In this document: positions 1 through 14,317 of the stretch, piece after piece
How positions within the stretch are numbered: the first letter of the stretch is position 1
Layout of the letters: each line of letters starts with the position of its first letter
Made by a program: the position numbers and the translations under genes
The notes under the pieces: generated by a model
Seen by the model: only the letters and a program-made list of their open reading frames with translations
What the model was told of the DNA's origin: nothing
Database searches by the model: none
DNA from: a virus
Virus genome (UHGV): UHGV-0064133
Reading direction: 5' to 3' (one strand)
DNA length: 14,317 bases

Positions 1-313
1 TTCCGTGTTCAAACGCGCTATCAAAGTCATCATCCATTTCCATCTCATCAGGCACAGATACCGGCGCTGGCGGGGCTGTGTAAAGTGGCATTACCTCAAT
101 ATTGAAGATATCCCCCTCGCTTGGACATGCCTCTGCGCTACCGTAAACCCAAGGGTGAACGACTCCGTTACGCTTGTTGATTAATCTGTGCGCCCACGCC
201 ACAGGCTCCGCTTCAATCCCCGCAAGCGCCATGCGTGCCAATGCAGATGCATCACCACACTGGACGTGATCGGTTTCAATGATGTGCTGTAATTGTTCTT
301 TGGTGAATGTCAT
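1..313 (-). CDS. hypothetical phage protein, N-terminal part only (ORF runs off the left edge)
   Basis: ATG at 313-311 on minus strand; frame checked by hand down to position 2 with no stop; 3-nt gap to the stop of the upstream 66-aa ORF; acidic stretch DEMEMDDDFD. No recognisable domain. Confidence 0.4.
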   Translation of the reverse strand, partial: MTFTKEQLQHIIETDHVQCGDASALARMALAGIEAEPVAWAHRLINKRNGVVHPWVYGSAEACPSEGDIFNIEVMPLYTAPPAPVSVPDEMEMDDDFDSAFEHG

Positions 314-316
314 GGG

Positions 317-517
317 TTAGTCCTCTGCCTGCACGATAATTTCCACATTGATACTCATCACGCCAGCATCAACGCTCATCTCCGTGGCATCTGCGTTAAT
401 CATGTATTCACAGACTACCAAAGCCAGCAACTTGAGTGATGCGCCTGTATCGCAGCCTGTTAGCTCGTTGACAAGGTCCACGACTTCTTGCATGTGATCG
501 CCCATTCTCATACTCAC
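317..517 (-). CDS. hypothetical small phage protein (66 aa)
   Basis: ORF in track; start overlaps the stop of the upstream gene (514-517), i.e. same operon with tight gene packing. No domain recognised. Confidence 0.45.
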   Translation of the reverse strand: MSMRMGDHMQEVVDLVNELTGCDTGASLKLLALVVCEYMINADATEMSVDAGVMSINVEIIVQAED

Positions 518-1017
518 TCCCCCTCTATCTGCAATTTGATGCCAGCGGCGGCGCAGGCATCTTTAAACTTCACCTCACATTCAAGGCGGCATGAGTTGTA
601 GATGGCTGCGAGGTCACTATTATTAAATTCCTCGTCAACGTATTTACCTGCTGTTGCGCGCTGCGGCAGCTTCACGGTGAGCGTTCTGGCATCAAGCGAG
701 GCGATGCGCATACTACCGTCAGCGATGACGCTCTCGTAATACTCGCGTTGCTCAGCAATCCGCTTCTCTCCGGCTTCCAGTTCATCCAGCAGCGCCAGCA
801 TTGTTTCTGGGCTAGCTGCAGCGATATATCTCAATATGTTTTCAGACTGTTTCACTCCCCCTGCGGCTTTATTCAGACAGTAGATAGCCTCTGCTCCGCC
901 TACTGTGATATATCCCCGCCCTGGGGCGCTGAGGTCGCTGGTGTAGACGTACTCCCAGTCATTTTGTCCTGCACGTTCAACCGCTTCACGTAATGCGCGT
1001 TTGTCGATGTTGCTCAT
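514..1017 (-). CDS. Ead/Ea22-like phage protein (tentative family assignment)
   Basis: 167-aa ORF; segment ILRYIAAASPETMLALLDELEAGEKRIAEQ resembles the conserved core I remember from lambdoid Ead/Ea22-like proteins; ATGA start/stop overlap with the upstream gene at 1014-1017. Confidence 0.5.
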   Translation of the reverse strand: MSNIDKRALREAVERAGQNDWEYVYTSDLSAPGRGYITVGGAEAIYCLNKAAGGVKQSENILRYIAAASPETMLALLDELEAGEKRIAEQREYYESVIADGSMRIASLDARTLTVKLPQRATAGKYVDEEFNNSDLAAIYNSCRLECEVKFKDACAAAGIKLQIEGE

Positions 1018-1529
1018 TGGGCGGCCTCCTTGCGAATCTGCTCCCTGAACAAGCGGGCTGAGACGATGATGTCTCTGATGCGTACTGATTTTTCGTCGAA
1101 CTGCTCACCACCGTTTTTAATATGCGCATCCAGTTCTGCACTGTGATGCCGAATGAAAGCGTTGAGGTCATGCGCCCGCACTTCAGCCAGGAAAGCGTCG
1201 GTGGCTGGGGTTTCGATTTCTGGCTTGGCATATACCGGCCAGCAATCAGTTCCATCGGAGTTTTTGTGTCCTGCCTCGTCATGAACATCAAGATATTCAC
1301 CGCATGGGAGCGGGTCTTCCCAGGTTGGTGGAATAGCGTGCCAGGATAGATATGCTTGAGGCTTATCAAACGCACCCTTCAGCCCCGCATTCTCCGCAGC
1401 CAACGCCAACTTCGCTTCTCGCTCTGTCTTAAGTTGCATCTCCAGATTATCAATTGTGATATCAGTCTGGCGGCCGTAGCGCTCTGACTCGATGAGCTTC
1501 TGCTCTAACTCTTCATAACTCGGTTTCAT
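1014..1529 (-). CDS. hypothetical phage protein with predicted coiled-coil N-terminus
   Basis: Track ORF 1014..1583 trimmed to the internal ATG at 1529-1527, which overlaps the TGA of the upstream gene (1528-1526); sequence EELEQKLIESE...LEMQLKTEREAKLALAAENAGLK looks coiled-coil. Function unknown. Confidence 0.5.
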   Translation of the reverse strand: MKPSYEELEQKLIESERYGRQTDITIDNLEMQLKTEREAKLALAAENAGLKGAFDKPQAYLSWHAIPPTWEDPLPCGEYLDVHDEAGHKNSDGTDCWPVYAKPEIETPATDAFLAEVRAHDLNAFIRHHSAELDAHIKNGGEQFDEKSVRIRDIIVSARLFREQIRKEAAQ

Positions 1530-1867
1530 GCTCTCACCCCATATACGCTTAAAATTCGCTTCATAGCCGCGCTGTTGCGGCACTCCTGGCAGATCACGTT
1601 TGCCTCTGTACGCTGCACCAGCTTCGAATTTCCCTTCGGCATAGCCGGGATTGTTTCTGGTGCGTATTTCATGCCGTAATCGGTCAGCCGATAAAGCCGC
1701 TGTCCGTGCTTGCCTTCGAACTCGATCAGGCCGTCTGCAAACAACGTACTTAACGGGCCGGAAATCTTTTTGGTGGTCATGCCGATCATCCTGGCAATGA
1801 AAGCACTATTCAGGCCCGGGTTATTACGCAGGGCTGCAAGAATCTGCCCACGAATTGTTATGGTCAT
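1526..1867 (-). CDS. hypothetical small DNA-binding protein (winged-helix-like)
   Basis: 113-aa ORF; N-terminal ILAALRNNPGLNSAFIARMIGMTTKKISGPLSTLFADGLIE resembles a winged-helix fold; start overlaps the stop of the DnaC-like gene at 1864-1867. Confidence 0.45.
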   Translation of the reverse strand: MTITIRGQILAALRNNPGLNSAFIARMIGMTTKKISGPLSTLFADGLIEFEGKHGQRLYRLTDYGMKYAPETIPAMPKGNSKLVQRTEANVICQECRNSAAMKRILSVYGVRA

Positions 1868-2718
1868 GCTGCCCCCTTAGAACGGTAAGAATCCCACGTG
1901 AATGACAGAGTGCACCCGCCTCCATCGCTCATGCGATCAAGAACGCGTTCGCCGATGAATGCAGCCAGTTCTTCCCGGGTCTGGTTGCTGATCAGGATGG
2001 TCGGCTTCATCCGCTCGTACCGGGTGTTGATGATTTCGAACATGATCAGCTTCTCGGCCTCGCTGCCGAACTGGACGCCAACCTCGTCGATGATCAAAAG
2101 GTCCGGAGTGGTGAAGTGCGCAATCACGTCGTTCTCGCTGCGCGTCGCAGTTTTCGACCACGTTGATTTGAACTCACGGGCAATCTTCAGCGCGGTGGTA
2201 AAAATTACCGGGCTCTGGTGTTTCTCGATGACATCACGGGCGATCGCCAGGGCAAGGTGGTTTTTACCGGTTCCCGGCTTGCCGCACATCACCAGACCAC
2301 CTCCCTGCTTCAGCCGCTCGGGCCACTTAGCGGCATACGCCTGACAAACCCGCAGCGCACGTTCTGACTCCTTGCCAACCGGCTGATAGTTTTCCAGCGT
2401 GCACGTCACAAAGCGCTCAGGGATTTCGAGCTGACGCAGCAGGCGATCGATGTTCTGCTGGCGAGTGCGGTCTTCCCAACGCTTTTTCTCGTCATACAGG
2501 AAGCTCAGCTCATCGCGAAGGCAGCCCGGACAACGAGTCGGCGGCGACGGCAGCTTGATTAGGCTGCTGGTAAGCACGCGTTTACGCTGTTCGTATTCGC
2601 CGTGTTTCTCGCAAAGCACCGTTTCGAAGACGGTCTCGCAGTTAGGGAGTTGCTCTGGCGGCCTGCCGAGAACTTCCAGCATTTTTTCGATAGCGTCGAT
2701 TTTTTCGAGCAGCTCCAT
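1864..2718 (-). CDS. DnaC-like replicative helicase loader (AAA+ ATPase, lambda P functional analogue)
   Basis: Walker A GKPGTGKNHLALAIA and Walker B LLIIDEVG; DnaC/IstB-type architecture. Start set at ATG 2718-2716 (RBS GAGGGA 6 nt upstream, 2 nt after the stop of the O-like gene) rather than the track start at 2736. Confidence 0.85.
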   Translation of the reverse strand: MELLEKIDAIEKMLEVLGRPPEQLPNCETVFETVLCEKHGEYEQRKRVLTSSLIKLPSPPTRCPGCLRDELSFLYDEKKRWEDRTRQQNIDRLLRQLEIPERFVTCTLENYQPVGKESERALRVCQAYAAKWPERLKQGGGLVMCGKPGTGKNHLALAIARDVIEKHQSPVIFTTALKIAREFKSTWSKTATRSENDVIAHFTTPDLLIIDEVGVQFGSEAEKLIMFEIINTRYERMKPTILISNQTREELAAFIGERVLDRMSDGGGCTLSFTWDSYRSKGAA

Positions 2719-2720
2719 AC

Positions 2721-3575
2721 TCAGTCCCTCGCCCATGACGGGATTTCAGTCTGGCCATAGTCCTTGCCAGCGAAGTTCTCGGATACGCGAGTCTGATTGC
2801 GGGCTGGCTGCTTGATGCCTTTCGGTTCAAACAATCCCTGCCAGCCGTTCGCAATGCTCTGGTTGATGATTTCTTCAGGCTGGTATCCGCTGCACTTGCA
2901 ACGCTCAAGCAGGTTGATGGCCTGGGTTACCGTCTGCTGAGACTTAATCGGTTTCTTCAGGTCGCGACGATAATCGACCCATGACTTCCAGACTGAAACT
3001 GACAGCCATTCAGGAAGGTCAACACCAGCCGGATCGAACGAAGCCGGTTTGGGGGATTTAGGGGGTTTATTAATATTGTCTTTATTGTCTTTTGTATGTT
3101 TGTCTTTTGTGTTTACCTTATTTGGGTAAGTGTCGTTACCTGATTCGGGTAAACATTCCTTACCTGATTCAGGTAAATTTACCTCTTTCAGGTAACGTTT
3201 ATTTTCATTACCTGTTTTTGGTAATTTCACCCATTCACTAACCGTTTTGTTAATGCCGACAGAACGCCCGATTTGGGTAAATACTCCACGCTTCACTAAC
3301 GAGCTTTTAGCAGCAGAGCATTTGTGCGGAAGAATGCCGGTGAGGGCAGATAACTGATCGTTACTAACCCAGTCAGCTTTTTTGTTGAAACCGTATGTTT
3401 TACGCATTACAGCCATGAAGACCAGCAACTGATGCTGAGACAATCCAGCCAGCATGACAGCCTCCAGAAGTTCATTGGCAATACGCGTATAGCCATCATC
3501 AAGATCTGCCACGCGCGGCTCCACGACCTGCAAATCAGGCCTGATTGGTGAGATATTGTTAATTGCTAAGTTCAT
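2721..3575 (-). CDS. phage replication initiator / replisome organiser (lambda O-like N-terminus, DnaT/DnaD-like C-terminus)
   Basis: Track ORF 2721..3659 trimmed to ATG at 3575-3573 (RBS GGGGAGG upstream). C-terminal [27 protein letters not shown]...[10 protein letters not shown] matches the primosomal DnaT-like domain common in phage O proteins; iteron array lies inside the gene, as in lambda O. Confidence 0.8.
3113..3224. repeat. origin of replication iterons: five copies of TTACC-N7-GGTAA inside the O-like gene, flanked by an AT-rich tract (3062-3112)
   Basis: Read directly: ttaccttatttgggtaa (3113), ttacctgattcgggtaa (3136), ttacctgattcaggtaa (3160), ttacctctttcaggtaa (3179), ttacctgtttttggtaa (3208); adjacent T-rich segment ttaatattgtctttattgtcttttgtatgtttgtcttttgtg. 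Same architecture as lambda ori inside gene O. Confidence 0.65.
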
Positions 3576-3753
3576 CAGCAGCCTCCCCGCCTTTCTTGAA
3601 GATGATTTCGACACAAAGCAGAATGCAGTTATCGCAGATAGCAACGCCTGGACCGGCAACTATGGTTTTCACGTCGCTATCGATATTGCTTCTGTCGCAG
3701 AAAGAGCATTTATGAGTTGCGTGCTGATTTGCCTTTTCGTTTATTACTGGCAT
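3559..3753 (-). CDS. small ClpX-type C4 zinc-finger protein (stand-alone ClpX N-terminal domain homologue)
   Basis: Sequence [38 protein letters not shown] aligns with the ClpX N-terminal zinc-binding domain ([36 protein letters not shown]). Start set at ATG 3753-3751 (RBS GGGAG 5 nt upstream); the track ORF starts at an upstream GTG (3780). Confidence 0.6.
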
Positions 3754-3838
3754 ACTTACTCCCGTTACTTGGCGTAACACAGTGTGATAAGGGCCTTTGA
3801 AGTGACCGCTTCAAGGGCTTTTTCTTTTCTGGTGCCTC

Positions 3839-4384
3839 TCACATGACCCCCAACATCGAAGTGACCATCGTCATCAGCGGGCCTACCTGCTCCGGCATGA
3901 GGCGGAACAGCGACGCTATACCCTCGCTTACCTCTTTCAGCTTCTGATGCTCTGGAGCGTCCAGCAGCACGGCCTGTTTAGCCTCGGCACACTCTTTCAT
4001 CGCAGAGGCGATCAGCGACATCGTGTCGTTCTGCGGCGCCAGACGGTTTCGGTACTCCAGCGGCAGGACCGACATGATTGCCGGGGCCAGCTGGCGAATG
4101 TTGTTGGCGGCGTATTCGGTATCGCCATCAATCCATCGAAACACTTTCTGCATCTGGCGGTGCGAGTCAGTCGGGATATCCAGACCGGTTCCGCCGGACG
4201 CCCGCCACTCTTCCACGATCAGCGCGGCGACAAATTCACGGCTTCGGCAATCAGCTGCCCAGGCGCGAACAGCAGCGCGGATCCCATCGATGTTTAACGC
4301 CGCGGAATCAGGCTCCCGGCGATTCTGGTAAATCATCGCCGTTGGCGAAAATTTGTTACCTTGTTGATACGCAAGTGAATGCAT
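3839..4384 (-). CDS. phage regulatory protein, CII(CP76)/YdaT-like
   Basis: 181-aa ORF directly downstream of the cro-like gene; RBS AAGGGAAAG; segment QKVFRWIDGDTEYAANNIRQLAPAIMSVLP resembles what I recall of Rac YdaT and the CP76 family. Assignment is from memory, not a search. Confidence 0.55.
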   Translation of the reverse strand: MHSLAYQQGNKFSPTAMIYQNRREPDSAALNIDGIRAAVRAWAADCRSREFVAALIVEEWRASGGTGLDIPTDSHRQMQKVFRWIDGDTEYAANNIRQLAPAIMSVLPLEYRNRLAPQNDTMSLIASAMKECAEAKQAVLLDAPEHQKLKEVSEGIASLFRLMPEQVGPLMTMVTSMLGVM

Positions 4385-4413
4385 TGCTTTCCCTTTCGTG
4401 GTTAGGGCCGCCG

Positions 4414-4635
4414 TTAGGCGGCAAAGATACCTGGATATAGAACTTCGCGAGGAAGCCCCGTCACTTCTTCGTACTTACGCATTTTTGTTACTGGAAGGCT
4501 GCCACCTCGCTTTTTAAGCATATTGATGGCCTGTGGCGTTACGCCGACCTTTTCAGCAAGCACCTTTTGAGAGCCGCCCACTGCATTAATGGCTTTCTCA
4601 AGCGGGGTGCTTGCGTTGGATTCTTTGTTGATCAT
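4414..4635 (-). CDS. Cro/YdaS-like helix-turn-helix regulator
   Basis: 73-aa ORF divergent from the cI-like gene; HTH-like GSQKVLAEKVGVTPQAINMLKK; RBS GGAG 7 nt upstream of the ATG. Confidence 0.7.
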   Translation of the reverse strand: MINKESNASTPLEKAINAVGGSQKVLAEKVGVTPQAINMLKKRGGSLPVTKMRKYEEVTGLPREVLYPGIFAA

Positions 4636-4752
4636 GTTTTGCTCCGCTCATGTGTAATCAACACCATGTTAATTCATGATGTGGATTAAATCAACATTAT
4701 GGTGATGGAAAAAATCCACATGTTGTTTACCATGCATGGAGCGGAGGGTTTT
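4636..4752. promoter_or_regulatory. OR-like divergent operator/promoter region between cro-like and cI-like genes
   Basis: 117-bp AT-rich intergenic region with four copies of the 9-mer AATC[A/C]ACA (4657, 4689, 4714, and inverted at 4679-4687 as atgtggatt); candidate leftward promoter -35 TTGATT / -10 TAACAT on the minus strand (approx. 4694-4666). Confidence 0.55.
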
Positions 4753-5463
4753 ATGAGTAGCATTTCTGAAAGAATTAAATTTTTACTGGCAAGGGAAGGC
4801 TTGAAGCAGCGGGATTTGGCTGAGGCTTTGTCGACTAGCCCACAGACCGTCAACAACTGGATAAAAAGAGACGCGTTAAGTCGTGAGGCGGCGCAACAAA
4901 TATCTGAAAAATTCGGTTATTCTCTTGACTGGTTATTAAATGGAGAGGGTTCTCCAAAGAAGGATCTGGAGAGCAACATCCCGCCAGAGTCTGAGTGGGG
5001 AGTTGTTGATGCATGGGATAAAGACACCCCGCTTCCTGTTGATGAGGTTGAAGTGCCATTTCTTAAGGATATTGAATTTGCGTGTGGTGATGGTCGAGTT
5101 CAGTGCGAAGACCACAATGGATTTAAGCTGAGATTCTCCAAGGCAACGCTCAGAAGAGTGGGTGCAAATAGTGATGGTTCTGGAGTGCTTTGCTTTCCCG
5201 CTTCTGGTGACAGCATGGAGCCCGTTATTCCTGACGGCGCAACGGTAGCAGTCGATACAGGCAACAAGCGGATTATTGACGGCGAACTCTATGCTATTAA
5301 CCAGGGCGATTTAAAGCGCATAAAGCAGCTTTATCGAAAGCCTGGTGGGAAGCTATTAATACGAAGCATCAATCGCGATTATGACGATGAAGAGGCTGAT
5401 GAGGCAGATGTCGAGATAATCGGTTTTGTGTTCTGGTACTCGGTATTGCGATATCGCCGATAA
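4753..5463 (+). CDS. CI-like prophage repressor, XRE-type HTH plus S24 (LexA-like) autopeptidase domain
   Basis: N-terminal HTH (LKQRDLAEALSTSPQTVNNWIKR); C-terminal S24 motifs GDSMEP (Ser nucleophile) and ELYAINQGDLKRIKQL (Lys). Start set at ATG 4753 (RBS GGAGGG 4 nt upstream) rather than the track start at 4699. Confidence 0.85.
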   Translation: MSSISERIKFLLAREGLKQRDLAEALSTSPQTVNNWIKRDALSREAAQQISEKFGYSLDWLLNGEGSPKKDLESNIPPESEWGVVDAWDKDTPLPVDEVEVPFLKDIEFACGDGRVQCEDHNGFKLRFSKATLRRVGANSDGSGVLCFPASGDSMEPVIPDGATVAVDTGNKRIIDGELYAINQGDLKRIKQLYRKPGGKLLIRSINRDYDDEEADEADVEIIGFVFWYSVLRYRR

Positions 5464-5468
5464 TTTTA

Positions 5469-5581
5469 GTGGCCTGAAGAGACGTTTGGGTGATAAGAGA
5501 ATATCTGATAGTAGGCGTGGTTACTTTGCTCTCGGTTGTTGCGATCGTGCTTATGGTGGCCTGATGAGACGTTTGGGTGAT
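5469..5581. repeat. pair of 26-bp direct repeats (one mismatch) between the repressor gene and the KilA-N gene
   Basis: gtggcctgaagagacgtttgggtgat at 5469-5494 and gtggcctgatgagacgtttgggtgat at 5556-5581, 87 bp start to start. Confidence 0.6.
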
Positions 5582-5612
5582 TATTTTATTTTTCACAGCA
5601 ATAGGATGATTT

Positions 5613-6374
5613 ATGACACAGTTTCAACTTGCATTAATCGCCAGAGAAGTTGATGGAGAAGTCATCCATCTTCGCACCAAAGACGGTTACATCAATGCCA
5701 CCGCAATGTGCAAGTCTGCTGGGAAGCTACTTGCTGACTATACACGACTAAAAACAACGCAAGATTTTTTTGATGAATTATCCCGCGATATGGGGATTCC
5801 CATATCGGAATTAATTCAATCATTTAAAGGCGGAAGAGCAGAGAATCAAGGGACTTGGGTTCATCCAGACATCGCAATTAACTTAGCTCAGTGGCTATCT
5901 CCAAAATTTGCAGTGCAAGTATCGAGATGGGTGCGTGAGTGGATGTCAGGCGAAAGAGCGCCTGCCGAACTCCCTATCCACCTTAAGCGGTATATGACAA
6001 ACCGAGGCAGGGTTCCTCATACGCACTTTTCTATGCTTAATGAACTGACGTTTAACCTGGTTGCGCCACTTGAGCAGGCAGGATATACGCTGCCAGAAAA
6101 AATGGTCCCTGATATTTCAGAAGGTAGGGTTTTCTCGCAATGGCTTCGTGAAAACCGGGGTGTTGAGCCGAAGACGTTCCCAACATATAACCATGAGTAC
6201 CCAGATGGCCGGACATTCCCGGTACGTCTATACCCAAACGAATATCTTGCAGATTTCAAACAACACTTCAACGAAGTGTGGCTGCCTCAGTACGCTCCTA
6301 AATATTTTGCAGAACGAGACCAAAGGGCATTGACGTTGATTGAGAAAATCATGTTGCCTGACCTTGATTCCTAA
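5613..6374 (+). CDS. KilA-N domain protein with uncharacterised C-terminal domain (immunity-region cargo)
   Basis: N-terminal ~110 aa carry the KilA-N/APSES-like signature (YINATAMCKSAGK ... GTWVHPDIAINLAQWLSPKFAVQVSRWV); C-terminal ~140 aa (FPTYNHEYPDGRTFPVRLYPNEYLADFKQHF...) matches nothing I recognise. RBS AGGA; followed by a terminator hairpin. Confidence 0.7.
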   Translation: MTQFQLALIAREVDGEVIHLRTKDGYINATAMCKSAGKLLADYTRLKTTQDFFDELSRDMGIPISELIQSFKGGRAENQGTWVHPDIAINLAQWLSPKFAVQVSRWVREWMSGERAPAELPIHLKRYMTNRGRVPHTHFSMLNELTFNLVAPLEQAGYTLPEKMVPDISEGRVFSQWLRENRGVEPKTFPTYNHEYPDGRTFPVRLYPNEYLADFKQHFNEVWLPQYAPKYFAERDQRALTLIEKIMLPDLDS

Positions 6375-6382
6375 ATGTTATA

Positions 6383-6405
6383 CCCGGCCACCAAGCCGGG
6401 GTTTT
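6383..6405 (+). terminator. putative intrinsic terminator between convergent genes
   Basis: Stem cccggc (6383-6388) / gccggg (6395-6400), loop caccaa, followed by gtttta; lies 9 nt after the KilA-N stop and abuts the 3' end of the convergent small ORF. Confidence 0.5.
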
Positions 6406-6601
6406 ACTGCCCTTTCCGCACTATCTCAGCTGCATCCCTGTTCACACCCTTACCTATCACGTTTCCCGTTTCCTTCCGGTACCGTTCCAGCTTGTCGATG
6501 ATGTTTTGCTGGGTCATAGGTAAATCTGCCAGTGACAACTCCATGACCGCCCGCCCCATGGCGTGAACCATCATGTTCACTCTTTCTTCATCCAAGCCCA
6601 T
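6404..6601 (-). CDS. hypothetical small protein (65 aa) convergent with the KilA-N gene
   Basis: Strong RBS AAGGAG 6 nt upstream of ATG 6601-6599 on the minus strand; hydrophilic sequence MGLDEERVNMMVHAMGRAVMELSLADLPMTQQNIIDKLERYRKETG...; sits just inside the OL-like operator cluster. No family recognised. Confidence 0.5.
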   Translation of the reverse strand: MGLDEERVNMMVHAMGRAVMELSLADLPMTQQNIIDKLERYRKETGNVIGKGVNRDAAEIVRKGQ

Positions 6602-6650
6602 TACCCACTCCTTTTTGATGTTTTTTTCAGCATATCACTTATGCCACCAA

Positions 6651-6742
6651 AAAATAAATCAACATAAAAATCAACAAGAAACGATTAAATCAACAAAATA
6701 AATCCACAAGGTGTTGACCTATAAATCCACATGATGTTTAAT
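6651..6742. promoter_or_regulatory. OL-like operator cluster with rightward PL-like promoter
   Basis: Five direct copies of AAATC[A/C]ACA (6656, 6668, 6687, 6700, 6723); -35 TTGACC (6714-6719), 17-bp spacer, -10 TTTAAT (6737-6742) on the plus strand, with the last operator copy inside the spacer. Confidence 0.55.
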
Positions 6743-6785
6743 TATCCCATCGAAACGAAACATCGACAGCTGAGCGAAGTTAGCC

Positions 6786-6819
6786 AGCAGCGGACAGCAA
6801 GTCGCCTGCTTTTTAACAA
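6786..6819 (+). promoter_or_regulatory. promoter-proximal hairpin plus boxA-like motif (nut-like site or attenuator)
   Basis: Imperfect hairpin agcagcggac/gtcgcctgct (6786-6810, 8 of 10 bp) followed by TTTTTAA; overlapping TGCTTTTTAACAA (6807-6819) differs at one position from the rrn boxA consensus TGCTCTTTAACAA as I recall it. Confidence 0.4.
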
Positions 6820-7158
6820 CATGCAGATTTACAGCGTCAATGACCTGTTAAGACCCCTACACGTAAACGTGCTGTATCACCGGGTGCGATCCGGTCGGTG
6901 AGAGAGTATCCCCGCGCGAGAGCGAGAACGGCGTGAGAACGGGCAACACTGGCAGGGAGTTGGCGCTGACCAATACAGGGAATGTTATGGGATGTGGTGA
7001 AGGGTTCATGGACGGGAATATGTCGCACGTAAAGCGGCGAGGCCCGAGGAGCTATTGCCGAAGATAAGTAGGCCGAATCGGGTCGAAATGGGTCTCCCAC
7101 CTACCACATCGCCAAAGCATTTCTCCCGCATCAGCGGGTAACGACAGAGGGTAAGGGG

Positions 7159-7455
7159 ATGATCGACGACATCAAGCGCATCGACTCAATGATAAATGCG
7201 CTTCGCAATATGAAACAGGACATCAAGCGTCAGCAGAAACTAAGTGAAATAAACAGTTTAGACCTGTCGCCGAAGCAAGCTCAAAAGCGCAATGCCGATG
7301 CTGACTGGATTGCGATGGAACAGATTAAGCGTCGGCATGAGCTGCACGCTCTGTCTGTTGAGCTTGGGTTCGCTGAGCGCCGGGAAAGTTATGCTCCATT
7401 TGAATTAACTGACGGGTGGCACCGATTCGACCACAAGCCGCGCGAACCTCAATAG
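7159..7455 (+). CDS. hypothetical protein (98 aa), first ORF of the early-left operon
   Basis: RBS AAGGGG directly upstream of the ATG; charged, coiled-coil-like sequence; followed by a weak hairpin and T-run. Sits where lambda has N, but has no N-terminal arginine-rich motif. Confidence 0.55.
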   Translation: MIDDIKRIDSMINALRNMKQDIKRQQKLSEINSLDLSPKQAQKRNADADWIAMEQIKRRHELHALSVELGFAERRESYAPFELTDGWHRFDHKPREPQ

Positions 7456-7477
7456 CCGCCTAACCAGCGGCTTTTTC
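7454..7477 (+). terminator. possible weak intrinsic terminator / RNA hairpin
   Basis: Stem agccgc (7454-7459) / gcggct (7467-7472), loop ctaacca, then ttttc; overlaps the stop codon of the 98-aa ORF. Confidence 0.3.
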
Positions 7478-7611
7478 ATACCTGGAGTCATTTACGAGTG
7501 GCTCAAGTTATGACAACCGGCGGCCATCCACCGCCCATTGAAACACTGAATAAATGCGTTGAAGTCTTGTATTAACCGTTCCGTTCGCCGCGATAAGGCC
7601 AAGAGGAAATC

Positions 7612-7818
7612 ATGGTAAACCAGCACTACGGTACACAGACAGTAAACCGCGGCGCAGTTCAGCCGGGGATGCTCGTCAAACACAAGGATTCAACCTGGAC
7701 GGCATCAGCTAATGCTCGTGGTCGTTTGTATCTGCATCGCGGCGTTGAGATGACTTACACCAGGGATTTGCTGGTTGAAGTTTATCTGAACGGTCTGGGG
7801 AATGGCCTCAGCCATTAA
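7612..7818 (+). CDS. hypothetical small protein (68 aa); positional analogue of Rac kilR
   Basis: RBS AGAGGAAA upstream of the ATG; the kilR analogy is by position in Rac-like gene order only, sequence similarity not verified. Confidence 0.45.
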   Translation: MVNQHYGTQTVNRGAVQPGMLVKHKDSTWTASANARGRLYLHRGVEMTYTRDLLVEVYLNGLGNGLSH

Positions 7819-7851
7819 CGGAGAGTTGCCAAAACACTTTAAGGACAGGTG

Positions 7852-8010
7852 ATGAAAAAAGAATGTGGTTATTGCCACAAGCCTGTTGAAGAAGGCGCAG
7901 AAGTAAAGAGCACCTTGCTCTATCTCAACGGTTCGCAACTGGCACAGAAAGAAAAAGAATATTGCTCTAAGCAATGCGCTGAATACGACCAGATGGCGCA
8001 CGAAAGTTAA
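7852..8010 (+). CDS. small zinc-ribbon protein (52 aa), not in the ORF track; YdaE-like by position and Cys pattern
   Basis: Hand translation: MKKECGYCHKPVEEGAEVKSTLLYLNGSQLAQKEKEYCSKQCAEYDQMAHES; CxxC...CxxxC pattern; RBS AAGGACAGG 4 nt upstream of the ATG. Confidence 0.5.
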   Translation: MKKECGYCHKPVEEGAEVKSTLLYLNGSQLAQKEKEYCSKQCAEYDQMAHES

Positions 8011-8095
8011 ATAGCAGTCCTGAAATATGAAATGAAAAATTCGCCATTAATTTGGCGCGGCTTCTTACACCCTTAATTTAACAACTGGAGATTTT

Positions 8096-8383
8096 ATGGA
8101 AATCGTAAAAATCGAAATGAACCTGAAAGCAGTGAATAAAGAAGTGGCTGCATTCAACTGCGAGAAGAAAGTATCAGGCGTTATTCACTCAACTACAAAC
8201 GGTGAAACAACAGTCATTCTCGACGGTGGCTATGTGCTTGGCAAGTTTGATTGCCCGCACTGCGCCATTGAGGAGATCAGCTTGCTGGCACTCAAAATCA
8301 GCGATAGCGATTACGCCGGCTGGGGAACCTACCGTACATACAAGCAAGATTTTATGAATGAGGCGATCGTAGCCGTCAGTTAA
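8096..8383 (+). CDS. hypothetical protein (95 aa), immediately upstream of recE-like gene
   Basis: RBS GGAG upstream of the ATG; contains a CPHC motif; occupies the racC position of Rac-like prophages. No family assignment. Confidence 0.5.
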   Translation: MEIVKIEMNLKAVNKEVAAFNCEKKVSGVIHSTTNGETTVILDGGYVLGKFDCPHCAIEEISLLALKISDSDYAGWGTYRTYKQDFMNEAIVAVS

Positions 8384-8523
8384 GCGAAAGCCCACCGAAG
8401 TGGGCCCGCCATGTCCGGCCTCACCGACCAAAGTTACACCGGAAACAACATTAAAACCAAAGTTAACCCAATGGGCGCTATCAATGGTCCGGGGATTCTA
8501 ACACCCAAAAAAGAGGATCTCAC

Positions 8524-11433
8524 ATGGAATTTTTCCATCTGATAAAAGCCAGTCAGAAGTCTGGCAAGAAAGATGCAGTGATTTGGTTCACTGCGAAAAG
8601 TGTAGCGCGCGCCAATCTCCAACTCGATGTGGCACTGGAAGAAGCCGGAATTGAAGAAACTGGCCGCGGTAAAGATTATGCCAAACCAATCCGCACCGAT
8701 TTCCCGGTATATGACGACCTGCCGGAAGAAGGCGCAGTGGATTACACCTGGTGCGAACGCTACGAACTGCAGAACGATGACCGCACCTGGCTGCCAAAAG
8801 TCACAGCTGAAAACTCTGACGAGAAAACGGCTCAGACCGTTGATAGTCACATAACTACTGAGTCAACGCTGCCAGAAACCGCTGGCATCACGCTGGACGA
8901 ACACGACGACGACTCAACCCTCTACCCGGTAGTGCAGATGCCGTTTCGTAAGCAACTGCTTTCCCAGTTCACCGCCGACGAACTGCGCCACCACGTAACC
9001 CACGAAGAGTACGAAGCTATCGGCGCGCTGGAGATGGACACTGATAACAGTTACGTCCAGAACTTGCTGTTAGCTGCTGAGAACTGCCCGGAAGTGAAGG
9101 GTTACGACACCAAAGACCTGTGGCGCTACACCGATGCCATTCGCAAAGTGTTCAGCCAGGACAAGCGTCACGAACTCGCGCTGGTACTCCGTTTCACCAG
9201 AATGTGGGCGGCGACTGATTACATTGACCGTGGCATCCTGGCGCGTGAATGGGCCGCCGGTAATCGCATCAGTAGTGTGCAGCGTACTGATTCCGGCACT
9301 AATGCCGACGGCGGTTACGTCACTGACCGTGGACCTGACGCACACCACACACTGGACACTCTCGATTTAGAGATTGCGTGTGCCCTTCTGCCTATGGACT
9401 TCAACCACTTCGAGATCCCGGGCAGCATTCTTCGTCGCGCTAAAGAAATCGTGACCAAAAAAGAAGAACCATGGAAATCATGGAGCAACATCCTGCGCAA
9501 TCAGCCAGGCGTTCTGGGTGTTAACCGCACGGCTATTTTTAACCTGGTACGTATCGCACCGGAAAATATTCATTTAACTCCTGTCGCTCACCTGGAATTT
9601 GTTAACCAGACCATGACAGCCGCGTTCAATTCCGCGGTCGAGTTATTGCCGTTGCATGAGGCTGAACCCGCAGCACAGGAAATTCCCCAACCTGAAGGTA
9701 AGGAGTCTCCGCGCAAATCCTTCTGCACTCACGAAGAGAACCTGCAACGCGTGCGTGAAGAAGGAGCACGCCGCCGCGCAGAGGAAGCGGCAGCACAACC
9801 GCAGAAAGTCGAACAAGAACTGGTTAAAAATGTCGGCAACGGAATATTCGACGTTACGGCTTTGCTGCAGAACTCAGCAACTCATGGCACGAAAAAGGCT
9901 ACGGAGACCACCAGCAATGTGCAGGTTCAAGAAACTGTCAGTGATGAAAAACAAGCTGGTGATGAAGTACAGCCAGGCGAAAGCAGTCTGGAGTCTGGTG
10001 AAGAGTCAGATACCAGCCAGAAGGACGATGTAGACCAGAATACGGATTCTGTCGCCAAAAATAGCGATTCTGTAAGCCAAACCGAACCAGTTGCAGCACA
10101 AACCGAGCCAGAAGCGCAATCTGACGAACCAGCTGTTGTTTATCCCGCTTATTTCGAGCCAGGCCGCTATGAAGGGCTGCCAAACGAGGTTTACCACGCC
10201 GCCAACGGCATCAGCTCAACCCAGGTGAAAGATGCGCGCGTTTCGCTGATGTACTTCAATGCGCGCCACGTAGAGAAAACCATCGTCAAAGAGCGCTCAG
10301 CGGTGCTGGACATGGGCAACTTGGTGCATGCGCTGGCGTTGCAGCCTGAACTACTGGACGCAGAATTCAGCGTTGAACCGGTGATCCCTGAAGGCGCATT
10401 CACAACGGCCGCGACCCTGCGCGCCTTTATCGATGAGCACAATGCCAGCCTGCCGGCGCTGCTGTCTGCCGACGACATCAAGGTGTTACTGGAAGAGTAC
10501 AACGCCACCCTGCCGCCGCAGGTTCCGCTTGGCGCTAACCTGGAAGAAACGGCACAGAACTATATGGCGCTGCCAGCTGACTTCCAGCGTATTGATGGTG
10601 ACCAGAAGCAGACGGCGACGGCAATGAAGGCATGCATTAAAGAGTACAACGCCACCCTGCCGCCGCCGGTTAAAACCAGCGGCAGCCGTGACGCGCTGCT
10701 GGAGCAGTTGGCAATCATCAACCCTGACCTTGTGGCTCAGGAAGCACAGAAACCGGCACCACTGAAAGTGTCCGGTACCAAAGCAGACATGATCCAGGCC
10801 GTGAAGGCAGTCAAACCAGATGCCGTATTTGCCGACGAACTGCTGGATGCCTGGCGCGATAACCCGGAAGGAAAAGTGCTGGTCACCCGCCAGCAGCTGA
10901 GCACCGCGCTGAATATTCAAAAAGCGCTTCTGGCACACCCGACCGCCGGCATGCTGCTGACCCACCCTAGCCGAGCCGTTGAGGTGAGCTACTTTGGTTT
11001 TGACGAGGAGACGGGCTTGGAAGTTCGTGTGCGCCCTGACCTTGAGATCGACCTGGATGGCGTGCGTATAGGTGCAGACCTGAAAACCATCAGCATGTGG
11101 AATGTTAAGCAGGAAAGCCTGCGCGCCAGGCTACACCGGGAAATTATTGAACGTGATTATCACCTGAGCGCGGCTATGTACTGCGAAACCGCAGCGCTGG
11201 ATCAGTTCTTCTGGATTTTCGTCAACAAAGACGAGAACTACCACTGGATCGCCATCATCGAGGCATCCGCTGAACTACTGGAGCTGGGTATGCTCGAGTA
11301 CCGCAAAGCGATGCGCAATATCGCAACCGGATTCGACACAGGTGAATGGCCAGCGCCAATCACTGCTGACTACACCGACGAACTGAACGACTTCGACCTG
11401 CGCCGCCTTGAAGCGCTGCGTACTCAGGCATAA
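8524..11433 (+). CDS. recE: RecE-like exodeoxyribonuclease VIII (large 5'-3' dsDNA exonuclease with C-terminal PD-(D/E)XK domain)
   Basis: N-terminal DAVIWFTAKS...FPVYDDLPEEGAVDYTWCERYEL and DYIDRGILAREWAAGNRISSVQRTDSGTNADGGYVTDRG match what I recall of E. coli RecE; C-terminal RPDLEIDLDGVRIGADLKT fits the PD-(D/E)XK nuclease motif; RBS AAGAGGA. Confidence 0.8.
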   Translation: MEFFHLIKASQKSGKKDAVIWFTAKSVARANLQLDVALEEAGIEETGRGKDYAKPIRTDFPVYDDLPEEGAVDYTWCERYELQNDDRTWLPKVTAENSDEKTAQTVDSHITTESTLPETAGITLDEHDDDSTLYPVVQMPFRKQLLSQFTADELRHHVTHEEYEAIGALEMDTDNSYVQNLLLAAENCPEVKGYDTKDLWRYTDAIRKVFSQDKRHELALVLRFTRMWAATDYIDRGILAREWAAGNRISSVQRTDSGTNADGGYVTDRGPDAHHTLDTLDLEIACALLPMDFNHFEIPGSILRRAKEIVTKKEEPWKSWSNILRNQPGVLGVNRTAIFNLVRIAPENIHLTPVAHLEFVNQTMTAAFNSAVELLPLHEAEPAAQEIPQPEGKESPRKSFCTHEENLQRVREEGARRRAEEAAAQPQKVEQELVKNVGNGIFDVTALLQNSATHGTKKATETTSNVQVQETVSDEKQAGDEVQPGESSLESGEESDTSQKDDVDQNTDSVAKNSDSVSQTEPVAAQTEPEAQSDEPAVVYPAYFEPGRYEGLPNEVYHAANGISSTQVKDARVSLMYFNARHVEKTIVKERSAVLDMGNLVHALALQPELLDAEFSVEPVIPEGAFTTAATLRAFIDEHNASLPALLSADDIKVLLEEYNATLPPQVPLGANLEETAQNYMALPADFQRIDGDQKQTATAMKACIKEYNATLPPPVKTSGSRDALLEQLAIINPDLVAQEAQKPAPLKVSGTKADMIQAVKAVKPDAVFADELLDAWRDNPEGKVLVTRQQLSTALNIQKALLAHPTAGMLLTHPSRAVEVSYFGFDEETGLEVRVRPDLEIDLDGVRIGADLKTISMWNVKQESLRARLHREIIERDYHLSAAMYCETAALDQFFWIFVNKDENYHWIAIIEASAELLELGMLEYRKAMRNIATGFDTGEWPAPITADYTDELNDFDLRRLEALRTQA
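10435..10666 (+). repeat. in-frame internal repeats within the recE-like gene
   Basis: Exact 25-bp repeat gagtacaacgccaccctgccgccgc at 10495-10519 and 10642-10666 (147 bp apart, 49 codons), plus a degenerate copy gagcacaatgccagcctgccggcgc at 10435-10459; peptide-level repeats EHNASLPA / EYNATLPP / EYNATLPP. Confidence 0.65.
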
Positions 11434-11438
11434 GGGGA

Positions 11439-12557
11439 ATGATGATGGAAAACACGAATATCGTAACCGCTGAGCAGCAGACTCCAAACACGATCTCAGC
11501 CAGCAATGCCATTTTCAACGTGCAGGCTTTAACCCAGCTTCAGTCTGTCGCCGGGTTGATGGCACAGGCAGCCGTAACGGTGCCTGAGCACCTCCGCGGC
11601 AATCCGGCAGACTGCATGGCCATCATCATGCAGGCGATGCAGTGGGGTATGAACCCTTACGCCGTGGCGCAAAAGACGCACCTGGTTAACGGTGTCCTGG
11701 GATACGAAGCGCAACTGGTTAATGCGGTGATCTCCAGCTCAAACGCCATCGTTGGCCGCTTTCACTATGAGTACGAGGGCGACTGGTCGAAATGTGCCAG
11801 CAGCCGCGAGATAACCGTTAAAAAGCCTGCGAAAGGTGGCGGGACGTACGACAAGAAAGAAATGGTACGCGGTTGGGAAAGTGCTGATGAACAAGGACTG
11901 TCGGTACGGGTAGGTGCCGTTATTCGCGGTGAAAGTGATATCACCTGGGGAGAGCCTGTTTTCCTCTCCAGCGTAATCACACGTAATTCTCCACTTTGGG
12001 TATCAAACCCGAAACAGCAGATCGCTTATCTGGCACTCAAATACTGGGCGCGCCTGTATTGCCCTGCAGTTGTTCTTGGTGTGTACACCCCTGATGAGAT
12101 TGAACAGCGCACAGAAAAAGAGATCAACCCAACGCCGCAACGCGTTAGCCTGGCTGATATCTCAGGTGACACCGTCACAACCACGCAAAGCGCACAGGAA
12201 TCGTCGGTAAATGTCGACTCTCTTGCCGATGATTTCCGCGAACGCATCGAATCTGCTCAGGACGTGGATAGCGCCAAATCGCTGCGTGCCGACATTGAAA
12301 CGGCGAAAGCTACGCTGGGATCCGCACTATTCACCGAGCTGAAAAACAAAGCCGTAAAGCGTTATTACCTAGTGGATGCACGCAACAAGGTTGAGGAGGC
12401 TATTAAATCCCTGCCCCAGCCCGACGAGCCGCATGCAGCCGAACGGTTCGCTGAAGCCGAGCGCATGCTTGCATCTTCAAAGCGTCACTTAGGCGATGAA
12501 CTGCACGATCAATTCAGCATCACCCTGGCGGATATGAAACCGGAATACGTGGCCTGA
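11439..12557 (+). CDS. RecT/Redbeta(Bet)-family single-strand annealing protein (probable)
   Basis: Directly downstream of the recE-like gene (5-nt gap); segment NPADCMAIIMQAMQWGMNPYAVAQKTHLVNGVLGYEAQ resembles the Redbeta/RecT core (compare lambda Bet DAQFIALLIVANQYGLNPWTKEIYAFP); three consecutive ATGs at the start, true start may be 11442 or 11445. Confidence 0.6.
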   Translation: MMMENTNIVTAEQQTPNTISASNAIFNVQALTQLQSVAGLMAQAAVTVPEHLRGNPADCMAIIMQAMQWGMNPYAVAQKTHLVNGVLGYEAQLVNAVISSSNAIVGRFHYEYEGDWSKCASSREITVKKPAKGGGTYDKKEMVRGWESADEQGLSVRVGAVIRGESDITWGEPVFLSSVITRNSPLWVSNPKQQIAYLALKYWARLYCPAVVLGVYTPDEIEQRTEKEINPTPQRVSLADISGDTVTTTQSAQESSVNVDSLADDFRERIESAQDVDSAKSLRADIETAKATLGSALFTELKNKAVKRYYLVDARNKVEEAIKSLPQPDEPHAAERFAEAERMLASSKRHLGDELHDQFSITLADMKPEYVA

Positions 12558-12595
12558 CGAGACCGGGAGGGGTAACCCTCCCTCAAGGAGATTAT

Positions 12596-12838
12596 ATGCG
12601 ACTGATCAATCGAGGAAGTAAGCAATCACCTTTAGCTCGCCAAGCATGCGACATCGCGCTGGCAGCTCACTTGCAAACATATGGCGACTATGGGCGAAGC
12701 AAGATGAAAGAGACTTATACGGTGAAGGTTGAAGGCGTGAAAGTCTGGGATGAGCGTTTGAACCGAAAGGCTACCTACGTGGCCACAGCGATGACCGGCA
12801 TGCGCCGTCTCCGCTCCCTGCCCGGGCAGGTTGGTTGA
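12596..12838 (+). CDS. hypothetical protein (80 aa)
   Basis: Strong RBS AAGGAG 5 nt upstream of the ATG; preceded by a GC hairpin (12565-12582); no family recognised. Confidence 0.5.
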   Translation: MRLINRGSKQSPLARQACDIALAAHLQTYGDYGRSKMKETYTVKVEGVKVWDERLNRKATYVATAMTGMRRLRSLPGQVG

Positions 12839-12879
12839 AAAAGATTTTGAATGGCCCGAACGGGCAACTGGAGAGAGCT

Positions 12880-13077
12880 ATGGATGATATTTTGGTAACG
12901 TCAGACCTGACCAGTCGCTACAAAATTTCACGCAAAACCCTTTGGTCATGGCAAAGTGCAGACACAATGCCTCGGGGCTTCGTATGCCCGTTCCCACCCC
13001 CTGACTGGCCCGGCAACCCTAACCGCTGGCGCTCTGAGTCAATCAAAGAGTGGGAGGATAAAAAGAAGATAAATTAA
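12880..13077 (+). CDS. AlpA/excisionase-like small DNA-binding protein
   Basis: [24 protein letters not shown] resembles the AlpA/Xis-type HTH N-terminus; start set at ATG 12880 (RBS GGAGAG upstream) rather than the track start at 12835; adjacent to the integrase. Confidence 0.6.
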
Positions 13078-14267
13078 CTGAAGGGCTCTCCGATGATCTC
13101 TTCAAGATGGCTCTGCCAAACGCGGAGCCAGTGTTTCTGATCATCGATATAGTCATGAAGGTTGTAATGCGCCATAACCCCCACCATCTGATGCCCGAGC
13201 AGCTTTTCAATTACGTGCGGCGGGCAACCTAACTCAGAGAGATTTGTGGCTATCGTCCGCCTCATATCATGAAGCGACCACTCTGCCATACCTGTTCCAT
13301 TCCAAATAGAACGGGCGTAATTGGATGCCACAGGTGAATGAACGGGCGAATCTTTGATCCCGCCATCAATTTTACGTTGTGAAGTCACCAGGTGATTGGT
13401 GTTTATTTTCTTGAGGTGATTTCTGACCAGGTTAACGGCGGCGTCTGAGAGTCCCCTTCTAATATGTACCCGAGTTTTATAACTGCCCGCAGGCACGACC
13501 CACTCATTATCATCCAATCGAAACCATGATCTCTCACTAAGTCGAATCTCAGCCGTACGGCATCCGGTAAGCATAATAAATTTCACCAGGAAAACGGACT
13601 CTATCGACATATGGCTTTTCAACCACTGATAGATTTTGCGCAGATCGTCATCGTCCATCCTGCGAGTTCTCTTTTTAGGCTTTTGCCCGACATCAGATGG
13701 CAGTAATCCCTCGAGTGGGTTTGAGGCGATCACACTTCTGTTAACGCAGAACCTAAACGCCCGTTTGCACAGCGAAAGCATGTAATGAGCCATCACCCTG
13801 CTTTCTATAGAATCGAAGACGTTGATCCAGTGCATTTTCGCTGTGTTATCGACTTTGACATTCTTCATCGGTTCGGCGATATGTTTCTCAAACACCTGGC
13901 GATAGTAATCGACTTTAACTAGCCCGTTAGCGATACAGTGCCTTTCAATCCAGTAATTGAACGCTTCGGCAACGGACATCGCTTCCTGTCGGGTCTGCTT
14001 ATCCAGCTTCACCTGCTCTCGCGGATCCAGTCCCTCAGTTAACCAGTTTCTGAATTGTTGGCGACGCTCTCTTGCCTGGGTGATACTCATTGCAGGATAA
14101 TCACCAACATTGAGTTTTACCGCTTTACCGGCCCAGCGATACCGATAGAAAAATGATATTTTTCCGGCCTGGCTGATTCTGGCGTTGAGCCCGTGCGAAT
14201 CAGAAATAATCTCGATATCATCTCTTTTCTTGCCGAGCGCCTTCCTGAGCTTTGTGTCGGTGATCAT
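13074..14267 (-). CDS. int: tyrosine recombinase / phage integrase (P4-type, N-terminal arm-binding domain)
   Basis: N-terminus [13 protein letters not shown]...[24 protein letters not shown] matches the P4-like integrase arm-binding domain; C-terminal catalytic region HDMRRT...[18 protein letters not shown] with R, H-x-x-R and Y. Start chosen at ATG 14267 by analogy with IntS/IntA N-termini; the track ORF extends to 14312. Confidence 0.9.
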
Positions 14268-14317
14268 TGAATGGGTACACATTTTTGTTTTTGGGTACAC
14301 AAAAGTGTACACAAAGT

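Follow-up and report, generated by a model that had tools for sequence, protein, structure and literature searches.

The 14,317-nucleotide stretch of viral DNA analysed here (the window) carries integrase, recombination, repressor and replication genes in an order that recalls the Rac prophage of E. coli K-12. This raises the question of whether it is a Rac relative in which a few slots have been replaced, and which of its genes are cargo. We conclude, with a probability of roughly 0.9, that the window is the early region (int to nin) of a phi80-group lambdoid prophage, assembled as a mosaic of modules known from sequenced phages. It combines a phi80-type immunity region and integrase with a recET arm like that of HK225. 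Its closest relatives are phi80 and HK225, and Rac is only a remote comparator. Set in this mosaic backbone are two accessory genes, one of the BstA family and one encoding a 64-aa copy of the zinc-binding domain (ZBD) with which the host protease ClpX docks its substrates. All in all, this mosaic prophage is unremarkable, apart from one modest lead.

Relationship to sequenced phages and prophages

Eighteen of the 20 genes are 86–100% identical to genes of phi80 (NC_021190 / JX871397), of HK225 (NC_019717) or of a prophage that sits beside kch, the phi80 attachment site, in E. coli. Only the KilA-N (BstA-family) gene and the ClpX zinc-finger gene, the two cargo genes, lack counterparts in phi80, HK225 and the E. 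coli prophage nearest to the window. Among single phages HK225 comes closest, matching 61% of the window at 96% identity; the best of the E. coli prophages matches 69% of it, at 97.6% identity. Coverage stays below 80% for every single sequenced phage and every complete E. coli genome, so a phage with precisely this combination of modules has not been described. Each base from 1495 to the end of the window lies inside a near-identical segment of one or other of the prophages compared; bases 1–1494 have patchy matches only.

The host, probably E. coli or a close enterobacterium, and the integration site are judged from relatives, as the window ends with the integrase start codon, short of the attachment site and host flank. 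Those relatives that share its recE adjoin kch, the phi80 attachment site, and on a metagenome scaffold with the same zinc finger–initiator module the flanking DNA is 100% identical to this kch junction of E. coli.

The two closest phages differ from the window in distinct segments. phi80 has exo/bet-type recombination genes with gamL/agt in place of recET, gene 40A rather than BstA between cI and pL, and a gp15/gp14 (O/P-type) replication module that lacks the ClpX zinc-finger gene. HK225 has kil, ydaE, the 95-aa gene, recE, recT, the DUF4060 gene, xis, int and the CII-like, Cro and Ren-like genes as in the window (89–100% identity), but its slot between cI and pL holds HK97 gp48/gp49-like genes, its N region differs, and its replication module is of the O/P type (‘replication protein 14’). 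BstA and the ClpX zinc-finger gene are both absent from HK225, and its cI is 89% identical to that of the window.

Integration genes and the left operon

13074..14312, minus strand: tyrosine integrase (Pfam Arm-DNA-bind_3 and Phage_integrase), convergent with xis
12880..13077, plus strand: excisionase (phi80 Xis, 65 aa; phrog_1553, E 1.4e-33, residues 16–79); the ORF reaches back to 12835
12596..12838, plus strand: DUF4060 protein (80 aa; Pfam PF13269, E 8e-31; 88–95% identity in phi80 and HK225)
11439..12557, plus strand: RecT single-strand annealing protein, HK225/Gifsy type (372 aa; Pfam RecT, E 2.5e-36)
8524..11433, plus strand: RecE exonuclease VIII (969 aa; Pfam Exonuc_VIII, E 9e-22, and DUF3799/PDDEXK)
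8385..8482, minus strand: isrB-like Hfq-binding small RNA (Rfam RF01386, matched over the whole model at 38.2 bits, gathering score 35, E 6e-4)
8096..8383, plus strand: 95-aa protein, Gifsy-1 STM2631-like (phrog_2434, E 1.8e-47; 99% identical to HK225 gp35)
7849..8010, plus strand: YdaE-like zinc-binding protein (53 aa; 42% identity to Rac YdaE, E 1e-10; 98% to HK225 gp36)
7612..7818, plus strand: Kil cell-division inhibitor (68 aa; 100% identical to HK225 gp37 ‘Kil’; 34% identity to Rac KilR, E 6e-11)

The site-specific recombination module (int, xis and the DUF4060 gene) derives from phi80. The integrase has 100% protein identity to both phi80 and HK225 Int, Xis is 99% identical to that of phi80, and the phi80 int-xis record X04051 is 99.9% identical at the DNA level. 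The integrase had been described as an inverted, P4-type substitution. It does lie on the strand opposite xis and resembles P4 Int (23% identity, E 2e-11), but this is the normal phi80 arrangement, in which int is annotated opposite xis with its own promoter. Here too, int is transcribed convergently with xis, from a dedicated promoter.

The left operon (kil, ydaE, the 95-aa gene, recE and recT) is 89–100% identical to that of HK225 and comes from HK225/Gifsy-type phages. RecE is 98% identical to an E. coli prophage gene, 89% to HK225 and 28% to Rac RecE. The annealing protein was correctly set apart from its Rac counterpart: both belong to RecT PF03837, and BLASTP finds no match between them. 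It is nonetheless no replacement, being 100% identical to HK225 gp33. Since the integrase and RecT are fully identical to phi80/HK225 proteins, they are normal backbone rather than substitution events.

The immunity region

7454..7476, plus strand: terminator tL1A
7159..7455, plus strand: N antiterminator (98 aa; 100% identical to phi80 N; phrog_25091, E 7e-62)
6807..6871, plus strand: nutL boxA and core (phi80 match, 0 mismatches)
6657..6742, plus strand: OL operators (0 mismatches to phi80) and pL (1 mismatch in a 29-base segment)
4753..5463, plus strand: CI repressor, phi80 immunity (236 aa from ATG 4753; Pfam Peptidase_S24, E 1.7e-19, and Phage_CI_repr); the ORF reaches back to 4699
4656..4731, unstranded: OR region with three phi80 CI operators, pR and pRM (operators and pRM segment 0 mismatches)
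4414..4635, minus strand: Cro analogue, phi80 gene 30 (73 aa; Pfam HTH_3 and YdaS_toxin)
3839..4384, minus strand: CII-like activator with YdaT domain (181 aa; Pfam YdaT_toxin, E 2e-27)
3764..3823, plus strand: M3 RNA, the oop-like antisense RNA of phi80 (58 of 60 bases identical to the annotated RNA)

cI, cro, N, OL, OR, pL, pRM, nutL, tL1A and the oop-like M3 RNA together make up the immunity module of phi80. All six phi80 CI operators, pRM, nutL boxA and core, and tL1A are exact in the window; pL and M3 RNA, which contains a terminator-like hairpin at 3789–3822, are nearly so. CI is 97% identical to phi80 cI, and the Cro analogue is 99% identical to phi80 gp30 and 100% to its HK225 counterpart. 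Because the module is phi80's own, the prophage would be expected to have phi80 immunity. The CII-like activator is closest to HK225 (99% to its ‘CII-like’ gene), with only 64% identity to phi80 cII and 30–35% to Rac YdaT.

Replication module and nin-region genes

2721..3575, minus strand: lambda-O-like initiator (284 aa from ATG 3575; Pfam Phage_rep_O, E 1.7e-33); the longest ORF starts at 3659
1864..2736, minus strand: DnaC/IstB-like AAA+ helicase loader (290 aa; Pfam IstB_IS21, E 2.5e-17, and Bac_DnaA, E 9e-9)
1526..1867, minus strand: Ren-like winged-helix protein (113 aa; phrog_142 ‘Ren-like exclusion protein’, E 2.6e-27; 91% identical to HK225 gp51)
1014..1583, minus strand: 189-aa protein (phrog_492, E 1.8e-21; no Pfam match)
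514..1017, minus strand: Ead/Ea22-like protein (167 aa), a nin-region accessory gene (Pfam PF13935, E 4e-15; its PHROG matches are families of unknown function)

Other prophages of E. coli and Enterobacter have replication modules of this kind, pairing a lambda-O-like initiator with a DnaC-like loader. Both genes match the E. coli VREC0761 prophage, with 92% identity for the initiator and 100% for the loader, which shares 28% with Rac YdaV. A GGGGAGG Shine-Dalgarno sequence lies 7 nt upstream of the initiator ATG at 3575, and the protein starts unlike relatives that lack the zinc-finger gene, which begin MANTAEVINF. The 189-aa protein has 74% identity over half its length to a VREC0761 prophage gene.

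Comparison with Rac

The original prediction described a Rac-like gene order with substituted slots. The named genes are all present in the order given, and functional families follow the same course in Rac (int, xis, recT, recE, ydaE, kil, repressor, the cro-like YdaS, the CII-like YdaT, initiator, DnaC-like loader), but the likeness is at the level of protein families only. Alignment with Rac gives eight collinear protein pairs (int, recE, ydaE, kilR, ydaS, ydaT, the ydaU C-terminus and ydaV; 24–42% identity), and blastn gives no nucleotide match to Rac of K-12 at E ≤ 1e-3.

Descent from a Rac-lineage prophage, with only the integrase, annealing protein, sieB/ydaFG and pre-initiator slots replaced, is effectively refuted. 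Eight homologous pairs in Rac order, with recognisable kil-ydaE-recE-recT and ydaS-ydaT-initiator-loader blocks, speak for it. Set against these are the absence of nucleotide similarity, the near-identity of most genes to the phi80 and HK225 group, and regulatory sites that match phi80 base for base. At 24–42% identity among shared genes, every gene differs from Rac, not four slots alone. Further differences were missing from the earlier list. The repressor is an S24-peptidase CI, which RacR is not; the N antiterminator gene is absent from Rac; and the initiator N-domain is Phage_rep_O instead of the DUF1376 of YdaU. Rac rcbA/ralR/ralA, racC, sieB and ydaFG have no counterparts in the window, where the DUF4060 gene and the 95-aa gene occupy the rcbA/ralR and racC positions. 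The integrases also differ, Rac IntR having Arm-DNA-bind_2 and integrating at ttcA. The resemblance to Rac is thus one of architecture common to recET-type lambdoid phages, not of descent.

The idea of a conserved backbone with variable cargo slots was sound, although Rac was the wrong frame of reference. Measured against the nearest relatives, two of the four slots singled out do hold true cargo: the KilA-N gene, which lies with the small ORF between repressor and pL, at the supposed sieB/ydaFG substitution, and the ClpX zinc-finger gene directly before the Phage_rep_O initiator. As for the suggestion that substituted slots harbour novel functions, the integrase and RecT drop out and the KilA-N gene belongs to the already characterised BstA family (PMC8585504), leaving only the ClpX zinc-finger gene functionally unexplored.

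A BstA-family gene in a hypervariable slot

5613..6374, plus strand: BstA-family abortive-infection protein (253 aa) with KilA-N (Pfam, E 8e-27) and BstA_C domains
5464..5494 and 5551..5581, plus strand: two 31-nt direct repeats between cI and the KilA-N gene, a recurrent module junction
6404..6601, minus strand: 65-aa conserved small ORF bordering the cargo slot (phrog_3975, E 7e-35)

By sequence, we assign the KilA-N gene to the published BstA abortive-infection family. Its product matches phrog_6287 ‘BstA’ (E 2e-82) and PADLOC BstA (E 1.6e-20), and shares 29% identity over the C-domain with BTP1 BstA (E 7e-15). Homologue loci have a precomputed BstA_C domain and lie directly after an S24 repressor in eight of eight cases. 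The function and placement of BstA were published for the Salmonella prophage BTP1 (Owen et al. 2021, PMC8585504). There, as in the window, a two-domain protein is encoded directly downstream of cI, the gene order is cro / cI / bstA / small reverse ORF / N, and bstA is followed by its own Rho-independent terminator (6383–6400 in the window); both proteins fall in the same PHROG and PADLOC families. They differ in length (253 aa against 307 aa in BTP1) and their N-terminal domains give no BLASTP alignment, that of the window being a clear Pfam KilA-N. Neither the BTP1 aba sequence nor its CCCGCC terminal repeats were found in the stretch preceding the window bstA start codon. In the lysogen, cI and this gene are probably transcribed together, up to the terminator that follows the latter. 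Going by its homologues, the protein is predicted to act as an anti-phage defence that blocks the DNA replication of other phages and so aborts their infections.

The slot between cI and N/pL is a known hypervariable one, with at least nine different cargos among relatives. A border ORF of 65–69 aa occupies the same spot beside these differing cargos, and that of the window is 97% identical in phi80 and an E. coli prophage. The other edge falls at the repeats, where similarity to HK225 stops at 5489 and that to phi80 at 5580, and the BstA cassette found in other prophages begins at 5468. The repeat region (5464..5581) gave no significant RNA fold.

A stand-alone ClpX zinc-binding domain

3559..3753, minus strand: stand-alone ClpX ZBD protein (64 aa; Pfam zf-C4_ClpX, E 1e-11, above the curated cutoff)

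The ORF spans 3559–3780 and its real start is probably ATG 3753, preceded by a GGGAG Shine-Dalgarno sequence. It overlaps the initiator start codon by 17 nt, and the two genes are translationally coupled. The protein matches the ClpX ZBD structure 1ovx by sequence (E 2.5e-7), and its AF2 model (pLDDT 72) superposes on 2ds5/2ds6 at 0.7–1.0 Å over 39–40 residues. It has the C4 zinc site and treble-clef fold of the ClpX ZBD, with 44–46% identity over the domain. In the close phage homologues, all four zinc-ligand cysteines are invariant, and so are the residues corresponding to ClpX F16 and I46; in ClpX, these two hydrophobic-patch residues bind lambda O, SspB and RssB (PMC7804408). No match in complete E. 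coli genomes covers 80% or more of the protein.

A short ORF (64 aa) at a mosaic junction might have arisen by chance in the cII–O intergenic region, and in one Klebsiella phage record it is unannotated, an opposite-strand ORF being called instead. The odds of this are negligible given the above-cutoff Pfam match, the good Shine-Dalgarno and ATG, and conservation of frame, four Cys and position in 80 viral contigs (43–100% identity). The exact protein is also called in 74 blocks of an assembly collection. In IMG/VR viral contigs, an initiator-sized gene lies directly downstream of 79 of 80 homologues, and of 60 distinct cases, 58 have a gene for a DnaC-like, lambda-P or DnaB protein as the next one along.

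Our preferred guess is that the protein serves as a ClpX N-domain decoy. Lacking the AAA+ module, it cannot be an unfoldase. Its target would instead be the recognition that depends on the ClpX N-domain, which it would affect either as a decoy or by pairing with that domain, and it could thereby alter the turnover of the initiator or other ClpXP substrates in lytic growth. Since initiators downstream of the homologues include ones unrelated to lambda O, protecting a lambda-O-type degron cannot be the whole story. The missing MANTAEVINF-type, lambda-O-like start of the linked initiator also counts against a decoy.

In a less probable alternative, the protein would belong to the phage's replication-initiation complex as a zinc-ribbon subunit with a structural or regulatory role, and might help load the helicase or bind the origin; it would have no connection with ClpX beyond the shared treble-clef fold. 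Translational coupling to the initiator favours it, as do the loss of the lambda-O-like N-terminus from the linked RepO and the placement of the gene before initiators of at least four unrelated families, with a DnaC-like, lambda-P or DnaB gene next in every case; a generic replication role fits such variety better than protection of one degron. Yet the likeness to the ClpX ZBD goes beyond fold, in identity and in a sub-ångström to 1 Å superposition, and the F16/I46 equivalents are retained. Very similar initiator–loader modules work without the ZBD protein in E. coli prophages, so it is not an obligatory subunit.

The candidate decoy also departs from the ClpX ZBD in several details. It has a two-residue insertion after the first CxxC, Ala at the Y34 equivalent, and a phage-specific ‘THKCSFC’ motif and acidic tail that ClpX lacks, and unlike ClpX its gene sits in a phage replication operon.

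Gene content and layout of the window

Six-frame ORFs combined with Pfam and PHROG scans of the window identify 20 credible genes; a tRNA search of the same stretch found none. The pR operon runs right to left on the minus strand, from the Cro analogue through an Ea22-like protein, and the left operon lies past pL on the plus strand.

Principal features of the window (coordinates, strand, description)
4414–4635, minus, Cro analogue (pR operon)
3839–4384, minus, CII-like YdaT-domain protein (pR operon)
3559–3753, minus, ClpX zinc-finger protein, 64 aa (pR operon)
2721–3575, minus, Phage_rep_O initiator, after the zinc-finger gene
1864–2736, minus, IstB/DnaC-like loader, after the initiator
Distal end of the pR operon, minus, Ren-like winged-helix protein, then a 189-aa protein and the Ea22-like protein
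4753–5463, plus, S24-peptidase CI repressor
5613–6374, plus, KilA-N protein
Past pL, plus, left operon: 98-aa protein, Kil, YdaE-like protein, 95-aa protein, RecE (969 aa), RecT (372 aa), DUF4060 protein, Xis
13074–14312, minus, integrase, convergent

The practical value of the window lies in annotation: CII analogue for the ‘YdaT toxin’ gene, phi80 N for the 98-aa gene and BstA defence gene for the KilA-N gene. The left operon also has two smaller features. A full-length match to the model of the Hfq-binding small RNA isrB (Rfam RF01386; 38.2 bits, gathering score 35) lies antisense at 8385–8482 (minus strand), in the gap between the 95-aa Gifsy-1 STM2631-like gene and recE. RecE itself contains an internal duplication, seen as reciprocal 32-nt cross-matches at 10493–10524 and 10640–10671, which corresponds to a repeated peptide, (E/K)EYNATLPP, in the linker joining its N- and C-terminal domains.

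Affinity to phi80 and HK225

Judged by its sequence, the window is a lambdoid prophage whose immunity region and integrase are those of phi80, whose recET arm is of the HK225 type and whose replication module is of the DnaC type. Among phage genomes, Megablast matched HK225, with 61% of the window covered at 96%, as well as mEp237 and phi80, and an old phi80 int-xis record is 99.9% identical. Gene by gene, identity to phi80 is 100% for Int and N, 99% for Xis and Cro, and 97% for cI, while Kil, the YdaE-like protein, the 95-aa protein, RecE, RecT, the CII-like protein and the Ren-like protein are 89–100% identical to those of HK225. The loader and initiator are 100% and 92% identical, respectively, to those of a prophage of E. 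coli VREC0761. The phi80 recombination (exo/rec/gamL) and replication (15/14) modules are absent, with no phi80 match at 7608–12601 or left of 3748; HK225-type recET and the DnaC-type replication module fill these stretches.

The regulatory sites annotated in phi80 are likewise retained. All six CI operators (in OR and OL), pRM, the nutL boxA and core, and tL1A occur in the window with 0 mismatches. A single base of 29 differs in pL, and 58 of the 60 bases of the oop-like M3 RNA agree. From these sites and the repressor, the prophage should be expected to show phi80 immunity. A simple promoter scan was dropped; it returned fewer sites than expected by chance and missed annotated phi80 promoters.

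In a search of 5,426 complete E. coli genomes, no more than 69% of the window (at 97.6%) is covered by the best prophages, and no genome covers 80% or more. The best-matching prophages adjoin kch, which is the phi80 attachment region (phi80 attB, yciI/kch); the window stops 5 bases past the int start, and relatives with an identical int also adjoin kch. From base 1495 on, each base falls within a near-identical segment of some fetched prophage, and the only stretches without a counterpart in phi80, HK225 and the closest E. coli prophage are 3523–3747 and 5581–6402. As a whole, the window belongs to a common kind of mosaic prophage from the phi80/HK225 group, in which well-known lambdoid modules have been recombined once more. 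Its least conserved stretch is 1–1494 (the Ea22-like gene, the 189-aa gene and bases 1–513), for which the fetched relatives give no more than short, scattered matches.

Comparison with Rac

The original prediction read the window as syntenic with the Rac prophage of E. coli K-12, with four substituted modules. This synteny holds for protein families and not for a shared backbone. Blastn of the window against Rac (MG1655 1411001–1427000; word size 11, E ≤ 1e-3) gave zero matches, and BLASTP gave eight collinear protein pairs at 24–42% identity: IntR (24%, E = 8e-4), RecE (28%), YdaE (42%), KilR (34%), YdaS (33%, E = 1e-3), YdaT (35%, E = 1e-10), the C-terminal half of YdaU (41%) and YdaV (28%). 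The order of the kilR-ydaE-recE-recT block is the same as in Rac.

Rac is nonetheless the wrong reference frame, as the closest relatives are phi80 and HK225 and two of the four proposed substitutions are their backbone. The integrase was called inverted and P4-type, and both descriptions are accurate: it carries PF13356 (Arm-DNA-bind_3, E = 1.5e-18) and PF00589 (E = 8.5e-17), shares Arm-DNA-bind_3 and 23% identity over 289 aa (E = 2e-11) with P4 Int, and is convergent with xis, whereas IntR of Rac carries Arm-DNA-bind_2 and a Rac-type prophage would be expected to have int on the strand of xis-recET. However, this is the normal phi80 arrangement rather than a substitution, since the phi80 record NC_021190 annotates int opposite to the xis strand with its own promoter, the same orientation as in the window. 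Similarly, the annealing protein does belong to a different branch (Pfam RecT matches both proteins, but BLASTP finds no similarity between the window RecT and Rac RecT), yet it too is part of the phi80/HK225-group backbone.

The other two items, a KilA-N gene and small ORF in place of sieB/ydaFG and a ClpX zinc-finger gene ahead of the initiator, are factually right. The former is a known defence gene in a known hotspot, and the 65-aa small ORF has no similarity to Rac sieB, ydaF or ydaG; the latter, like the KilA-N gene, lacks a counterpart in phi80, HK225 and the closest E. coli prophage. Further differences from Rac had been overlooked. The Rac repressor is RacR, whereas the window encodes an S24 CI without similarity to RacR beside its YdaS-like and YdaT-like genes; Rac has no N gene, whereas the window carries one; the Rac initiator has a DUF1376 N-domain in place of Phage_rep_O; and the rcbA/ralR and racC positions are taken in the window by the DUF4060 gene and the 95-aa gene.

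A ClpX zinc-binding-domain protein linked to phage initiators

The small protein encoded before the initiator consists of a ClpX zinc-binding domain (ZBD) and little else. It is an uncharacterised but widespread accessory gene coupled to the initiator, and the window's sole lead worth experiment. A GGGAG Shine-Dalgarno sequence precedes the ATG of its ORF at 3753, the exact end of phi80 homology and the position of the phi80 gene 15 start, and the stop of the ORF overlaps the initiator ATG (3575) by 17 nt. The Pfam zf-C4_ClpX model scores 45 bits (cutoff 27, E = 1e-11), and the ClpX N-domain structure 1ovx is matched by sequence (E = 2.5e-7). Cys16, Cys19, Cys40 and Cys43 are invariant in 30 homologues, and F18 and I50, equivalent to ClpX F16 and I46, are invariant in eight close phage homologues. 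An AlphaFold model from four near-identical ZBD homologues reached a pLDDT of 39 and was discarded; the alignment of 30 homologues gave a usable AF2 model (mean pLDDT 71.8; 76–89 over residues 11–50), for which the top PDB matches are the ClpX ZBD structures 2ds5, 2ds6 and 2ds7 (rmsd 0.7–1.6 Å, target TM 0.78–0.86), with 2ds5 and 2ds6 superposing at 0.7–1.0 Å. We considered whether the protein could be a ClpX unfoldase and ruled this out, since it has no AAA+ module and, at 64 aa, ends 11 residues after the domain.

No match in the complete E. coli genomes covers 80% or more of the stretch that holds the gene, even with 11-base words, and among the E. coli matches listed coverage is limited to the flanking 3748–3850. 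The assembly collection has the exact protein in 74 blocks, with Enterobacter hormaechei and E. cloacae as named sources; it is also found in Pseudocitrobacter, and on a scaffold from a metagenome with a flank that matches the E. coli int-kch junction at 100% identity. In a scan of genome contigs for relatives of the ZBD, true clpX genes of actinobacteria dominated the output, and one useful locus emerged, in Pseudocitrobacter vendiensis, so the species distribution rests on source names and the one E. coli-flanked scaffold. Taken together, ZBD-only and tandem-ZBD proteins are abundant, with 2,962 representatives at E ≤ 1e-3. Among the highest-scoring relatives of the 64-aa protein, many (representatives P0004–P0012 and others) are 100–300 aa long and contain two to four tandem ClpX-ZBD repeats and no ATPase domain. 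We know of no described function for such tandem proteins, and the literature searched contained no relevant paper on phage-encoded ClpX zinc-finger proteins.

The ZBD protein shows a tight, repeated link to phage replication initiators. All loci with close homologues share the order cII (of either type), ZBD gene, RepO (284 aa) and DnaC-like loader, and in two Klebsiella phages a 47%-identical ZBD gene occupies the same place before an unrelated 302-aa initiator and DnaC. More broadly, an initiator-sized gene begins within a few dozen bases of the ZBD gene's stop in 79 of 80 IMG/VR contigs (homologues at 43–100% identity), although these contigs come from related lambdoid phages and the counts are not independent events. 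The 68 distinct downstream proteins include 20 with Phage_rep_O, five with HTH_36, five with DnaD_N and one with DnaT, the remainder having no Pfam match; the gene after the initiator encodes a DnaC-like protein (47), lambda P (6) or DnaB (5) in 58 of 60 distinct cases. The link spans several unrelated initiator families all the same.

Possible function of the ZBD protein

The lambda initiator O is a textbook ZBD-dependent substrate of ClpXP. The ClpX ZBD is required if lambda O is to be degraded, and F16 and I46 mark the hydrophobic patch to which lambda O binds, as do the adaptors SspB and RssB (PMC7804408). The phage protein may be a mimic of this substrate- and adaptor-docking domain, which would compete for N-domain ligands or pair with ClpX N-domains. 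N-domain-dependent ClpXP proteolysis would then be shut off when the replication operon is expressed, and the initiator, possibly along with other phage or host ClpXP substrates, would be stabilised. If so, phages would control a host protease using a copy of its own docking domain.

The linked initiators themselves temper this proposal. In a comparison of window 3540–3575 and loci L001, L015, L016, L028, L029 and L031, same-family initiators in prophages without the ZBD gene begin MANTAEVINF, close to the N-terminal ClpX-recognition sequence of lambda O, MTNTAKILNFGR (MTNTAKILNF) (PMC7804408). The ZBD-linked initiators have a different N-terminus, and the homology break falls at window 3522, within initiator codons 13–18. 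Either the insertion that brought the ZBD gene also removed the degron, or the target of the ZBD protein is something other than this degron. Because the ZBD-linked initiators lack MANTAEVINF, and because they are so varied, we place the probability that the protein acts as a decoy against ClpXP, made from a copy of the domain by which the protease recognises its substrates and conserved as an accessory of lambdoid replication modules, at only about 0.3. A role in the initiation complex that does not involve ClpX is a serious rival of roughly equal probability.

The BstA-family gene

By domain content and position, the KilA-N gene is a further member of the known BstA family in its usual place. 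The protein gives a full-length match (E = 2e-82) to phrog_6287 (‘BstA abortive infection system’), with Pfam KilA-N spanning residues 13–112 and the PADLOC BstA model matching residues 120–237 (E = 1.6e-20); its C-terminal domain is 29% identical to BstA of the Salmonella prophage BTP1 (residues 133–251, E = 7e-15). The exact protein is annotated as KilA-N plus BstA_C in the assembly collection and listed in 1,559 blocks, and this allele is present in only 22 of the 5,426 complete E. coli genomes. BstA proteins of Salmonella, E. coli and Klebsiella stop phages from replicating their DNA and in this way abort the infection (Owen et al., PMC8585504). Their genes are characteristically downstream of cI, and the cI-N region is a known mosaic hotspot (PMC8585504). 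Here bstA starts 149 nt past the cI stop and is followed by a terminator at 6383–6400; BTP1 and the window share one gene order (cro, cI, bstA, small reverse ORF, N). In all eight loci listed for the identical protein, the gene lies directly downstream of an S24 repressor, whose type varies, and is followed by a small reverse ORF. BstA-like genes are not restricted to the repressor slot, since an Enterobacter-type prophage with the same ZBD-RepO module (locus L023, 14483–15409) has a further BstA_C-domain gene, of 308 aa, which lies not next to cI but in the nin region.

Anti-BstA DNA (aba) elements are homologue-specific (PMC8585504), so that sequence alone is indecisive on their presence; inspected by eye, the sequence ahead of the bstA start codon shows neither a BTP1-like aba nor CCCGCC terminal repeats. 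The cI-bstA intergenic RNA folds no better than shuffled controls (z = 0.46), and we therefore do not propose an RNA element there.

The cargo slot between cI and pL

The cI-to-N slot holds at least nine different cargos among the fetched relatives, for example phi80 40A, HK97 gp48/49-like genes, a YafO toxin pair, DUF7946/7947, a 467-aa protein and an AAA_31 protein, and the window again shows it to be a swap site for defence genes. Directly after the cI stop codon are two 31-nt direct repeats (5464–5494 and 5551–5581; 90% identical, 87 nt apart). HK225 homology ends inside the first repeat, phi80 homology ends inside the second, and in other prophages the BstA cassette starts at 5468. The repeats therefore fall at recombination junctions of the slot. 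As candidate aba elements they were set aside, since phi80, which lacks bstA, carries them too.

The pL-side border is marked by the 65-aa ORF (6404–6601, minus strand; phrog_3975), which has no similarity to the small ORF beside BTP1 bstA. It is conserved regardless of cargo, being found beside BstA, phi80 40A, the YafO pair and the AAA_31 gene. Its transcription runs towards cI, and the phi80 RefSeq record does not annotate it.

Follow-up and report, generated by a model that had tools for sequence, protein, structure and literature searches.

Why would a phage place, directly in front of its replication initiator gene, a copy of the domain through which the host unfoldase ClpX docks its substrates, and leave out the motor? 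The question is raised by a short gene in a stretch of viral DNA of 14,317 nucleotides (UHGV virus genome UHGV-0064133), called the window here. Degradation of lambda O by ClpXP is a classic case of regulated proteolysis in phage replication, for which ClpX's N-domain is the docking site. A preliminary description of the window built on lambda O being a ClpXP substrate, and the literature bears this out (PMC7804408, PMC3983244). Degradation of lambda O requires ClpX's zinc-binding domain (ZBD), and the N-terminus of lambda O holds a ClpX recognition sequence (PMC7804408). Moreover, the ClpX-binding peptide of SspB (XB) binds the ZBD and inhibits lambda O degradation (PMC3983244). A widespread, selected gene that copies only the docking domain and always precedes an initiator points to an undescribed layer of control, in which the phage may supply its own competitor.

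The gene lies on the minus strand at 3559-3753 (ATG 3753-3751, TAA 3561-3559; 64 codons by translation), with a Shine-Dalgarno-like GGGAG on the same strand at 3759..3763, 5 nt 5' of the ATG. Its 64-aa product had been proposed to reproduce the C4 zinc-finger N-domain of ClpX without the AAA+ module, and both halves of the proposal hold. The quoted motifs are all present (C16-S-F-C19, A33-G-P-G-V-A-I-C40-D-N-C43 and L46-C47-V-E-I50-I51). The predicted zinc ligands C16, C19, C40 and C43 align with ClpX Cys15/18/37/40, and C47 is an additional conserved cysteine of the helix. Among unique family members the first three zinc cysteines are kept in 52/52 and the fourth in 50/52. The Pfam profile PF06689 (zf-C4_ClpX) matched the protein over profile positions 2-38 of 39 at 45.5 bits (E 7e-12; gathering cutoff 27 bits), and phmmer against the PDB returned ClpX chains only (6sfw, 1ovx and 2ds5; E 4e-8 to 4e-7). 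Scores with the ClpX equivalog models NF003745 and TIGR00382 were 34.2 and 33.1 bits, far under the respective cutoffs (359 and 370.75), and only model positions 2-50 were covered; the AAA+ module is absent. The fold model agrees. Built with AF2 from a 60-sequence alignment, it has a pLDDT of 83-91 across residues 11-50 (the single-sequence model, with a pLDDT of 43, was unusable). The predicted structure superposes on the ClpX ZBD crystals 2ds6, 2ds5 and 2ds8 at 0.6-1.5 Å and 45% identity, and on the E. coli ClpX ZBD 2ds6_A at an rmsd of 0.6 Å over 40 columns, with a TM(target) of 0.86; the best non-ClpX structural match had E > 1. The gene is, in short, a free-standing copy of the zinc-binding domain found at ClpX's N-terminus, without the ATPase. 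An open reading frame on the opposite strand (3556-3777, plus) is a mirror artefact of this stretch. A role in defence or anti-defence was rejected, as PADLOC-DB models matched the protein in 0 families at E <= 0.01 and no context supports such a role.

The family to which the gene belongs counts about 90 clusters, from prophages of Klebsiella, Enterobacter, Salmonella, Citrobacter and Serratia. Its extent depended on the query: a word-indexed search with the single protein gave 3 clusters only, and the alignment query 545 matches. The NCBI name for the family goes no further than "ClpX C4-type zinc finger protein", and no functional study of it, with binding or degradation data, was found in the literature searched. 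Its annotation is also recurrently wrong: the label is "protease" or "ATP-dependent Clp protease ATP-binding subunit", or the gene call lies on the opposite strand. Across relatives, dN/dS of the core is 0.06-0.23 with synonymous sites saturated, which excludes a chance open reading frame: this is a real, selected gene under strong purifying selection. It is also an optional one. HK225 and phi80 are without it, a DNA search for three ZBD subtypes found them absent from 5,425 of 5,426 complete E. coli genomes, and decayed copies exist, in which Cys has changed to S/F/Y/W or, once, an internal stop is present. Association with Clp-related parts persists in a non-ClpX setting, too: one protein joins an HTH, a Clp_N and two ZBDs.

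The source of the window is a phi80/HK225-like prophage; large parts of it are 96% identical to HK225, mEp237 and phi80. The ZBD gene is followed by an O-like replication initiator of 284 aa (2721..3575, minus; PF04492 Phage_rep_O 115.7 bits, TIGR01610 87 bits, phrog_678). The next gene of the replication module encodes a DnaC-like helicase loader (1864..2736, minus; PF01695, IstB/DnaC-like, 63.6 bits; phrog_50), which scored 150 bits with NF005931 DnaC, under the equivalog cutoff. This order, Phage_rep_O and then a loader, downstream of an immunity region of the cI/cro/cII type (in the window an S24 repressor, a Cro-like HTH protein and a YdaT/CII-like protein), is that of a lambdoid replication module. 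The YdaT/CII-like regulator (3839..4384, minus; PF06254 95.9 bits; phrog_163, CII-like) is the variable upstream neighbour of the ZBD gene. A hairpin and T-run on the plus strand at 3789-3822 might terminate an oop-like antisense RNA, but neither strand of 2600-5000 gave a promoter-like site.

The 3' end of the ZBD gene overlaps the start of the initiator by 17 nt (3559..3575, minus). This overlap had been noted earlier; the initiator ATG can be read directly at 3575-3573, and the same overlap is common to 9/9 distinct junctions of ZBD and O-type genes examined. The ribosome-binding site of the initiator, GGAGG at 3582..3586 (minus), 6 nt before its ATG, falls within the ZBD tail codons K-K-G-G-E-A, which accounts for part of the composition of the disordered tail. 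The arrangement is compatible with translational coupling between ZBD and O. A programmed frameshift fusing the two was considered, since O lies in the +1 frame, but no slippery site was seen, and at loci with an initiator of the 'MRDY' type, the ZBD stop codon is followed by a 14-nt spacer before the initiator. In an alignment with a ZBD-less E. coli relative, the start codon of the ZBD gene falls in register with that of O, so that the ZBD gene uses what is the ribosome-binding region of the initiator in ZBD-less relatives. The match to phi80 likewise ends at 3751.

That the gene adjoins an initiator was part of the preliminary description, and it proved general: the ZBD gene is directly 5' of a replication initiator in 96/96 loci, whatever the initiator family, the loader or the upstream gene. 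At least three unrelated initiator families are involved (O, MRDY and an HTH_36/DnaD_N type), whose partners are either a loader, DnaC-like or lambda-P-like, or a DnaB helicase. ZBD subtype tracks initiator type, unlike the upstream gene, which may be of YdaT or Phage_CII type, an HNH gene, an 83-aa ORF or a DUF2740-like ORF. Extra small genes (the 83-aa ORF, the DUF2740-like ORF, HNH) always stand upstream of the ZBD gene, never between it and the initiator. This layout bears on the idea that the ZBD is a modulator of the lysis-lysogeny decision, protecting the CII- or YdaT-like regulator encoded upstream from proteolysis. The place of the gene between a CII-like gene and O would suit such a role, and lambda cIII, a small FtsH inhibitor, stabilises CII. 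However, the upstream neighbour is not conserved: ZBDs 98-100% identical to each other follow a Phage_CII gene, the 83-aa ORF or a YdaT gene in different contigs, and other genes can intervene between CII and the ZBD. We therefore rejected protection of CII or YdaT, a reading that we consider very unlikely; the YdaT/CII-like gene stands outside the conserved unit of ZBD and initiator. Lysogeny proteins had also been suggested among the targets of the ZBD, and nothing points that way.

The start of the replication module may simply be a recombination-prone slot in which the ZBD gene is one unrelated cargo among several small ORFs. ZBD-less phages often have a different small ORF there, overlapping the initiator start by 8 nt, and the ZBD gene is at times lost or decayed, as described above. 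Against this stand the specific homology to the recognition domain of ClpX, the strong purifying selection and the fixed order of the genes, in which the ZBD adjoins the initiator even when other small ORFs are present. We give this reading hardly any credence.

What, then, could the domain bind? Its surface has been kept in part and changed in part with respect to ClpX. The hydrophobic patch F16/I46 of ClpX, which carries overlapping sites for lambda O, SspB and TF (PMC7804408), is kept, with F in 52/52 unique family members and I in 44/52, the others having M, V or L. Thus, judged from the alignment, the lambda O-binding patch is conserved in the ZBD family. In contrast, the pocket for SspB and MqsA is changed (L12 to T and L13 to H, 52/52 each; H23 to I, V or N, 44/52). 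In ClpX, substitution of L12, L13 and H23 impairs binding of the SspB tail and the MqsA degron (PMC8808172). The ZBD does not, therefore, simply reproduce the docking site of ClpX, and with the docking surface altered its binding to an XB-like peptide cannot be assumed. The ClpX triplet L12-L13-Y14 has become T-H-K, which together with V48 and F52 is invariant in the family core. Further changes are Y35 to S, C or A, D42 to F or L, N45 to V and R49 to F, those at D42, N45 and R49 turning one face of the helix hydrophobic. The hydrophobic helix residues V41, L43, C44, I47 and I48, common to ClpX and the family, are kept, and would be compatible with dimerisation of the ZBD type.

Phages of the three unrelated initiator families, in every one of which the gene is optional, share a nearly uniform core (residues 12-52). 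Such uniformity would fit a constant partner, possibly of the host, at least as well as three different initiators. It would thus suit a general antagonist of the host ClpX N-domain, able to change ClpXP specificity cell-wide early in infection or induction; several phage proteins might be stabilised, for example, or ClpXP-dependent activation of toxin-antitoxin defence blocked. The place beside the initiator would then merely give early, dosed expression. The uniform residues include T-H-K, V48 and F52, the helix residues shared with ClpX would allow ZBD-type dimers, and a precedent exists in SPO1 Gp53, which retunes host ClpC (PMC6873191). Lambda rexB, moreover, is reported to prevent degradation of lambda O (Schoulaker-Schwarz 1991, as cited in PMC11077077). 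However, with the L12/L13/H23 pocket lost, sequestration of adaptors of the SspB type is unlikely, the 96/96 position 5' of the initiator would be surprising when other small genes move, and PADLOC gave zero matches. On balance we find a general antagonist unlikely.

The same surface allows a role independent of ClpX. Reused as a small dimer, the zinc ribbon would clamp or chaperone the initiator, or else a common component of the replisome or origin, and might help the initiator to oligomerise at the origin or connect it with a host factor. The strict linkage to the initiator, regardless of loader type, argues for it, as does the family-specific surface unlike that of ClpX (D42 to F/L, N45 to V, R49 to F, L-L-Y to T-H-K); the ClpX ZBD fold is, moreover, a general peptide-binding module. 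On the other hand, a ClpX recognition domain beside homologues of lambda O, an initiator with documented degradation by ClpXP, is what a ClpX-related model predicts and would here be a coincidence, and the F16/I46 patch for lambda O is kept. The gene is also optional in all three initiator families. Ten longer ZBD-containing proteins include no fusion to initiator, helicase or primase domains; their partners are AAA+ (true ClpX fragments), TPR, a DksA-type zinc finger with NusA_N, and HTH with Clp_N. A ClpX-independent accessory seems to us somewhat unlikely, and if it were correct, lambdoid replication modules would still gain a new accessory factor in the ZBD gene.

The N-terminus of the O proteins is a further point in favour of a link with ClpX. 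All ZBD-linked O proteins begin with the pattern xxLAxxx(I/V)(S/T)PIRPxL(Q/E)VVE and never with that of lambda; the degron of the lambda O type (MxNTAxxxNF) is absent from them, so that they may not be ClpXP substrates at all. In the window this XB-like peptide comprises initiator residues 8-19 (3519..3554, minus), as defined by an alignment of O N-termini, and its R-P-x-L-x-V-V matches the SspB ClpX-binding peptide RGGRPALRVVK in register. Nine distinct O N-terminal sequences have it, differing by synonymous changes in their codons for P-I-R-P and L, and 23 of the 24 occurrences of the motif in 1.0 M residues are these O N-termini. Among close relatives, the ZBD gene accompanied this O N-terminal type in 13/13 cases versus 0/67 otherwise; overall the figures were 17/74 versus 0/67 (Fisher p = 7e-6, relatedness uncorrected). 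The notion of an exclusive cassette of ZBD and new O N-terminus held in close relatives and broke down beyond them, since 57/74 IMG/VR loci encoding PIRPxLxVVE are without the ZBD gene and the N-termini of MRDY and HTH_36 initiators are unchanged with or without it. What is left is an association: among O-type initiators, the ZBD occurs only with the XB-like N-terminal type.

Taking these points together, it is tempting to propose that the ZBD acts as a decoy or shield that modulates recognition of the initiator by ClpX or ClpXP, in competition with the host ClpX N-domain. We hold this interpretation tentatively, at somewhat less than an even chance. The ZBD, as first gene of the replication module, would be expressed along with the initiator as part of the early rightward operon, and translational coupling at the 17-nt overlap would probably be the means. 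Free ZBD, probably a dimer like that of ClpX, would compete with the ClpX N-domain for a site on the newly made initiator whose recognition depends on that domain; in O-type initiators this site may be the XB-like N-terminal peptide. Binding could slow or adjust how ClpXP captures the initiator, or how ClpX remodels it, and the pool of active initiator might thereby be raised or timed. A sharper version is possible, though on the doubtful side. Here the ZBD would be a natural decoy receptor, which T-H-K and the newly hydrophobic face of the helix have re-specified for private pairing with the co-translated initiator (in the O type through the XB-like peptide), and shielding from ClpXP would constitute a dose- or time-dependent replication switch. 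To our knowledge, no phage regulator has been described that copies the docking domain for substrates of a host unfoldase, and in this version the ZBD would be the first.

If competition with the ClpX N-domain were confirmed, the ZBD would provide a natural, genetically encoded and N-domain-specific modulator of ClpX, useful for controlling targeted-degradation tools that rely on the contact between ZBD and XB, and would explain a small gene so often mis-annotated in prophages of clinically important Enterobacterales.

Comparison with known systems places the proposed role more precisely. The ZBD shares with the ClpX N-domain the C4 zinc site, a treble-clef-like fold (0.6-1.5 Å), about 45% identity, the extra helix cysteine and the F16/I46 patch (lambda O, TF, adaptors). 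It differs in missing the linker and AAA+ module, so that it could not unfold or deliver a substrate by itself, and in having a short disordered tail whose codons hold the ribosome-binding site of the initiator. The XB of SspB and the N-terminus of ZBD-linked O have R-P-x-L-x-V-V in register, at the region of the ClpX signal of lambda O. However, the O peptide has Q/E and E where XB has the basic R162 and K165, and XB is C-terminal whereas the O motif is N-terminal and occurs also in many O proteins without a ZBD. Lambda cIII, T4 PinA and T7 Gp4.5, phage inhibitors of FtsH and Lon, resemble the proposed ZBD role: they too are small, and by interfering with a host AAA+ protease they protect proteins of the phage or the host. 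Their targets are other proteases, which they inhibit directly or occupy as competing substrates, and none of them is known to copy the recognition domain of a protease. Lambda RexB, a membrane protein of the immunity region expressed in lysogens, is said to prevent the degradation of lambda O and would likewise be a phage function stabilising an initiator against ATP-dependent proteolysis of the host, whereas the ZBD is a small domain of soluble type encoded in the replication module. SSB activates mycobacterial ClpX (PMC7847540); a link between this effect and the ZBD was considered and dropped, as that paper does not map it to the N-domain. In SPO1, the adaptor-like protein Gp53 acts on ClpC (PMC6873191) and so retunes a host Clp/Hsp100 protease in infection, much as proposed here. 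Gp53 is an adaptor mimic that binds the ClpC ATPase; what the ZBD mimics is the unfoldase's own receptor domain.

The gene at 3559-3753 (minus strand) runs from an ATG at 3753 to a TAA at 3561-3559, is preceded by a GGGAG motif 5 nt before the ATG, and encodes 64 residues. The preliminary description had read it as a ClpX zinc finger lacking the AAA+ module, and both parts of this reading are borne out. Pfam zf-C4_ClpX matches over its full profile with 45.5 bits (cutoff 27), while this small protein reaches only 33-34 bits against the ClpX equivalogs (cutoffs about 360) and is thus not ClpX. Among solved structures, sequence matches are to ClpX chains only. A structure model built on a 60-sequence alignment (pLDDT 83-91 for residues 11-50) superposes on E. 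coli ZBD (zinc-binding domain) crystal structures within 0.6-1.5 Å at 45% identity, and the next unrelated structural match has E > 1. Since dN/dS in the core (~40 codons) is 0.06-0.23 across relatives, with synonymous sites saturated, the ZBD gene is a real gene. The protein is a selected, stand-alone ClpX-type ZBD.

The window comes from a temperate phage or prophage of the phi80/HK225 type, large parts of it being ~96% identical to phages HK225, mEp237 and phi80; the closest protein matches come from Enterobacter and Pseudocitrobacter. An S24 cI-like repressor gene (plus strand) is followed on the minus strand by Cro-like HTH, YdaT/CII-like, ZBD, O-like initiator, DnaC-like loader, winged-helix and Ead/Ea22 genes. 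The other side carries KilA-N, YdaE-like, RecE-like and RecT-like genes and an integrase. The RecE-like protein (969 aa, 8524-11433, plus strand) and the RecT-like protein (372 aa, 11439-12557, plus strand) are annotated as RecE/exonuclease VIII and RecT in HK225, mEp237 and Klebsiella phage records; together with the integrase (13074-14312, minus strand) they are ordinary content for such phages. The gap between a 95-aa ORF (8096-8383) and the start of the RecE-like gene is occupied by a full-length match to the Rfam model of isrB, an Hfq-binding sRNA (8385-8482, minus strand; 38.2 bits, gathering score 35).

Between the stop of the YdaT/CII-like gene (3839) and the ZBD start lies a strong hairpin of 15 pairs (3789-3822, plus strand) followed by TCTTTTCT, with a tail to ~3832. 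It is antisense to the early operon, and its location recalls the terminator of the lambda oop antisense RNA; neither strand of window 2600-5000 yielded a promoter-like site. A 53-nt segment (3748-3800) is found at 96-98% identity in 77 E. coli genomes including K-12 derivatives, where the copy is probably that of the Rac prophage.

The ZBD domain and gene family are already known to annotation pipelines. An exhaustive HMMER search found the domain in 2,962 representative clusters, true ClpX proteins included, and many of these proteins carry 2-5 tandem ZBDs. The close family consists of stand-alone proteins of 55-93 aa that fall into ~90 clusters (90% identity level) and occur in Klebsiella, Salmonella, Citrobacter, Enterobacter, Raoultella, Serratia, Leclercia and Pluralibacter, with the signature PTHKCSFCGxxN..V..IAG(P/D)GV(S/C/A)IC(D/Q)(E/K)CV(F/L)xCV(E/D)I(V/I)F. 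NCBI labels it "ClpX C4-type zinc finger protein", and in PHROGs related families are listed as "protease" or as unknown. In Klebsiella phage ST846-OXA48phi9.2 (MK416022.1), a 51-aa hypothetical protein (QBP07687.1, 5001-5189) is called over the ZBD gene on the wrong strand, and homologues go under the names 'protease', 'Clp protease' or 'ATP-dependent Clp protease ATP-binding subunit' in other phage records; the family is therefore systematically mis-annotated or over-annotated. Decayed copies, in which zinc ligands have become S, F, Y or W, a stop codon interrupts the gene, or seven residues (VLIAGPG) are lost in frame, occur in loci L003, L105, L137, L143, L145, L166 and L280 and in Salmonella phage SW-37 (L004, 3977-4168), which suggests that selection has relaxed in some resident prophages. 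A more distant stand-alone ZBD (5004-5201, ~43% identity) is encoded by the D3-like Pseudomonas phage phi1 (KT887557.1, locus L174), and related Pseudomonas phages have one as well; with the 'replication protein P' gene two genes upstream, it is thus also in the replication region, at a different position. Tandem repeats of 2-5 ZBDs occur in non-ClpX proteins (P0004, P0045, P0059, P0124, P0118), some fused to TPR repeats, to a DksA-type zinc finger with NusA_N, or to HTH with Clp_N. The last fusion brings together N-domains from two distinct Clp ATPases but has no ATPase module. A wider regulatory class may consist of such free Clp recognition domains.

We compared 96 ZBD loci (the window, two Klebsiella phages, five species genomes, eight assembly contigs and 80 IMG/VR contigs). 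A replication initiator lies directly 3' of the ZBD gene in all 96, whichever of at least three unrelated families the initiator comes from; two were left unclassified by the reference set. In the window, the Phage_rep_O initiator (2721-3575, minus strand) has its ATG 17 nt inside the ZBD gene, confirming the overlap noted earlier, and its GGAGG ribosome-binding site sits within the ZBD tail codons. This 17-nt overlap is constant at O-type junctions; "MRDY..." initiators (~300 aa) follow a 14-nt spacer, and HTH_36/DnaD_N initiators overlap by 20-37 nt. The gene after the initiator encodes a DnaC-like loader, a lambda-P-like loader or a DnaB-type helicase. That the ZBD is an unrelated cargo gene is unlikely. 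The gene before the ZBD varies (YdaT-type, Phage_CII-type, HNH, an 83-aa ORF or a DUF2740-like ORF), and ZBDs 98-100% identical come after different upstream genes in different contigs; a cIII-like role toward the CII/YdaT protein, the neighbour in the window, is likewise unlikely. Other small ORFs, where present, are upstream of the ZBD and never separate it from the initiator. Among the best 80 IMG/VR relatives per initiator, a ZBD is found in front of 13/80 O-type, 50/80 MRDY-type and 5/36 HTH_36-type genes. It is absent from HK225 and phi80, and in 5,426 complete E. coli genomes the window and Klebsiella subtypes were not found and the Salmonella subtype only once. Lambdoid replication modules hence either begin with the ZBD gene, which is then co-expressed with the initiator, or do without it. 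A ~49-aa ORF (consensus ...RFYQDEVHKN(V/I)IR(V/D)RFL..., with a weak DUF2740 match in L092) was seen in IMG/VR loci L423, L419, L496, L492, L460, L448 and others. In ZBD-less phages it shares 8 nt with the start of the O-type initiator gene, and in ZBD-bearing ones it lies directly upstream of the ZBD; small accessory genes thus recur at the initiator start.

That lambda O is a ClpXP substrate, the premise of the earlier proposal of a decoy, adaptor or inhibitor, is upheld by the literature: its degradation requires the ClpX ZBD, and the recognition sequence lies in its N-terminus (PMC7804408). Lambda O, TF, SspB and RssB all use a hydrophobic patch around ClpX F16/I46 (PMC7804408). The MqsA degron depends on L12, L13 and H23 (numbering with Met1), the SspB tail on H23 (PMC8808172). 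Across 52 unique family members aligned to ClpX, F16 never varies, and I46 remains I in 44, otherwise M, V or L. L12 and L13 are replaced by invariant T and H, Y14 by K/R, H23 by I/V/N and Y35 by S/C/A, and polar helix positions also change (D42 to F/L, N45 to V in 52/52, R49 to F in 50/52). The family therefore retains the ClpX zinc site, core and general hydrophobic patch but has a surface specific to itself; judged from this alignment, the protein is no plain copy of the ClpX docking site.

The O-type initiators differ at their N-termini. ZBD-less O proteins (lambda, HK225, E. coli prophage) start MxNTAxxxNF, the lambda O type, whereas ZBD-linked ones all start M(N/S)(L/I)Axxx(I/V)(S/T)PIRPxL(Q/E)(V/A)VE (nine distinct sequences, on O bodies merely 37-57% identical). 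The overlap covers just the first six O codons, and the PIRPxL peptide is conserved at the protein level, since its P-I-R-P and L codons change synonymously. A count over the unique ORF products of every fetched locus (1.0 M residues) gives 24 occurrences of the motif R-P-x-L-x-V-V, 23 of them in these N-termini. Among close relatives the association of ZBD and peptide is complete (13/13 vs 0/67). The reverse test in IMG/VR weakened it: 17 of 74 evaluable peptide-encoding loci have the ZBD, the rest having a different small ORF or nothing upstream. The ZBD thus occurs only with the PIRPxL-type N-terminus (17/74 vs 0/67; Fisher p = 7e-6, uncorrected for relatedness), and we rejected this N-terminus as a private ZBD partner; it is a general O-family variant. 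MRDY and HTH_36 initiators have the same N-termini with or without the ZBD.

It is tempting to propose, as the most economical mechanism, that the free ZBD would compete with the ClpX N-domain for the initiator, as shield or decoy. We favour this tentatively on four grounds: lambda O is a ZBD-dependent ClpXP substrate, its binding patch is kept in the ZBD, the position of the gene suits stoichiometric co-translation with the initiator, and O-type partners bear, at the lambda O degron site, a peptide like XB, the C-terminal ClpX-binding peptide of SspB. The alteration of the SspB/MqsA pocket counts against competition. An initiator accessory independent of ClpX, a main rival, would share the coupling to the initiator and is possible, if doubtful. 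The uniform ZBD core despite unrelated initiators also counts against competition. The other main rival is that the protein would antagonise the ClpX N-domain in general, its target being a constant host partner; this seems to us rather improbable. We found no functional study of such a stand-alone phage ZBD protein in the literature searched, nor an earlier description of the invariant initiator coupling, the re-specified surface or the XB-like initiator N-terminus, and the question is directly testable with established ClpXP assays. Returning to competition for the initiator, XB itself (RGGRPALRVVK; PMC3983244) matches in register the R-P-x-L-x-V-V of ZBD-linked O N-termini, and XB peptide inhibits the degradation of lambda O (PMC3983244).

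What the first reader, a model, noticed from the sequence alone, without database searches (positions are those of the whole stretch)
3839..4635. Cro/YdaS-like and CII/YdaT-like gene pair at the head of the early-right operon
Immediately downstream of the PR-like promoter is the arrangement seen in Rac, where derepression of ydaS/ydaT is toxic to the host. Here the pair is followed by the extra ClpX zinc-finger gene. Whether these act as lysis-lysogeny regulators or growth inhibitors is open.
Basis: partly seen in the sequence, partly recalled or inferred. Interest (0 to 1): 0.35.

Follow-up and report, generated by a model that had tools for sequence, protein, structure and literature searches.

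The report
phi80-type cro and cII regulator genes
These two genes are the well-known Cro and CII lysis–lysogeny regulators of a phage-phi80-type prophage, so the finding is real but ordinary; comparing relatives also suggests where CII binds and which promoter it turns on.

Summary
Both ORFs exist exactly as described: a 73-aa HTH gene (4414-4635, minus strand) and a 181-aa YdaT-family gene (3839-4384, minus strand). They are the first genes after pR and lie opposite a cI repressor gene.

They are not an unknown Rac-like pair. The region is the phage phi80 immunity region. Cro is 72/73 identical to phi80 gp30, CI is 97% identical, and the OR operators, pR and pRM are almost base-for-base the same. 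CII is 99% identical to phage HK225 CII and 64% to phi80 CII. The oop-like M3 RNA is also conserved. Rac YdaS and YdaT are only about 33-35% identical.

The predicted CII fold matches only the solved YdaT structures. Published work shows that YdaS/YdaT are Cro/CII analogues rather than a toxin-antitoxin pair.

The ClpX zinc-finger gene belongs to the downstream replication module (zf-O-DnaC-like), not to this pair.

One by-product may be new. In every YdaT-family locus I examined, an inverted-repeat box is followed after exactly 20 nt by a TAnnnT hexamer, antisense to cII (window 4319-4336 and 4357-4362). This includes the footprinted Rac box. The geometry implies a class II, CII-activated pRE-like promoter.

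Novelty: already known. Interest: low.

The parts
4753..5463 (+). cI repressor (236 aa; HTH + S24 peptidase), phi80 immunity type
   Evidence: 97% identical to phi80 CI. Pfam Peptidase_S24, Phage_CI_repr and HTH_3. The start is set by alignment to the phi80 annotation.
4656..4731 (.). OR region. Three CI operators (4656-4674, 4689-4707, 4713-4731). pR: -35 at 4689-4694 and -10 at 4666-4671, minus strand. pRM: -35 at 4705-4710 and -10 at 4728-4733, plus strand.
   Evidence: Transferred from the phi80 GenBank annotation through alignment A1, in which only 2 bases of the intergenic region differ. The direct repeat AATCAAC... at 4656 and 4689 was found independently. The generic promoter scan did not pick up these weak hexamers.
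4414..4635 (-). cro-like gene (73 aa HTH), equivalent to phi80 gene 30
   Evidence: 72/73 identical to phi80 gp30, annotated 'Cro-like transcriptional regulator'. HTH_3 30.9 bits; YdaS_toxin 29.7 bits, just under the cut-off. 33% identity over 46 aa to Rac YdaS.
4407..4422 (.). GC hairpin GCCGCC-N4-GGCGGC with the cro stop codon in its loop; function unknown
   Evidence: Seen directly in the sequence and unique in the window as a perfect match. It stays attached to cII when the cro gene is a different one, in 3 of 4 module types. No U-run follows it, and its fold z-score is only -1.2.
3839..4384 (-). cII gene, YdaT family (181 aa). Disordered N-terminal 28 aa, then a POU-like HTH domain (about 32-112), then long C-terminal helices.
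   Evidence: YdaT_toxin 95.9 bits. PHROG 163 at 3.7e-56. 99% identical to HK225 CII and 64% to phi80 CII. AF2 model with mean pLDDT 80. The only Foldseek hits are 3c4r and 8bt1, the YdaT structures, with probability 1.0.
4319..4336 (+). Predicted CII (YdaT) box: GCGATT-CTGGTA-AATCAT. On the cII sense strand it reads ATGATT-TACCAG-AATCGC, codons 17-22.
   Evidence: 10/12 match to the footprinted Rac YdaT-box ATGATT-N6-AATCAA (PMC11879457). The half-site cores GA/ATCA are invariant across 14 diverged allele types while the spacer varies. This is an inference; binding was not tested.
4357..4362 (+). Predicted -10 hexamer TACCTT of a CII-dependent pRE-like promoter. Predicted start about 4369, reading towards cro (antisense) and cI.
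   Evidence: TAnnnT lies exactly 20 nt after the box in 116/116 distinct family sequences. The same holds in Rac, a CP-933P-like phage, a Klebsiella phage and mEp237. The combined pattern occurs once in the window and once in the Rac locus, at the footprinted box; about 0.05 are expected by chance.
3764..3823 (+). M3 RNA, the oop-like antisense RNA. It is antisense to the cII-to-next-gene spacer, with a terminator hairpin at 3789-3822 plus a T-run.
   Evidence: Aligns to the annotated phi80 'M3 RNA; homolog of lambda oop RNA'. Terminator scan hit with a 15-bp stem. Fold -27.2 kcal/mol, z = -3.2. Possible promoter TTGCCT-16-CATACT at 3729-3756, read from the sequence.
3559..3753 (-). ClpX zinc-finger-only protein (64 aa), first gene of the replication module
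   Evidence: zf-C4_ClpX 45 bits. The identical protein always sits directly upstream of, and overlaps by 17 nt, a 284-aa O-like gene followed by a DnaC-like gene. Either a lambda-type CII or a YdaT-type CII can lie upstream. It is absent from phi80 and HK225, where homology ends at its start codon.
2721..3575 (-). Replication initiator, O-like (284 aa from ATG 3575)
   Evidence: Phage_rep_O 115 bits and PHROG 678. The start is set by the gene calls in related contigs.
1864..2736 (-). DnaC-like helicase loader
   Evidence: IstB_IS21 / Bac_DnaA. PHROG 50 at 1.2e-84.

Best explanation

How the switch is expected to work:
1. In a lysogen, CI (4753-5463) binds the three OR operators and shuts off pR.
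2. After infection or induction, pR transcribes cro, cII, the zinc-finger gene and the replication genes.
3. Cro (73-aa HTH) binds the same operators and turns down pRM and, later, pR. This favours lytic growth.
4. CII is a YdaT-family protein. It has a POU-like HTH domain followed by long helices that form a tetramer in the solved relatives. It favours lysogeny by activating a leftward promoter that makes antisense cro RNA and cI mRNA.

Inferred location of that promoter. My reading is that CII binds the imperfect inverted repeat at 4319-4336, inside its own codons 17-22. The repeat would be centred at about -41.5 of a promoter with -10 TACCTT (4357-4362) and a start near 4369 on the plus strand. 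This is class II activator geometry.

The M3 (oop-like) RNA, antisense to the spacer after cII, probably trims cII expression.

Shown here: the gene identities, the phi80-type operators and promoters (by alignment to an annotated phage), the fold, and the conserved box-20 nt-TAnnnT geometry.

Inferred: DNA binding, activation, the promoter start, and the roles in the lysis-lysogeny decision.
For: Identity with a working phage's switch:
- DNA is 95.5% identical to HK225 and 90% to phi80 across cI-cro-cII.
- The phi80 annotation lists cI, operators, pR, pRM, a Cro-like gene 30, cII and M3 RNA in the same order.
- Cro is 72/73 identical, CI 97%, and CII 64% to phi80 and 99% to HK225.
- The intergenic region is nearly identical.

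Family and fold:
- Pfam and PHROG hits.
- PDB sequence hits to 3c4r and 8bt1.
- The AF2 model matches only those two YdaT entries, with TM up to 0.73.
- The recognition-helix motif QK-x-FRW is invariant in the family. It corresponds to the H56/R57/W58 region needed for DNA binding in Rac YdaT (PMC11879457).

Function of relatives:
- YdaS and YdaT of CP-933P behave as Cro and CII analogues, and YdaT activates a PRE-like promoter (PMC8630535).
- YdaT binds TTGATT-N6-AATCAA as a tetramer (PMC9986795).
- Rac YdaT binds ATGATT-N6-AATCAA at its own start codon and raises racR expression 29-fold (PMC11879457).

The box and promoter:
- The box, then 20 nt, then TAnnnT is conserved in 116 distinct phi80-type sequences with variable DNA between the elements.
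- It is also found in Rac, a CP-933P-like phage, a Klebsiella phage and mEp237.
- A pattern built from the phi80-type family hits the 7-kb Rac locus once, at the footprinted box (0.04 expected).
Against: - Nothing here was tested experimentally for this prophage.
- The window's own box is one of the weakest in the family: left half GCGATT, -10 TACCTT.
- Published work places the YdaT-dependent promoter elsewhere. In Rac it is PracR4, predicted with BProm about 190 bp from the box. In CP-933P it is PRE933P, upstream of the box. My class II promoter therefore disagrees with those assignments. In what I read, however, neither paper mapped the YdaT-dependent 5' end.
- The conserved positions lie in coding DNA in the phi80-type family, so protein-level constraint cannot be fully excluded. 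Against this, the region is predicted to be disordered, and in Rac the same elements lie outside the ORF.
- I could not read the primary phi80 genetics papers (Ogawa et al. 1988; Rotman et al. 2012). The phi80 cII role rests on GenBank annotation and on my own recollection.
Confidence: 0.85

Rival explanations
1. The pair is mainly a host growth inhibitor or toxin-type module, as the Pfam names (YdaS_toxin, YdaT_toxin) and the Rac phenotype suggest. CI would then serve chiefly to keep the toxic genes silent.
For: The Pfam family names. Derepression or overexpression of Rac ydaS/ydaT is lethal and causes filamentation (PMC5700377, PMC5700373, PMC11879457). Overexpression of CP-933P YdaS slows growth (PMC8630535).
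Against: - The genes sit inside a complete switch that is nearly identical to that of phi80, a working temperate phage.
- They are not a stand-alone two-gene operon. Transcription continues into the replication genes.
- CP-933P YdaT is not toxic (PMC8630535).
- Rac YdaT toxicity works through transcriptional activation of host rcsA (PMC11879457).
- Lambda CII is also toxic when overproduced and is not called a toxin (PMC5917428).
- The fold is a DNA-binding HTH.
Confidence: 0.07
2. CII acts here mainly as a repressor or roadblock, not an activator. By binding the box inside its own coding sequence, and possibly the OR region, it would limit pR read-through into cII and the replication genes.
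For: The candidate box lies within the cII ORF, 48 nt after the start codon. Rac YdaT also binds the racR-ydaS intergenic region over the PydaST promoter (PMC11879457). The CP-933P paper calls YdaT a 'CII repressor' equivalent and reports an extended footprint of about 95 bp (PMC9986795).
Against: In Rac, ydaT expression barely changed when the box was bound, while expression in the reverse direction rose 29-fold (PMC11879457). A roadblock model does not explain the strictly conserved TAnnnT 20 nt from the box on the antisense strand. The two roles could coexist.
Confidence: 0.08

Closest known systems
Phage phi80 early-right region: gene 30 (Cro) and cII (GenBank X13065, JX871397); phage HK225 (JQ086371)
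   Same: - Same gene order: cI, OR/pR/pRM, cro, cII, M3 RNA.
- Cro is 72/73 identical and CI 97% identical to phi80, and the operators and promoters are nearly identical.
- CII is 99% identical to HK225 CII.
- OL, pL, nutL and N to the left of cI are also phi80-like.
   Different: - CII is only 64% identical to phi80's own CII. The N-terminal DNA-binding half has diverged, while the last 65 or so residues are about 95% identical.
- The replication module differs. Here it is a zinc-finger gene, a 284-aa O-like gene and a DnaC-like gene; phi80 and HK225 have gene 15 (O-like) and gene 14 (P-like). Homology ends at the start codon of the first replication gene.
- A BstA-like gene replaces phi80 gene 40A downstream of cI.
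YdaS/YdaT of cryptic prophage CP-933P of E. coli O157:H7 (PDB 8bt1; 3c4r is a close homologue)
   Same: - Same position between the repressor gene and the O gene.
- Same fold by structure search (TM up to 0.73).
- Same QKxFRW recognition-helix motif.
- Same box-20 nt-TAnnnT geometry in a 95%-identical phage homologue.
- The published function is Cro-like and CII-like (PMC8630535, PMC9986795).
   Different: - About 24-27% sequence identity.
- The CP-933P protein is 141 aa. It lacks the 28-aa N-terminal extension and the two extra C-terminal helices.
- Its box overlaps the start codon rather than codons 17-22.
- The repressor there is PaaR2, linked to a toxin-antitoxin pair, not an S24-type CI.
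YdaS/YdaT of the Rac prophage of E. coli K-12
   Same: Same family and gene order. The YdaT-box ATGATT-N6-AATCAA matches the window's ATGATT-N6-AATCGC at 10/12 positions. The same 20-nt spacing to a -10-like hexamer is present.
   Different: Only 35% identity over 83 aa for YdaT and 33% over 46 aa for YdaS. The repressor is RacR, not an S24 CI. Rac is defective, and the toxicity and rcsA cross-talk described for it have not been shown for the phi80 type.
Lambda Cro and CII with pRE and oop RNA
   Same: Same logic. Cro and CII are the first genes of the pR operon. The CII site and pRE are embedded in the 5' end of the cII gene, and an antisense oop-like RNA lies after cII.
   Different: There is no Pfam match to Phage_CII (PF05269) or to lambda Cro (PF09048). 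The box is a 6-N6-6 inverted repeat, not the TTGC-N6-TTGC direct repeat. M3 RNA stops short of the cII stop codon, whereas oop overlaps the cII 3' end (the lambda details are from my own knowledge).

Membership tests
phi80-type immunity region (imm80) | CI repressor and Cro of phi80 specificity, with the phi80 OR operators | tested here: met
   CI 229/236 identical, Cro 72/73 identical, and only 2 base differences in the cro-cI intergenic region. OL/pL/nutL are also conserved.
YdaT / CII-like activators (Pfam PF06254, PHROG 163) | Profile match above the curated threshold | tested here: met
   95.9 bits against a cut-off of 21. PHROG 163 at 3.7e-56 over the full profile.
YdaT / CII-like activators (Pfam PF06254, PHROG 163) | POU-like HTH domain followed by a long helix (fold of 8bt1/3c4r) | tested here: met
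   In the AF2 model, residues 30-110 have pLDDT of 87 or more. The Foldseek top six hits are all 3c4r or 8bt1 chains, with probability 1.0 and target-normalised TM 0.64-0.73. The next hit has E = 1.4.
YdaT / CII-like activators (Pfam PF06254, PHROG 163) | Conserved recognition-helix residues (R-W, needed for DNA binding in Rac YdaT) | tested here: met
   Q79, K80, F82, R83 and D86 are invariant in 29 family members, and position 84 is W in the window, F in the phi80-type members. They align with QKIFRW of 8bt1 and HRW of Rac (PMC11879457).
YdaT / CII-like activators (Pfam PF06254, PHROG 163) | Tetramer that binds a 6-N6-6 inverted repeat and activates a leftward promoter | not testable with these tools
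   There is only a candidate box (4319-4336) and a -10 (4357-4362), both supported by comparative conservation.
YdaS / Cro-like HTH (Pfam PF15943) | Profile match above the curated threshold | tested here: inconclusive
   29.7 bits against a cut-off of 30. HTH_3 is above its threshold. Pairwise E = 3e-5 to Rac YdaS over 46 aa.
YdaS / Cro-like HTH (Pfam PF15943) | First gene after pR, divergent from the repressor gene | tested here: met
   ORF map and the phi80 annotation.
Type II toxin-antitoxin pair | Self-contained, autoregulated two-gene operon encoding a toxin and its neutralising partner | tested here: not met
   The pair heads a long pR operon that runs on into the replication genes and is controlled by a separate CI repressor. 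The same CII is found with at least four unrelated cro genes, which does not fit a cognate pair. Toxicity itself cannot be tested here.
Lambda CII (Pfam PF05269) and lambda Cro (PF09048) | Sequence-profile membership | tested here: not met
   No hit at E <= 0.01. The genes are functional analogues, not family members.

The most novel reading that the evidence does not exclude
Across the whole YdaT/CII family, the CII-dependent establishment promoter would be a class II promoter that directly abuts the YdaT-box: box centred at -41.5, with a TAnnnT -10 exactly 20 nt away. In the phi80-type branch, both elements would be written into the translated but disordered first 28 codons of cII. This would revise the promoter assignments published for Rac (PracR4, about 190 bp away) and for CP-933P (PRE933P upstream of the box).
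Probability: 0.5. Interest if true: 0.35.

Novelty: already known. Interest (0 to 1): 0.12.

Why it matters
For the genome scan, this finding can be closed. It is a textbook lambdoid switch of phi80 immunity type, and the 'toxin' labels in Pfam are misleading for it.

Three smaller points have some value:
- The same CII allele is combined with at least four different cro/cI modules, so cII with its 5' control region behaves as an exchangeable unit of its own.
- The comparative box-20 nt-TAnnnT signature gives a precise, cheap-to-test prediction for where YdaT-type CII proteins start establishment transcription. The two experimental papers on Rac and CP-933P left this point unsettled.
- The zinc-finger gene belongs to the replication module, and any hypothesis about it should be framed there.

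Tried and rejected
- A search for the published box TTGATT-N6-AATCAA with up to 3 mismatches gave 7 window hits against 7.7 expected, so it is uninformative on its own. Only the family comparison made the 4319-4336 hit meaningful.
- The generic sigma-70 scan found no promoter in 3400-5000. It missed even pR and pRM, so it could not be used to look for pRE.
- I asked whether the hairpin at 4407-4422 is a nutR boxB. The phi80 nutL core CACGTAAACGTG and boxA occur only at nutL (6807, 6860), not after cro, so I rejected that. The hairpin is not an intrinsic terminator either, since no U-run follows and z = -1.2.
- Rfam has no family covering this region. The only window hit is isrB at 8385-8482.
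- The PDB sequence search for Cro gave only spurious TAL-effector repeats.
- I could not obtain Rotman et al. 2012 or the Ogawa et al. 1988 papers. Searches for phi80 cII genetics found nothing useful.
- My first look-up of the zinc-finger protein used the wrong start (3756) and found one fragment. I repeated it with the ATG at 3753.
- A literature search for phage-encoded ClpX zinc-finger proteins found nothing relevant.
Full report
**Observation.** The window has a 73-aa ORF at 4414-4635 and a 181-aa ORF at 3839-4384, both on the minus strand. These are exactly the coordinates given. The small protein is a helix-turn-helix protein: Pfam HTH_3 at 30.9 bits, and YdaS_toxin at 29.7 bits against a cut-off of 30. 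The larger protein is a clear member of the YdaT family (95.9 bits against 21) and of PHROG 163, 'CII-like transcriptional activator' (3.7e-56 over the full profile). Upstream and divergent lies a CI-type repressor gene (HTH plus S24 peptidase). Downstream lie a ClpX zinc-finger ORF, an O-like initiator and a DnaC-like loader.

**What it is.** Megablast shows that 3751-5500 is 95.5% identical to phage HK225 and 90% identical to the immunity region of phage phi80. About 125 complete E. coli genomes carry it, including K-12 laboratory strains with phi80 prophages. The phi80 records annotate, in the same order:
- cI
- three OR operators
- pR and pRM
- gene 30 ('Cro-like transcriptional regulator')
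- cII ('CII decision making protein')
- 'M3 RNA, homolog of lambda oop RNA'
- replication genes 15 and 14

Protein comparisons give the following:

| Protein | Compared with | Identity |
|---|---|---|
| Cro | phi80 gp30 | 72/73 |
| CI | phi80 CI | 229/236 |
| CII | HK225 CII | 179/181 |
| CII | phi80 CII | 64% |
| CII | Rac YdaT | 35% over 83 aa |
| Cro | Rac YdaS | 33% over 46 aa |

The cro-cI intergenic DNA differs from phi80 at two bases, so the annotated elements transfer directly:
- Operators at 4656-4674, 4689-4707 and 4713-4731.
- pR = TTGATT-17-TAACAT, with -35 at 4689-4694 and -10 at 4666-4671 on the minus strand.
- pRM at 4705-4710 and 4728-4733.

The cI start is ATG 4753, not the 4699 listed mechanically. 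OL, pL, nutL and an N-like ORF to the left of cI are also phi80-like. This is therefore a prophage with phi80 immunity, and the pair is its cro and cII. Rac is a much more distant relative.

**The CII protein.** Homologues of 177-183 aa are common in prophages of Enterobacter, Citrobacter, Klebsiella, Escherichia and relatives, and all cover the full 181 residues. The long ORF is the real one, for two reasons. Unrelated upstream sequences each provide a Shine-Dalgarno sequence before ATG 4384, and the reading frame stays open in 116 distinct variants. The 1988 phi80 record annotated a shorter, 132-aa version.

An AlphaFold2 model built from 29 sequences has mean pLDDT 80. It shows:
- Residues 1-28: no confident structure.
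- Residues about 32-112: a compact helical domain.
- Helices 121-140, 145-162 and 164-177 after that.

Foldseek against the PDB returns only chains of 3c4r and 8bt1, the YdaT structures, at probability 1.0 and target TM 0.64-0.73. Everything else has E > 1. The sequence search of the PDB finds the same two entries. The recognition-helix motif QK-x-FRW is invariant or nearly so in the family. It aligns with the residues whose mutation abolishes DNA binding in Rac YdaT (PMC11879457).

**What is known about the family.**
- Jobling (PMC5917428) argued from gene context that YdaS/YdaT are Cro/CII.
- Jurenas et al. (PMC8630535) showed that CP-933P YdaS and the repressor PaaR2 compete for the intergenic operators. 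They also showed that YdaT is not toxic and switches on a PRE-like promoter, and they noted that YdaT is homologous to phi80 CII.
- Prolic-Kalinsek et al. (PMC9986795) solved the structure. It is a tetramer through a four-helix bundle, with POU-like HTH domains, and it footprints on TTGATT-N6-AATCAA.
- Wons et al. (PMC11879457) footprinted Rac YdaT on ATGATT-CATGAA-AATCAA, which overlaps the ydaT start codon. They showed a box-dependent 29-fold rise in leftward expression towards racR, and they traced YdaT toxicity to activation of host rcsA.

**Modularity.** The exact 181-aa CII is recorded in 275 blocks of the assembly collection. It is found next to at least four different cro/cI pairs: the phi80 type, a lambda-type Cro, an HTH_31 type and an 83-aa YdaS type. 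Alignment of these junctions shows that homology starts at the cII start codon in one case. In three cases it starts just before a GC hairpin (4407-4422) that holds the cro stop codon in its loop. Compared with phi80, the N-terminal DNA-binding half of CII has diverged while the C-terminal 65 or so residues are nearly identical. So cII, together with a short 5' flank, is an exchangeable unit. That does not fit a cognate toxin-antitoxin pair.

**The zinc-finger gene.** Homology to phi80 and HK225 ends at 3751, which is the start codon of the next gene. The likely product is 64 aa from ATG 3753. The identical protein occurs in 74 blocks. It is always immediately upstream of a 284-aa O-like gene, which it overlaps by 17 nt, followed by a DnaC-like gene. 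The gene upstream of it can be either a lambda-type CII (PF05269) or a YdaT-type CII. None of the eight contexts retrieved for the CII protein had it. It therefore belongs to the replication module and not to the cro/cII pair.

**How CII probably works here (inference).** On the cII sense strand, codons 17-22 read ATGATT-TACCAG-AATCGC. This matches the Rac box at 10/12 positions. I collected 264 family loci from viral contigs and compared 116 distinct 5' regions. The results are:
- At this position every allele has an inverted-repeat-like element. Examples are CTGATT-N6-AATCAG (a perfect palindrome in two allele classes), TTGATA-N6-AATCAG, and ATGATA-N6-GCTCAA in phi80.
- The cores GA and ATCA are invariant, while the 6-nt spacer varies freely.
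- Exactly 20 nt further on, on the strand antisense to cII, every sequence has a TAnnnT hexamer: TATTGT, TACCTT, TACTCT, TATTAT, TATTTT, TATTCT, TACTTT or TATCCT. The 20 nt in between are poorly conserved.

The same layout is present in other branches of the family:

| Locus | Box | Hexamer 20 nt away |
|---|---|---|
| Rac (footprinted box) | TTGATT-TTCATG-AATCAT | TATGAT |
| Phage with a 95% CP-933P-like YdaT | TTGATT-TTCATG-AATCCC | TATGAT |
| Klebsiella phage | CTGATT-TTCATG-ATTCAC | TAGCAT |
| mEp237 | TTGATT-GCGATT-TATCAT | TATTTT |

A pattern written from the phi80-type family (GA-N9-ATCA-N21-TAnnnT) occurs once in the 7-kb Rac locus, at that box, with 0.04 expected by chance. It occurs once in the window, with 0.06 expected. 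The window case is partly circular, because the window belongs to the family from which the pattern was drawn.

Box centre to hexamer centre is 32 bp, which puts the box at about -41.5. That is the standard geometry for a class II activator. I therefore propose a CII-dependent pRE-like promoter with box 4319-4336, -10 at 4357-4362 and a start near 4369 on the plus strand. Its transcript would run antisense through the first codons of cII, the hairpin and cro, and then sense into cI.

In the phi80-type branch, both elements lie inside translated codons of a segment with no confident structure. This explains why I18 and the [MLV]-I-x-x-N-[QHR] motif are conserved there. Lambda is arranged in a comparable way, with the CII site inside the 5' end of cII (my own knowledge).

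This proposal differs from the published promoter assignments. PracR4 in Rac was predicted with BProm and lies about 190 bp from the box. PRE933P in CP-933P lies upstream of the box. In the sections I read, the YdaT-dependent 5' end was not mapped, and the reporter fragments contained the site I propose.

**M3 RNA.** The plus-strand segment 3764-3823 aligns with the annotated phi80 M3 RNA. It ends in a 15-bp hairpin followed by a T-run. Its -10 (CATACT, 3751-3756) is shared with phi80. Its -35 falls in the swapped replication module, yet a TTGCCT hexamer sits there at a 16-nt spacing (read from the sequence). M3 is complementary to the spacer between cII and the next gene. It stops about 15 nt short of the cII stop codon.

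**Verdict.** The comparison with Rac and the 'open question' understate what is known: this is the cro-cII pair of a phi80-immunity prophage, which is already known. The only possibly new element is the comparative prediction of the CII box and the promoter next to it, which can be tested with a few reporter constructs.

Noticed in passing
window 3559-3753 (-), with 2721-3575 and 1864-2736: A 64-aa protein consisting only of a ClpX-type zinc finger is translationally coupled to the O-like initiator (17-nt overlap). It travels with the O + DnaC-like replication module whichever type of cII lies upstream. From my own knowledge, the ClpX zinc-binding domain binds lambda O, and free domain inhibits degradation of O by ClpXP. 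A decoy that protects the initiator is therefore an obvious hypothesis. It was not tested.
   Followed up: partly
window 5613-6374 (+): A BstA-like abortive-infection gene sits directly downstream of cI (PHROG 6287 at 2e-82; KilA-N domain, with BstA_C in related contigs). It takes the place of phi80 gene 40A.
   Followed up: no
window 4407-4422: A GC hairpin, GCCGCC-TAAC-GGCGGC, has the cro stop codon (TAA) in its loop. Three unrelated cro genes all end inside this same hairpin, which stays attached to cII. It is neither an intrinsic terminator nor the phi80 nut core. Its function is unknown.
   Followed up: partly
window 3839-4384 compared with L001 (phi80) 2589-3131: There is mosaicism inside cII. 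The first 7 codons and the last 65 or so codons are nearly identical to phi80, while the DNA-binding half is strongly diverged. The same exact CII allele is paired with at least four different cro/cI modules in public assemblies.
   Followed up: partly
L004 (E. coli K-12 Rac) 3652-3695, minus strand: The experimentally footprinted Rac YdaT-box is followed after exactly 20 nt by a near-consensus -10 (TATGAT) pointing towards ydaS and racR. This suggests a promoter directly next to the box, rather than or in addition to the published PracR4 about 190 bp away.
   Followed up: partly
window 8385-8482 (-): An Rfam hit to isrB, an Hfq-binding sRNA: 38.2 bits against a gathering score of 35, E = 6e-4. 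It lies between early-left genes of the prophage.
   Followed up: no
L003 (X13065) 1866-2264: The 1988 phi80 record annotates cII as 132 aa. The 2012 genome record and all family members support about 180 aa. The short version would cut off the first helices of the DNA-binding domain.
   Followed up: partly
window 6404-6601 (-): A 65-aa ORF with no family match lies between the BstA-like gene and OL. A 65-aa gene in the same position recurs in many related prophage contexts.
   Followed up: no

What the first reader, a model, noticed from the sequence alone, without database searches (positions are those of the whole stretch)
4636..6742. Two operator clusters sharing the 9-mer AAATC[A/C]ACA, mostly as direct repeats
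Nine copies of the same 9-mer occur in two clusters bracketing the repressor and cargo genes (4 around 4657-4722, 5 at 6656-6731), analogous to OR and OL. Unlike classic CI operators, most copies are direct rather than palindromic, which suggests half-site arrays and possibly cooperative or looped binding across ~2 kb. The OL cluster appears to control both the rightward PL and the leftward small ORF.
Basis: seen in the sequence. Interest (0 to 1): 0.4.

Follow-up and report, generated by a model that had tools for sequence, protein, structure and literature searches.

The report
Phage phi80-type repressor operators OR and OL
The repeated 9-mer is the well-conserved half of the already described repressor-binding sites (OR and OL) of a phi80-immunity prophage, so the finding is essentially known biology; the one open detail is a small, conserved set of unpaired "orphan" half-sites next to a small gene of unknown function.

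Summary
The repeats are real. AAATCMACA occurs 7 times exactly (0.28 expected). Its 8-bp core AATCMACA occurs 10 times, 9 of them in two ~90-bp clusters.

The clusters are the OR and OL operators of a phi80-immunity prophage, 99% and 96% identical to phage phi80. The phi80 GenBank record annotates six CI operators and the promoters pR, pRM and pL at these positions.

"Mostly direct repeats" is only partly right. Five copies are the strong left half of 19-bp 8-3-8 imperfect dyads. Their weak right halves overlap or contain promoter hexamers, which is why the strong halves all lie on one strand.

Four copies have no dyad partner: 6657, 6669 and 6688 in distal OL, and 4680 on the minus strand in OR. 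The OL orphans keep sequence and spacing in 27 distinct related OL regions while the spacers diverge. In heteroimmune relatives their sequence changes together with the dyad half-sites and the repressor's DNA-binding domain. They are therefore probably functional repressor (CI) or Cro sites.

The OL orphans abut a conserved extended −10 promoter for a conserved divergent 65-aa gene. CI control of that gene and OL–OR looping remain plausible but untested.

Verdict: already known system; low to moderate interest.

The parts
4414..4635 (-). cro-like gene (phi80 gene 30 homologue), 73 aa, HTH_3
   Evidence: ORF. Pfam HTH_3. Annotated as the Cro-like regulator in phi80.
4656..4674 (+). OR1 (my label): AATCAACA-CCA-TGTTAATT. 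The weak right half contains most of the pR -10 (TAACAT, 4671-4666, minus strand).
   Evidence: Maps to the phi80 protein_bind 'CI operator' feature. Partner half is at the 99.88th percentile. pR is recovered by the promoter scan.
4680..4687 (-). Orphan half-site AATCCACA on the minus strand, in the 14-bp gap between OR1 and OR2. It is an exact copy here; phi80 itself has AATCCACG.
   Evidence: No dyad partner (39th percentile). The 7-mer GTGGATT is kept in most relatives.
4689..4707 (+). OR2: AATCAACA-TTA-TGGTGATG. The strong half is the pR -35 (TTGATT, 4694-4689, minus strand). The weak half overlaps the pRM -35 (4705-4710).
4713..4731 (+). OR3: AATCCACA-TGT-TGTTTACC. It lies between the pRM -35 and -10; the weak half overlaps the pRM -10 (TACCAT, 4728-4733).
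4753..5463 (+). cI repressor, 236 aa: N-terminal HTH (recognition helix ...SPQTVNNWIKR) plus a C-terminal S24 LexA-like peptidase domain.
   Evidence: Pfam Phage_CI_repr, HTH_3 and Peptidase_S24. PHROG 4. Annotated as cI in phi80. Helix comparison.
5613..6374 (+). Cargo gene: BstA-family abortive-infection protein with a KilA-N domain. It replaces phi80 gene 40A.
   Evidence: phrog_6287, E 2e-82. Pfam KilA-N. Only 66% of the query is covered by phi80. PMC8585504 describes bstA as lying downstream of cI.
6383..6400 (.). GC-rich hairpin between the convergent bstA and small-ORF genes; a terminator-like site.
6404..6601 (-). Conserved 65-aa gene of unknown function, transcribed divergently from pL. 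It has a strong Shine-Dalgarno sequence (AAGGAG).
   Evidence: phrog_3975. Conserved next to OL in nearly all relatives, of several immunity types. 508 homologues, all named 'hypothetical'.
6629..6658 (-). Candidate promoter of the small gene: -35 TTTATT (6658-6653), 18-bp spacer, TG (6637-6636), -10 TATGCT (6634-6629), start site near 6622.
   Evidence: PWM score 7.9. TGnTATGCT, or TAAGTT or TATGAT, is conserved at the same place in the imm80, ENT1, TAACC and ACAAC immunity types. Inferred, not shown experimentally.
6657..6664 (+). Orphan half-site A (AATCAACA). Together with B it forms the 20-bp feature that the phi80 record annotates as the third OL operator (6657-6676).
   Evidence: No dyad partner. 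Exact in 23 of 27 unique related OL regions, one mismatch in the rest.
6669..6676 (+). Orphan half-site B (AATCAACA), 12 bp after A and 32 bp before OL2, which mirrors the 33-bp OR1-OR2 spacing. In the Pantoea relative it has a dyad partner (TGATGTTT).
   Evidence: Exact in 22 of 27, one mismatch in the rest.
6688..6695 (+). Orphan half-site C (AATCAACA), 19 bp after B and 13 bp before OL2. It is not annotated in phi80.
   Evidence: Exact in 19 of 27 and absent in one lineage. The same 19/12/24 spacing recurs with a different half-site in the ACAAC-type relatives.
6701..6719 (+). OL2: AATCCACA-AGG-TGTTGACC. The weak half contains the pL -35 (TTGACC, 6714-6719).
6724..6742 (+). OL1: AATCCACA-TGA-TGTTTAAT. 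The weak half contains the pL -10 (TTTAAT, 6737-6742).
7159..7455 (+). N antiterminator homologue, the first gene of the pL operon.
   Evidence: phrog_25091. Annotated as N in phi80.

Best explanation
The two clusters are the OR and OL operators of a phi80-immunity (imm80) lambdoid prophage. The CI repressor has an HTH N-terminal domain and a LexA-like S24 C-terminal domain. It recognises the half-site AATC(A/C)ACA, and the Cro-like gp30 presumably does too.

Five sites (OR1-3, OL2, OL1) are 19-bp imperfect dyads of the form AATCMACA-N3-TGTKGATT. Bound CI would occlude pR (OR1, OR2) and pL (OL2, OL1). CI at OR2 is centred near -42 of pRM, the position from which lambda CI activates its own promoter, and OR3 overlies pRM.

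The strong halves all lie on one strand because each weak half also overlaps or contains a promoter hexamer: the pR -10, the pRM -35 and -10, and the pL -35 and -10. The array therefore looks like direct repeats.

Four further copies are true orphan half-sites. I infer that they bind extra CI through one specific half-site contact plus protein-protein cooperativity. Their likely roles are to strengthen occupancy of OL and to regulate the promoter of the divergent 65-aa gene, whose -35 abuts orphan A.

What rests on what. Identity with phi80 OR and OL, the dyad geometry, the promoter overlaps, and the conservation and co-variation of the orphans are shown here. CI binding to these sites is taken from the phi80 annotation. 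CI binding to the orphans, regulation of the small gene, and OL-OR looping are inferred.
For: Identity with phi80:
- OR is 99% and OL 96% identical to phi80.
- The phi80 record JX871397 annotates six CI operators plus pR, pRM and pL. They map to 4656-4674, 4689-4707, 4713-4731, 6657-6676, 6701-6719 and 6724-6742.
- The original record X13065 marks an O-R region and an O-L region that start exactly at the first half-site of each cluster.
- The motif is far above chance.

Dyad structure:
- Five strong halves have inverted partners at the 97.8th to 99.9th percentile. The orphans' partner positions score at the 14th to 49th percentile.
- The promoter scan recovers pL, pR and pRM with hexamers overlapping or inside the weak halves.

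Link to the repressor:
- The motif clusters occur only in loci whose cI keeps the N-terminal recognition helix QTVNNWIKR.
- Heteroimmune relatives with a homologous C-terminal domain but a different N-terminal domain carry different half-sites, in both the dyads and the orphans.

Conservation of the orphans:
- Across 27 unique OL regions with no indels, mean information is 1.88 bits (A), 1.88 (B) and 1.56 (C), against 1.12 in the spacers. The 11-bp B-C spacer has 20 variants.

The small gene:
- The gene and its TGnTATGCT promoter are conserved across immunity types.
- The small protein is 100% identical in an imm80 locus and a TAACC-type locus, so it does not specify the orphans.
Against: - No binding data could be read. 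Ogawa et al. 1988 and Rotman et al. 2012 are not in the paper library, so 'CI binds here' rests on GenBank annotation and on my memory of those papers.
- The 27 OL sequences are phylogenetically related, so the conservation scores overstate independent support.
- Canonical 19-bp footprints anchored on A and B overlap by 7 bp, and those on C and OL2 overlap by 6 bp. Not all copies can be filled by canonical dimers at once, and the binding mode at the orphans is unknown.
- The geometry of repressor sites relative to the small-gene promoter differs between immunity types. The sign of any regulation therefore cannot be inferred.
- Part of orphan A (AAATCA) also occurs at the same place in the heteroimmune ENT1-type relative, so some of its conservation may reflect the promoter rather than CI binding.
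Confidence: 0.8

Rival explanations
1. Purely classical model. Only the dyad operators matter. The unpaired copies are decayed or duplicated operator halves, or A+T-rich promoter context, and have no regulatory role.
For: Five of nine copies are ordinary dyads. C is lost in the Pantoea lineage, where B has a proper dyad partner. ENT1-type relatives manage with three palindromes at OL and no orphans. Part of A is shared with a heteroimmune relative and overlaps the predicted -35 of the small gene.
Against: A and B are exact or within one mismatch in 27 of 27 distinct OL regions, at fixed spacing, while the neighbouring 11-bp spacer has 20 variants. In TAACC- and ACAAC-type relatives the orphans carry that type's own half-site, which relics would not be expected to do.
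Confidence: 0.2
2. The repressor reads arrays of same-orientation half-sites. For example, flexibly linked N-terminal domains of one dimer bind head-to-tail repeats 12-13 bp apart (A+B, C+OL2), in the way AraC or P2 C bind direct repeats. Dyad symmetry would be incidental.
For: Eight of nine copies are on one strand. The direct pairs A-B (12 bp) and C-OL2 (13 bp) keep invariant spacing. A 12-bp direct pair recurs in the ACAAC type. The phi80 record annotates the A+B pair as one 20-bp operator. The cI linker between the HTH and S24 domains is about 35 residues long.
Against: The inverted partners at OR1-3, OL1 and OL2 score far above background. They are retained or improved in diverged relatives: OR1 is near-perfect in Pantoea and OR3 is a perfect palindrome in Rosenbergiella. 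The weak halves are explained by embedded promoter hexamers. Heteroimmune relatives have clear palindromes at pL.
Confidence: 0.12
3. The orphan copies are sites for the Cro-like protein gp30 rather than CI, or sites that discriminate between the two. They would tune the switch or shut off the small gene during lytic growth.
For: cro and cI travel together in the immunity module, so the co-variation seen cannot separate them. The OR orphan plus the OR2 strong half form a 17-bp tail-to-tail palindrome, TGTGGATT-A-AATCAACA, a geometry different from the CI dyads.
Against: There is no direct evidence. In characterised lambdoid phages Cro and CI share the same operators (established knowledge of lambda, 434 and P22). 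The orphans carry the same 8-mer as the CI dyad halves.
Confidence: 0.1

Closest known systems
Phage phi80 OR/OL operators with CI and gene 30 (GenBank X13065 and JX871397; Ogawa et al. 1988 and Rotman et al. 2012, both cited from memory and not readable here)
   Same: Essentially the same element. OR is 99% and OL 96% identical. The six annotated CI operators and pR, pRM and pL are the same, as is the gene order cII-cro-OR-cI-cargo-OL-N.
   Different: Two substitutions in OR (window AT, phi80 GC at 4679-4680) make the inverted orphan an exact copy. The cargo between cI and OL is a BstA-family gene instead of gene 40A. The small divergent gene next to OL is present in phi80 DNA but not annotated in JX871397.
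Phage lambda OR/OL with CI and Cro
   Same: Divergent cI and cro around a tripartite OR. A second operator cluster lies at pL, 1-3 kb away. The repressor has an HTH domain and an S24 autocleavage domain. The operators overlap promoter hexamers. OR2 is centred near -42 of pRM. Each operator has a consensus half and a non-consensus half.
   Different: The sites are 19-bp 8-3-8 rather than 17-bp. OR1-OR2 spacing is 33 bp rather than 24 bp. All strong halves lie on one strand. OL has two dyads plus three unpaired half-sites instead of three dyads. Cooperativity and OL-OR looping have not been shown for this system as far as I could establish here.
Repressors that use asymmetric or directly repeated operators: P2 C (direct repeats), mycobacteriophage L5/L1 repressor 'stoperators', Bacillus phage phi105
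   Same: The four orphan copies lack dyad symmetry, and the three in OL are arranged as direct repeats. PMC1934351 contrasts symmetric lambdoid operators with the multiple asymmetric operators of mycobacteriophages.
   Different: Five of the nine copies here are dyads. The copies are confined to OR and OL rather than dispersed through transcription units; only one stray copy occurs in 14.3 kb. The repressor is a classical CI/LexA-type protein.

Membership tests
phi80-immunity (imm80) OR/OL operator system | DNA near-identical to phi80 OR and OL, with copies at the positions annotated as CI operators | tested here: met
   99% (OR) and 96% (OL) identity. The six protein_bind 'CI operator' features map onto the copies.
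phi80-immunity (imm80) OR/OL operator system | Repressor of the phi80 CI type: HTH N-terminal domain with the same recognition helix, plus an S24 peptidase C-terminal domain | tested here: met
   Pfam Phage_CI_repr, HTH_3 and Peptidase_S24. QTVNNWIKR is shared by all loci that carry the motif and absent from loci that lack it.
phi80-immunity (imm80) OR/OL operator system | CI protein physically binds these sites and represses pR and pL | not testable with these tools
   This needs footprinting or reporter assays. The primary papers are not held, so only GenBank annotation is available.
Classical lambdoid tripartite dyad operators (lambda, 434, P22 type) | Divergent cI and cro flanking OR, and a second operator cluster at pL upstream of N | tested here: met
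   Gene map and protein families and the phi80 annotation.
Classical lambdoid tripartite dyad operators (lambda, 434, P22 type) | Each cluster consists of three dyad-symmetric sites | tested here: not met
   OR has three dyads. OL has two dyads, and its distal copies A, B and C have no inverted partner (14th to 49th percentile).
Classical lambdoid tripartite dyad operators (lambda, 434, P22 type) | Operators overlap the -35 and -10 hexamers of pR, pRM and pL | tested here: met
   Annotated hexamers and an independent PWM scan.
Classical lambdoid tripartite dyad operators (lambda, 434, P22 type) | Long-range OL-OR cooperation by repressor-mediated looping | not testable with these tools
   Only the separation can be measured: 2.0 kb here and about 1.1-2.9 kb in relatives.
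Asymmetric or direct-repeat operator systems (P2 C, L5 gp71 stoperators) | Binding sites lack dyad symmetry | tested here: not met
   Five of nine copies have significant inverted partners at fixed spacing. Only four are unpaired.
Asymmetric or direct-repeat operator systems (P2 C, L5 gp71 stoperators) | Many sites dispersed through transcription units in one orientation | tested here: not met
   Nine of ten copies are confined to two ~90-bp clusters. There is one stray copy in 14.3 kb, where about 0.9 is expected by chance.

The most novel reading that the evidence does not exclude
The unpaired half-sites are a conserved, functional part of phi80-family switches. CI would bind them in a non-canonical mode, either through one specific half-site plus cooperativity or through head-to-tail N-terminal domains. 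Through them CI would couple pL repression to control of a conserved divergent small gene, possibly activating it in lysogens from a pRM-like position. The gene's product has an uncharacterised, possibly YmgB/AriR-like three-helix fold. This architecture would have been maintained while the DNA-binding specificity was swapped at least three times.
Probability: 0.3. Interest if true: 0.5.

Novelty: already known. Interest (0 to 1): 0.22.

Why it matters
The main result is a correct, evidence-based label: this window carries a phi80-type immunity switch, with the known CI operators at OR and OL and a BstA defence gene as cargo.

The residual value is modest but concrete. The comparative data show that unpaired half-sites, which are either ignored or lumped into one 20-bp 'operator' in the phi80 annotation, are conserved in sequence and spacing. 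They also change together with repressor specificity. In addition, a conserved, unannotated small gene with its own conserved promoter sits against them.

phi80 remnants are present in common cloning strains such as DH5alpha and DH10B. Both points could therefore be tested cheaply, possibly with existing RNA-seq data.

Tried and rejected
- Literature. Ogawa et al. 1988 (J Mol Biol 202) and Rotman et al. 2012 (J Bacteriol 194:6802, PMC3510586) are not held. Full-text searches for phi80 operators found nothing on binding sites. A search for the motif itself found only a table of putative RacR targets. The Lula paper does not discuss operators.
- The simple promoter scan tool found none of the known promoters in this region, so I used my own PWM scan.
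- Leftward promoters that use the TTGATT contained in the reverse complement of each repeat as a -35, the way pR uses OR2. No acceptable -10 lies at 16-18 bp for A, B or C (and inspection). Rejected in favour of the conserved TGnTATGCT promoter.
- A LexA box upstream of the small gene. CTG-N10-CAG occurs in HK225-type relatives, but the window has TTG. Rejected as coincidence with the Shine-Dalgarno region (inspection).
- The small protein as the factor that reads the orphans. Rejected because the identical protein occurs with different orphan sequences.
- Function of the small protein. There are no Pfam or NCBIfam hits, and all homologues are 'hypothetical'. The AlphaFold model is of medium confidence (pLDDT 70). 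The only notable fold match is YmgB/AriR, with TM 0.72 and E 0.083, and a profile search of PDB sequences does not support it.
- M11919 annotation: only nutL and N are marked, no operators.
Full report
**Observation**

The pattern AAATC[A/C]ACA occurs exactly seven times in the 14,317-bp window. All seven are on the + strand: two at 4688 and 4712, and five at 6656, 6668, 6687, 6700 and 6723. Dinucleotide-preserving shuffles give a mean of 0.28 and never more than 3.

The 8-bp core AATC[A/C]ACA occurs ten times.
- Four copies are between 4656 and 4720, one of them (4680-4687) on the minus strand.
- Five copies are between 6657 and 6731.
- One copy is isolated at 175-182. About 0.9 copies are expected by chance in this much sequence, so it needs no explanation.

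**What the region is**

Megablast places 4300-6900 in the immunity region of phage phi80 and of phi80-immune prophages, including the phi80 remnants of DH5alpha and DH10B. Pairwise alignment gives 99% identity across OR and 96% across OL.

The genes fit this assignment:
- a YdaT-type cII (3839-4384, minus strand);
- a 73-aa Cro-like HTH protein (4414-4635, minus strand);
- a 236-aa CI with Phage_CI_repr/HTH_3 and Peptidase_S24 domains (4753-5463);
- a cargo gene (5613-6374);
- a small leftward ORF (6404-6601);
- the N homologue (7159-7455).

The phi80 genome record annotates six 'CI operator' binding features and the hexamers of pR, pRM and pL.
- Transferred to the window, the operators are 4656-4674, 4689-4707 and 4713-4731 in OR, and 6657-6676, 6701-6719 and 6724-6742 in OL.
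- The 1988 record X13065 marks an 'O-R region' and an 'O-L region' that begin exactly at the first half-site of each cluster. The original authors therefore already delimited OL so that it includes all five copies.

The finding is thus the known phi80 operator system. I could not read the primary papers. The statement that CI binds these sites therefore rests on the database annotation and on my recollection that Ogawa and colleagues footprinted them.

**Dyads versus direct repeats**

I built a 9-bp weight matrix from the eight + strand copies. I then scored the position where an inverted partner should lie in an 8-3-8 arrangement.
- OR1 (TGTTAATT), OR2 (TGGTGATG), OR3 (TGTTTACC), OL2 (TGTTGACC) and OL1 (TGTTTAAT) have partners at the 99.9th, 99.1st, 97.8th, 99.8th and 99.8th percentile of all 9-mers in the window.
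- The copies at 6657 (A), 6669 (B), 6688 (C) and 4680 (minus strand) have partners at the 14th to 49th percentile, which means none.

Diverged relatives confirm the dyads.
- In Pantoea stewartii (CI 82% identical), OR1 is AATCAACA-TAA-TGTTGATC.
- In Rosenbergiella (67% identical), OR3 is the perfect palindrome AGTAAACA-TAA-TGTTTACT.

An independent repeat finder sees OL2 and OL1 as a 23-bp tandem unit, and OR1 and OR2 as 18-bp units 33 bp apart.

The same-strand appearance has a simple cause visible in the sequence: every weak half overlaps or contains a promoter hexamer.
- The pR -10 (TAACAT) lies almost wholly in the OR1 weak half.
- The pRM -35 overlaps the OR2 weak half, and the pRM -10 overlaps the OR3 weak half.
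- The pL -35 (TTGACC) lies in the OL2 weak half, and the pL -10 (TTTAAT) in the OL1 weak half.
- The OR2 strong half itself supplies the pR -35 (TTGATT).

**The orphan half-sites are real and probably functional**

I collected 78 related loci using the CI protein as query. From the loci fetched I extracted 27 distinct OL regions of the same immunity type.

Anchored on OL1, these regions align without a single indel over 75 bp.

| Site | Exact matches (of 27) | Remainder |
|---|---|---|
| A | 23 | one mismatch each |
| B | 22 | one mismatch each |
| C | 19 | five with one mismatch, two with two, absent in one |
| OL2 strong half | 27 | none |

The 11-bp B-C spacer shows 20 different sequences. 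Mean column information is 1.88 bits (A), 1.88 (B) and 1.56 (C), against 1.12 bits in the spacers. These sequences are related to one another, so the numbers are not independent trials.

A second line of evidence does not depend on that caveat.
- The motif clusters are present only where CI keeps the N-terminal recognition helix QTVNNWIKR.
- Relatives with a homologous C-terminal domain but a different N-terminal domain sit in the same scaffold: small gene, OL, pL, nutL.
- Those relatives carry different half-sites, and their distal OL again contains unpaired, same-orientation copies of that type's own half-site.
- The 'TAACC' type has two palindromes at pL plus two to four orphans.
- The 'ACAAC' type has orphans spaced 19, 12 and 24 bp. 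This nearly matches the 19, 13 and 23 bp of B-C-OL2-OL1 here.
- An ENT1-type relative has three plain palindromes and no orphans, so the feature is not universal.

The small protein next to OL is 100% identical in the window and in a TAACC-type locus. It therefore cannot be the factor that reads the orphans. CI, Cro, or both must be.

**How the orphans might work**

Canonical 19-bp footprints anchored on A and B overlap by 7 bp, and those anchored on C and OL2 overlap by 6 bp. Canonical dimers therefore cannot fill all copies together.

B lies 32 bp from OL2, which matches the 33-bp OR1-OR2 spacing, and in Pantoea it has a proper partner. B is thus most simply the strong half of a degenerate OL3. 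A and C are extra. The OR orphan likewise sits in the OR1-OR2 gap.

I infer that these copies recruit additional CI through one specific contact plus cooperativity. A head-to-tail reading of the 12-13-bp direct pairs by flexibly linked N-terminal domains is not excluded.

**The small gene**

The 65-aa ORF has a strong Shine-Dalgarno sequence. It is conserved beside OL in nearly all relatives, whatever cargo lies between it and cI.

A weight-matrix scan that recovers pL (score 11.3), pR (9.4) and pRM (5.7) also finds a leftward extended -10 promoter. It consists of -35 TTTATT at 6658-6653, TG at 6637-6636 and -10 TATGCT at 6634-6629, with a score of 7.9. The motif TGnTATGCT, or TAAGTT or TATGAT, is conserved at this place in four immunity types.

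With a start site near 6622, orphan A spans about -35 to -42. That is the position and orientation of the promoter-proximal CI subunit at pRM. In the TAACC type, however, the first orphan overlies the -35.

Whether the effect is repression or activation cannot be decided from sequence.

The protein has no family assignment. A medium-confidence three-helix model most resembles YmgB/AriR, with TM 0.72, 30% identity and E 0.083. There is no support at the sequence level.

**Looping**

OR and OL are 2.0 kb apart here and about 1.1 to 2.9 kb apart in relatives. These distances are compatible with lambda-style looping, but nothing tested here bears on it.

**Verdict**

The OR/OL interpretation is right and already published and annotated for phi80. 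The 'non-palindromic half-site array' reading is wrong for the core operators but captures a real, conserved and little-characterised minority of unpaired sites.

Novelty: already known. Interest is low to moderate, residing in the orphans and the adjacent small gene.

Noticed in passing
window 5613-6374 (+): The cargo gene between cI and OL is a BstA-family abortive-infection protein with a KilA-N domain (phrog_6287, E 2e-82). It replaces phi80 gene 40A. BstA is reported to block phi80 and to be neutralised by an 'aba' DNA element spanning the start of its own gene (PMC8585504), so this prophage presumably carries its own aba near 5584-5646.
   Followed up: partly
window 5464-5494 and 5551-5581 (+): A 31-nt direct repeat (90% identical, 87 bp apart; core GTGGCCTGA[A/T]GAGACGTTTGGGTGAT) lies in the cI-bstA intergenic region. 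The second copy ends about 30 bp before the bstA start codon. Its function is unknown, and a relation to the aba element or to a small ORF was not examined.
   Followed up: no
window 6404-6601 (-): A conserved 65-aa protein of unknown function with the C-terminal motif GNVIxKGxxRDAAExVRKG. It is not annotated in the phi80 record JX871397 although the ORF is present there. It has 508 homologues, all named 'hypothetical'. The predicted three-helix fold has YmgB/AriR (2oxl) as its best but weak match.
   Followed up: partly
window 6383-6400: A GC-rich hairpin (CCCGGC...GCCGGG followed by a T run) sits between the convergent bstA and small-gene ORFs. It is probably a terminator serving both directions.
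   Followed up: no
L004 (Enterobacter phage ENT1), L056/L066/L069 (IMG/VR contigs), OL regions: At least four different immunity specificities occupy the same scaffold of small gene, OL, pL and nutL. The CI C-terminal domains are homologous while the N-terminal domains are swapped. This is a clean natural example of modular exchange of repressor DNA-binding domains together with their operators.
   Followed up: partly
window 8524-11433 and 11439-12557 (+): The pL operon carries a 969-aa RecE-like exonuclease VIII and a 372-aa RecT, rather than the recombination genes of phi80 itself. The window is therefore a mosaic prophage with phi80 immunity, not phi80.
   Followed up: no
window 175-182 (-): A single stray exact copy of the half-site (TAATCAACA) lies far from the operators, inside or next to an Ea22-like gene region. 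This is consistent with chance.
   Followed up: yes

What the first reader, a model, noticed from the sequence alone, without database searches (positions are those of the whole stretch)
5469..5581. Two near-identical 26-bp direct repeats between the repressor gene and the KilA-N gene
gtggcctgaagagacgtttgggtgat and gtggcctgatgagacgtttgggtgat, 87 bp apart, lie in the 150-bp gap after the cI stop. They are not palindromic and do not resemble the operator 9-mers. Candidate roles are binding sites for the KilA-N domain (a DNA-binding fold), a duplicated regulatory element for the cargo gene, or footprints of a small insertion.
Basis: seen in the sequence. Interest (0 to 1): 0.4.

Follow-up and report, generated by a model that had tools for sequence, protein, structure and literature searches.

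The report
Leftover repressor-gene ends flanking a tiny gene
The two repeats are stranded copies of the last 26 bases of a lambda-type repressor gene; lambdoid phages swap modules at them, and here they also bracket an unannotated 24-codon gene for a small hydrophobic peptide that phage phi80 and common lab E. coli strains also carry.

Summary
The copies lie at 5469-5494 and 5556-5581, match at 25 of 26 bases, and start 87 bp apart, so 61 bp separate them.

They are not KilA-N sites. Each copy is the 3' end of a lambda-family cI gene (WP[E/D]ETFG-stop) and matches lambda cI itself at 25/26. Here both copies are non-coding "ghost tails" behind a phi80-type cI. Phi80 has both copies too, but a different cargo gene (40A).

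The 113-bp unit (26+61+26) is nearly invariant in about 97 copies. Among 58 classified copies it follows 9 classes of repressor-gene end and precedes 24 classes of downstream sequence. In this window the homology switch from phi80-like sequence to a BstA-family KilA-N module lies inside copy 2.

The unit holds a 24-codon ORF (5490-5564, MIREYLIVGVVTLLSVVAIVLMVA). Its start codon is in copy 1 and its stop codon in copy 2. Six of its 7 polymorphic sites are at codon position 3. A 68%-identical paralogue keeps the length, frame and hydrophobicity. No record annotates it.

Best reading: the repeats are recombination linkers and intercistronic junctions around a likely small membrane-peptide gene in the cI operon. 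Translation and function are not tested, and the ribosome-binding stretch of this window's allele is weak.

The parts
4753..5463 (+). phi80-type cI repressor gene (236 codons plus stop, counted from the ATG at 4753; the ORF listing starts the ORF at an upstream in-frame ATG, 4699)
   Evidence: Pfam Peptidase_S24, Phage_CI_repr and HTH_3. Window 5380-5580 is 98% identical to phi80 across the end of the annotated cI and beyond. Whole-gene identity to phi80 cI is only 88.8%.
5469..5494 (+). Copy 1: non-coding 'ghost' of the last 26 nt of a lambda-type cI gene (tgg cct gaa gag acg ttt ggg tga = WPEETFG-stop). It carries the ribosome-binding stretch and the GTG start (5490-5492) of the small ORF, which overlaps the ghost stop codon as GTGA.
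   Evidence: 25/26 identical to the real 3' end of lambda cI (cI CDS coordinates). In five IMG/VR loci shown (L010, L014, L016, L017, L023) the same copy is the true end of a lambda-type cI.
5490..5564 (+). Unannotated small ORF: GTG start, 24 codons, TGA stop. Peptide MIREYLIVGVVTLLSVVAIVLMVA, with one predicted membrane-spanning helix.
   Evidence: About 97 near-identical copies. Seven polymorphic sites, six at codon position 3. The paralogue ORF B in L015 is 68% identical in DNA, has the same length with no indel, and shows synonymous CGA/AGA and TTG/CTT changes; simulation gives P of about 0.001. Nothing is annotated here in the 60 of 64 E. coli genomes listed. No Pfam, NCBIfam or PHROG family matches.
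5495..5555 (+). The 61-bp unique segment between the copies, which is the body of the small ORF
   Evidence: Not significantly similar to lambda sequence upstream or downstream of the cI tail. No terminal inverted repeats. No stable RNA fold, z = 0.26.
5556..5581 (+). Copy 2: a second ghost cI tail (WPDETFG-stop in the cI frame). It supplies the last two codons and the stop (GTG GCC TGA, 5556-5564) of the small ORF and is the mosaic junction between phi80-like sequence and the BstA/KilA-N module.
   Evidence: phi80 and KL53 align with the window up to copy 2. PhiR5_2 and the E. coli H5 prophage align from copy 2 onward. The 3' half of the right copy varies together with the downstream class.
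5582..5612 (+). Leader of the KilA-N/BstA gene. It always travels with that gene. By analogy with BTP1, the self-immunity element aba would span about 5584-5646.
   Evidence: The same leader follows the 26-mer in every KilA-N context. The aba definition (29 bp upstream plus the first 34 bp of bstA) comes from PMC8585504. Analogy only; not tested.
5613..6374 (+). BstA-family abortive-infection protein with an N-terminal KilA-N domain (the cargo gene)
   Evidence: phrog_6287 'BstA abortive infection system', E = 2e-82 over the full length. PADLOC BstA, E = 1.6e-20. Pfam KilA-N, E = 8e-27.
6383..6400 (+). Terminator-like GC-rich hairpin ending the inferred cI - small ORF - bstA transcription unit
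   Evidence: No promoter-like or terminator-like site on either strand between 5300 and 5750.

Best explanation
The two 26-mers are two copies of the last 26 nt of a lambda-family cI gene, stranded as non-coding 'ghost tails' behind a phi80-type repressor gene. With the 61 bp between them they form a 113-bp unit that does two things.

(1) The tails are short homology linkers at which lambdoid phages exchange repressor alleles on the left and cargo genes on the right. In this window the homology switch that joins a phi80-type cI plus small ORF to a BstA-type KilA-N defence gene lies inside copy 2.

(2) The unit encodes a 24-codon ORF (5490-5564) for a single-helix hydrophobic peptide. Copy 1 provides the ribosome-binding stretch and the GTG start, which overlaps the ghost stop codon. 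Copy 2 provides the last two codons and the stop. The tail thus works as a compact stop / Shine-Dalgarno / start junction between cistrons.

No promoter or terminator lies in the gap, so cI, the small ORF and bstA are most likely read as one transcript from PRM in the lysogen, as cI-rexA-rexB is in lambda.

Shown here: the identity with the cI tail, the distribution across contexts, the homology breakpoints, and the conservation pattern of the ORF. Inferred: translation, membrane insertion, any function of the peptide, and the enzymology of the exchanges (probably the phage's RecE/RecT-type recombinase acting on about 26 bp of homology).
For: Identity. The lambda cI 3' end is GTGGCCTGAAGAGACGTTTGGCTGAT, 25/26 to copy 1. 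The 26-mer occurs in 263 phage records. In a spread sample of 60 rows, roughly half lie in annotated cI genes and roughly half lie where nothing is annotated, for example 933W, BP-4795 and many Stx phages. Variants keep the cI reading frame: Gly GGG/GGA/GGT/GGC, stop TGA/TAG/TAA, residues E/D and T/L/V.

Junction. phi80 matches window 5380-5580 at 98% and then diverges. PhiR5_2, the H5 prophage and dozens of E. coli prophages match only from 5556 onward.

Cassette. 58 classified copies show 9 upstream classes, 24 downstream classes and 33 combinations, while the 75-nt ORF stays essentially invariant. Two Enterobacter species and 38 metagenome contigs also carry it. Other cargo in related loci (the 933W DUF3024 gene; the 32-aa ORF X in L033) also ends in or just before a tail-like repeat.

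Coding. Six of 7 polymorphic sites are at codon position 3 and four are synonymous. ORF B against ORF C: 24 differences, distributed 8/4/12 over codon positions 1/2/3, no indel, 5 synonymous codon changes. P(intact ORF, identity and hydrophobicity at least as observed) is about 0.001 in 100,000 simulations. ORF B has its own ATG and a GAGGG Shine-Dalgarno sequence. Half of the left copies (29/58) read GAGGTG, a perfect Shine-Dalgarno match 5 nt before the GTG and 8 nt before an ATG.

Operon. No promoter or terminator in 5300-5750; terminator-like hairpin at 6383-6400.

Plausibility of 26-bp exchange. The minimal efficient pairing segment is 23-27 bp for Red-beta and 31-34 bp for RecA (PMC3945230). 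The window encodes RecE and RecT.
Against: There is no direct evidence of translation.

In this window's allele the start is GTG, the second codon is ATA rather than ATG, and the predicted pairing with the anti-Shine-Dalgarno sequence is weak (-3.7 kcal/mol, against -6.9 for the GAGGTG alleles). cI ends 26 nt upstream of the GTG, so the direct stop/start overlap seen behind lambda-type cI genes is lost here.

Only one diverged paralogue (ORF B, one contig) was found, despite degenerate scans of IMG/VR, GTDB species genomes and metagenomes.

The near-identity of all other copies could reflect recent spread rather than selection. The last 84 nt of cI are equally conserved between the window and phi80, while the rest of cI is only about 89% identical.

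The antisense frame (window ORF 5369-5596, minus strand) shares the same wobble positions, so the position-3 bias alone does not identify the strand. That frame, however, carries a stop in ORF B and ends in the variable flanks.

The origin of the duplication itself is not resolved. The 61-bp spacer is not detectably derived from lambda sequence.
Confidence: 0.7

Rival explanations
1. Pure relics. The repeats are ghost cI tails left by past recombination, as above, but the 24-codon ORF is a chance open frame that is not translated or has no function. The 113-bp unit is uniform only because it spread recently by hitch-hiking between essential neighbours.
For: Very low diversity: 11 alleles in about 97 copies. 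Weak ribosome-binding stretch and GTG-only start in the window's allele. Never annotated. No known family. Only one diverged paralogue. The adjacent end of cI is equally conserved between the window and phi80.
Against: Six of 7 polymorphisms are at codon position 3 and none breaks the frame. ORF B is 32% diverged in DNA yet keeps its length, frame, stop position and hydrophobic character, and has its own ATG and Shine-Dalgarno sequence. Half of the left copies carry a perfect GAGGTG Shine-Dalgarno match at ideal spacing. Other unannotated small transmembrane ORFs occupy the same position behind repressor genes in related phages.
Confidence: 0.22
2. The repeats are protein-binding sites: iterons for the KilA-N/BstA protein, extra CI operators, or part of the anti-BstA (aba) element that regulates or immunises the cargo gene.
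For: The repeats lie directly upstream of a gene whose product has a DNA-binding KilA-N fold. BstA systems do have a DNA element (aba) at the 5' end of the gene.
Against: The same pair occurs in phi80 with gene 40A and before 24 downstream classes. The KilA-N module occurs with a single copy that is coding cI sequence. There is no dyad symmetry and no similarity to phi80 operators beyond shuffled controls. BTP1 aba is a different sequence; in L007 and L025 it lies 15 nt downstream of the right copy, outside it. Variation follows the cI codon frame.
Confidence: 0.03
3. The repeats are the target-site duplication or terminal repeats of a miniature mobile element, or they mark a small structured RNA or terminator between cI and the cargo gene.
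For: Direct repeats flanking a short unique segment that is present or absent among related phages.
Against: The 61-bp segment has no terminal inverted repeats. The unit is always found at the same place, a cI tail behind a repressor gene, and never elsewhere. 26 bp is far longer than typical target-site duplications (own knowledge). The RNA fold is no better than shuffles, z = 0.26. No Rfam family. No promoter-like or terminator-like site.
Confidence: 0.03

Closest known systems
3' end of the phage lambda cI gene (NC_001416 37227-37252, ...SQWPEETFG-stop)
   Same: 25/26 nt identical to copy 1. Same orientation relative to the repressor gene. Variants elsewhere follow the cI codon frame.
   Different: Here the sequence is not part of any repressor ORF. 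It lies after the stop codon of an unrelated phi80-type cI, it is present twice, and it is read in another frame by the small ORF.
Mosaic module boundaries ('linker' or boundary sequences) of lambdoid phages, and relaxed homologous recombination by Rad52-like phage recombinases (De Paepe et al. 2014, PMC3945230; the modular-evolution idea of Susskind and Botstein and later HK97/HK620 genome papers is cited from memory)
   Same: A short conserved sequence sits exactly at the homology breakpoints between otherwise unrelated modules. Its length (26 bp) equals the reported minimal pairing segment of Red-beta, 23-27 bp.
   Different: The linker is a fossil of a coding sequence (a repressor C-terminus). 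It is duplicated within one genome and also serves as a stop/SD/start junction. No experiment here shows recombination at it.
Cargo ('moron') genes downstream of cI and expressed in lysogens: rexAB of lambda, bstA of Salmonella prophage BTP1 (Owen et al. 2021, PMC8585504)
   Same: Same locus and orientation. No own promoter detected, so probably read from PRM. The window's cargo is itself a BstA homologue.
   Different: The small ORF has 24 codons, matches no family, and is an extra cistron between cI and the known cargo.
Small hydrophobic bacterial peptides: type I toxins such as Ibs, Ldr and TisB, and small inner-membrane proteins (own knowledge)
   Same: Size (24 aa) and composition: a short polar N-terminus (MIRE) followed by about 20 hydrophobic residues.
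   Different: No antisense promoter or RNA detected. No sequence similarity to any NCBIfam or Pfam small-protein model. Toxicity not tested.
Integron-like cassette arrays
   Same: Promoterless short cassettes downstream of a fixed promoter, separated by copies of one repeat. Related loci hold up to three small ORFs in series, two of them bounded by full copies of the 26-mer (L015, L033).
   Different: No integrase and no attC-type structured sites. The repeats are plain homology and exchange is presumably by general or phage homologous recombination. This is an analogy, not membership.

Membership tests
Ghost (non-coding) copy of a lambda-type cI 3' terminus | Sequence identity to the last codons plus stop of lambda-family cI | tested here: met
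   25/26 (copy 1) and 24/26 (copy 2) to lambda cI. Identical or near-identical to the real ends of lambda-type cI genes in L002, L010, L014, L016, L017 and L023.
Ghost (non-coding) copy of a lambda-type cI 3' terminus | Lies outside the resident repressor ORF, directly downstream and in the same orientation | tested here: met
   The phi80-type cI stops at 5461-5463 (TAA). Copy 1 starts at 5469 and copy 2 at 5556.
Ghost (non-coding) copy of a lambda-type cI 3' terminus | Variation among copies follows the cI codon frame, i.e. it was inherited from coding copies | tested here: met
   Gly GGG/GGA/GGT/GGC; stop TGA/TAG/TAA at a fixed position; GAA/GAT; ACG/CTG/GTG.
Mosaic recombination junction / linker of lambdoid phages | Homology with different relatives switches at the element | tested here: met
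   phi80 and KL53 match up to copy 2; PhiR5_2 and H5 match from copy 2 onward. 33 upstream/downstream combinations among 58 copies.
Mosaic recombination junction / linker of lambdoid phages | Exchange at the element is catalysed by homologous recombination functions | not testable with these tools
   Plausibility only: a 26-bp element against a Red-beta minimal pairing segment of 23-27 bp, and RecE/RecT genes at 8524-12557.
Small protein-coding gene (single-helix membrane peptide) | Intact ORF of constant length in all copies, with substitutions concentrated at codon position 3 | tested here: met
   About 97 copies, none interrupted. Six of 7 polymorphic sites at position 3. Caveat: the antisense frame shares these wobble positions.
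Small protein-coding gene (single-helix membrane peptide) | A diverged homologue keeps the frame, length and physicochemical character | tested here: met
   ORF B in L015: 68% nt identity, 13/23 aa identity, no indel, synonymous CGA/AGA and TTG/CTT; simulation P about 0.001. This rests on a single paralogue.
Small protein-coding gene (single-helix membrane peptide) | Start codon with a Shine-Dalgarno sequence at suitable spacing | tested here: inconclusive
   Window allele: GTG start and weak pairing (-3.7 kcal/mol). 29/58 other copies have GAGGTG (-6.9 kcal/mol). 34/58 copies have ATG as the second codon.
Small protein-coding gene (single-helix membrane peptide) | Evidence of translation or of the peptide itself | not testable with these tools
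   No ribosome-profiling or proteomic data available here. The sequence string was not found in the paper library.
Binding sites for KilA-N/BstA or CI (operators, iterons, aba) | Co-occurrence with the protein's gene; similarity to known sites; symmetry | tested here: not met
   Present in phi80 without a KilA-N gene, and before 24 downstream classes. No operator similarity or dyad symmetry. BTP1 aba is a different sequence and lies outside the repeat.
Target-site duplication of a transposable or miniature element | Terminal inverted repeats; insertion at varied sites | tested here: not met
   No inverted repeats at the ends of the 61-bp segment. Always at a cI tail behind a repressor gene.
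Structured RNA / intrinsic terminator / known Rfam family | Stable or conserved secondary structure, terminator hairpin with T-run, or Rfam match | tested here: not met
   z = 0.26 against shuffles. No terminator-like site. Only a sub-threshold chance Rfam hit outside the repeats.
BstA abortive-infection system (the cargo gene, not the repeats) | KilA-N N-terminal domain plus BstA C-terminal region; located downstream of the prophage repressor | tested here: met
   phrog_6287 E = 2e-82 over the full length; PADLOC BstA E = 1.6e-20; Pfam KilA-N. Location as described for bstA in PMC8585504. The aba element of this homologue is not identified.

The most novel reading that the evidence does not exclude
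Behind the repressor gene, lambdoid phages keep a small array of promoterless micro-genes for single-helix membrane peptides (ORF C here; ORF A, B and X in relatives) and larger defence genes. The array is separated by copies of a fossil repressor-gene tail. That tail serves both as the homology handle by which cassettes are swapped between phages (integron-like, but using general or phage recombination) and as a ready-made stop/SD/start junction that plugs each incoming gene into the lysogen-expressed cI operon. Under this reading the 24-aa peptide is made in every phi80 lysogen, including DH5alpha, DH10B and TOP10, and has a lysogen-specific role such as exclusion of superinfecting phage or modulation of a host membrane protein.
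Probability: 0.3. Interest if true: 0.65.

Novelty: new variant of a known kind. Interest (0 to 1): 0.45.

Why it matters
It turns an unexplained repeat into a readable piece of phage genome history. The repeat shows where and by what homology immunity and defence modules are exchanged, and it shows that several repressor families' gene ends accumulate as fossils behind the resident repressor.

It also flags a conserved, never-annotated 24-codon gene candidate in the lysogenic operon of phi80. Phi80 is a classic phage whose prophage sits in widely used cloning strains, so the peptide's existence and effect can be tested cheaply.

If the tail linker really works as a plug-in junction for cargo, it would explain how defence genes such as bstA are shuffled so freely at this locus.

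Tried and rejected
(1) Tested whether the 61-bp spacer derives from lambda cI sequence just upstream of the tail (tandem duplication) or from the lambda cI-rexA spacer. Local alignment scores were no better than shuffles, so the origin of the spacer remains open.

(2) tblastn with the ORF B peptide against all phage records recovered only phi80, at E = 2; the query is too short to be informative.

(3) blastn with the ORF A/B region of L015 gave nothing in E. coli genomes. In phages it found only ORF A homologues in Klebsiella phages.

(4) A flank-anchored scan that left the interior free found only the same ORF at a fixed length. No other inserts were seen between two close tail copies.

(5) Degenerate codon-level scans: one was mistyped and returned nothing. 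The corrected pattern on GTDB genomes and metagenomes gave many more identical copies, two chance hits, and no new diverged paralogue.

(6) The search for homologous proteins refuses queries under 40 aa.

(7) Pfam, NCBIfam and PHROGs hold no family for any of the small peptides.

(8) Literature searches for the peptide string and the 26-mer string, and for descriptions of repressor-gene remnants in lambdoid phages, found nothing relevant in the held library. Older subscription papers on the phi80 immunity region and on wild lambda-immunity phages are not searchable here, so prior notice of the cI-tail homology cannot be excluded.

(9) Rejected as explanations: operator or iteron, terminator or promoter, structured RNA, transposon footprint.

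(10) Comparing cassette conservation with cI divergence as a selection test was abandoned. The window and phi80 switch from about 85% to 98% identity some 84 nt before the cI stop, so mosaicism confounds the test.
Full report
OBSERVATION

The window contains GTGGCCTGAAGAGACGTTTGGGTGAT at 5469-5494 and GTGGCCTGATGAGACGTTTGGGTGAT at 5556-5581, both on the + strand. They match at 25/26. There is no third copy even with 3 mismatches allowed, and none of 200 dinucleotide-preserving shuffles produced a match. The start-to-start spacing is 87 bp, so 61 bp separate the copies. The copies lie in the 149-bp gap between the stop of the repressor gene (5463) and the ATG of the KilA-N gene (5613). They have no dyad symmetry and resemble the six annotated phi80 operators no more than shuffled 26-mers do.

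WHAT THE 26-MER IS

Read as tgg cct gaW gag acg ttt ggg tga, the repeat encodes WP(E/D)ETFG-stop. The real 3' end of the phage lambda cI gene is GTGGCCTGAAGAGACGTTTGGCTGAT, which is 25/26 identical to copy 1. It covers the last 25 nt of the annotated lambda cI CDS plus one base. In phage PhiR5_2 and in at least six IMG/VR contigs, including L010, L014, L016, L017 and L023, the same 26-mer is the true end of a lambda-type cI gene.

In this window the repressor is phi80-type (Pfam S24 peptidase plus CI HTH). It ends with ...RYRR-TAA five bases before copy 1. Both copies are therefore non-coding ghosts of another repressor family's gene end.

A 30-nt query finds the 26-mer in 263 phage records. 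In a spread sample of 60 rows, about half lie within annotated cI genes and about half lie where nothing is annotated, for example 933W, BP-4795 and many Stx phages. Variants of the ghost copies still follow the cI codon frame: Gly GGG/GGA/GGT/GGC, stop TGA/TAG/TAA at the same position, GAA/GAT, ACG/CTG/GTG. This is what one expects if the copies are repeatedly inherited from coding cI tails by recombination.

THE REPEATS ARE MOSAIC JUNCTIONS, NOT KilA-N ELEMENTS

Phage phi80 matches window 5380-5580 at 98%. It has both repeats and the 61-bp spacer, but after copy 2 it continues into gene 40A, not a KilA-N gene. Conversely, PhiR5_2, the prophage of E. coli H5 and dozens of other E. coli prophages match the window only from 5556, the first base of copy 2, onward into the KilA-N gene. 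The six-way alignment shows the switch inside copy 2.

I classified 58 copies of the unit from IMG/VR and reference records. They fall into 9 classes of upstream sequence: phi80-type cI, true lambda-type cI, an XRE-type repressor ending YRKHG-stop, 933W-like cI and others. They fall into 24 classes of downstream sequence, giving 33 combinations. The 3' half of the right copy varies together with what lies downstream, and the left copy varies together with what lies upstream.

In 12 loci the right copy is followed immediately by a ghost of yet another repressor family's tail (ETKLRLV-stop). That tail is a real gene end in L033 and L067. The zone behind the repressor gene is thus a palimpsest of repressor-gene ends that mark exchange points.

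A 26-bp homology is at the reported minimal efficient pairing length for Red-beta (23-27 bp; RecA needs 31-34 bp; De Paepe et al. 2014, PMC3945230). The window itself encodes RecE and RecT. That recombination actually occurs at the 26-mer is inferred from the breakpoints. It was not shown experimentally.

WHAT LIES BETWEEN THE REPEATS

The 113-bp unit (26+61+26) is almost invariant wherever it occurs. It reads as an ORF at 5490-5564: GTG ATA AGA GAA TAT CTG ATA GTA GGC GTG GTT ACT TTG CTC TCG GTT GTT GCG ATC GTG CTT ATG GTG GCC TGA. This encodes MIREYLIVGVVTLLSVVAIVLMVA: 24 residues, with a short polar head followed by about 20 hydrophobic residues.

The GTG start lies in copy 1 and overlaps the ghost stop codon (GTGA). 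Behind true lambda-type cI genes this is a classical stop/start overlap. The last two codons and the stop, GTG GCC TGA, are the first nine bases of copy 2.

Evidence that this is a gene:

- Across about 97 copies from IMG/VR, GTDB genomes of two Enterobacter species, metagenomes, phi80 and E. coli, there are 11 alleles and none is interrupted. Seven sites vary: 2.3, 5.3, 18.3, 20.3, 21.1, 22.3 and 24.3 (written as codon.position). Six are at codon position 3, four are synonymous, and the one first-position change is Leu to Ile.
- Contig L015 carries a tandem paralogue, ORF B (MMRDYLIVGTVTVLTATVIFLIVA), immediately upstream. It has its own ATG and a GAGGG Shine-Dalgarno sequence. It is only 68% identical in DNA, with differences distributed 8/4/12 over codon positions 1/2/3. 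It has the same length with no indel, and synonymous CGA/AGA, TTG/CTT, GGA/GGC, GTA/GTT and CTT/CTC changes. In 100,000 simulations of equal random divergence, about 0.1% kept an intact ORF with at least the observed identity and hydrophobicity.
- Half of the left copies (29/58) read GAGGTG, a perfect Shine-Dalgarno match. It lies 5 nt before the GTG and 8 nt before an ATG second codon, which 21 of those 29 copies carry (34/58 copies overall).
- Other unannotated small single-helix ORFs occupy the same position behind repressor genes. ORF A (39 aa) occurs in L015 and in two Klebsiella phages. ORF X (32 aa) occurs in L033, and in a Klebsiella phage record it is mislabelled 'CI transcriptional regulator'.

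Caveats:

- Translation is untested.
- The window's own allele has the weakest initiation region, GAGACG with GTG ATA and -3.7 kcal/mol predicted pairing. Here cI stops 26 nt before the GTG.
- Only one diverged paralogue is known.
- The minus-strand frame (window ORF 5369-5596) shares the wobble positions, although it carries a stop in ORF B and ends in the variable flanks.
- Uniformity could reflect recent spread. The last 84 nt of cI are equally conserved between the window and phi80, while the rest of cI is about 89% identical.

Nothing is annotated at this position in the 60 of 64 E. coli genomes listed that carry the unit. Most are phi80-bearing laboratory strains such as DH5alpha, DH10B, TOP10 and JM83. 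Nothing is annotated there in the phi80 records either. No Pfam, NCBIfam or PHROG family matches.

WHY THE TAIL IS REPEATED

The tail contains a TGA in the frame used by the small ORF (gcc TGA), a Shine-Dalgarno-like GAG(G/A)(T/C)G, and a GTG(ATG) start. It is therefore a compact stop/SD/start junction.

Other cargo in related loci ends in or just before a tail-like repeat as well. ORF X in L033 ends GGT GGT TGA TGAGACGTTTGGGTGA. The DUF3024 gene of 933W lies between a full ghost tail and a partial copy reading TGAAGAGACGTTTGGATGA. L015 shows cI, ORF A, ORF B, tail, ORF C, tail, terminator.

Two non-exclusive reasons for the duplication fit the data:

- History. A crossover between the GTGGCCTGA at the end of a small ORF and the same 9-mer in another phage's cI tail would create the 26-61-26 structure in one step. 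After that, the 26-bp repeats allow gain, loss and replacement of cassettes.
- Function. Each tail couples the next cistron to the lysogenic operon.

I could not decide between these. The 61-bp spacer shows no significant similarity to lambda sequence on either side of the tail, so a simple tandem duplication of the cI end is not supported.

TRANSCRIPTIONAL CONTEXT

No sigma-70-like promoter or intrinsic terminator is predicted on either strand between 5300 and 5750. The RNA of the gap folds no better than shuffles, z = 0.26, and no Rfam family matches. A GC-rich hairpin with a T-run follows the KilA-N gene at 6383-6400. The simplest reading is one transcript from PRM covering cI, the small ORF and the cargo gene, as for cI-rexA-rexB in lambda (own knowledge) and for bstA in BTP1 (PMC8585504).

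THE CARGO GENE

The 253-aa KilA-N protein is a BstA-family abortive-infection protein (phrog_6287 E = 2e-82 over its full length; PADLOC BstA E = 1.6e-20; Pfam KilA-N). In BTP1 the self-immunity element aba is 29 bp upstream plus the first 34 bp of bstA. By analogy, this homologue's aba would be about 5584-5646, just to the right of copy 2 and outside it. In L007 and L025 the unit sits 15 nt upstream of a BTP1-type aba sequence. This again shows that the 26-mers are not part of aba.

COMPARISON WITH WHAT IS KNOWN, AND NOVELTY

Mosaic junctions with short conserved sequences, lysogen-expressed cargo behind cI, and small hydrophobic bacterial peptides are all known kinds.

Three things appear new relative to the annotations and the searchable literature:

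- the linker is a fossil repressor C-terminus repeated within one genome;
- it doubles as an intercistronic junction;
- in phi80 and relatives it brackets a conserved, unannotated 24-codon ORF.

Older subscription papers on the phi80 immunity region could not be searched, so prior notice of the cI-tail homology cannot be excluded. I rate this a new variant of a known kind, of moderate interest.

VERDICT

The repeats are real and far from chance, but they are not KilA-N or regulatory sites. They are ghost ends of a lambda-type cI gene that mark, and probably mediate, module exchange. They also frame a likely small membrane-peptide gene.

Confidence in the ghost-tail and junction part is about 0.95. 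Confidence in the small gene is about 0.65-0.7. Confidence in the explanation as a whole is 0.7.

Noticed in passing
window 5613-6374 (+), and about 5584-5646: The 'KilA-N gene' is a full-length BstA-family abortive-infection gene (phrog_6287 E = 2e-82; PADLOC BstA). By analogy with BTP1, its self-immunity DNA element aba should span 29 bp upstream plus the first 34 bp of the gene, starting 3 nt after copy 2. The aba of this homologue has not been identified.
   Followed up: partly
window 6404-6601 (-): A 65-aa ORF on the opposite strand lies between the bstA terminator hairpin (6383-6400) and the OL/PL operator cluster (about 6640-6750). It matches phrog_3975 (unknown function, E = 7e-35) and no Pfam family.
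   Followed up: partly
L015 (reverse strand 6318-6437 and 6449-6523); L062 1483-1602; L061 1483-1602: Unannotated small single-helix ORFs lie directly behind repressor genes. ORF A (39 aa, MDDLIYPILLTLLIVGLVGVFMRLDKFFFKRRSDRDVPE) has homologues in Klebsiella phages, where one record annotates the opposite strand as a hypothetical protein. ORF B (24 aa) is the only diverged paralogue of the window's small ORF.
   Followed up: partly
L033 4108-4206; L061 1259-1378: A third small transmembrane ORF family (ORF X, MRIGIAFPVIVFIVAVAFMAWFVVGGYATPGG) follows the small-ORF unit in L033 and ends in another tail-like repeat. Its Klebsiella phage homologue is annotated as 'CI transcriptional regulator', which looks like a mislabel.
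   Followed up: no
L064 (phage 933W) 1502-1527 and 1873-1898: In 933W a ghost lambda-cI tail follows the unrelated 933W cI. The next gene (a DUF3024 protein) is followed by a second, partial copy of the tail (TGAAGAGACGTTTGGATGA) and then a terminator-like sequence. A larger cargo gene is therefore also bracketed by tail repeats.
   Followed up: partly
L030, L031, L032, L037, L039, L040, L045, L046, L049-L051 (downstream of the right copy); L033 and L067 repressor ends: Directly after the right 26-mer, 12 loci carry a ghost of a second repressor family's 3' end (GAG ACG AAG CTG CGG CTG GTT TAG = ETKLRLV-stop). This is the real gene end of the repressor in L033 and L067. Fossil tails of different repressor families are stacked one after another.
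   Followed up: partly
L003, L005, L012, L013, L018, L020 (after the right copy); L032, L033, L039, L053, L067 (before the left copy); L064 and L065 1480-1500: The lambda cI-rexA spacer motif (ggcaaggtgttctggtcggcgcatagctg) recurs after the right tail copy in some loci and before the left tail copy in others. In 933W and BP-4795 only its end (catagctggtaa) precedes the single ghost tail. This suggests repeated unequal exchanges in this zone.
   Followed up: no
window 4753-5463 against phi80 cI (L001 2374-3084): The window's cI is only 88.8% identical to phi80 cI (71/255 third positions differ), but identity jumps to 98% for the last 84 nt and the small-ORF unit. A further recombination breakpoint therefore lies inside cI near 5380. 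E. coli KL53 is 100% identical over the last 300 nt of cI.
   Followed up: partly
window 5369-5596 (-): A 75-codon antisense ORF runs through the whole unit and shares wobble positions with the small ORF. It is interrupted in the ORF B paralogue and its ends lie in context-specific flanks, so it is probably spurious. The position-3 bias alone cannot exclude it.
   Followed up: partly
window 3839-4635 (-), 8524-12557 (+), 13074-14312 (-): Context genes: YdaS-like Cro and YdaT-like cII-position proteins, RecE (Exonuc_VIII plus PDDEXK) and RecT, and a tyrosine integrase. Overall the window is a mosaic closest to HK225 and mEp237 (46-61% of the query covered, at 96-97% identity) and partly to phi80. 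No complete E. coli genome in the collection holds the phi80-cI / small-ORF / KilA-N combination, but IMG/VR contigs L008, L021 and L024 do.
   Followed up: partly

Follow-up and report, generated by a model that had tools for sequence, protein, structure and literature searches.

The boxA that follows the early left promoter in the sequence studied here is the 5' edge of a structured and conserved RNA of about 160 nt (6807–6968). This RNA is composed of seven helices, with a boxB-like hairpin among them. The sequence, referred to below as the window, is the whole 14,317-nt stretch of the virus genome UHGV-0064133, and all coordinates are given on it unless another record is named. The nut site of phi80 is a large RNA with a conserved fold and not a lambda-style pair of boxA and boxB. 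The RNA is widespread in enterobacterial prophages, is absent from Rfam, and travels independently of any N gene. What is worth following is this RNA family and its independence from N. The observation of a promoter and a nut-like site, as first written, is a rediscovery of annotated phi80 features and adds nothing new.

The identity of the region can be stated first. A megablast search with window 6350–7500 showed that positions 6403–7500 are 99% identical to coliphage phi80; the same search also matched the phi80 remnants carried by DH5alpha- and DH10B-type laboratory strains. The features of the phi80 genome record JX871397 were mapped onto the window with an offset of +4903. Because of this identity and the annotated pL, nutL, N, and tL1A, the region is, by sequence comparison, the known pL/nutL of a phi80-immunity prophage, and the finding of the first-pass annotation was real but already known. 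In the older phi80 record M11919, a "nutL regulatory signal" at 661–938 corresponds to window 6770–7047 (gap-free offset 6109). This interval includes boxA and the entire fold, and the N protein and tL1 are marked in the record as well. X13065 likewise carries annotations of this N gene and of the O-L region. Both nutL features of JX871397, the boxA and the core, are labelled "putative".

The promoter lies where it had been placed. On the plus strand, pL consists of a −35 hexamer TTGACC (6714–6719), a 17-bp spacer, and a −10 hexamer TTTAAT (6737–6742), coincides with the annotated phi80 pL, and would start transcription at approximately 6749–6750. The hexamers agree with the consensus at 10 of 12 positions, and the −10 mismatch is the normally conserved A at position 2, the absence of which explains why a consensus promoter scan did not call pL. 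The location of the promoter within an operator cluster was likewise borne out by the phi80 record, in which three CI sites are annotated around pL. The oL cluster (6657–6742) comprises sites at 6657–6676, 6701–6719, and 6724–6742, the second and third of which overlap the −35 and −10 hexamers, respectively. The operator half-site AAATCMACA is present in seven copies in the window, only at oL and oR (chance expectation 0.28), and the CI repressor of the window is 97% identical to phi80 CI. HK639, CobraSix, and ENT1 have other promoters at this place, and their homology with the window starts at 6747.

Several further features were recorded around the operon. A KilA-N domain protein is encoded at 5613–6374, between cI and oL, the phi80 identity beginning only at 6403. 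A 65-aa open reading frame with a good ribosome-binding site is found on the minus strand at 6404–6601, divergent from pL, and ends at a bidirectional terminator (6383–6400). Its product falls into PHROG 3975, a group of unknown function; the open reading frame is listed for HK225 as HK225_042 but not in the phi80 record. An Rfam match to isrB, an Hfq-binding sRNA, lies on the minus strand at 8385–8482 (38.2 bits, gathering score 35), antisense to the pL operon and between the open reading frame 8096–8383 and a 969-aa open reading frame.

The boxA-like motif TGCTTTTTAACAA is present at 6807–6819 on the plus strand, about 58 nt past the presumed start and with a single mismatch to the rrn boxA (12 of 13 positions), as had been claimed. 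It fits CGCUCUUUA / UGCUCUUUAACAA on the early transcript (12/13), and it is the presumed site of NusB-NusE(S10). In JX871397, TGCTTTTTA at 6807–6815 is annotated as "nutL boxA; putative". The window contains only one match to the rrn boxA with one mismatch or fewer, where 0.03 would be expected by chance; 5 of 200 shuffles reach one. Among 87 aligned homologues, boxA is the best-conserved block at the 5' edge of the family, with a mean column conservation of 0.94. In Stx Eru1 phages, it is a perfect rrn boxA, TGCTCTTTAACAA (13/13).

Three explanations of this motif and the adjacent hairpin had been offered, and the nut-like antitermination site is the one that is supported, as the phi80 record annotates both a nutL boxA and a nutL core. 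The other two, in which the hairpin and UGCUUUUU serve as an intrinsic terminator or attenuator close to the promoter, or mark where an RNA of about 65 nt ends, are very improbable. It is correct that a weak hairpin stands next to boxA and that five U residues follow 4 nt on. The stem even gains one pair in phi80 and most homologues, where position 6789 is G; the A at this position in the window accounts for the shorter form. However, neither the proposed register nor the status as a terminator survived closer analysis. The stem as first drawn (GCAGCGGAC/GTCGCCTGC) has two central mismatches and borrows the UGC of boxA. The minimum-energy fold, GCG(G)AC-AGCAA-GUCGC at 6790–6805, ends 1 nt short of boxA and has just five pairs with a bulge, separated by 3–4 nt from the U-run. 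An 82-nt fold is no better than shuffles (z = −0.73), and a terminator scan called nothing at the hairpin and U-run. Moreover, the U-run (6810–6814) is the conserved boxA itself and shrinks to UCUUU in 24 of the 87 homologues. A hairpin ending 0–2 nt 5' of boxA is found in at least 10 unrelated upstream contexts, but several lineages, representing about six contexts, are without it. Finally, the 150 nt directly 3' of the U-run are under strong structural selection on the same strand, so transcription must pass through.

The sequence behind boxA is where the new observation lies. More than 120 distinct variants of the RNA were obtained in two exact-pattern scans of IMG/VR; they occur in enterobacterial phages. 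The analysis of 36 representatives with RNAalifold gave a set of nested helices, in which the "nutL core" is predicted as a local hairpin, and the covariance model R1, built from this result, has exactly one match in each of 87 loci. In the 87-sequence alignment, 96.9% of pair cells are standard pairs, compared with 32–45% when the partners are slid by 1–3 columns. Compensatory changes occur in 15 of 30 pairs, and none of 500 shuffles reaches the observed values. The structured core defined by RNAalifold, R1, the alignment, and the pair counts occupies 6832–6968 on the plus strand.

The outer helix P1 (6832–6841/6959–6968) was misaligned by MAFFT, and its duplexes were mapped separately, column to coordinate. 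It covaries between subtypes (GCGUC/GGCGC, GCAC/GUGC, GAAC/GUUC, GUAC/GUAC, and GCACA/UGUGC). Inside it lie P2 (6844–6849/6951–6956) and P3 (6855–6857/6941–6943). P4 (6860–6863/6868–6871) is the boxB-like hairpin, with an A-rich loop of 4–6 nt. It coincides with the phi80 "nutL core; putative" CACGTAAACGTG at 6860–6871 on the plus strand, where it reads CACG-UAAA-CGUG. Two of its four pairs covary (GC 54/AU 32 and AU 36/GC 30), and its stem occurs as CACG/CGUG, CACA/UGUG, and CGCA/UGCG. The short P6 (6872–6873/6905–6906) encloses P5 (6877–6883/6895–6901), a hairpin UCACCGG/UCGGUGA with a nearly invariant 11-nt loop, GYGCGAUCCGG. Compensatory changes in P5 are found in PA2 (C-G to U-A) and in the locus L210 (A-U to G-C and U-A to C-G). 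P7 (6912–6917/6922–6931) is variable in sequence; in the window, it reads CCG-CGC-GAGA-GCG-AGAA-CGG, with a GNRA loop (GAGA), and all three outer pairs show compensatory changes. The strand CGUGAGAAC (6932–6940) joins P7 to the 3' side of P3.

Other ways of reading the same nucleotides were considered. A coding explanation for 6807–6968 (open reading frames 6731–6901 on the plus strand and 6837–7100 on the minus strand) was rejected because the variation in stems is compensatory, the lengths of loops and hairpins shift by non-multiples of three, and the fold of the minus strand is poorer than that of shuffles (z +0.85); the RNA strand is the sense strand. A single-sequence fold pairs CACG over a long range with GCGUG at 6932–6935. 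RNAalifold favours the local P4 hairpin, which is preferred because only the local form accounts for CACA/UGUG; the long-range pairing may be a second conformer. In Rfam 15, the leader has no match at the gathering score, and only noise was obtained at E up to 10 over 6650–7500. A literal search of papers for the RNA sequence gave 0 matches.

The RNA is present in one copy per phage, on the sense strand and after pL in every locus. No nutR-like second copy was detected by R1 with filters off in the window or in the phi80 immunity-to-replication region (next match E 4), and the interval from the cro-like gene to cII is free of boxA-like motifs. This interval contains a hairpin GCCGCC-UAAC-GGCGGC without a U-run (4395–4412, minus strand), which resembles the tL1A stem (AGCCGCC-UAACCA-GCGGCU). 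Among species-representative genomes, the element is present in Enterobacter, Kosakonia, Kluyvera, Citrobacter, and Escherichia, and a divergent copy is found in the Edwardsiella phage Edno5.

The leader as a whole is a mosaic. The 410 nt between pL and N contain no credible open reading frame and split into blocks with separate distributions. The 5' leader segment (6749–6806, plus strand) has two small hairpins (6769–6788 and 6790–6805) and is 93–98% shared with HK639, CobraSix, and ENT1; the stretch 6747–6792 is the segment common to these phages, which have different promoters. The 5' limit of block A coincides exactly with that of boxA (6807); the block extends to about 6994 and is 94–95% identical in approximately 150 Stx-phage records of the PA2/TL-2011c type (Oslovirus, "Eru1"). 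Block B (6988–7117, plus strand) separates nutL from the ribosome-binding site of N and forms a long imperfect hairpin. HK97 and 933W-type phages, which carry unrelated N genes, have a version of it with 91% identity right in front of N; the one in HK97 comes immediately after the hairpin GCGCTGACAAAGCGC, which we take to be a P22-type boxB. Block B was also traced to L008 1201–1330 and L014 ~840–1000, and a similar closing stem was noted in the Hafnia phage yong1. It may be an element for leader processing or translation control.

The slot occupied by the RNA accommodates other cassettes. The 5' segment and 3' flanks that surround the boxA-headed RNA elsewhere enclose, in HK639, an annotated "putL-like antiterminator RNA". 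ENT1 (L016 850–1130) has a third cassette between the same flanks, with the same pre-boxA hairpin and a boxA-like TGCTCATTAAGAA, after which about 190 nt are unrelated to either the boxA-headed RNA or the HK639 put-like RNA. The HK225 copy (L006/L241, 31309–31499) is a recombinant, with a phi80-type 5' half and a 3' half of the other subtype. For this reason, its P1 is largely broken (duplex −6.9 versus −15.4 kcal/mol).

On the first gene of the operon, the first-pass annotation was half right. It had reported no N-like arginine-rich protein, and the absence of an arginine-rich motif is confirmed; nevertheless, the annotated gene N of phi80 (7159–7455, plus strand; JX871397, M11919, X13065) was missed. 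It encodes 98 amino acids and corresponds to Pfam PF26859, "Phage_N_antitermin". The translation contains no arginine-rich motif and is not a lambda-N homologue. It has no N_peptide or N36 match, and nothing at all in the Pfam copy searched, no relative in the PDB, and a PHROG of unknown function. Its AF2 model (m4c8289b0d163; pLDDT 90.5) contains two long helices and a beta-hairpin, so the protein is predicted to be folded and helical, with a long antiparallel coiled coil and a small beta-hairpin. A Foldseek search with this model gave no significant match; the best hits (E 0.2–2.4) were generic coiled coils, including Gfh1 and DksA2. These two proteins bind the secondary channel of polymerase, and the weak matches of the model to them are a lead only. 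As phi80 N has no arginine-rich motif, is not homologous to lambda N, and is predicted to be folded, the mechanism is not of the textbook type, in which boxB is read by an arginine-rich motif.

The family of phi80 N, PF26859, has 138 homologues and is present in 22 phage records, virulent ones included and no Stx phage among them. The RNA, as judged by R1, is absent from the PF26859 loci in those other phages. A canonical N (Pfam N_peptide or N36) precedes the PF26859 gene in Serratia and Citrobacter prophages and on a single metagenomic contig, and the same order is seen more weakly in Proteus and in Erwinia phage 59. This arrangement makes the Pfam name questionable. PF26859 was usually found 1–3 genes downstream of the canonical arginine-rich N (L237 2729–3300; L239 1957–3297; L240 90–993; L011 942–1791). 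The comparison of loci indicates that the gpN family and the RNA are not co-inherited.

The reading that we favour, with somewhat better than even confidence, is a CI-controlled pL of a phi80-type prophage followed by an N-assisted nut site, the phage-specific part of which would be the folded RNA. Once the three operators are free of CI, RNA polymerase would start at about 6749. The nascent RNA would form a small hairpin first, after which boxA (6807–6819) would be exposed and would bind host NusB-NusE(S10), by analogy with lambda nut and rrn leaders. The next ~137 nt would then fold into the multi-helix RNA (6832–6968), presenting the boxB-like hairpin (6860–6871) and the P5 hairpin (6877–6901), parts that may be contacted by gpN or polymerase. 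The RNA, the Nus factors, and phi80 gpN (7159–7455), which may be needed, would together convert polymerase to a termination-resistant form. Such a polymerase could pass tL1A (7454–7477, plus strand) and later terminators into kil and the recombination genes. tL1A is an intrinsic terminator, AGCCGCCTAACCAGCGGCT plus a T-run, found by the scan as well as in the phi80 annotation, and it is the first that such a polymerase would have to pass. For the steps that involve Nus factors and gpN, the proposal draws on knowledge of lambda and rrn and on database annotation.

Several lines of evidence support this proposal of an N-assisted nutL. The phi80 annotation supplies pL, oL, the nutL boxA, the core, N, and tL1A at 99% identity, and the "nutL regulatory signal" of M11919 spans boxA and the fold. 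The boxA is significant and conserved, the fold is backed by covariation, and the RNA is a single sense-strand copy after pL, in the same slot as the annotated put-like antiterminator RNA of HK639. Within 2.5 kb downstream of the RNA, 59 strict intrinsic terminators were counted in the sense direction and 13 in the antisense direction (66 loci). Nevertheless, a gpN that is predicted to be folded and is unlike lambda N fits poorly with such a scheme, as do the separate inheritance of gpN and RNA, the occurrence of gpN homologues elsewhere without the RNA and usually behind a canonical N, the lack of a nutR copy, the 40 nt between boxA and the boxB-like hairpin, and the label "putative" on both nutL features.

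The carriers of the RNA bear directly on the role of N. In 144 RNA-bearing loci with downstream sequence, phi80 N was present in 10 (mostly phi80 itself) and canonical N in 4 (the Edno5 group); about 130 have neither a phi80-type nor a lambda-type N. The first genes after the RNA belong to many unrelated clusters. No common N-like gene was found downstream of it in these loci, the small arginine-rich open reading frames looking like out-of-frame artefacts. In the window, the part downstream of the element was compared by phmmer with five N queries of the lambda, HK97, or P22 type and one uncertain query (Erwinia, Pfam E 0.033), and no lambda-type N was detected. HK225 is a complete phage that has phi80 immunity, pL, and the RNA in one copy; across its whole genome, none of seven N queries gave a match (E up to 1, six frames). 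The Eru1 Stx phages, which carry the RNA at 94–95% identity, have been reported to be without N homologues (PMC8044961). In PA2, where the first gene is of the Rha family, the untranslated leader between the RNA and this gene contains a strong intrinsic terminator, AGACGCGCCAGCGTCT plus T7 (L005 2923–2938); therefore, no operon-encoded protein is possible before this terminator is met. In other loci, unrelated first genes are again followed by a tL1A-like terminator.

These observations point to a second explanation, which is possible but clearly less probable than the N-assisted site. The boxA-headed RNA would be a self-sufficient antiterminator that modifies RNA polymerase in cis, as the put RNA of HK022 does, but with help from host Nus factors via boxA; it would require no phage protein, and phi80 "N" would be accessory. 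The separate inheritance of RNA and N, the rarity of a recognizable N among carriers, the PA2 terminator, the recurrence of tL1A-like terminators, the slot and flanks shared with the HK639 put-like RNA, and the fact that PF26859 genes normally accompany a true N are all consistent with it. On the other hand, in the phi80 records, the 98-aa gene bears the name N and is mapped along with nutL and tL1, which is taken to imply an experimental dependence on N. Small N analogues could also hide among the variable first genes (HK225_041, with a basic N-terminus, is a candidate), canonical N lies downstream of the RNA in Edno5-type carriers, and HK225 is viable despite a P1 broken by recombination. 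In its broadest form, the proposal, which we regard as tentative, is that the 160-nt RNA (6807–6968) represents a new class of processive antiterminator RNA, a Nus-recruiting and N-free cassette, with phi80 "N" (PF26859) as an accessory and possibly polymerase-binding protein and not the reader of boxB. If true, such an RNA would explain how the early left operon is expressed in lambdoid phages without N, such as HK225 and the Eru1 Stx2a phages (TL-2011c/O104:H4 type). Stx2a phages of high-virulence EHEC lineages, which reportedly are N-less, contain the RNA with a perfect ribosomal boxA, and if this RNA drives early read-through there, it would be a control point for prophage induction and for the expression of toxin-phage genes.

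A third possibility is that boxA and the fold only protect the 410-nt leader from Rho, or control N translation or RNA processing. The leader is indeed long and untranslated, and in phages that differ in their N genes, block B directly precedes N. It is also known that Rho is suppressed on untranslated rRNA by complexes of boxA and Nus factors, which can act as translational repressors at suhB as well. We consider this explanation improbable, however, as the RNA is kept before many unrelated first genes, the terminators downstream are intrinsic and not only of the Rho type, and boxA lies 340 nt from the N start codon.

The closest known system is phi80 itself, in which the promoter hexamers, operators, boxA, "core" hairpin, N gene, and tL1A are the same as in the window. 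The differences are the G at 6789, where the window has A, and the region left of 6403, where the window has the KilA-N gene and phi80 has gene 40A. In addition, the phi80 records mark just a 9-nt boxA and a 12-nt core; the 137-nt fold is unannotated in them. The lambda nutL and nutR sites resemble the window in that the site follows an early promoter and combines boxA with a short hairpin with an A-rich loop, with terminators downstream and a first gene that is named N. In lambda, boxB lies about 8 nt from boxA. In contrast, P4 in the window is a covarying 4-bp hairpin 40 nt from boxA, located inside a larger fold as an arm of a multi-helix junction; moreover, phi80 N is without an arginine-rich motif and predicted to be folded, there is no nutR copy, and the RNA and N are not co-inherited. 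The rrn antitermination leader (boxB hairpin, boxA, boxC) is similar in its boxA, matched at 12 of 13 positions here and at 13 of 13 in Stx Eru1. In rrn leaders, the hairpin precedes boxA, and the same order is seen in the window family, in which the hairpin ends 0–2 nt 5' of boxA. Unlike in the rrn leader, boxA in the window stands in a phage operon, with a large conserved fold and intrinsic terminators behind it. The put RNAs of HK022 and HK639 are comparable to the boxA-headed RNA in being located right after pL, with the same flanks in HK639, and in carriers without N. A put-type RNA acts on RNA polymerase without protein factors, an action that involves the beta' zinc-binding domain. The put RNA is about 70 nt long, has two stem-loops, and needs no trans-acting protein; boxA is unmentioned in that source (PMC9378689). 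The boxA-headed RNA, at about 160 nt and starting with boxA, differs from it in size and architecture, and a kinship between the two was rejected, as R1 finds nothing in the HK639 locus (best E 1.2). If the N-free reading is true, the boxA-headed RNA would be the second example, after put, of antitermination driven by an RNA.

Follow-up and report, generated by a model that had tools for sequence, protein, structure and literature searches.

The stretch between positions 6820 and 7158 appears, from its near-identity to phage phi80, to be the untranslated leader of the early-left (pL) transcript of a phi80-like prophage. By analogy with lambda, we consider that it probably acts as a two-domain cis-acting regulatory RNA, in which assembly of a nut complex is followed by RNase III processing that controls translation of N. 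The leader is a three-part mosaic, composed of a nutL domain (domain A), a second large hairpin (module B) and a distal small hairpin with an unstructured ribosome-binding region. Sequence comparison points to module B as the counterpart of the RNase III-cut hairpin in the lambda N leader. The leader is accordingly a known kind of regulatory RNA and not a new one, and the form taken by the module B interior is well supported by covariation and uncatalogued.

The analysed DNA, hereafter the window, is the 14,317-nt sequence UHGV-0064133, with 6820-7158 as the feature under study. When positions 6600-7460 were compared with phi80 (JX871397, M11919, X13065), the sequences were 99.3% identical, and the same value was obtained for the phi80 prophage of DH5alpha and DH10B; this identity places the stretch as the pL-to-N leader. 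Phi80 feature coordinates were transferred onto the window from the JX871397 annotation, and pL, boxA and the N gene have the same placement as in phi80. In the 1985 phi80 record M11919, the fragment labelled "nutL regulatory signal" corresponds to window positions 6770-7047. The first-pass annotation had called the stretch unexplained, which was too strong for a segment that the phi80 annotation places between pL and N, overlaps the M11919 nutL signal and carries a hairpin of a type studied in lambda. The pL promoter is missed by a consensus promoter scan because its -10 hexamer lacks an A at position 2. The window is not phi80 itself, having RecE-like and RecT genes 3' of N and a minus-strand integrase. 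The features of the leader and its surroundings are as follows.

6657-6742, OL operators, from the phi80 annotation.
6714-6742, plus strand, pL promoter, with -35 TTGACC at 6714-6719 and -10 TTTAAT at 6737-6742, transferred from JX871397.
About 6749, pL transcription start, giving a leader of about 410 nt.
6807-6815, nutL boxA as delimited in the phi80 annotation.
6807-6819, plus strand, boxA of nutL, TGCTTTTTAACAA, annotated in phi80 and unique in the window.
6807-6968, plus strand, domain A, comprising the rrn-type boxA and an extended hairpin of about 137 nt.
6832-6968, plus strand, the G-rich extended hairpin of domain A, which encloses the nutL core, H2 and the tandem repeat.
6860-6871, plus strand, "nutL core" hairpin, CACGTAAACGTG, from the phi80 annotation.
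6878-6900, plus strand, hairpin H2.
6924-6931 and 6935-6942, plus strand, tandem GAGAACGG repeat.
6978-7124, plus strand, module B hairpin, with the covariance-model core at 6982-7120.
7125-7138, plus strand, small hairpin CCCGC-AUCA-GCGGG predicted by folding, between the module B closing stem (P1) and the N ribosome-binding site.
7139-7161, plus strand, translation initiation region of the first gene, with the Shine-Dalgarno (SD) sequence GAGGG at 7147-7151 and AUG at 7159.
7159-7455, plus strand, N (98 aa), coding sequence as in phi80.
7454-7476, terminator tL1A, from the phi80 annotation.

In the predicted fold, the ribosome-binding region at 7139-7161 is unpaired. For annotation, the gain is a nutL domain and an N-leader processing hairpin at a place where every examined record is blank.

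The leader itself shows no sign of coding for protein. All six frames contain three to five stops over the 339 nt, in line with the earlier view that there is no credible coding frame; the two in-frame TGA stops had been located correctly (6899 and 6998), and the first open reading frame with a supporting ribosome-binding site does start at 7159, encoding 98 aa. Listing the frames of at least 40 aa inside 6820-7158 yielded the following.

6837-7100, minus strand, GTG start, 87 aa, rich in Pro, Ala and Arg.
6857-7009, minus strand.
7006-7131, minus strand.
6933-7067, plus strand, GTG start, 44 aa.
6731-6901, plus strand, entering from upstream of the transcription start.

Searches of all open reading frames of the region against Pfam and PHROGs returned nothing at E<=0.01, and chance-level listings were seen only for the frame at 6933-7067 (RCC1_2, E 0.034; phrog_34658, E 0.29). 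Neither the GenBank phi80 record nor the NCBI PGAP annotation of DH10B calls a coding sequence in 6820-7158. The G-richness of the plus strand accounts for the open frame on the minus strand; the 87-aa frame spans two recombination junctions, and in phage PA2 the differences noted by eye include five amino-acid changes and one stop. When the leader ORF of a relative (L178) and six N proteins were compared with the window by tblastn, no match had an E value below 0.2. Judged by a conserved, constrained frame or by a match to a protein family, neither of which was found, the leader contains no protein-coding gene. Its composition is unusual but not extreme: the stretch is indeed GC- and purine-rich compared with the operator region (GC 0.563 versus 0.291; purines 0.587), with G at 0.327 and C at 0.236 in a window of overall GC 0.51, and its purine content is matched by 49 of 1398 equal-sized windows (top 3.5%).

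The boxA-like site preceding the stretch proved to be real, being the sole match in the window where 0.05 would be expected by chance. It agrees at 12 of 13 positions with TGCTCTTTAACAA, which we take to be the rrn boxA consensus, and the boxA of the PA2-type homolog is TGCTCTTTAACAA itself (13/13). For the domain A hairpin, which lies inside the M11919 nutL fragment, the minimum free energy structure and the centroid coincide in the predicted fold (-59.5 kcal/mol, z = -2.6). H2 shows one compensatory pair (CACCG/CGGUG versus CAUCG/CGAUG), and over five lineages domain A has three one-sided changes that preserve pairing, the sequence being otherwise almost invariant; covariation is thin because the homologs are 92-99% identical. 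Domain A is present in 227 of 5426 E. coli genomes. In its overall layout it resembles lambdoid nut sites and the rrn leader boxA, with hairpins following a near-consensus boxA, and it further resembles nut sites in that boxA lies about 60 nt after the pL start and is part of the annotated nutL of phi80. The candidate boxB hairpins are those at 6860-6871 and 6878-6900. Unlike in nut sites, however, the hairpin lies 40 nt from boxA, compared with a spacer of about 8 nt in lambda, and has a 4-bp stem with a UAAA/AAAA loop instead of a GNRA-like pentaloop. There is also no cognate arginine-rich-motif (ARM) peptide and, within the window, no nutR, and the element occurs in phages lacking the 98-aa protein. 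The first gene is without an ARM, the window carries no gene for an ARM-type N, and no second boxA or core hairpin that could represent nutR was found across its 14.3 kb, which take in genes that we read, by position and size, as cro, cII and replication genes. An 8-mer, CACGTAAA, common to the nutL core and the P2 loop of module B was judged to be a chance repeat, because module B also occurs in phages without the phi80 nutL and because, by our own estimate, a sequence of 421 nt should contain about one repeat of this kind.

Covariation is much stronger in the distal domain. We aligned 33 distinct module B sequences (alignment A3) and counted pairs for a structure that we had specified. The helices are listed below.

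6978-6999 with 7102-7124, plus strand, closing stem P1 in the predicted fold, 21 bp with one mismatch and one bulge.
6982-6999 with 7102-7120, P1 as covered by the alignment, 17 pairs, five of them compensatory, 96.6% of cells paired.
7021-7026 with 7034-7039, P2, one-sided wobble changes only.
7041-7046 with 7079-7084, P3, 100% paired, three covarying pairs.
7057-7059 with 7071-7073, P4, one C-G to G-C flip.
7089-7092 with 7096-7099, P5, uncertain.

Over the whole of A3, 97.6% of cells pair and nine pairs show compensatory changes. These values were reached by none of 500 shuffles, and slid controls gave 37-54%. P3 occurs as GGCCUG/CAGGUC, GGCCCG/CGGGUC, GGCUCG/CGAGUC and GGCAU/AUGUC, and in a metagenome variant (L207) it is lengthened to 9 bp with more compensatory changes. 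Single-sequence folding recovered P1 in all six cases, lambda and five variants of module B, and a covariance model built from A3 found one copy in the window, at 6982-7120, with 159.9 bits. The different interior proposed by RNAalifold for A3 was set aside in favour of the better-fitting P3, and A3 favours neither P5 nor the long-range helix that could take its place. The leader folds score better than shuffled sequence. Taken together, these models support domain A and module B as conserved RNA structures, and the folding and covariance analysis that had been proposed for the stretch thus returned two large hairpin domains, with strong covariation in the distal one. The proposed Rfam scan was less productive. 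At the gathering threshold, the only match in the whole window was isrB-like and lay outside the leader; a permissive scan of 6700-7250 gave only chance matches to eukaryotic families, none below E = 0.1. The lambda N leader has no match in Rfam either. Two further candidates were rejected: the EHEC prophage sRNAs AsxR and AgvB are sited at the pR' moron site and not in the leader, and a tRNA-like reading of the interior of one variant (L077) was dropped as ARAGORN finds no tRNA.

BLAST searches against phage records revealed how the leader has been assembled. Segment 6616-6956 is common to HK225 (98%), 6807-6994 to most Stx2a Oslovirus phages (94%) and 6807-7123 to PA2-type phages (95%), and 6988-7117 occurs at 90.8% in HK97, HK106, 933W, Min27, 24B, P27 and many Stx1a/Stx2a phages. 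Segment 7112-7157, inside which the small hairpin at 7125-7138 is located, is common to Enterobacter phages and HK639, and this hairpin is also present in three further loci (L148, L149 and L152). The mosaic junctions are sharp and fall at about 6807, 6956, 6988-6994 and 7117-7123. In HK97, the common 130-nt piece ends 17 nt 5' of the N start codon, in a 933W-type immunity region it sits directly 3' of the annotated nutL, and in PA2 the homologous stretch begins at boxA, just 3' of a pL-like promoter. Several different boxB hairpins precede module B, and the first genes behind it include lambda N, HK97/933W N, other ARM N proteins and phi80 N, as well as a protein of about 200 aa and an acidic 87-aa protein. 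Module B is found in 499 of 5426 complete E. coli genomes (about 9%), including those with 933W-type and other Stx prophages, and is annotated in none of the 499. A further scan of viral contigs gave five loci, among which a new locus that was examined (L188) has the same element as a known one (L073); a phage BLAST with a diverged variant (L113) returned nothing new, and among 55 loci from a metagenome scan for module B, only L207 is a real member.

The resemblance to lambda is carried by the closing stem. The lambda leader reads GGCUUUGGGGUGUGUGAUACG, an interior, and CUGCCACACACCACCAAAGCUAACUGACAGGAGAAUCCAGAUG, and its arms CUUUGGGGUGUG and CACACCACCAAAG end about 20 nt 5' of the N AUG; HK97 and 933W have CUUUGGGGUGUGGUG and CCACACCACCAAAG around an interior unlike that of lambda. 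Lambda, HK97, 933W, Louie and the window can be aligned through both arms, while the lambda interior differs, and Louie and 683R2 combine a lambda-type nutL and a lambda-type N with an HK97-type interior. Scanning viral contigs for both arms around any interior of 85-115 nt gave 120 loci. Together with other loci then collected, these represent 42 distinct elements with several unrelated interiors, the commonest being module B (132 nt) and the second that of lambda (118 nt). The lambda N-leader hairpin proves to be one representative of a widespread modular element with fixed closing arms and interchangeable interiors. Like the lambda hairpin, module B lies 3' of nutL and just 5' of the ribosome-binding site that serves the first gene behind pL, and it forms a long imperfect duplex of about two helical turns around an interior of about 100 nt. 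The lambda/HK97 stem CUUUGGGGUGUG/CACACCACCAAAG and the window stem UAUGGGAUGUGGUG/CACCUACCACAUCGCCAAAG are related by compensatory changes. The two differ in that module B has an interior of unrelated sequence and is followed by a gene other than a lambda-type N; its cleavage is predicted here by analogy. The leader is also longer (about 410 nt versus 222 nt in lambda), because the 137-nt hairpin domain is placed between boxA and the N-leader hairpin. The RNase III cuts in lambda, which we take to lie near +88 and +197 of the pL RNA, would by our count fall within both arms. As for the lambda precedent, a passage in PMC5725501 (citing Wilson 1997, 2002) places nutL about 200 nt 5' of N with a highly structured leader between them, and describes repression of N translation by N and Nus factors assembled at NutL. 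RNase III is referred to as a positive regulator of lambda N mRNA in a passage of PMC9032294 (citing Kameyama 1991), and the N leader is mentioned as an RNase III target in PMC5371410 (citing Steege 1987).

By analogy with this lambda literature, we infer a mechanism with three steps. First, boxA and the domain A hairpins would assemble NusB/S10, other Nus factors and a phage factor on RNA polymerase, and the resulting polymerase would resist terminators such as tL1 at 7454-7472. Second, the leader, being G-rich, C-poor and highly paired, would offer Rho little loading before this complex has formed. Third, RNase III would cut the P1 duplex and separate the nut RNA from the first-gene mRNA, which would then begin with a short unstructured segment before the SD sequence at 7147-7151 and the AUG at 7159. 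The RNase III step is proposed for module B because stem sequence and position are shared with lambda, and a cut in P1 would tie expression of the first gene to the cellular RNase III level. If RNase III processing sets the early antiterminator level as it does in lambda, the element would bear on the speed with which Stx prophages commit to lytic growth.

The interior of module B keeps about 90% identity among phages without alignable flanks, which is far more than a plain RNase III duplex requires, and it may have a further function. A stronger version of this idea, in which the interior is itself the functional RNA, either as a stable RNA of about 100-125 nt that acts in trans once RNase III has freed it or as a platform for binding a host or phage protein, and is carried by many lambdoid phages, Stx phages among them, seems to us possible but unlikely. 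Besides the interior identity, it would account for the retention of P2 and P3, along with a number of unpaired segments, even by the variants that have diverged most (L113, L118 and L207), and for the presence of module B in some 9% of E. coli genomes. However, the same arms enclose unrelated interiors in lambda and other phages, and in P13374-type phages the module B interior is deleted to a mini hairpin, so that it is dispensable at least there. Recent horizontal spread may explain the high identity, and no Rfam family or known motif matches the interior.

A further question is whether domain A depends on the 98-aa "N" at all. The leader composed of domain A and module B heads operons in PA2/P13374-type Stx2a phages, HK225, L148/L149 and L152, and neither a phi80-N homolog nor an ARM-type N was found in the DNA examined around these leaders, so that domain A may not be the site that the 98-aa protein recognises. 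In five contexts without a recognisable N, domain A is 92-98% identical. One could picture domain A as an rrn-like boxA working with host Nus factors only, or as a put-like RNA that modifies RNA polymerase. The put RNA of HK022, a structured element just 3' of pL, mediates protein-independent antitermination and can replace N-nut function, and domain A resembles it in likewise occurring in phages without a recognisable N. We regard such N-independent action as rather unlikely. It would fit the 12/13 agreement with the rrn boxA consensus in the window (13/13 in PA2), the conservation of domain A where N is not recognisable, an intrinsic terminator that stands between the leader and the first gene in PA2, and the lack of a nutR elsewhere in the window; if it were true, domain A would protect a long untranslated leader and carry the polymerase through downstream terminators. 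On the other hand, N function is attributed to the 98-aa ORF, and nutL to this fragment, in the literature and records on phi80, and at some loci the few kb examined leave room for an N gene elsewhere. The most far-reaching combination, likewise rather doubtful in our estimation, would make boxA, domain A and module B a self-contained cassette with no dedicated N, at the head of the early-left operons of phi80-like phages, HK225 and the PA2/P13374 (O104:H4-type) Stx2a phages, domain A being a new protein-independent or host-factor-only antitermination or anti-Rho RNA and the interior a second functional RNA outside Rfam.

We also asked whether module B could encode a short peptide. It contains one small frame with an ATG.

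7008-7067, plus strand, small ORF in module B, ATG at 7008 to TAA at 7067, encoding MDGNMSHVKRRGPRSYCRR followed by the stop.

That this frame (MDGNMSHVKRRG...) yields a regulatory peptide controlling the downstream gene through its translation appears very improbable. Its ATG and first 12 codons are kept in nearly all module B variants, with several synonymous third-position changes, and ORFs are called there by a PHANOTATE-based and a second annotation, but not by PGAP. Yet when the changes in the first 12 codons of A3 were counted by hand, the 13 events comprised four synonymous, eight non-synonymous and one nonsense change (in L134), the position of the stop ranges from 15 to more than 44 codons among variants, and phi419 has a 10-nt deletion. 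The putative SD bases coincide with a small hairpin loop that varies between GGG, UGG, GGA and AGA, and each of the "synonymous" sites either falls in the P2 loop or can be read as bettering an RNA pair, in a helix for which the alternative fits equally well. The constraint acts on the RNA and not on a peptide, and the small ORF is most likely not a gene.

Among the readings offered by the first-pass annotation, a structured leader or regulatory RNA has gained from the hairpins, the covariation and the stem homology to lambda, whereas a functionless decayed gene or recombination scar is scarcely tenable: the region is a mosaic with sharp junctions, the pL leader of the relative L178 does contain a genuine ORF of 50 aa and the ARM-type N that follows the hairpin directly in relatives is missing from the window, but no frame has protein similarity or a family match, tblastn of the L178 ORF finds nothing in the leader, the minus-strand frame crosses junctions, the small plus-strand ORF shows no constraint at the protein level, and both domains, folding better than shuffled sequence, differ very little from lineage to lineage and include compensatory substitutions.

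The phi80 "N" deserves a comment of its own. Its family has no ARM and no Pfam family, and its PHROG is one of unknown function. Homologs also occur mid-operon without the leader in certain phage genera, which we take to be virulent siphophages. In Hafnia phage yong1, Erwinia phage 59 and a Pectobacterium prophage, the homolog lies two genes 3' of a true lambda-type N, which in yong1 and in the Pectobacterium prophage itself follows an arm-bearing hairpin. The phi80 "N" may not be an N-type protein at all. As a separate observation, phi80-type nut leaders are found as orphans in phages whose examined DNA shows no N gene.

The phi80 'N' protein lacks an arginine-rich motif and belongs to no Pfam family, the PHROG that it matches is one of unknown function, and no N of the arginine-rich-motif type is encoded in the window. 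In Hafnia phage yong1, Erwinia phage 59 and a Pectobacterium prophage, a true lambda-type N, with the C-terminus GRQK.RGKSIPLI or similar, lies two genes upstream of the phi80-'N' homolog. The phi80 'N' family may fall outside the N-type antiterminators.

7159-7455, plus strand, phi80 'N' gene (98 aa)
L186 1010-1800, region of these relatives with lambda-type N and the phi80-'N' homolog
L182 942-1791, the same
L180 about 1556-2290, the same

The phi80-type leader of boxA and domain A, the latter with its extended hairpin, is also present in Stx2a Oslovirus phages and in HK225.

L006 (PA2) 3880-4610, phi80-type leader locus
L008 (P13374) 2230-2714, phi80-type leader locus
L190 (HK225) 1115-1440, phi80-type leader locus

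The boxA of PA2, TGCTCTTTAACAA, is a perfect rrn boxA. In the DNA of the PA2, P13374 and HK225 loci, no homologs of phi80 N or of an arginine-rich-motif N were found. Downstream of the hairpin, PA2 and P13374 carry TTGACT-17-TATATT, which resembles a promoter, then an intrinsic terminator, and after these a Rha/Ash-type gene; in P13374, the interior of module B, the N-leader hairpin, is deleted and a mini hairpin is left.

Escherichia sp. ESNIH1 (L178) encodes an N that is 88% identical, and in its pL leader an ORF preceded by a ribosome-binding site replaces both domain A and module B. This ORF does not resemble the leader in the window.

L178 1753-1905, leader ORF (50 aa, MKTAHYYASRSQKF...)

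Across viral loci L012-L177, what lies between the closing arms of the N-leader hairpin, CUUUGGGGUGUG/CACACCACCAAAG, varies by phage, with several unrelated interiors. One of these, in viral locus L077 (minus strand, around 7760-7885), terminates in the tRNA T-arm-like sequence GGGTTCAACTCCCGCCCGCACCA, although ARAGORN finds no tRNA there; GGTAAGC occurs four times across the long leader and hairpin of this locus. Within the window's own leader, the 8-mer CACGTAAA occurs in both the nutL-core hairpin (6860-6867) and the P2 loop of module B (7026-7033), a repeat that we judge to be chance because phages without the phi80 nutL also have module B.

Downstream of N, positions 7612-14312 are not phi80-like.

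8524-11433, RecE-like gene
11439-12557, RecT gene
13074-14312, minus strand, tyrosine integrase gene
within 7612-14312, DUF4060 gene

Given these non-phi80 genes, the prophage is a mosaic, combining phi80-type immunity with a module for recombination and integration of another, RecE/RecT, type.

A further small ORF, with no Pfam match, lies in the interval from the KilA-N-domain gene (5613-6374) to the left operators. An ORF at this position is called by PGAP in DH10B (WP_000362427.1), and the GenBank phi80 record has no call for it.

6404-6601, minus strand, ORF with ATG start (65 aa)

An Rfam match to isrB, an Hfq-binding sRNA (RF01386; score 38.2 bits, gathering cutoff 35), occupies the gap between an ORF at 8096-8383 and the RecE-like gene and terminates in the hairpin GGGCCCAC-UUCG-GUGGGC.

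8385-8482, minus strand, isrB match

What the first reader, a model, noticed from the sequence alone, without database searches (positions are those of the whole stretch)
8524..12557. Recombination module pairs a RecE-like exonuclease with a Redbeta-like annealing protein
The 969-aa exonuclease resembles Rac RecE at its N-terminus and nuclease domain, but the downstream 372-aa partner looks closer to the Redbeta/Bet branch than to E. coli RecT and has a long C-terminal extension. Such mixed exonuclease/annealase pairings are of interest for recombineering and suggest modular exchange.
Basis: partly seen in the sequence, partly recalled or inferred. Interest (0 to 1): 0.4.

Follow-up and report, generated by a model that had tools for sequence, protein, structure and literature searches.

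The report
Gifsy-type RecE/RecT prophage recombination module
This is an ordinary, already catalogued phage recombination gene pair: a RecE-family DNA-end exonuclease followed by its usual strand-annealing partner, as in Salmonella Gifsy prophages and E. coli phage mEp237, not an unusual hybrid.

Summary
Both ORFs are real: 8524-11433 (969 aa) and 11439-12557 (372 aa; the likely start is 11445, giving 370 aa). The first has the RecE architecture, with an Exonuc_VIII N-terminal domain, a PD-(D/E)XK nuclease domain and conserved catalytic residues. The second is a RecT/Redbeta-superfamily annealase (PF03837, 125 bits) with a conserved, predicted helical extension of about 140 aa at the C-terminus.

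The pairing is not unusual. The DNA is 99.7% identical to phage mEp237. The proteins are 61% and 71% identical to Gifsy-2 RecE and RecT. Both exact sequences are already in NCBI. In 73 of 74 species genomes, this annealase type sits just downstream of the same nuclease domain.

One extra observation is suggestive only. Across the subfamily, the class of C-terminal region tracks the class of nuclease partner, and the class found beside YqaJ/lambda-Exo nucleases is homologous to the Redbeta C-terminal domain. This fits a swappable partner-binding adaptor.

Verdict: already known, low interest.

The parts
8524..11433 (+). recE-like gene (969 aa), RecE-family 5'-3' dsDNA exonuclease
   Evidence: ORF found. 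Pfam PF06630 (aa 4-181, 9e-22) and PF12684 (aa 792-944, 5.6e-10), the same architecture as Rac RecE. PHROG 607 scores 1191 bits. 61% identical to Gifsy-2 RecE over the full length. The exact sequence is in NCBI as 'RecE family exodeoxyribonuclease'.
8530..9618 (+). RecE N-terminal region (aa 3-365; the Exonuc_VIII domain PF06630 covers aa 4-181), function unknown
   Evidence: 28% identity to Rac RecE aa 6-351, E=2e-41. This region is shuffled independently of the nuclease domain and is absent from 12 of 74 related loci.
9631..10143 (+). Acidic, low-complexity, hypervariable linker of RecE (aa ~370-540)
   Evidence: Seen in the translation. Only 24-59% identity or no match in most of the 74 orthologous loci (up to 82% in two of them), while the flanking domains are conserved.
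10144..11430 (+). PD-(D/E)XK nuclease domain of RecE (aa 541-969). Predicted catalytic residues are H601 (10324-10326), D838 (11035-11037), D852 (11077-11079) and K854 (11083-11085).
   Evidence: Alignment to Rac RecE and to PDB 3H4R, with motif positions. This domain is 53-99% identical in 73 of 74 loci that carry this annealase type.
10441..10893 (+). Insertion of about 150 aa in the nuclease domain relative to Rac RecE, with three E(H/Y)NA(S/T)LP repeats and two weakly SAP-like motifs
   Evidence: Self-comparison. Multiple alignment shows Rac RecE and minimal RecEs lack it and some orthologues keep only about 40 aa. The SAP match is sub-threshold only (E=0.029).
11445..12557 (+). recT-like gene, a single-strand annealing protein of the RecT/Redbeta superfamily. 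It is 370 aa from ATG 11445, or 372 aa if ATG 11439 is used.
11553..12122 (+). Annealing (DNA-binding) domain, aa 39-228 in 372-aa numbering
   Evidence: Pfam envelope. It is the conserved core of the subfamily; invariant or near-invariant residues include W187, Q194, Y197, W203 and G214. The beta-sheet core of the model has pLDDT 76-85.
12207..12554 (+). C-terminal helical domain (aa ~257-372), the proposed partner-binding adaptor. It is preceded by a low-confidence linker at aa 229-256.
   Evidence: Five predicted helices at pLDDT about 87. Conserved among orthologues, ending in ...DMKPEYV. No family or PDB match. A C-terminal region (35-190 aa in the representatives examined) follows the annealing domain across the subfamily but falls into many unlinked sequence classes, and these classes track the nuclease type.
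12565..12582 (+). GC-rich hairpin (GGGAGGG-GTAA-CCCTCCC) between recT and the next gene. It has no T-tract, so it is not a typical intrinsic terminator.
   Evidence: Read directly from the sequence. Not reported as a terminator by the scan.

Best explanation
The region is the recombination (SynExo) module of the early-left operon of a phi80/mEp237-like lambdoid prophage of E. coli. It is a Gifsy-type recE-recT pair.

Proposed mechanism:
1. After derepression, RecE binds double-stranded DNA ends. Its C-terminal PD-(D/E)XK domain digests the 5'-ended strand, leaving a 3' single-stranded tail.
2. The downstream annealase coats that tail through its N-terminal Redbeta/RecT-fold domain. It anneals the tail to complementary single-stranded DNA, either another resected end or the lagging-strand template. 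This gives RecA-independent recombination.
3. The C-terminal helical domain of the annealase is inferred to dock it onto its cognate nuclease (and possibly SSB), as the Redbeta C-terminal domain docks onto lambda Exo.

What is shown here: gene structure, domain architecture, conservation of catalytic residues, family placement, orthology to the Gifsy pair, and conserved synteny.

What comes from the literature: Gifsy recET orthologues suppress recombination defects when derepressed; heterologous exonuclease/annealase pairs do not work; the Redbeta C-terminal domain binds lambda Exo.

What is inferred: enzymatic activities, loading of the annealase by the nuclease, and the adaptor role of the C-terminal domain.
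For: - Near-identity to known elements. The DNA is 99.7% identical over 92% of the query to phage mEp237, where the genes are annotated exonuclease and recombinase RecT. It is 95% identical to HK225 and about 77% to Gifsy-1 and Gifsy-2. Similar DNA is present in 192 of 5426 complete E. coli genomes, annotated RecE family exodeoxyribonuclease and RecT family recombinase.
- Orthology to Gifsy-2. The proteins are 61% (RecE) and 71% (RecT) identical to their Gifsy-2 counterparts and collinear over the full length.
- Functional evidence for the orthologues. Gifsy recET orthologues suppress recombination defects when activated (PMC3121763, citing Figueroa-Bossi 1997 and Lemire 2008).
- Domain content. 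PF06630 + PF12684 for the nuclease and PF03837 for the annealase. The catalytic H/D/D-x-K residues align with Rac RecE and PDB 3H4R.
- Conserved synteny. In 73 of 74 species-level genomes the ORF that ends just upstream of this annealase type carries the same nuclease domain (53-99% identity). None carries lambda Exo.
- Genomic context. cI-like S24 repressor, KilA-N protein, kil, ydaE, recE, recT, DUF4060, xis and int.
- C-terminal domain as adaptor. The class of C-terminal region tracks the class of nuclease. The class found beside YqaJ nucleases is homologous to the Redbeta C-terminal domain (hhalign probability 81%, E=1.2e-5). The Redbeta C-terminal domain binds lambda Exo (PMC6393309).
Against: - No activity was measured for this exact pair.
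- The annealase model is only moderately confident (mean pLDDT 64.7; the N-terminal helices are poor), and Foldseek found nothing.
- The NCBIfam RecE equivalog NF007259 scores 458 bits against a cut-off of 1269, so the nuclease is not an equivalog of Rac RecE.
- The adaptor role of the C-terminal domain rests on roughly five independent switches of C-terminal class on the N-domain tree. It is also confounded with host lineage, since GC is about 0.50 in one class and 0.61 in another.
- A Rac-type nuclease domain is partnered by two unrelated annealase C-termini, so a simple code based on the C-terminal domain is not universal.
Confidence: 0.9

Rival explanations
1. One reading: the locus is an unusual hybrid in which a Rac-type RecE has recently been joined to a Redbeta/Bet-branch annealase by modular exchange.
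For: RecE keeps recognisable similarity to Rac RecE (E=2e-41), whereas the annealase has no BLAST similarity to Rac RecT (E=22) and a weak hit to Bet (E=2e-4). Profile and fold comparisons lean slightly towards Bet/Redbeta. Domain shuffling does occur in the family.
Against: The annealase fails the Bet model TIGR01913 entirely, although Rac RecT scores 23.5 bits on it. Cross-family scores are near zero in all directions, against 300-500 bits within a family. The C-terminal domain is not Redbeta-like (hhalign E=0.013, probability 3%). The same nuclease domain and annealase travel together in 73 of 74 species genomes and in Gifsy-1/2, mEp237 and HK225. The pair is therefore old and co-inherited, not a recent mix. 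The nuclease domain itself is only about 22-29% identical to Rac's, so both genes are comparably remote from the Rac pair.
Confidence: 0.07
2. The 372-aa protein is what many database entries call it, an 'enterohemolysin' (Ehly-type haemolysis determinant), and not a recombination protein.
For: Exact and near-identical sequences are named 'enterohemolysin' or 'putative enterohemolysin' in NCBI and UniRef. Klebsiella phage records say 'RecT family enterohemolysin'.
Against: A strong PF03837 match, a Redbeta-like fold and a tight operon with RecE all point to an annealase. [quoted passage not shown] 2002, title quoted in PMC4164713). The name is a historical artefact. That this family is the one Iyer et al. 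called EHAP1-like is inferred from the names and from PMC8093625. It was not checked against the EHAP1 sequence itself.
Confidence: 0.01
3. The module is a decaying remnant of a cryptic prophage and no longer functions.
For: The window may be prophage DNA. The gene just upstream (8032-8383) is annotated as a frameshifted pseudogene in identical genomes. Rac recET in K-12 is silent unless activated.
Against: Both ORFs are intact with good ribosome-binding sites. Catalytic and family-invariant residues are kept. The DNA is 99.7% identical to that of an isolated phage, mEp237. The exact 370-aa sequence occurs on at least 1000 contigs, which argues for purifying selection.
Confidence: 0.02

Closest known systems
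Gifsy-2 / Gifsy-1 prophage RecE (STM1009, 'sbcA') and RecT (STM1008) of Salmonella Typhimurium
   Same: Same two-gene order and spacing and the same domain architecture, including the nuclease-domain insertion and the annealase C-terminal domain. 61% and 71% protein identity over the full length. An isrB-type sRNA match lies just upstream of recE here; that isrB sits in the same position in Gifsy is recalled from memory and was not tested. Genetic evidence for the Gifsy pair is that it suppresses recB recombination defects when derepressed (PMC3121763).
   Different: The RecE N-terminal region and linker have diverged. The host prophage backbone differs: phi80/mEp237-like with a divergently oriented integrase, an S24 cI-type repressor and a KilA-N gene, rather than the Gifsy immunity region.
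Enterobacteria phages mEp237 (gp31/gp30) and HK225
   Same: 99.7% and 95% nucleotide identity across recE-recT-DUF4060-xis, annotated exonuclease/RecE and RecT or DNA single-strand annealing protein.
   Different: Essentially none for the module. The window differs from mEp237 upstream of position ~8423 (mosaic early region).
Rac prophage RecE/RecT of E. coli K-12
   Same: Same operon logic (recE then recT, early-left operon with kil and ydaE upstream). Same RecE Pfam architecture, PF06630 + PF12684. Both annealases are in PF03837.
   Different: RecE is only 22-29% identical and lacks the insertion of about 150 aa in the nuclease domain. The annealase belongs to a different subfamily (TIGR00616 / PHROG 148 for Rac against PHROG 561 here) with no pairwise similarity. 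Rac RecT has a short C-terminal tail instead of a 140-aa helical domain.
Lambda Red: Exo (YqaJ fold) and Redbeta/Bet
   Different: The nuclease is of an unrelated type (RecE/DUF3799, not YqaJ) and lies upstream rather than downstream. The annealase fails the Bet model TIGR01913. Its C-terminal domain is not homologous to the Redbeta C-terminal domain.
EHAP1-like family of the RecT/Redbeta superfamily (Iyer, Koonin & Aravind 2002)
   Same: Described as a distinct third subgroup of the superfamily found in E. coli and Salmonella (PMC8093625). That matches what the profiles show here and the 'enterohemolysin' naming of homologues.
   Different: The subfamily is far larger than two genera: 5246 clusters at 50% identity with E<=1e-3.

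Membership tests
RecE family (exodeoxyribonuclease VIII) | N-terminal Exonuc_VIII domain (PF06630) | tested here: met
   78.3 bits against a cut-off of 25, aa 4-181. Rac RecE and Gifsy-2 RecE hit the same model.
RecE family (exodeoxyribonuclease VIII) | C-terminal PD-(D/E)XK nuclease domain (PF12684/DUF3799) with the catalytic His, Asp and (D/E)-x-K | tested here: met
   39.8 bits against a cut-off of 26. H601, D838, D852 and K854 align with the H/D/D-x-K motif of Rac RecE and 3H4R. Assignment of these motif residues as catalytic rests on prior knowledge of RecE.
RecE family (exodeoxyribonuclease VIII) | Equivalog of Rac RecE (NCBIfam NF007259 at or above its cut-off) | tested here: not met
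   458.5 bits against a cut-off of 1269. The protein is a RecE-family member but not an equivalog of the Rac protein.
RecE family (exodeoxyribonuclease VIII) | Processive 5'-3' dsDNA exonuclease activity | not testable with these tools
   Needs biochemistry.
RecT/Redbeta superfamily (Pfam PF03837) | Match to the family model above the gathering score | tested here: met
   125.5 bits against a cut-off of 24, aa 39-228. Lambda Bet scores 115.6 and Rac RecT 188.9 on the same model.
RecT/Redbeta superfamily (Pfam PF03837) | Redbeta/RecT-type annealing fold | tested here: met
RecT family proper (TIGR00616 / NF007351) | Match to the curated subfamily model | tested here: not met
   No hit at E<=1, whereas Rac RecT scores 415.7 bits. 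BLASTP against Rac RecT gives E=22. Cross-HMM median is about -1 bit.
Bet/Redbeta family (TIGR01913) | Match to the curated equivalog model | tested here: not met
   No hit at E<=1, whereas lambda Bet scores 169.5 bits. Only weak similarity otherwise: BLASTP 2e-4, hhalign E=1.5e-3 and cross-HMM medians of 3-6 bits.
Bet/Redbeta family (TIGR01913) | Redbeta-type C-terminal domain (the domain that binds lambda Exo) | tested here: not met
   hhalign of this C-terminal domain family against the Bet C-terminal domain family gives probability 3.4%, E=0.013 over 17 columns. A different class of C-terminal region in the same subfamily does match (81%, E=1.2e-5).
Gifsy-type RecT / 'enterohemolysin' (EHAP1-like) subfamily (PHROG 561) | Full-length match to the subfamily profile and to Gifsy-2 RecT | tested here: met
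   PHROG 561 at 553 bits, aa 2-371. 71% identity to Gifsy-2 RecT over 371 aa. A family HMM built from 138 representatives scores 472.8 bits.
Gifsy-type RecT / 'enterohemolysin' (EHAP1-like) subfamily (PHROG 561) | Identity with the EHAP1 protein used by Iyer et al. 2002 to name the family | not tested
The link is inferred from the 'enterohemolysin' names and the description in PMC8093625.
SynExo two-component recombinase | Exonuclease and annealase genes adjacent in one operon | tested here: met
   5-11 nt between the genes on the same strand. The adjacency is conserved in 73 of 74 related genomes.
SynExo two-component recombinase | Specific physical complex between the two proteins | not testable with these tools
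   Only indirect support, from co-variation of the C-terminal region with the nuclease.

The most novel reading that the evidence does not exclude
Within one annealase subfamily, whose annealing domains are 45-72% identical, the C-terminal region may act as an exchangeable adaptor cassette that specifies which nuclease the annealase works with. The classes of C-terminal region track the nuclease class without exception in the loci examined:
- one class with minimal RecE (54 of 54 loci);
- one class with YqaJ/lambda-Exo-type nucleases (15 of 17 loci, none with RecE), and this class is homologous to the Redbeta C-terminal domain;
- this window's class with the Gifsy-type RecE nuclease domain (73 of 74 genomes).
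If this holds, C-terminal regions could be swapped to build orthogonal or retargeted recombineering pairs. The window's 116-aa helical domain would then be a new fold type that binds RecE.
Probability: 0.5. Interest if true: 0.4.

Novelty: already known. Interest (0 to 1): 0.15.

Why it matters
The finding matters little as a discovery. The module, its annotation and even the exact protein sequences are already public, and the orthologous Gifsy pair has genetic evidence of function.

Three practical points follow:
- The widespread "enterohemolysin" label on this annealase subfamily is a misnomer.
- "RecT" in annotations covers at least three mutually remote subfamilies, so choosing recombineering proteins by name is unsafe.
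- The match between the annealase C-terminal region and the nuclease type suggests which domain boundaries to respect, or to swap, when engineering exonuclease/annealase pairs.

Tried and rejected
- Sequence searches of the annealase against PDB found nothing relevant, either as a single sequence or as a 23-sequence profile.
- The AF2 model itself is mediocre because the permitted alignment was shallow (70-99% identity). The N-terminal helices are not trustworthy.
- Iyer et al. 2002 and Lemire et al. 2008 could not be read. Full-text searches for EHAP1 mostly returned an unrelated human cell line.
- The idea that the nuclease-domain insertion is the docking site for the annealase C-terminal domain was dropped. 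Orthologues with an 88%-identical annealase carry only about 40 aa of that insertion.
- The idea that the insertion is a SAP/HeH DNA-binding module has only a sub-threshold Pfam hit (E=0.029) and no PDB match.
- A three-clade tree of Bet, RecT and this family was not attempted, because an unrooted three-group tree carries no topological information. Profile-to-profile and cross-HMM scores were used instead.
- A chimeric nuclease-plus-C-terminal-domain structure prediction was considered but not run. The tool is monomer-only, restricted to window sequences and would have had no alignment.

Full report
**Observation**

The first has a GAGGA ribosome-binding site 6 nt upstream of its ATG.

The second gene begins with three consecutive ATGs. 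The GGGG of its Shine-Dalgarno sequence lies 1, 4 and 7 nt from them. Orthologues start at the third Met, and RefSeq annotation of near-identical genomes uses it too. The likely product is therefore 370 aa from 11445. Only 5-11 nt separate the two genes, so they form one operon.

**The exonuclease**

Pfam finds the Exonuc_VIII N-terminal domain (PF06630, aa 4-181, 9e-22) and the PDDEXK-like DUF3799 domain (PF12684, aa 792-944, 5.6e-10). Rac RecE and Gifsy-2 RecE have the same two-domain architecture.

BLASTP against Rac RecE gives 28% identity over 379 N-terminal residues (E=2e-41), and 29% and 22% over the two halves of the nuclease domain. The only solved relative is the RecE nuclease domain, 3H4R.

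The His and the D...D-x-K residues of the PD-(D/E)XK site are conserved, at H601, D838, D852 and K854. The NCBIfam equivalog model for Rac RecE is far from met (458 bits against 1269). The protein is therefore a RecE-family member but not an equivalog of the Rac enzyme.

Compared with Rac RecE, the nuclease domain carries an insertion of about 150 aa (aa ~640-790) containing three E(H/Y)NA(S/T)LP repeats. Some orthologues keep only about 40 aa of it. A SAP-domain match to this insertion is sub-threshold.

**The annealase**

Residues 39-228 match Pfam RecT (PF03837) at 125.5 bits. Lambda Bet (115.6) and Rac RecT (188.9) match the same model, so PF03837 covers the whole RecT/Redbeta superfamily.

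The curated subfamily models separate the three proteins:
- Rac RecT hits TIGR00616 (416 bits).
- Bet hits TIGR01913 (170 bits).
- The window protein hits neither at E<=1.

PHROGs agree: PHROG 561 for this protein, 252 for Bet and 148 for Rac RecT.

I built family alignments from database homologues and compared them.

| Comparison | hhalign score | hhalign E-value | Aligned columns | Median cross-family HMM score, bits |
|---|---|---|---|---|
| This family vs Bet | 31.7 | 1.5e-3 | 139 (the whole annealing domain) | 3-6 |
| This family vs RecT | 21.8 | 0.042 | 67 | about -1 |
| Bet vs RecT | 24.2 | 0.014 | 129 | 1-2 |

Within a family, the HMM scores are 300-500 bits.

Against the "closer to Bet" reading, the curated Bet model scores Rac RecT at 23.5 bits and does not score this protein at all.

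The robust conclusion is that this is a third subfamily, remote from both and marginally nearer Redbeta. It is large: 5246 representatives of 50%-identity clusters at E<=1e-3, and 539 at E<=1e-30.

Many members are named "enterohemolysin". This is a legacy of the phage-borne Ehly determinants, which do not encode haemolysins per se (Oscarsson et al. 2002, quoted in PMC4164713; background in PMC6784236). The family fits the "EHAP1-like" third subgroup of the RecT/Redbeta superfamily that Iyer et al. (2002) found in E. coli and Salmonella, as summarised in PMC8093625. I could not read the 2002 paper, so this equation is an inference.

**What the locus is**

The DNA is 99.7% identical to phage mEp237 over recE-recT-DUF4060-xis. 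There the genes are annotated "exonuclease" ("similar to gifsy-1 prophage RecE") and "recombinase RecT" ("similar to gifsy-2 prophage RecT"). It is 95% identical to HK225 and about 77% to Gifsy-1 and Gifsy-2.

Similar DNA occurs in 192 of 5426 complete E. coli genomes, in prophages next to kch. These carry the RefSeq names "RecE family exodeoxyribonuclease" and "RecT family recombinase". The proteins are 61% and 71% identical to Gifsy-2 RecE and RecT and collinear over the full length, including the insertion and the C-terminal domain.

The exact 969-aa and 370/372-aa sequences are already in NCBI. The 370-aa form is on at least 1000 contigs.

The Gifsy recET orthologues are repressed in lysogens. 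When activated by mutation they suppress recombination defects (PMC3121763).

The surrounding genes form a lambdoid early-left region: an S24 cI-like repressor (4699-5463), a KilA-N protein (5613-6374), kil and ydaE homologues, then recE, recT, DUF4060 (12596-12838) and xis. The integrase is divergent (13074 to beyond the window end).

**Is the pairing mixed?**

I scanned one genome per species for relatives of the annealase (379 hits, the best 80 kept). In 74 loci there was an ORF ending just upstream of the annealase. In 73 of these, that ORF carries the window's nuclease domain at 53-99% identity, usually across all ~429 residues. None carries lambda Exo.

By contrast, the RecE N-terminal region ranges from 25 to 86% identity and is missing in 12 loci, and the acidic linker is hypervariable. 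One Salmonella locus (L085) has an N-terminal region 55% identical to Rac RecE joined to a nuclease domain 55% identical to the window's and only 26% identical to Rac's.

The stable unit is therefore [nuclease domain + annealase]. The RecE N-terminal part is shuffled independently. The pair in the window is the normal pair for this lineage, not an odd combination.

**The C-terminal extension**

In the subfamily representatives in which the end of the annealing domain could be located, a C-terminal region follows it (35-190 aa, in most cases 80-190 aa). Its sequence falls into dozens of classes that BLAST does not link.

In Pseudomonas lundensis (L079) the annealing domain is 73% identical to the window's. 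Its C-terminal region is unrelated, and the upstream gene is a 274-aa minimal RecE that is 54% identical to the Rac nuclease domain.

Among 80 viral contigs, the classes of C-terminal region track the nuclease partner (Pfam confirmation).

| C-terminal class | Neighbouring nuclease | Count |
|---|---|---|
| CTD0 | Minimal RecE (DUF3799), upstream | 54 of 54 loci |
| CTD1 | YqaJ/lambda-Exo-type (PF09588), upstream or downstream | 15 of 17 loci; none with RecE |
| CTD2 | RecE upstream in 5 of 6, plus a DUF1351 gene downstream in all 6 | 6 loci |

The CTD1 profile is homologous to the C-terminal domain of Redbeta (hhalign probability 81%, E=1.2e-5). No other pair of classes is related, and the window's C-terminal domain matches none of them. 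The Redbeta C-terminal domain is the part that binds lambda Exo, and heterologous exonuclease/annealase pairs do not support recombination (PMC6393309).

This pattern suggests the C-terminal region is the nuclease-specific adaptor. The evidence is limited:
- On a neighbour-joining tree of the annealing domains, only about five independent switches of class are needed.
- The classes differ in GC content (0.50 against 0.61), so host lineage is confounded with class.
- Identities between annealing domains of different classes overlap those within a class, but only partly.
- Rac-type nuclease domains are partnered by two unrelated annealase C-termini.

**Mechanism**

The mechanism is inferred from the families. 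After derepression of the early-left operon, RecE resects the 5' strand at double-stranded ends. The annealase is probably handed onto the emerging 3' tail through contact between its C-terminal domain and the nuclease. It then anneals the tail to complementary single-stranded DNA, giving RecA-independent single-strand-annealing recombination. Gene structure, domains, catalytic residues, synteny and orthology are shown here. Activities and the docking step are inferred.

**Verdict**

The "mixed pairing" reading does not hold. This is the well-known, correctly annotated Gifsy/mEp237-type RecET module.

Novelty: already known. Interest: low.

Noticed in passing
window 8385-8482 (- strand): Rfam isrB (RF01386, an Hfq-binding Salmonella island sRNA) matches at 38.2 bits against a gathering score of 35, with both hairpins conserved. 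It lies in the gap just upstream of recE and antisense to the operon. A sigma-70-like promoter (GTGAGA-17-TAGAAT with an extended TG) sits on the minus strand at 8523-8495, just before the 5' end of the match. From memory, isrB lies next to the Gifsy recE ('sbcA') genes in Salmonella; I did not verify that here.
   Followed up: partly
window 10441-10893 (RecE aa ~640-790): The nuclease domain has an insertion of about 150 aa that Rac RecE and minimal RecEs lack. It holds three E(H/Y)NA(S/T)LP repeats and two 'SG(S/T)..(L/M)(L/I)' motifs with only a sub-threshold SAP-domain hit (E=0.029). Orthologues with an 88%-identical annealase keep only about 40 aa of it, so its length varies.
   Followed up: partly
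databases (homologues of window 11439-12557): Many exact or near-identical copies of this annealase are named 'enterohemolysin' or 'putative enterohemolysin'. This misnomer is inherited from the phage-borne Ehly1/Ehly2 determinants, which reportedly act only by releasing ClyA.
   Followed up: partly
L085 (Salmonella enterica) and other loci L007-L086, the ORF upstream of the annealase: The RecE N-terminal region is mosaic with respect to the nuclease domain. In L085 the N-terminal region is 55% identical to Rac RecE, while the nuclease domain is 55% identical to the window's and 26% to Rac's. In 12 of 74 loci the upstream ORF has no detectable N-terminal region; most of these are short RecEs of 462-577 aa, and four are ORFs of only 136-206 aa.
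   Followed up: partly
L079 (Pseudomonas lundensis), 5147-6924: A 274-aa minimal RecE, 54% identical to the Rac nuclease domain, overlaps the start of an annealase. The annealing domain of that annealase is 73% identical to the window's, but its C-terminal region is unrelated. This is a clear domain-level chimera relative to the window pair.
   Followed up: yes
viral loci L099, L100, L103, L104, L108, L109: Annealases of this subfamily with a third class of C-terminal region are followed by a DUF1351 (PF07083) coiled-coil gene of about 356 aa, in addition to an upstream minimal RecE in five of the six. The role of DUF1351 next to annealases is unknown.
   Followed up: no
window 8032-8383 (+): The gene directly upstream of recE is annotated in sequence-identical RefSeq genomes as a frameshifted 'DNA breaking-rejoining protein' pseudogene. 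In the window, an intact 95-aa ORF (8096-8383) with no Pfam match remains.
   Followed up: partly
window 5613-6374 (+) and 4699-5463 (+): A 253-aa KilA-N domain protein lies immediately downstream of the S24 (LexA/cI-like) repressor gene on the same strand. In a closely related prophage (L004), this position holds a YafO-family toxin-antitoxin pair instead, so it is a variable slot in the immunity region.
   Followed up: no
window 12565-12582 (+): A perfect 7-bp GC-rich hairpin (GGGAGGG GTAA CCCTCCC) lies between the recT stop and the ribosome-binding site of the DUF4060 gene. It has no T-tract. It may be an mRNA-stability or processing element.
   Followed up: no
proteins P0122, P0126, P0135, P0409: Some database proteins join the C-terminal part of this annealase, or a RecT domain, to long unrelated N-terminal sequence (456-756 aa). 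P0409 combines PF06630 with PF03837. These may be frameshift or fusion gene calls, or real RecE-RecT fusions.
   Followed up: no
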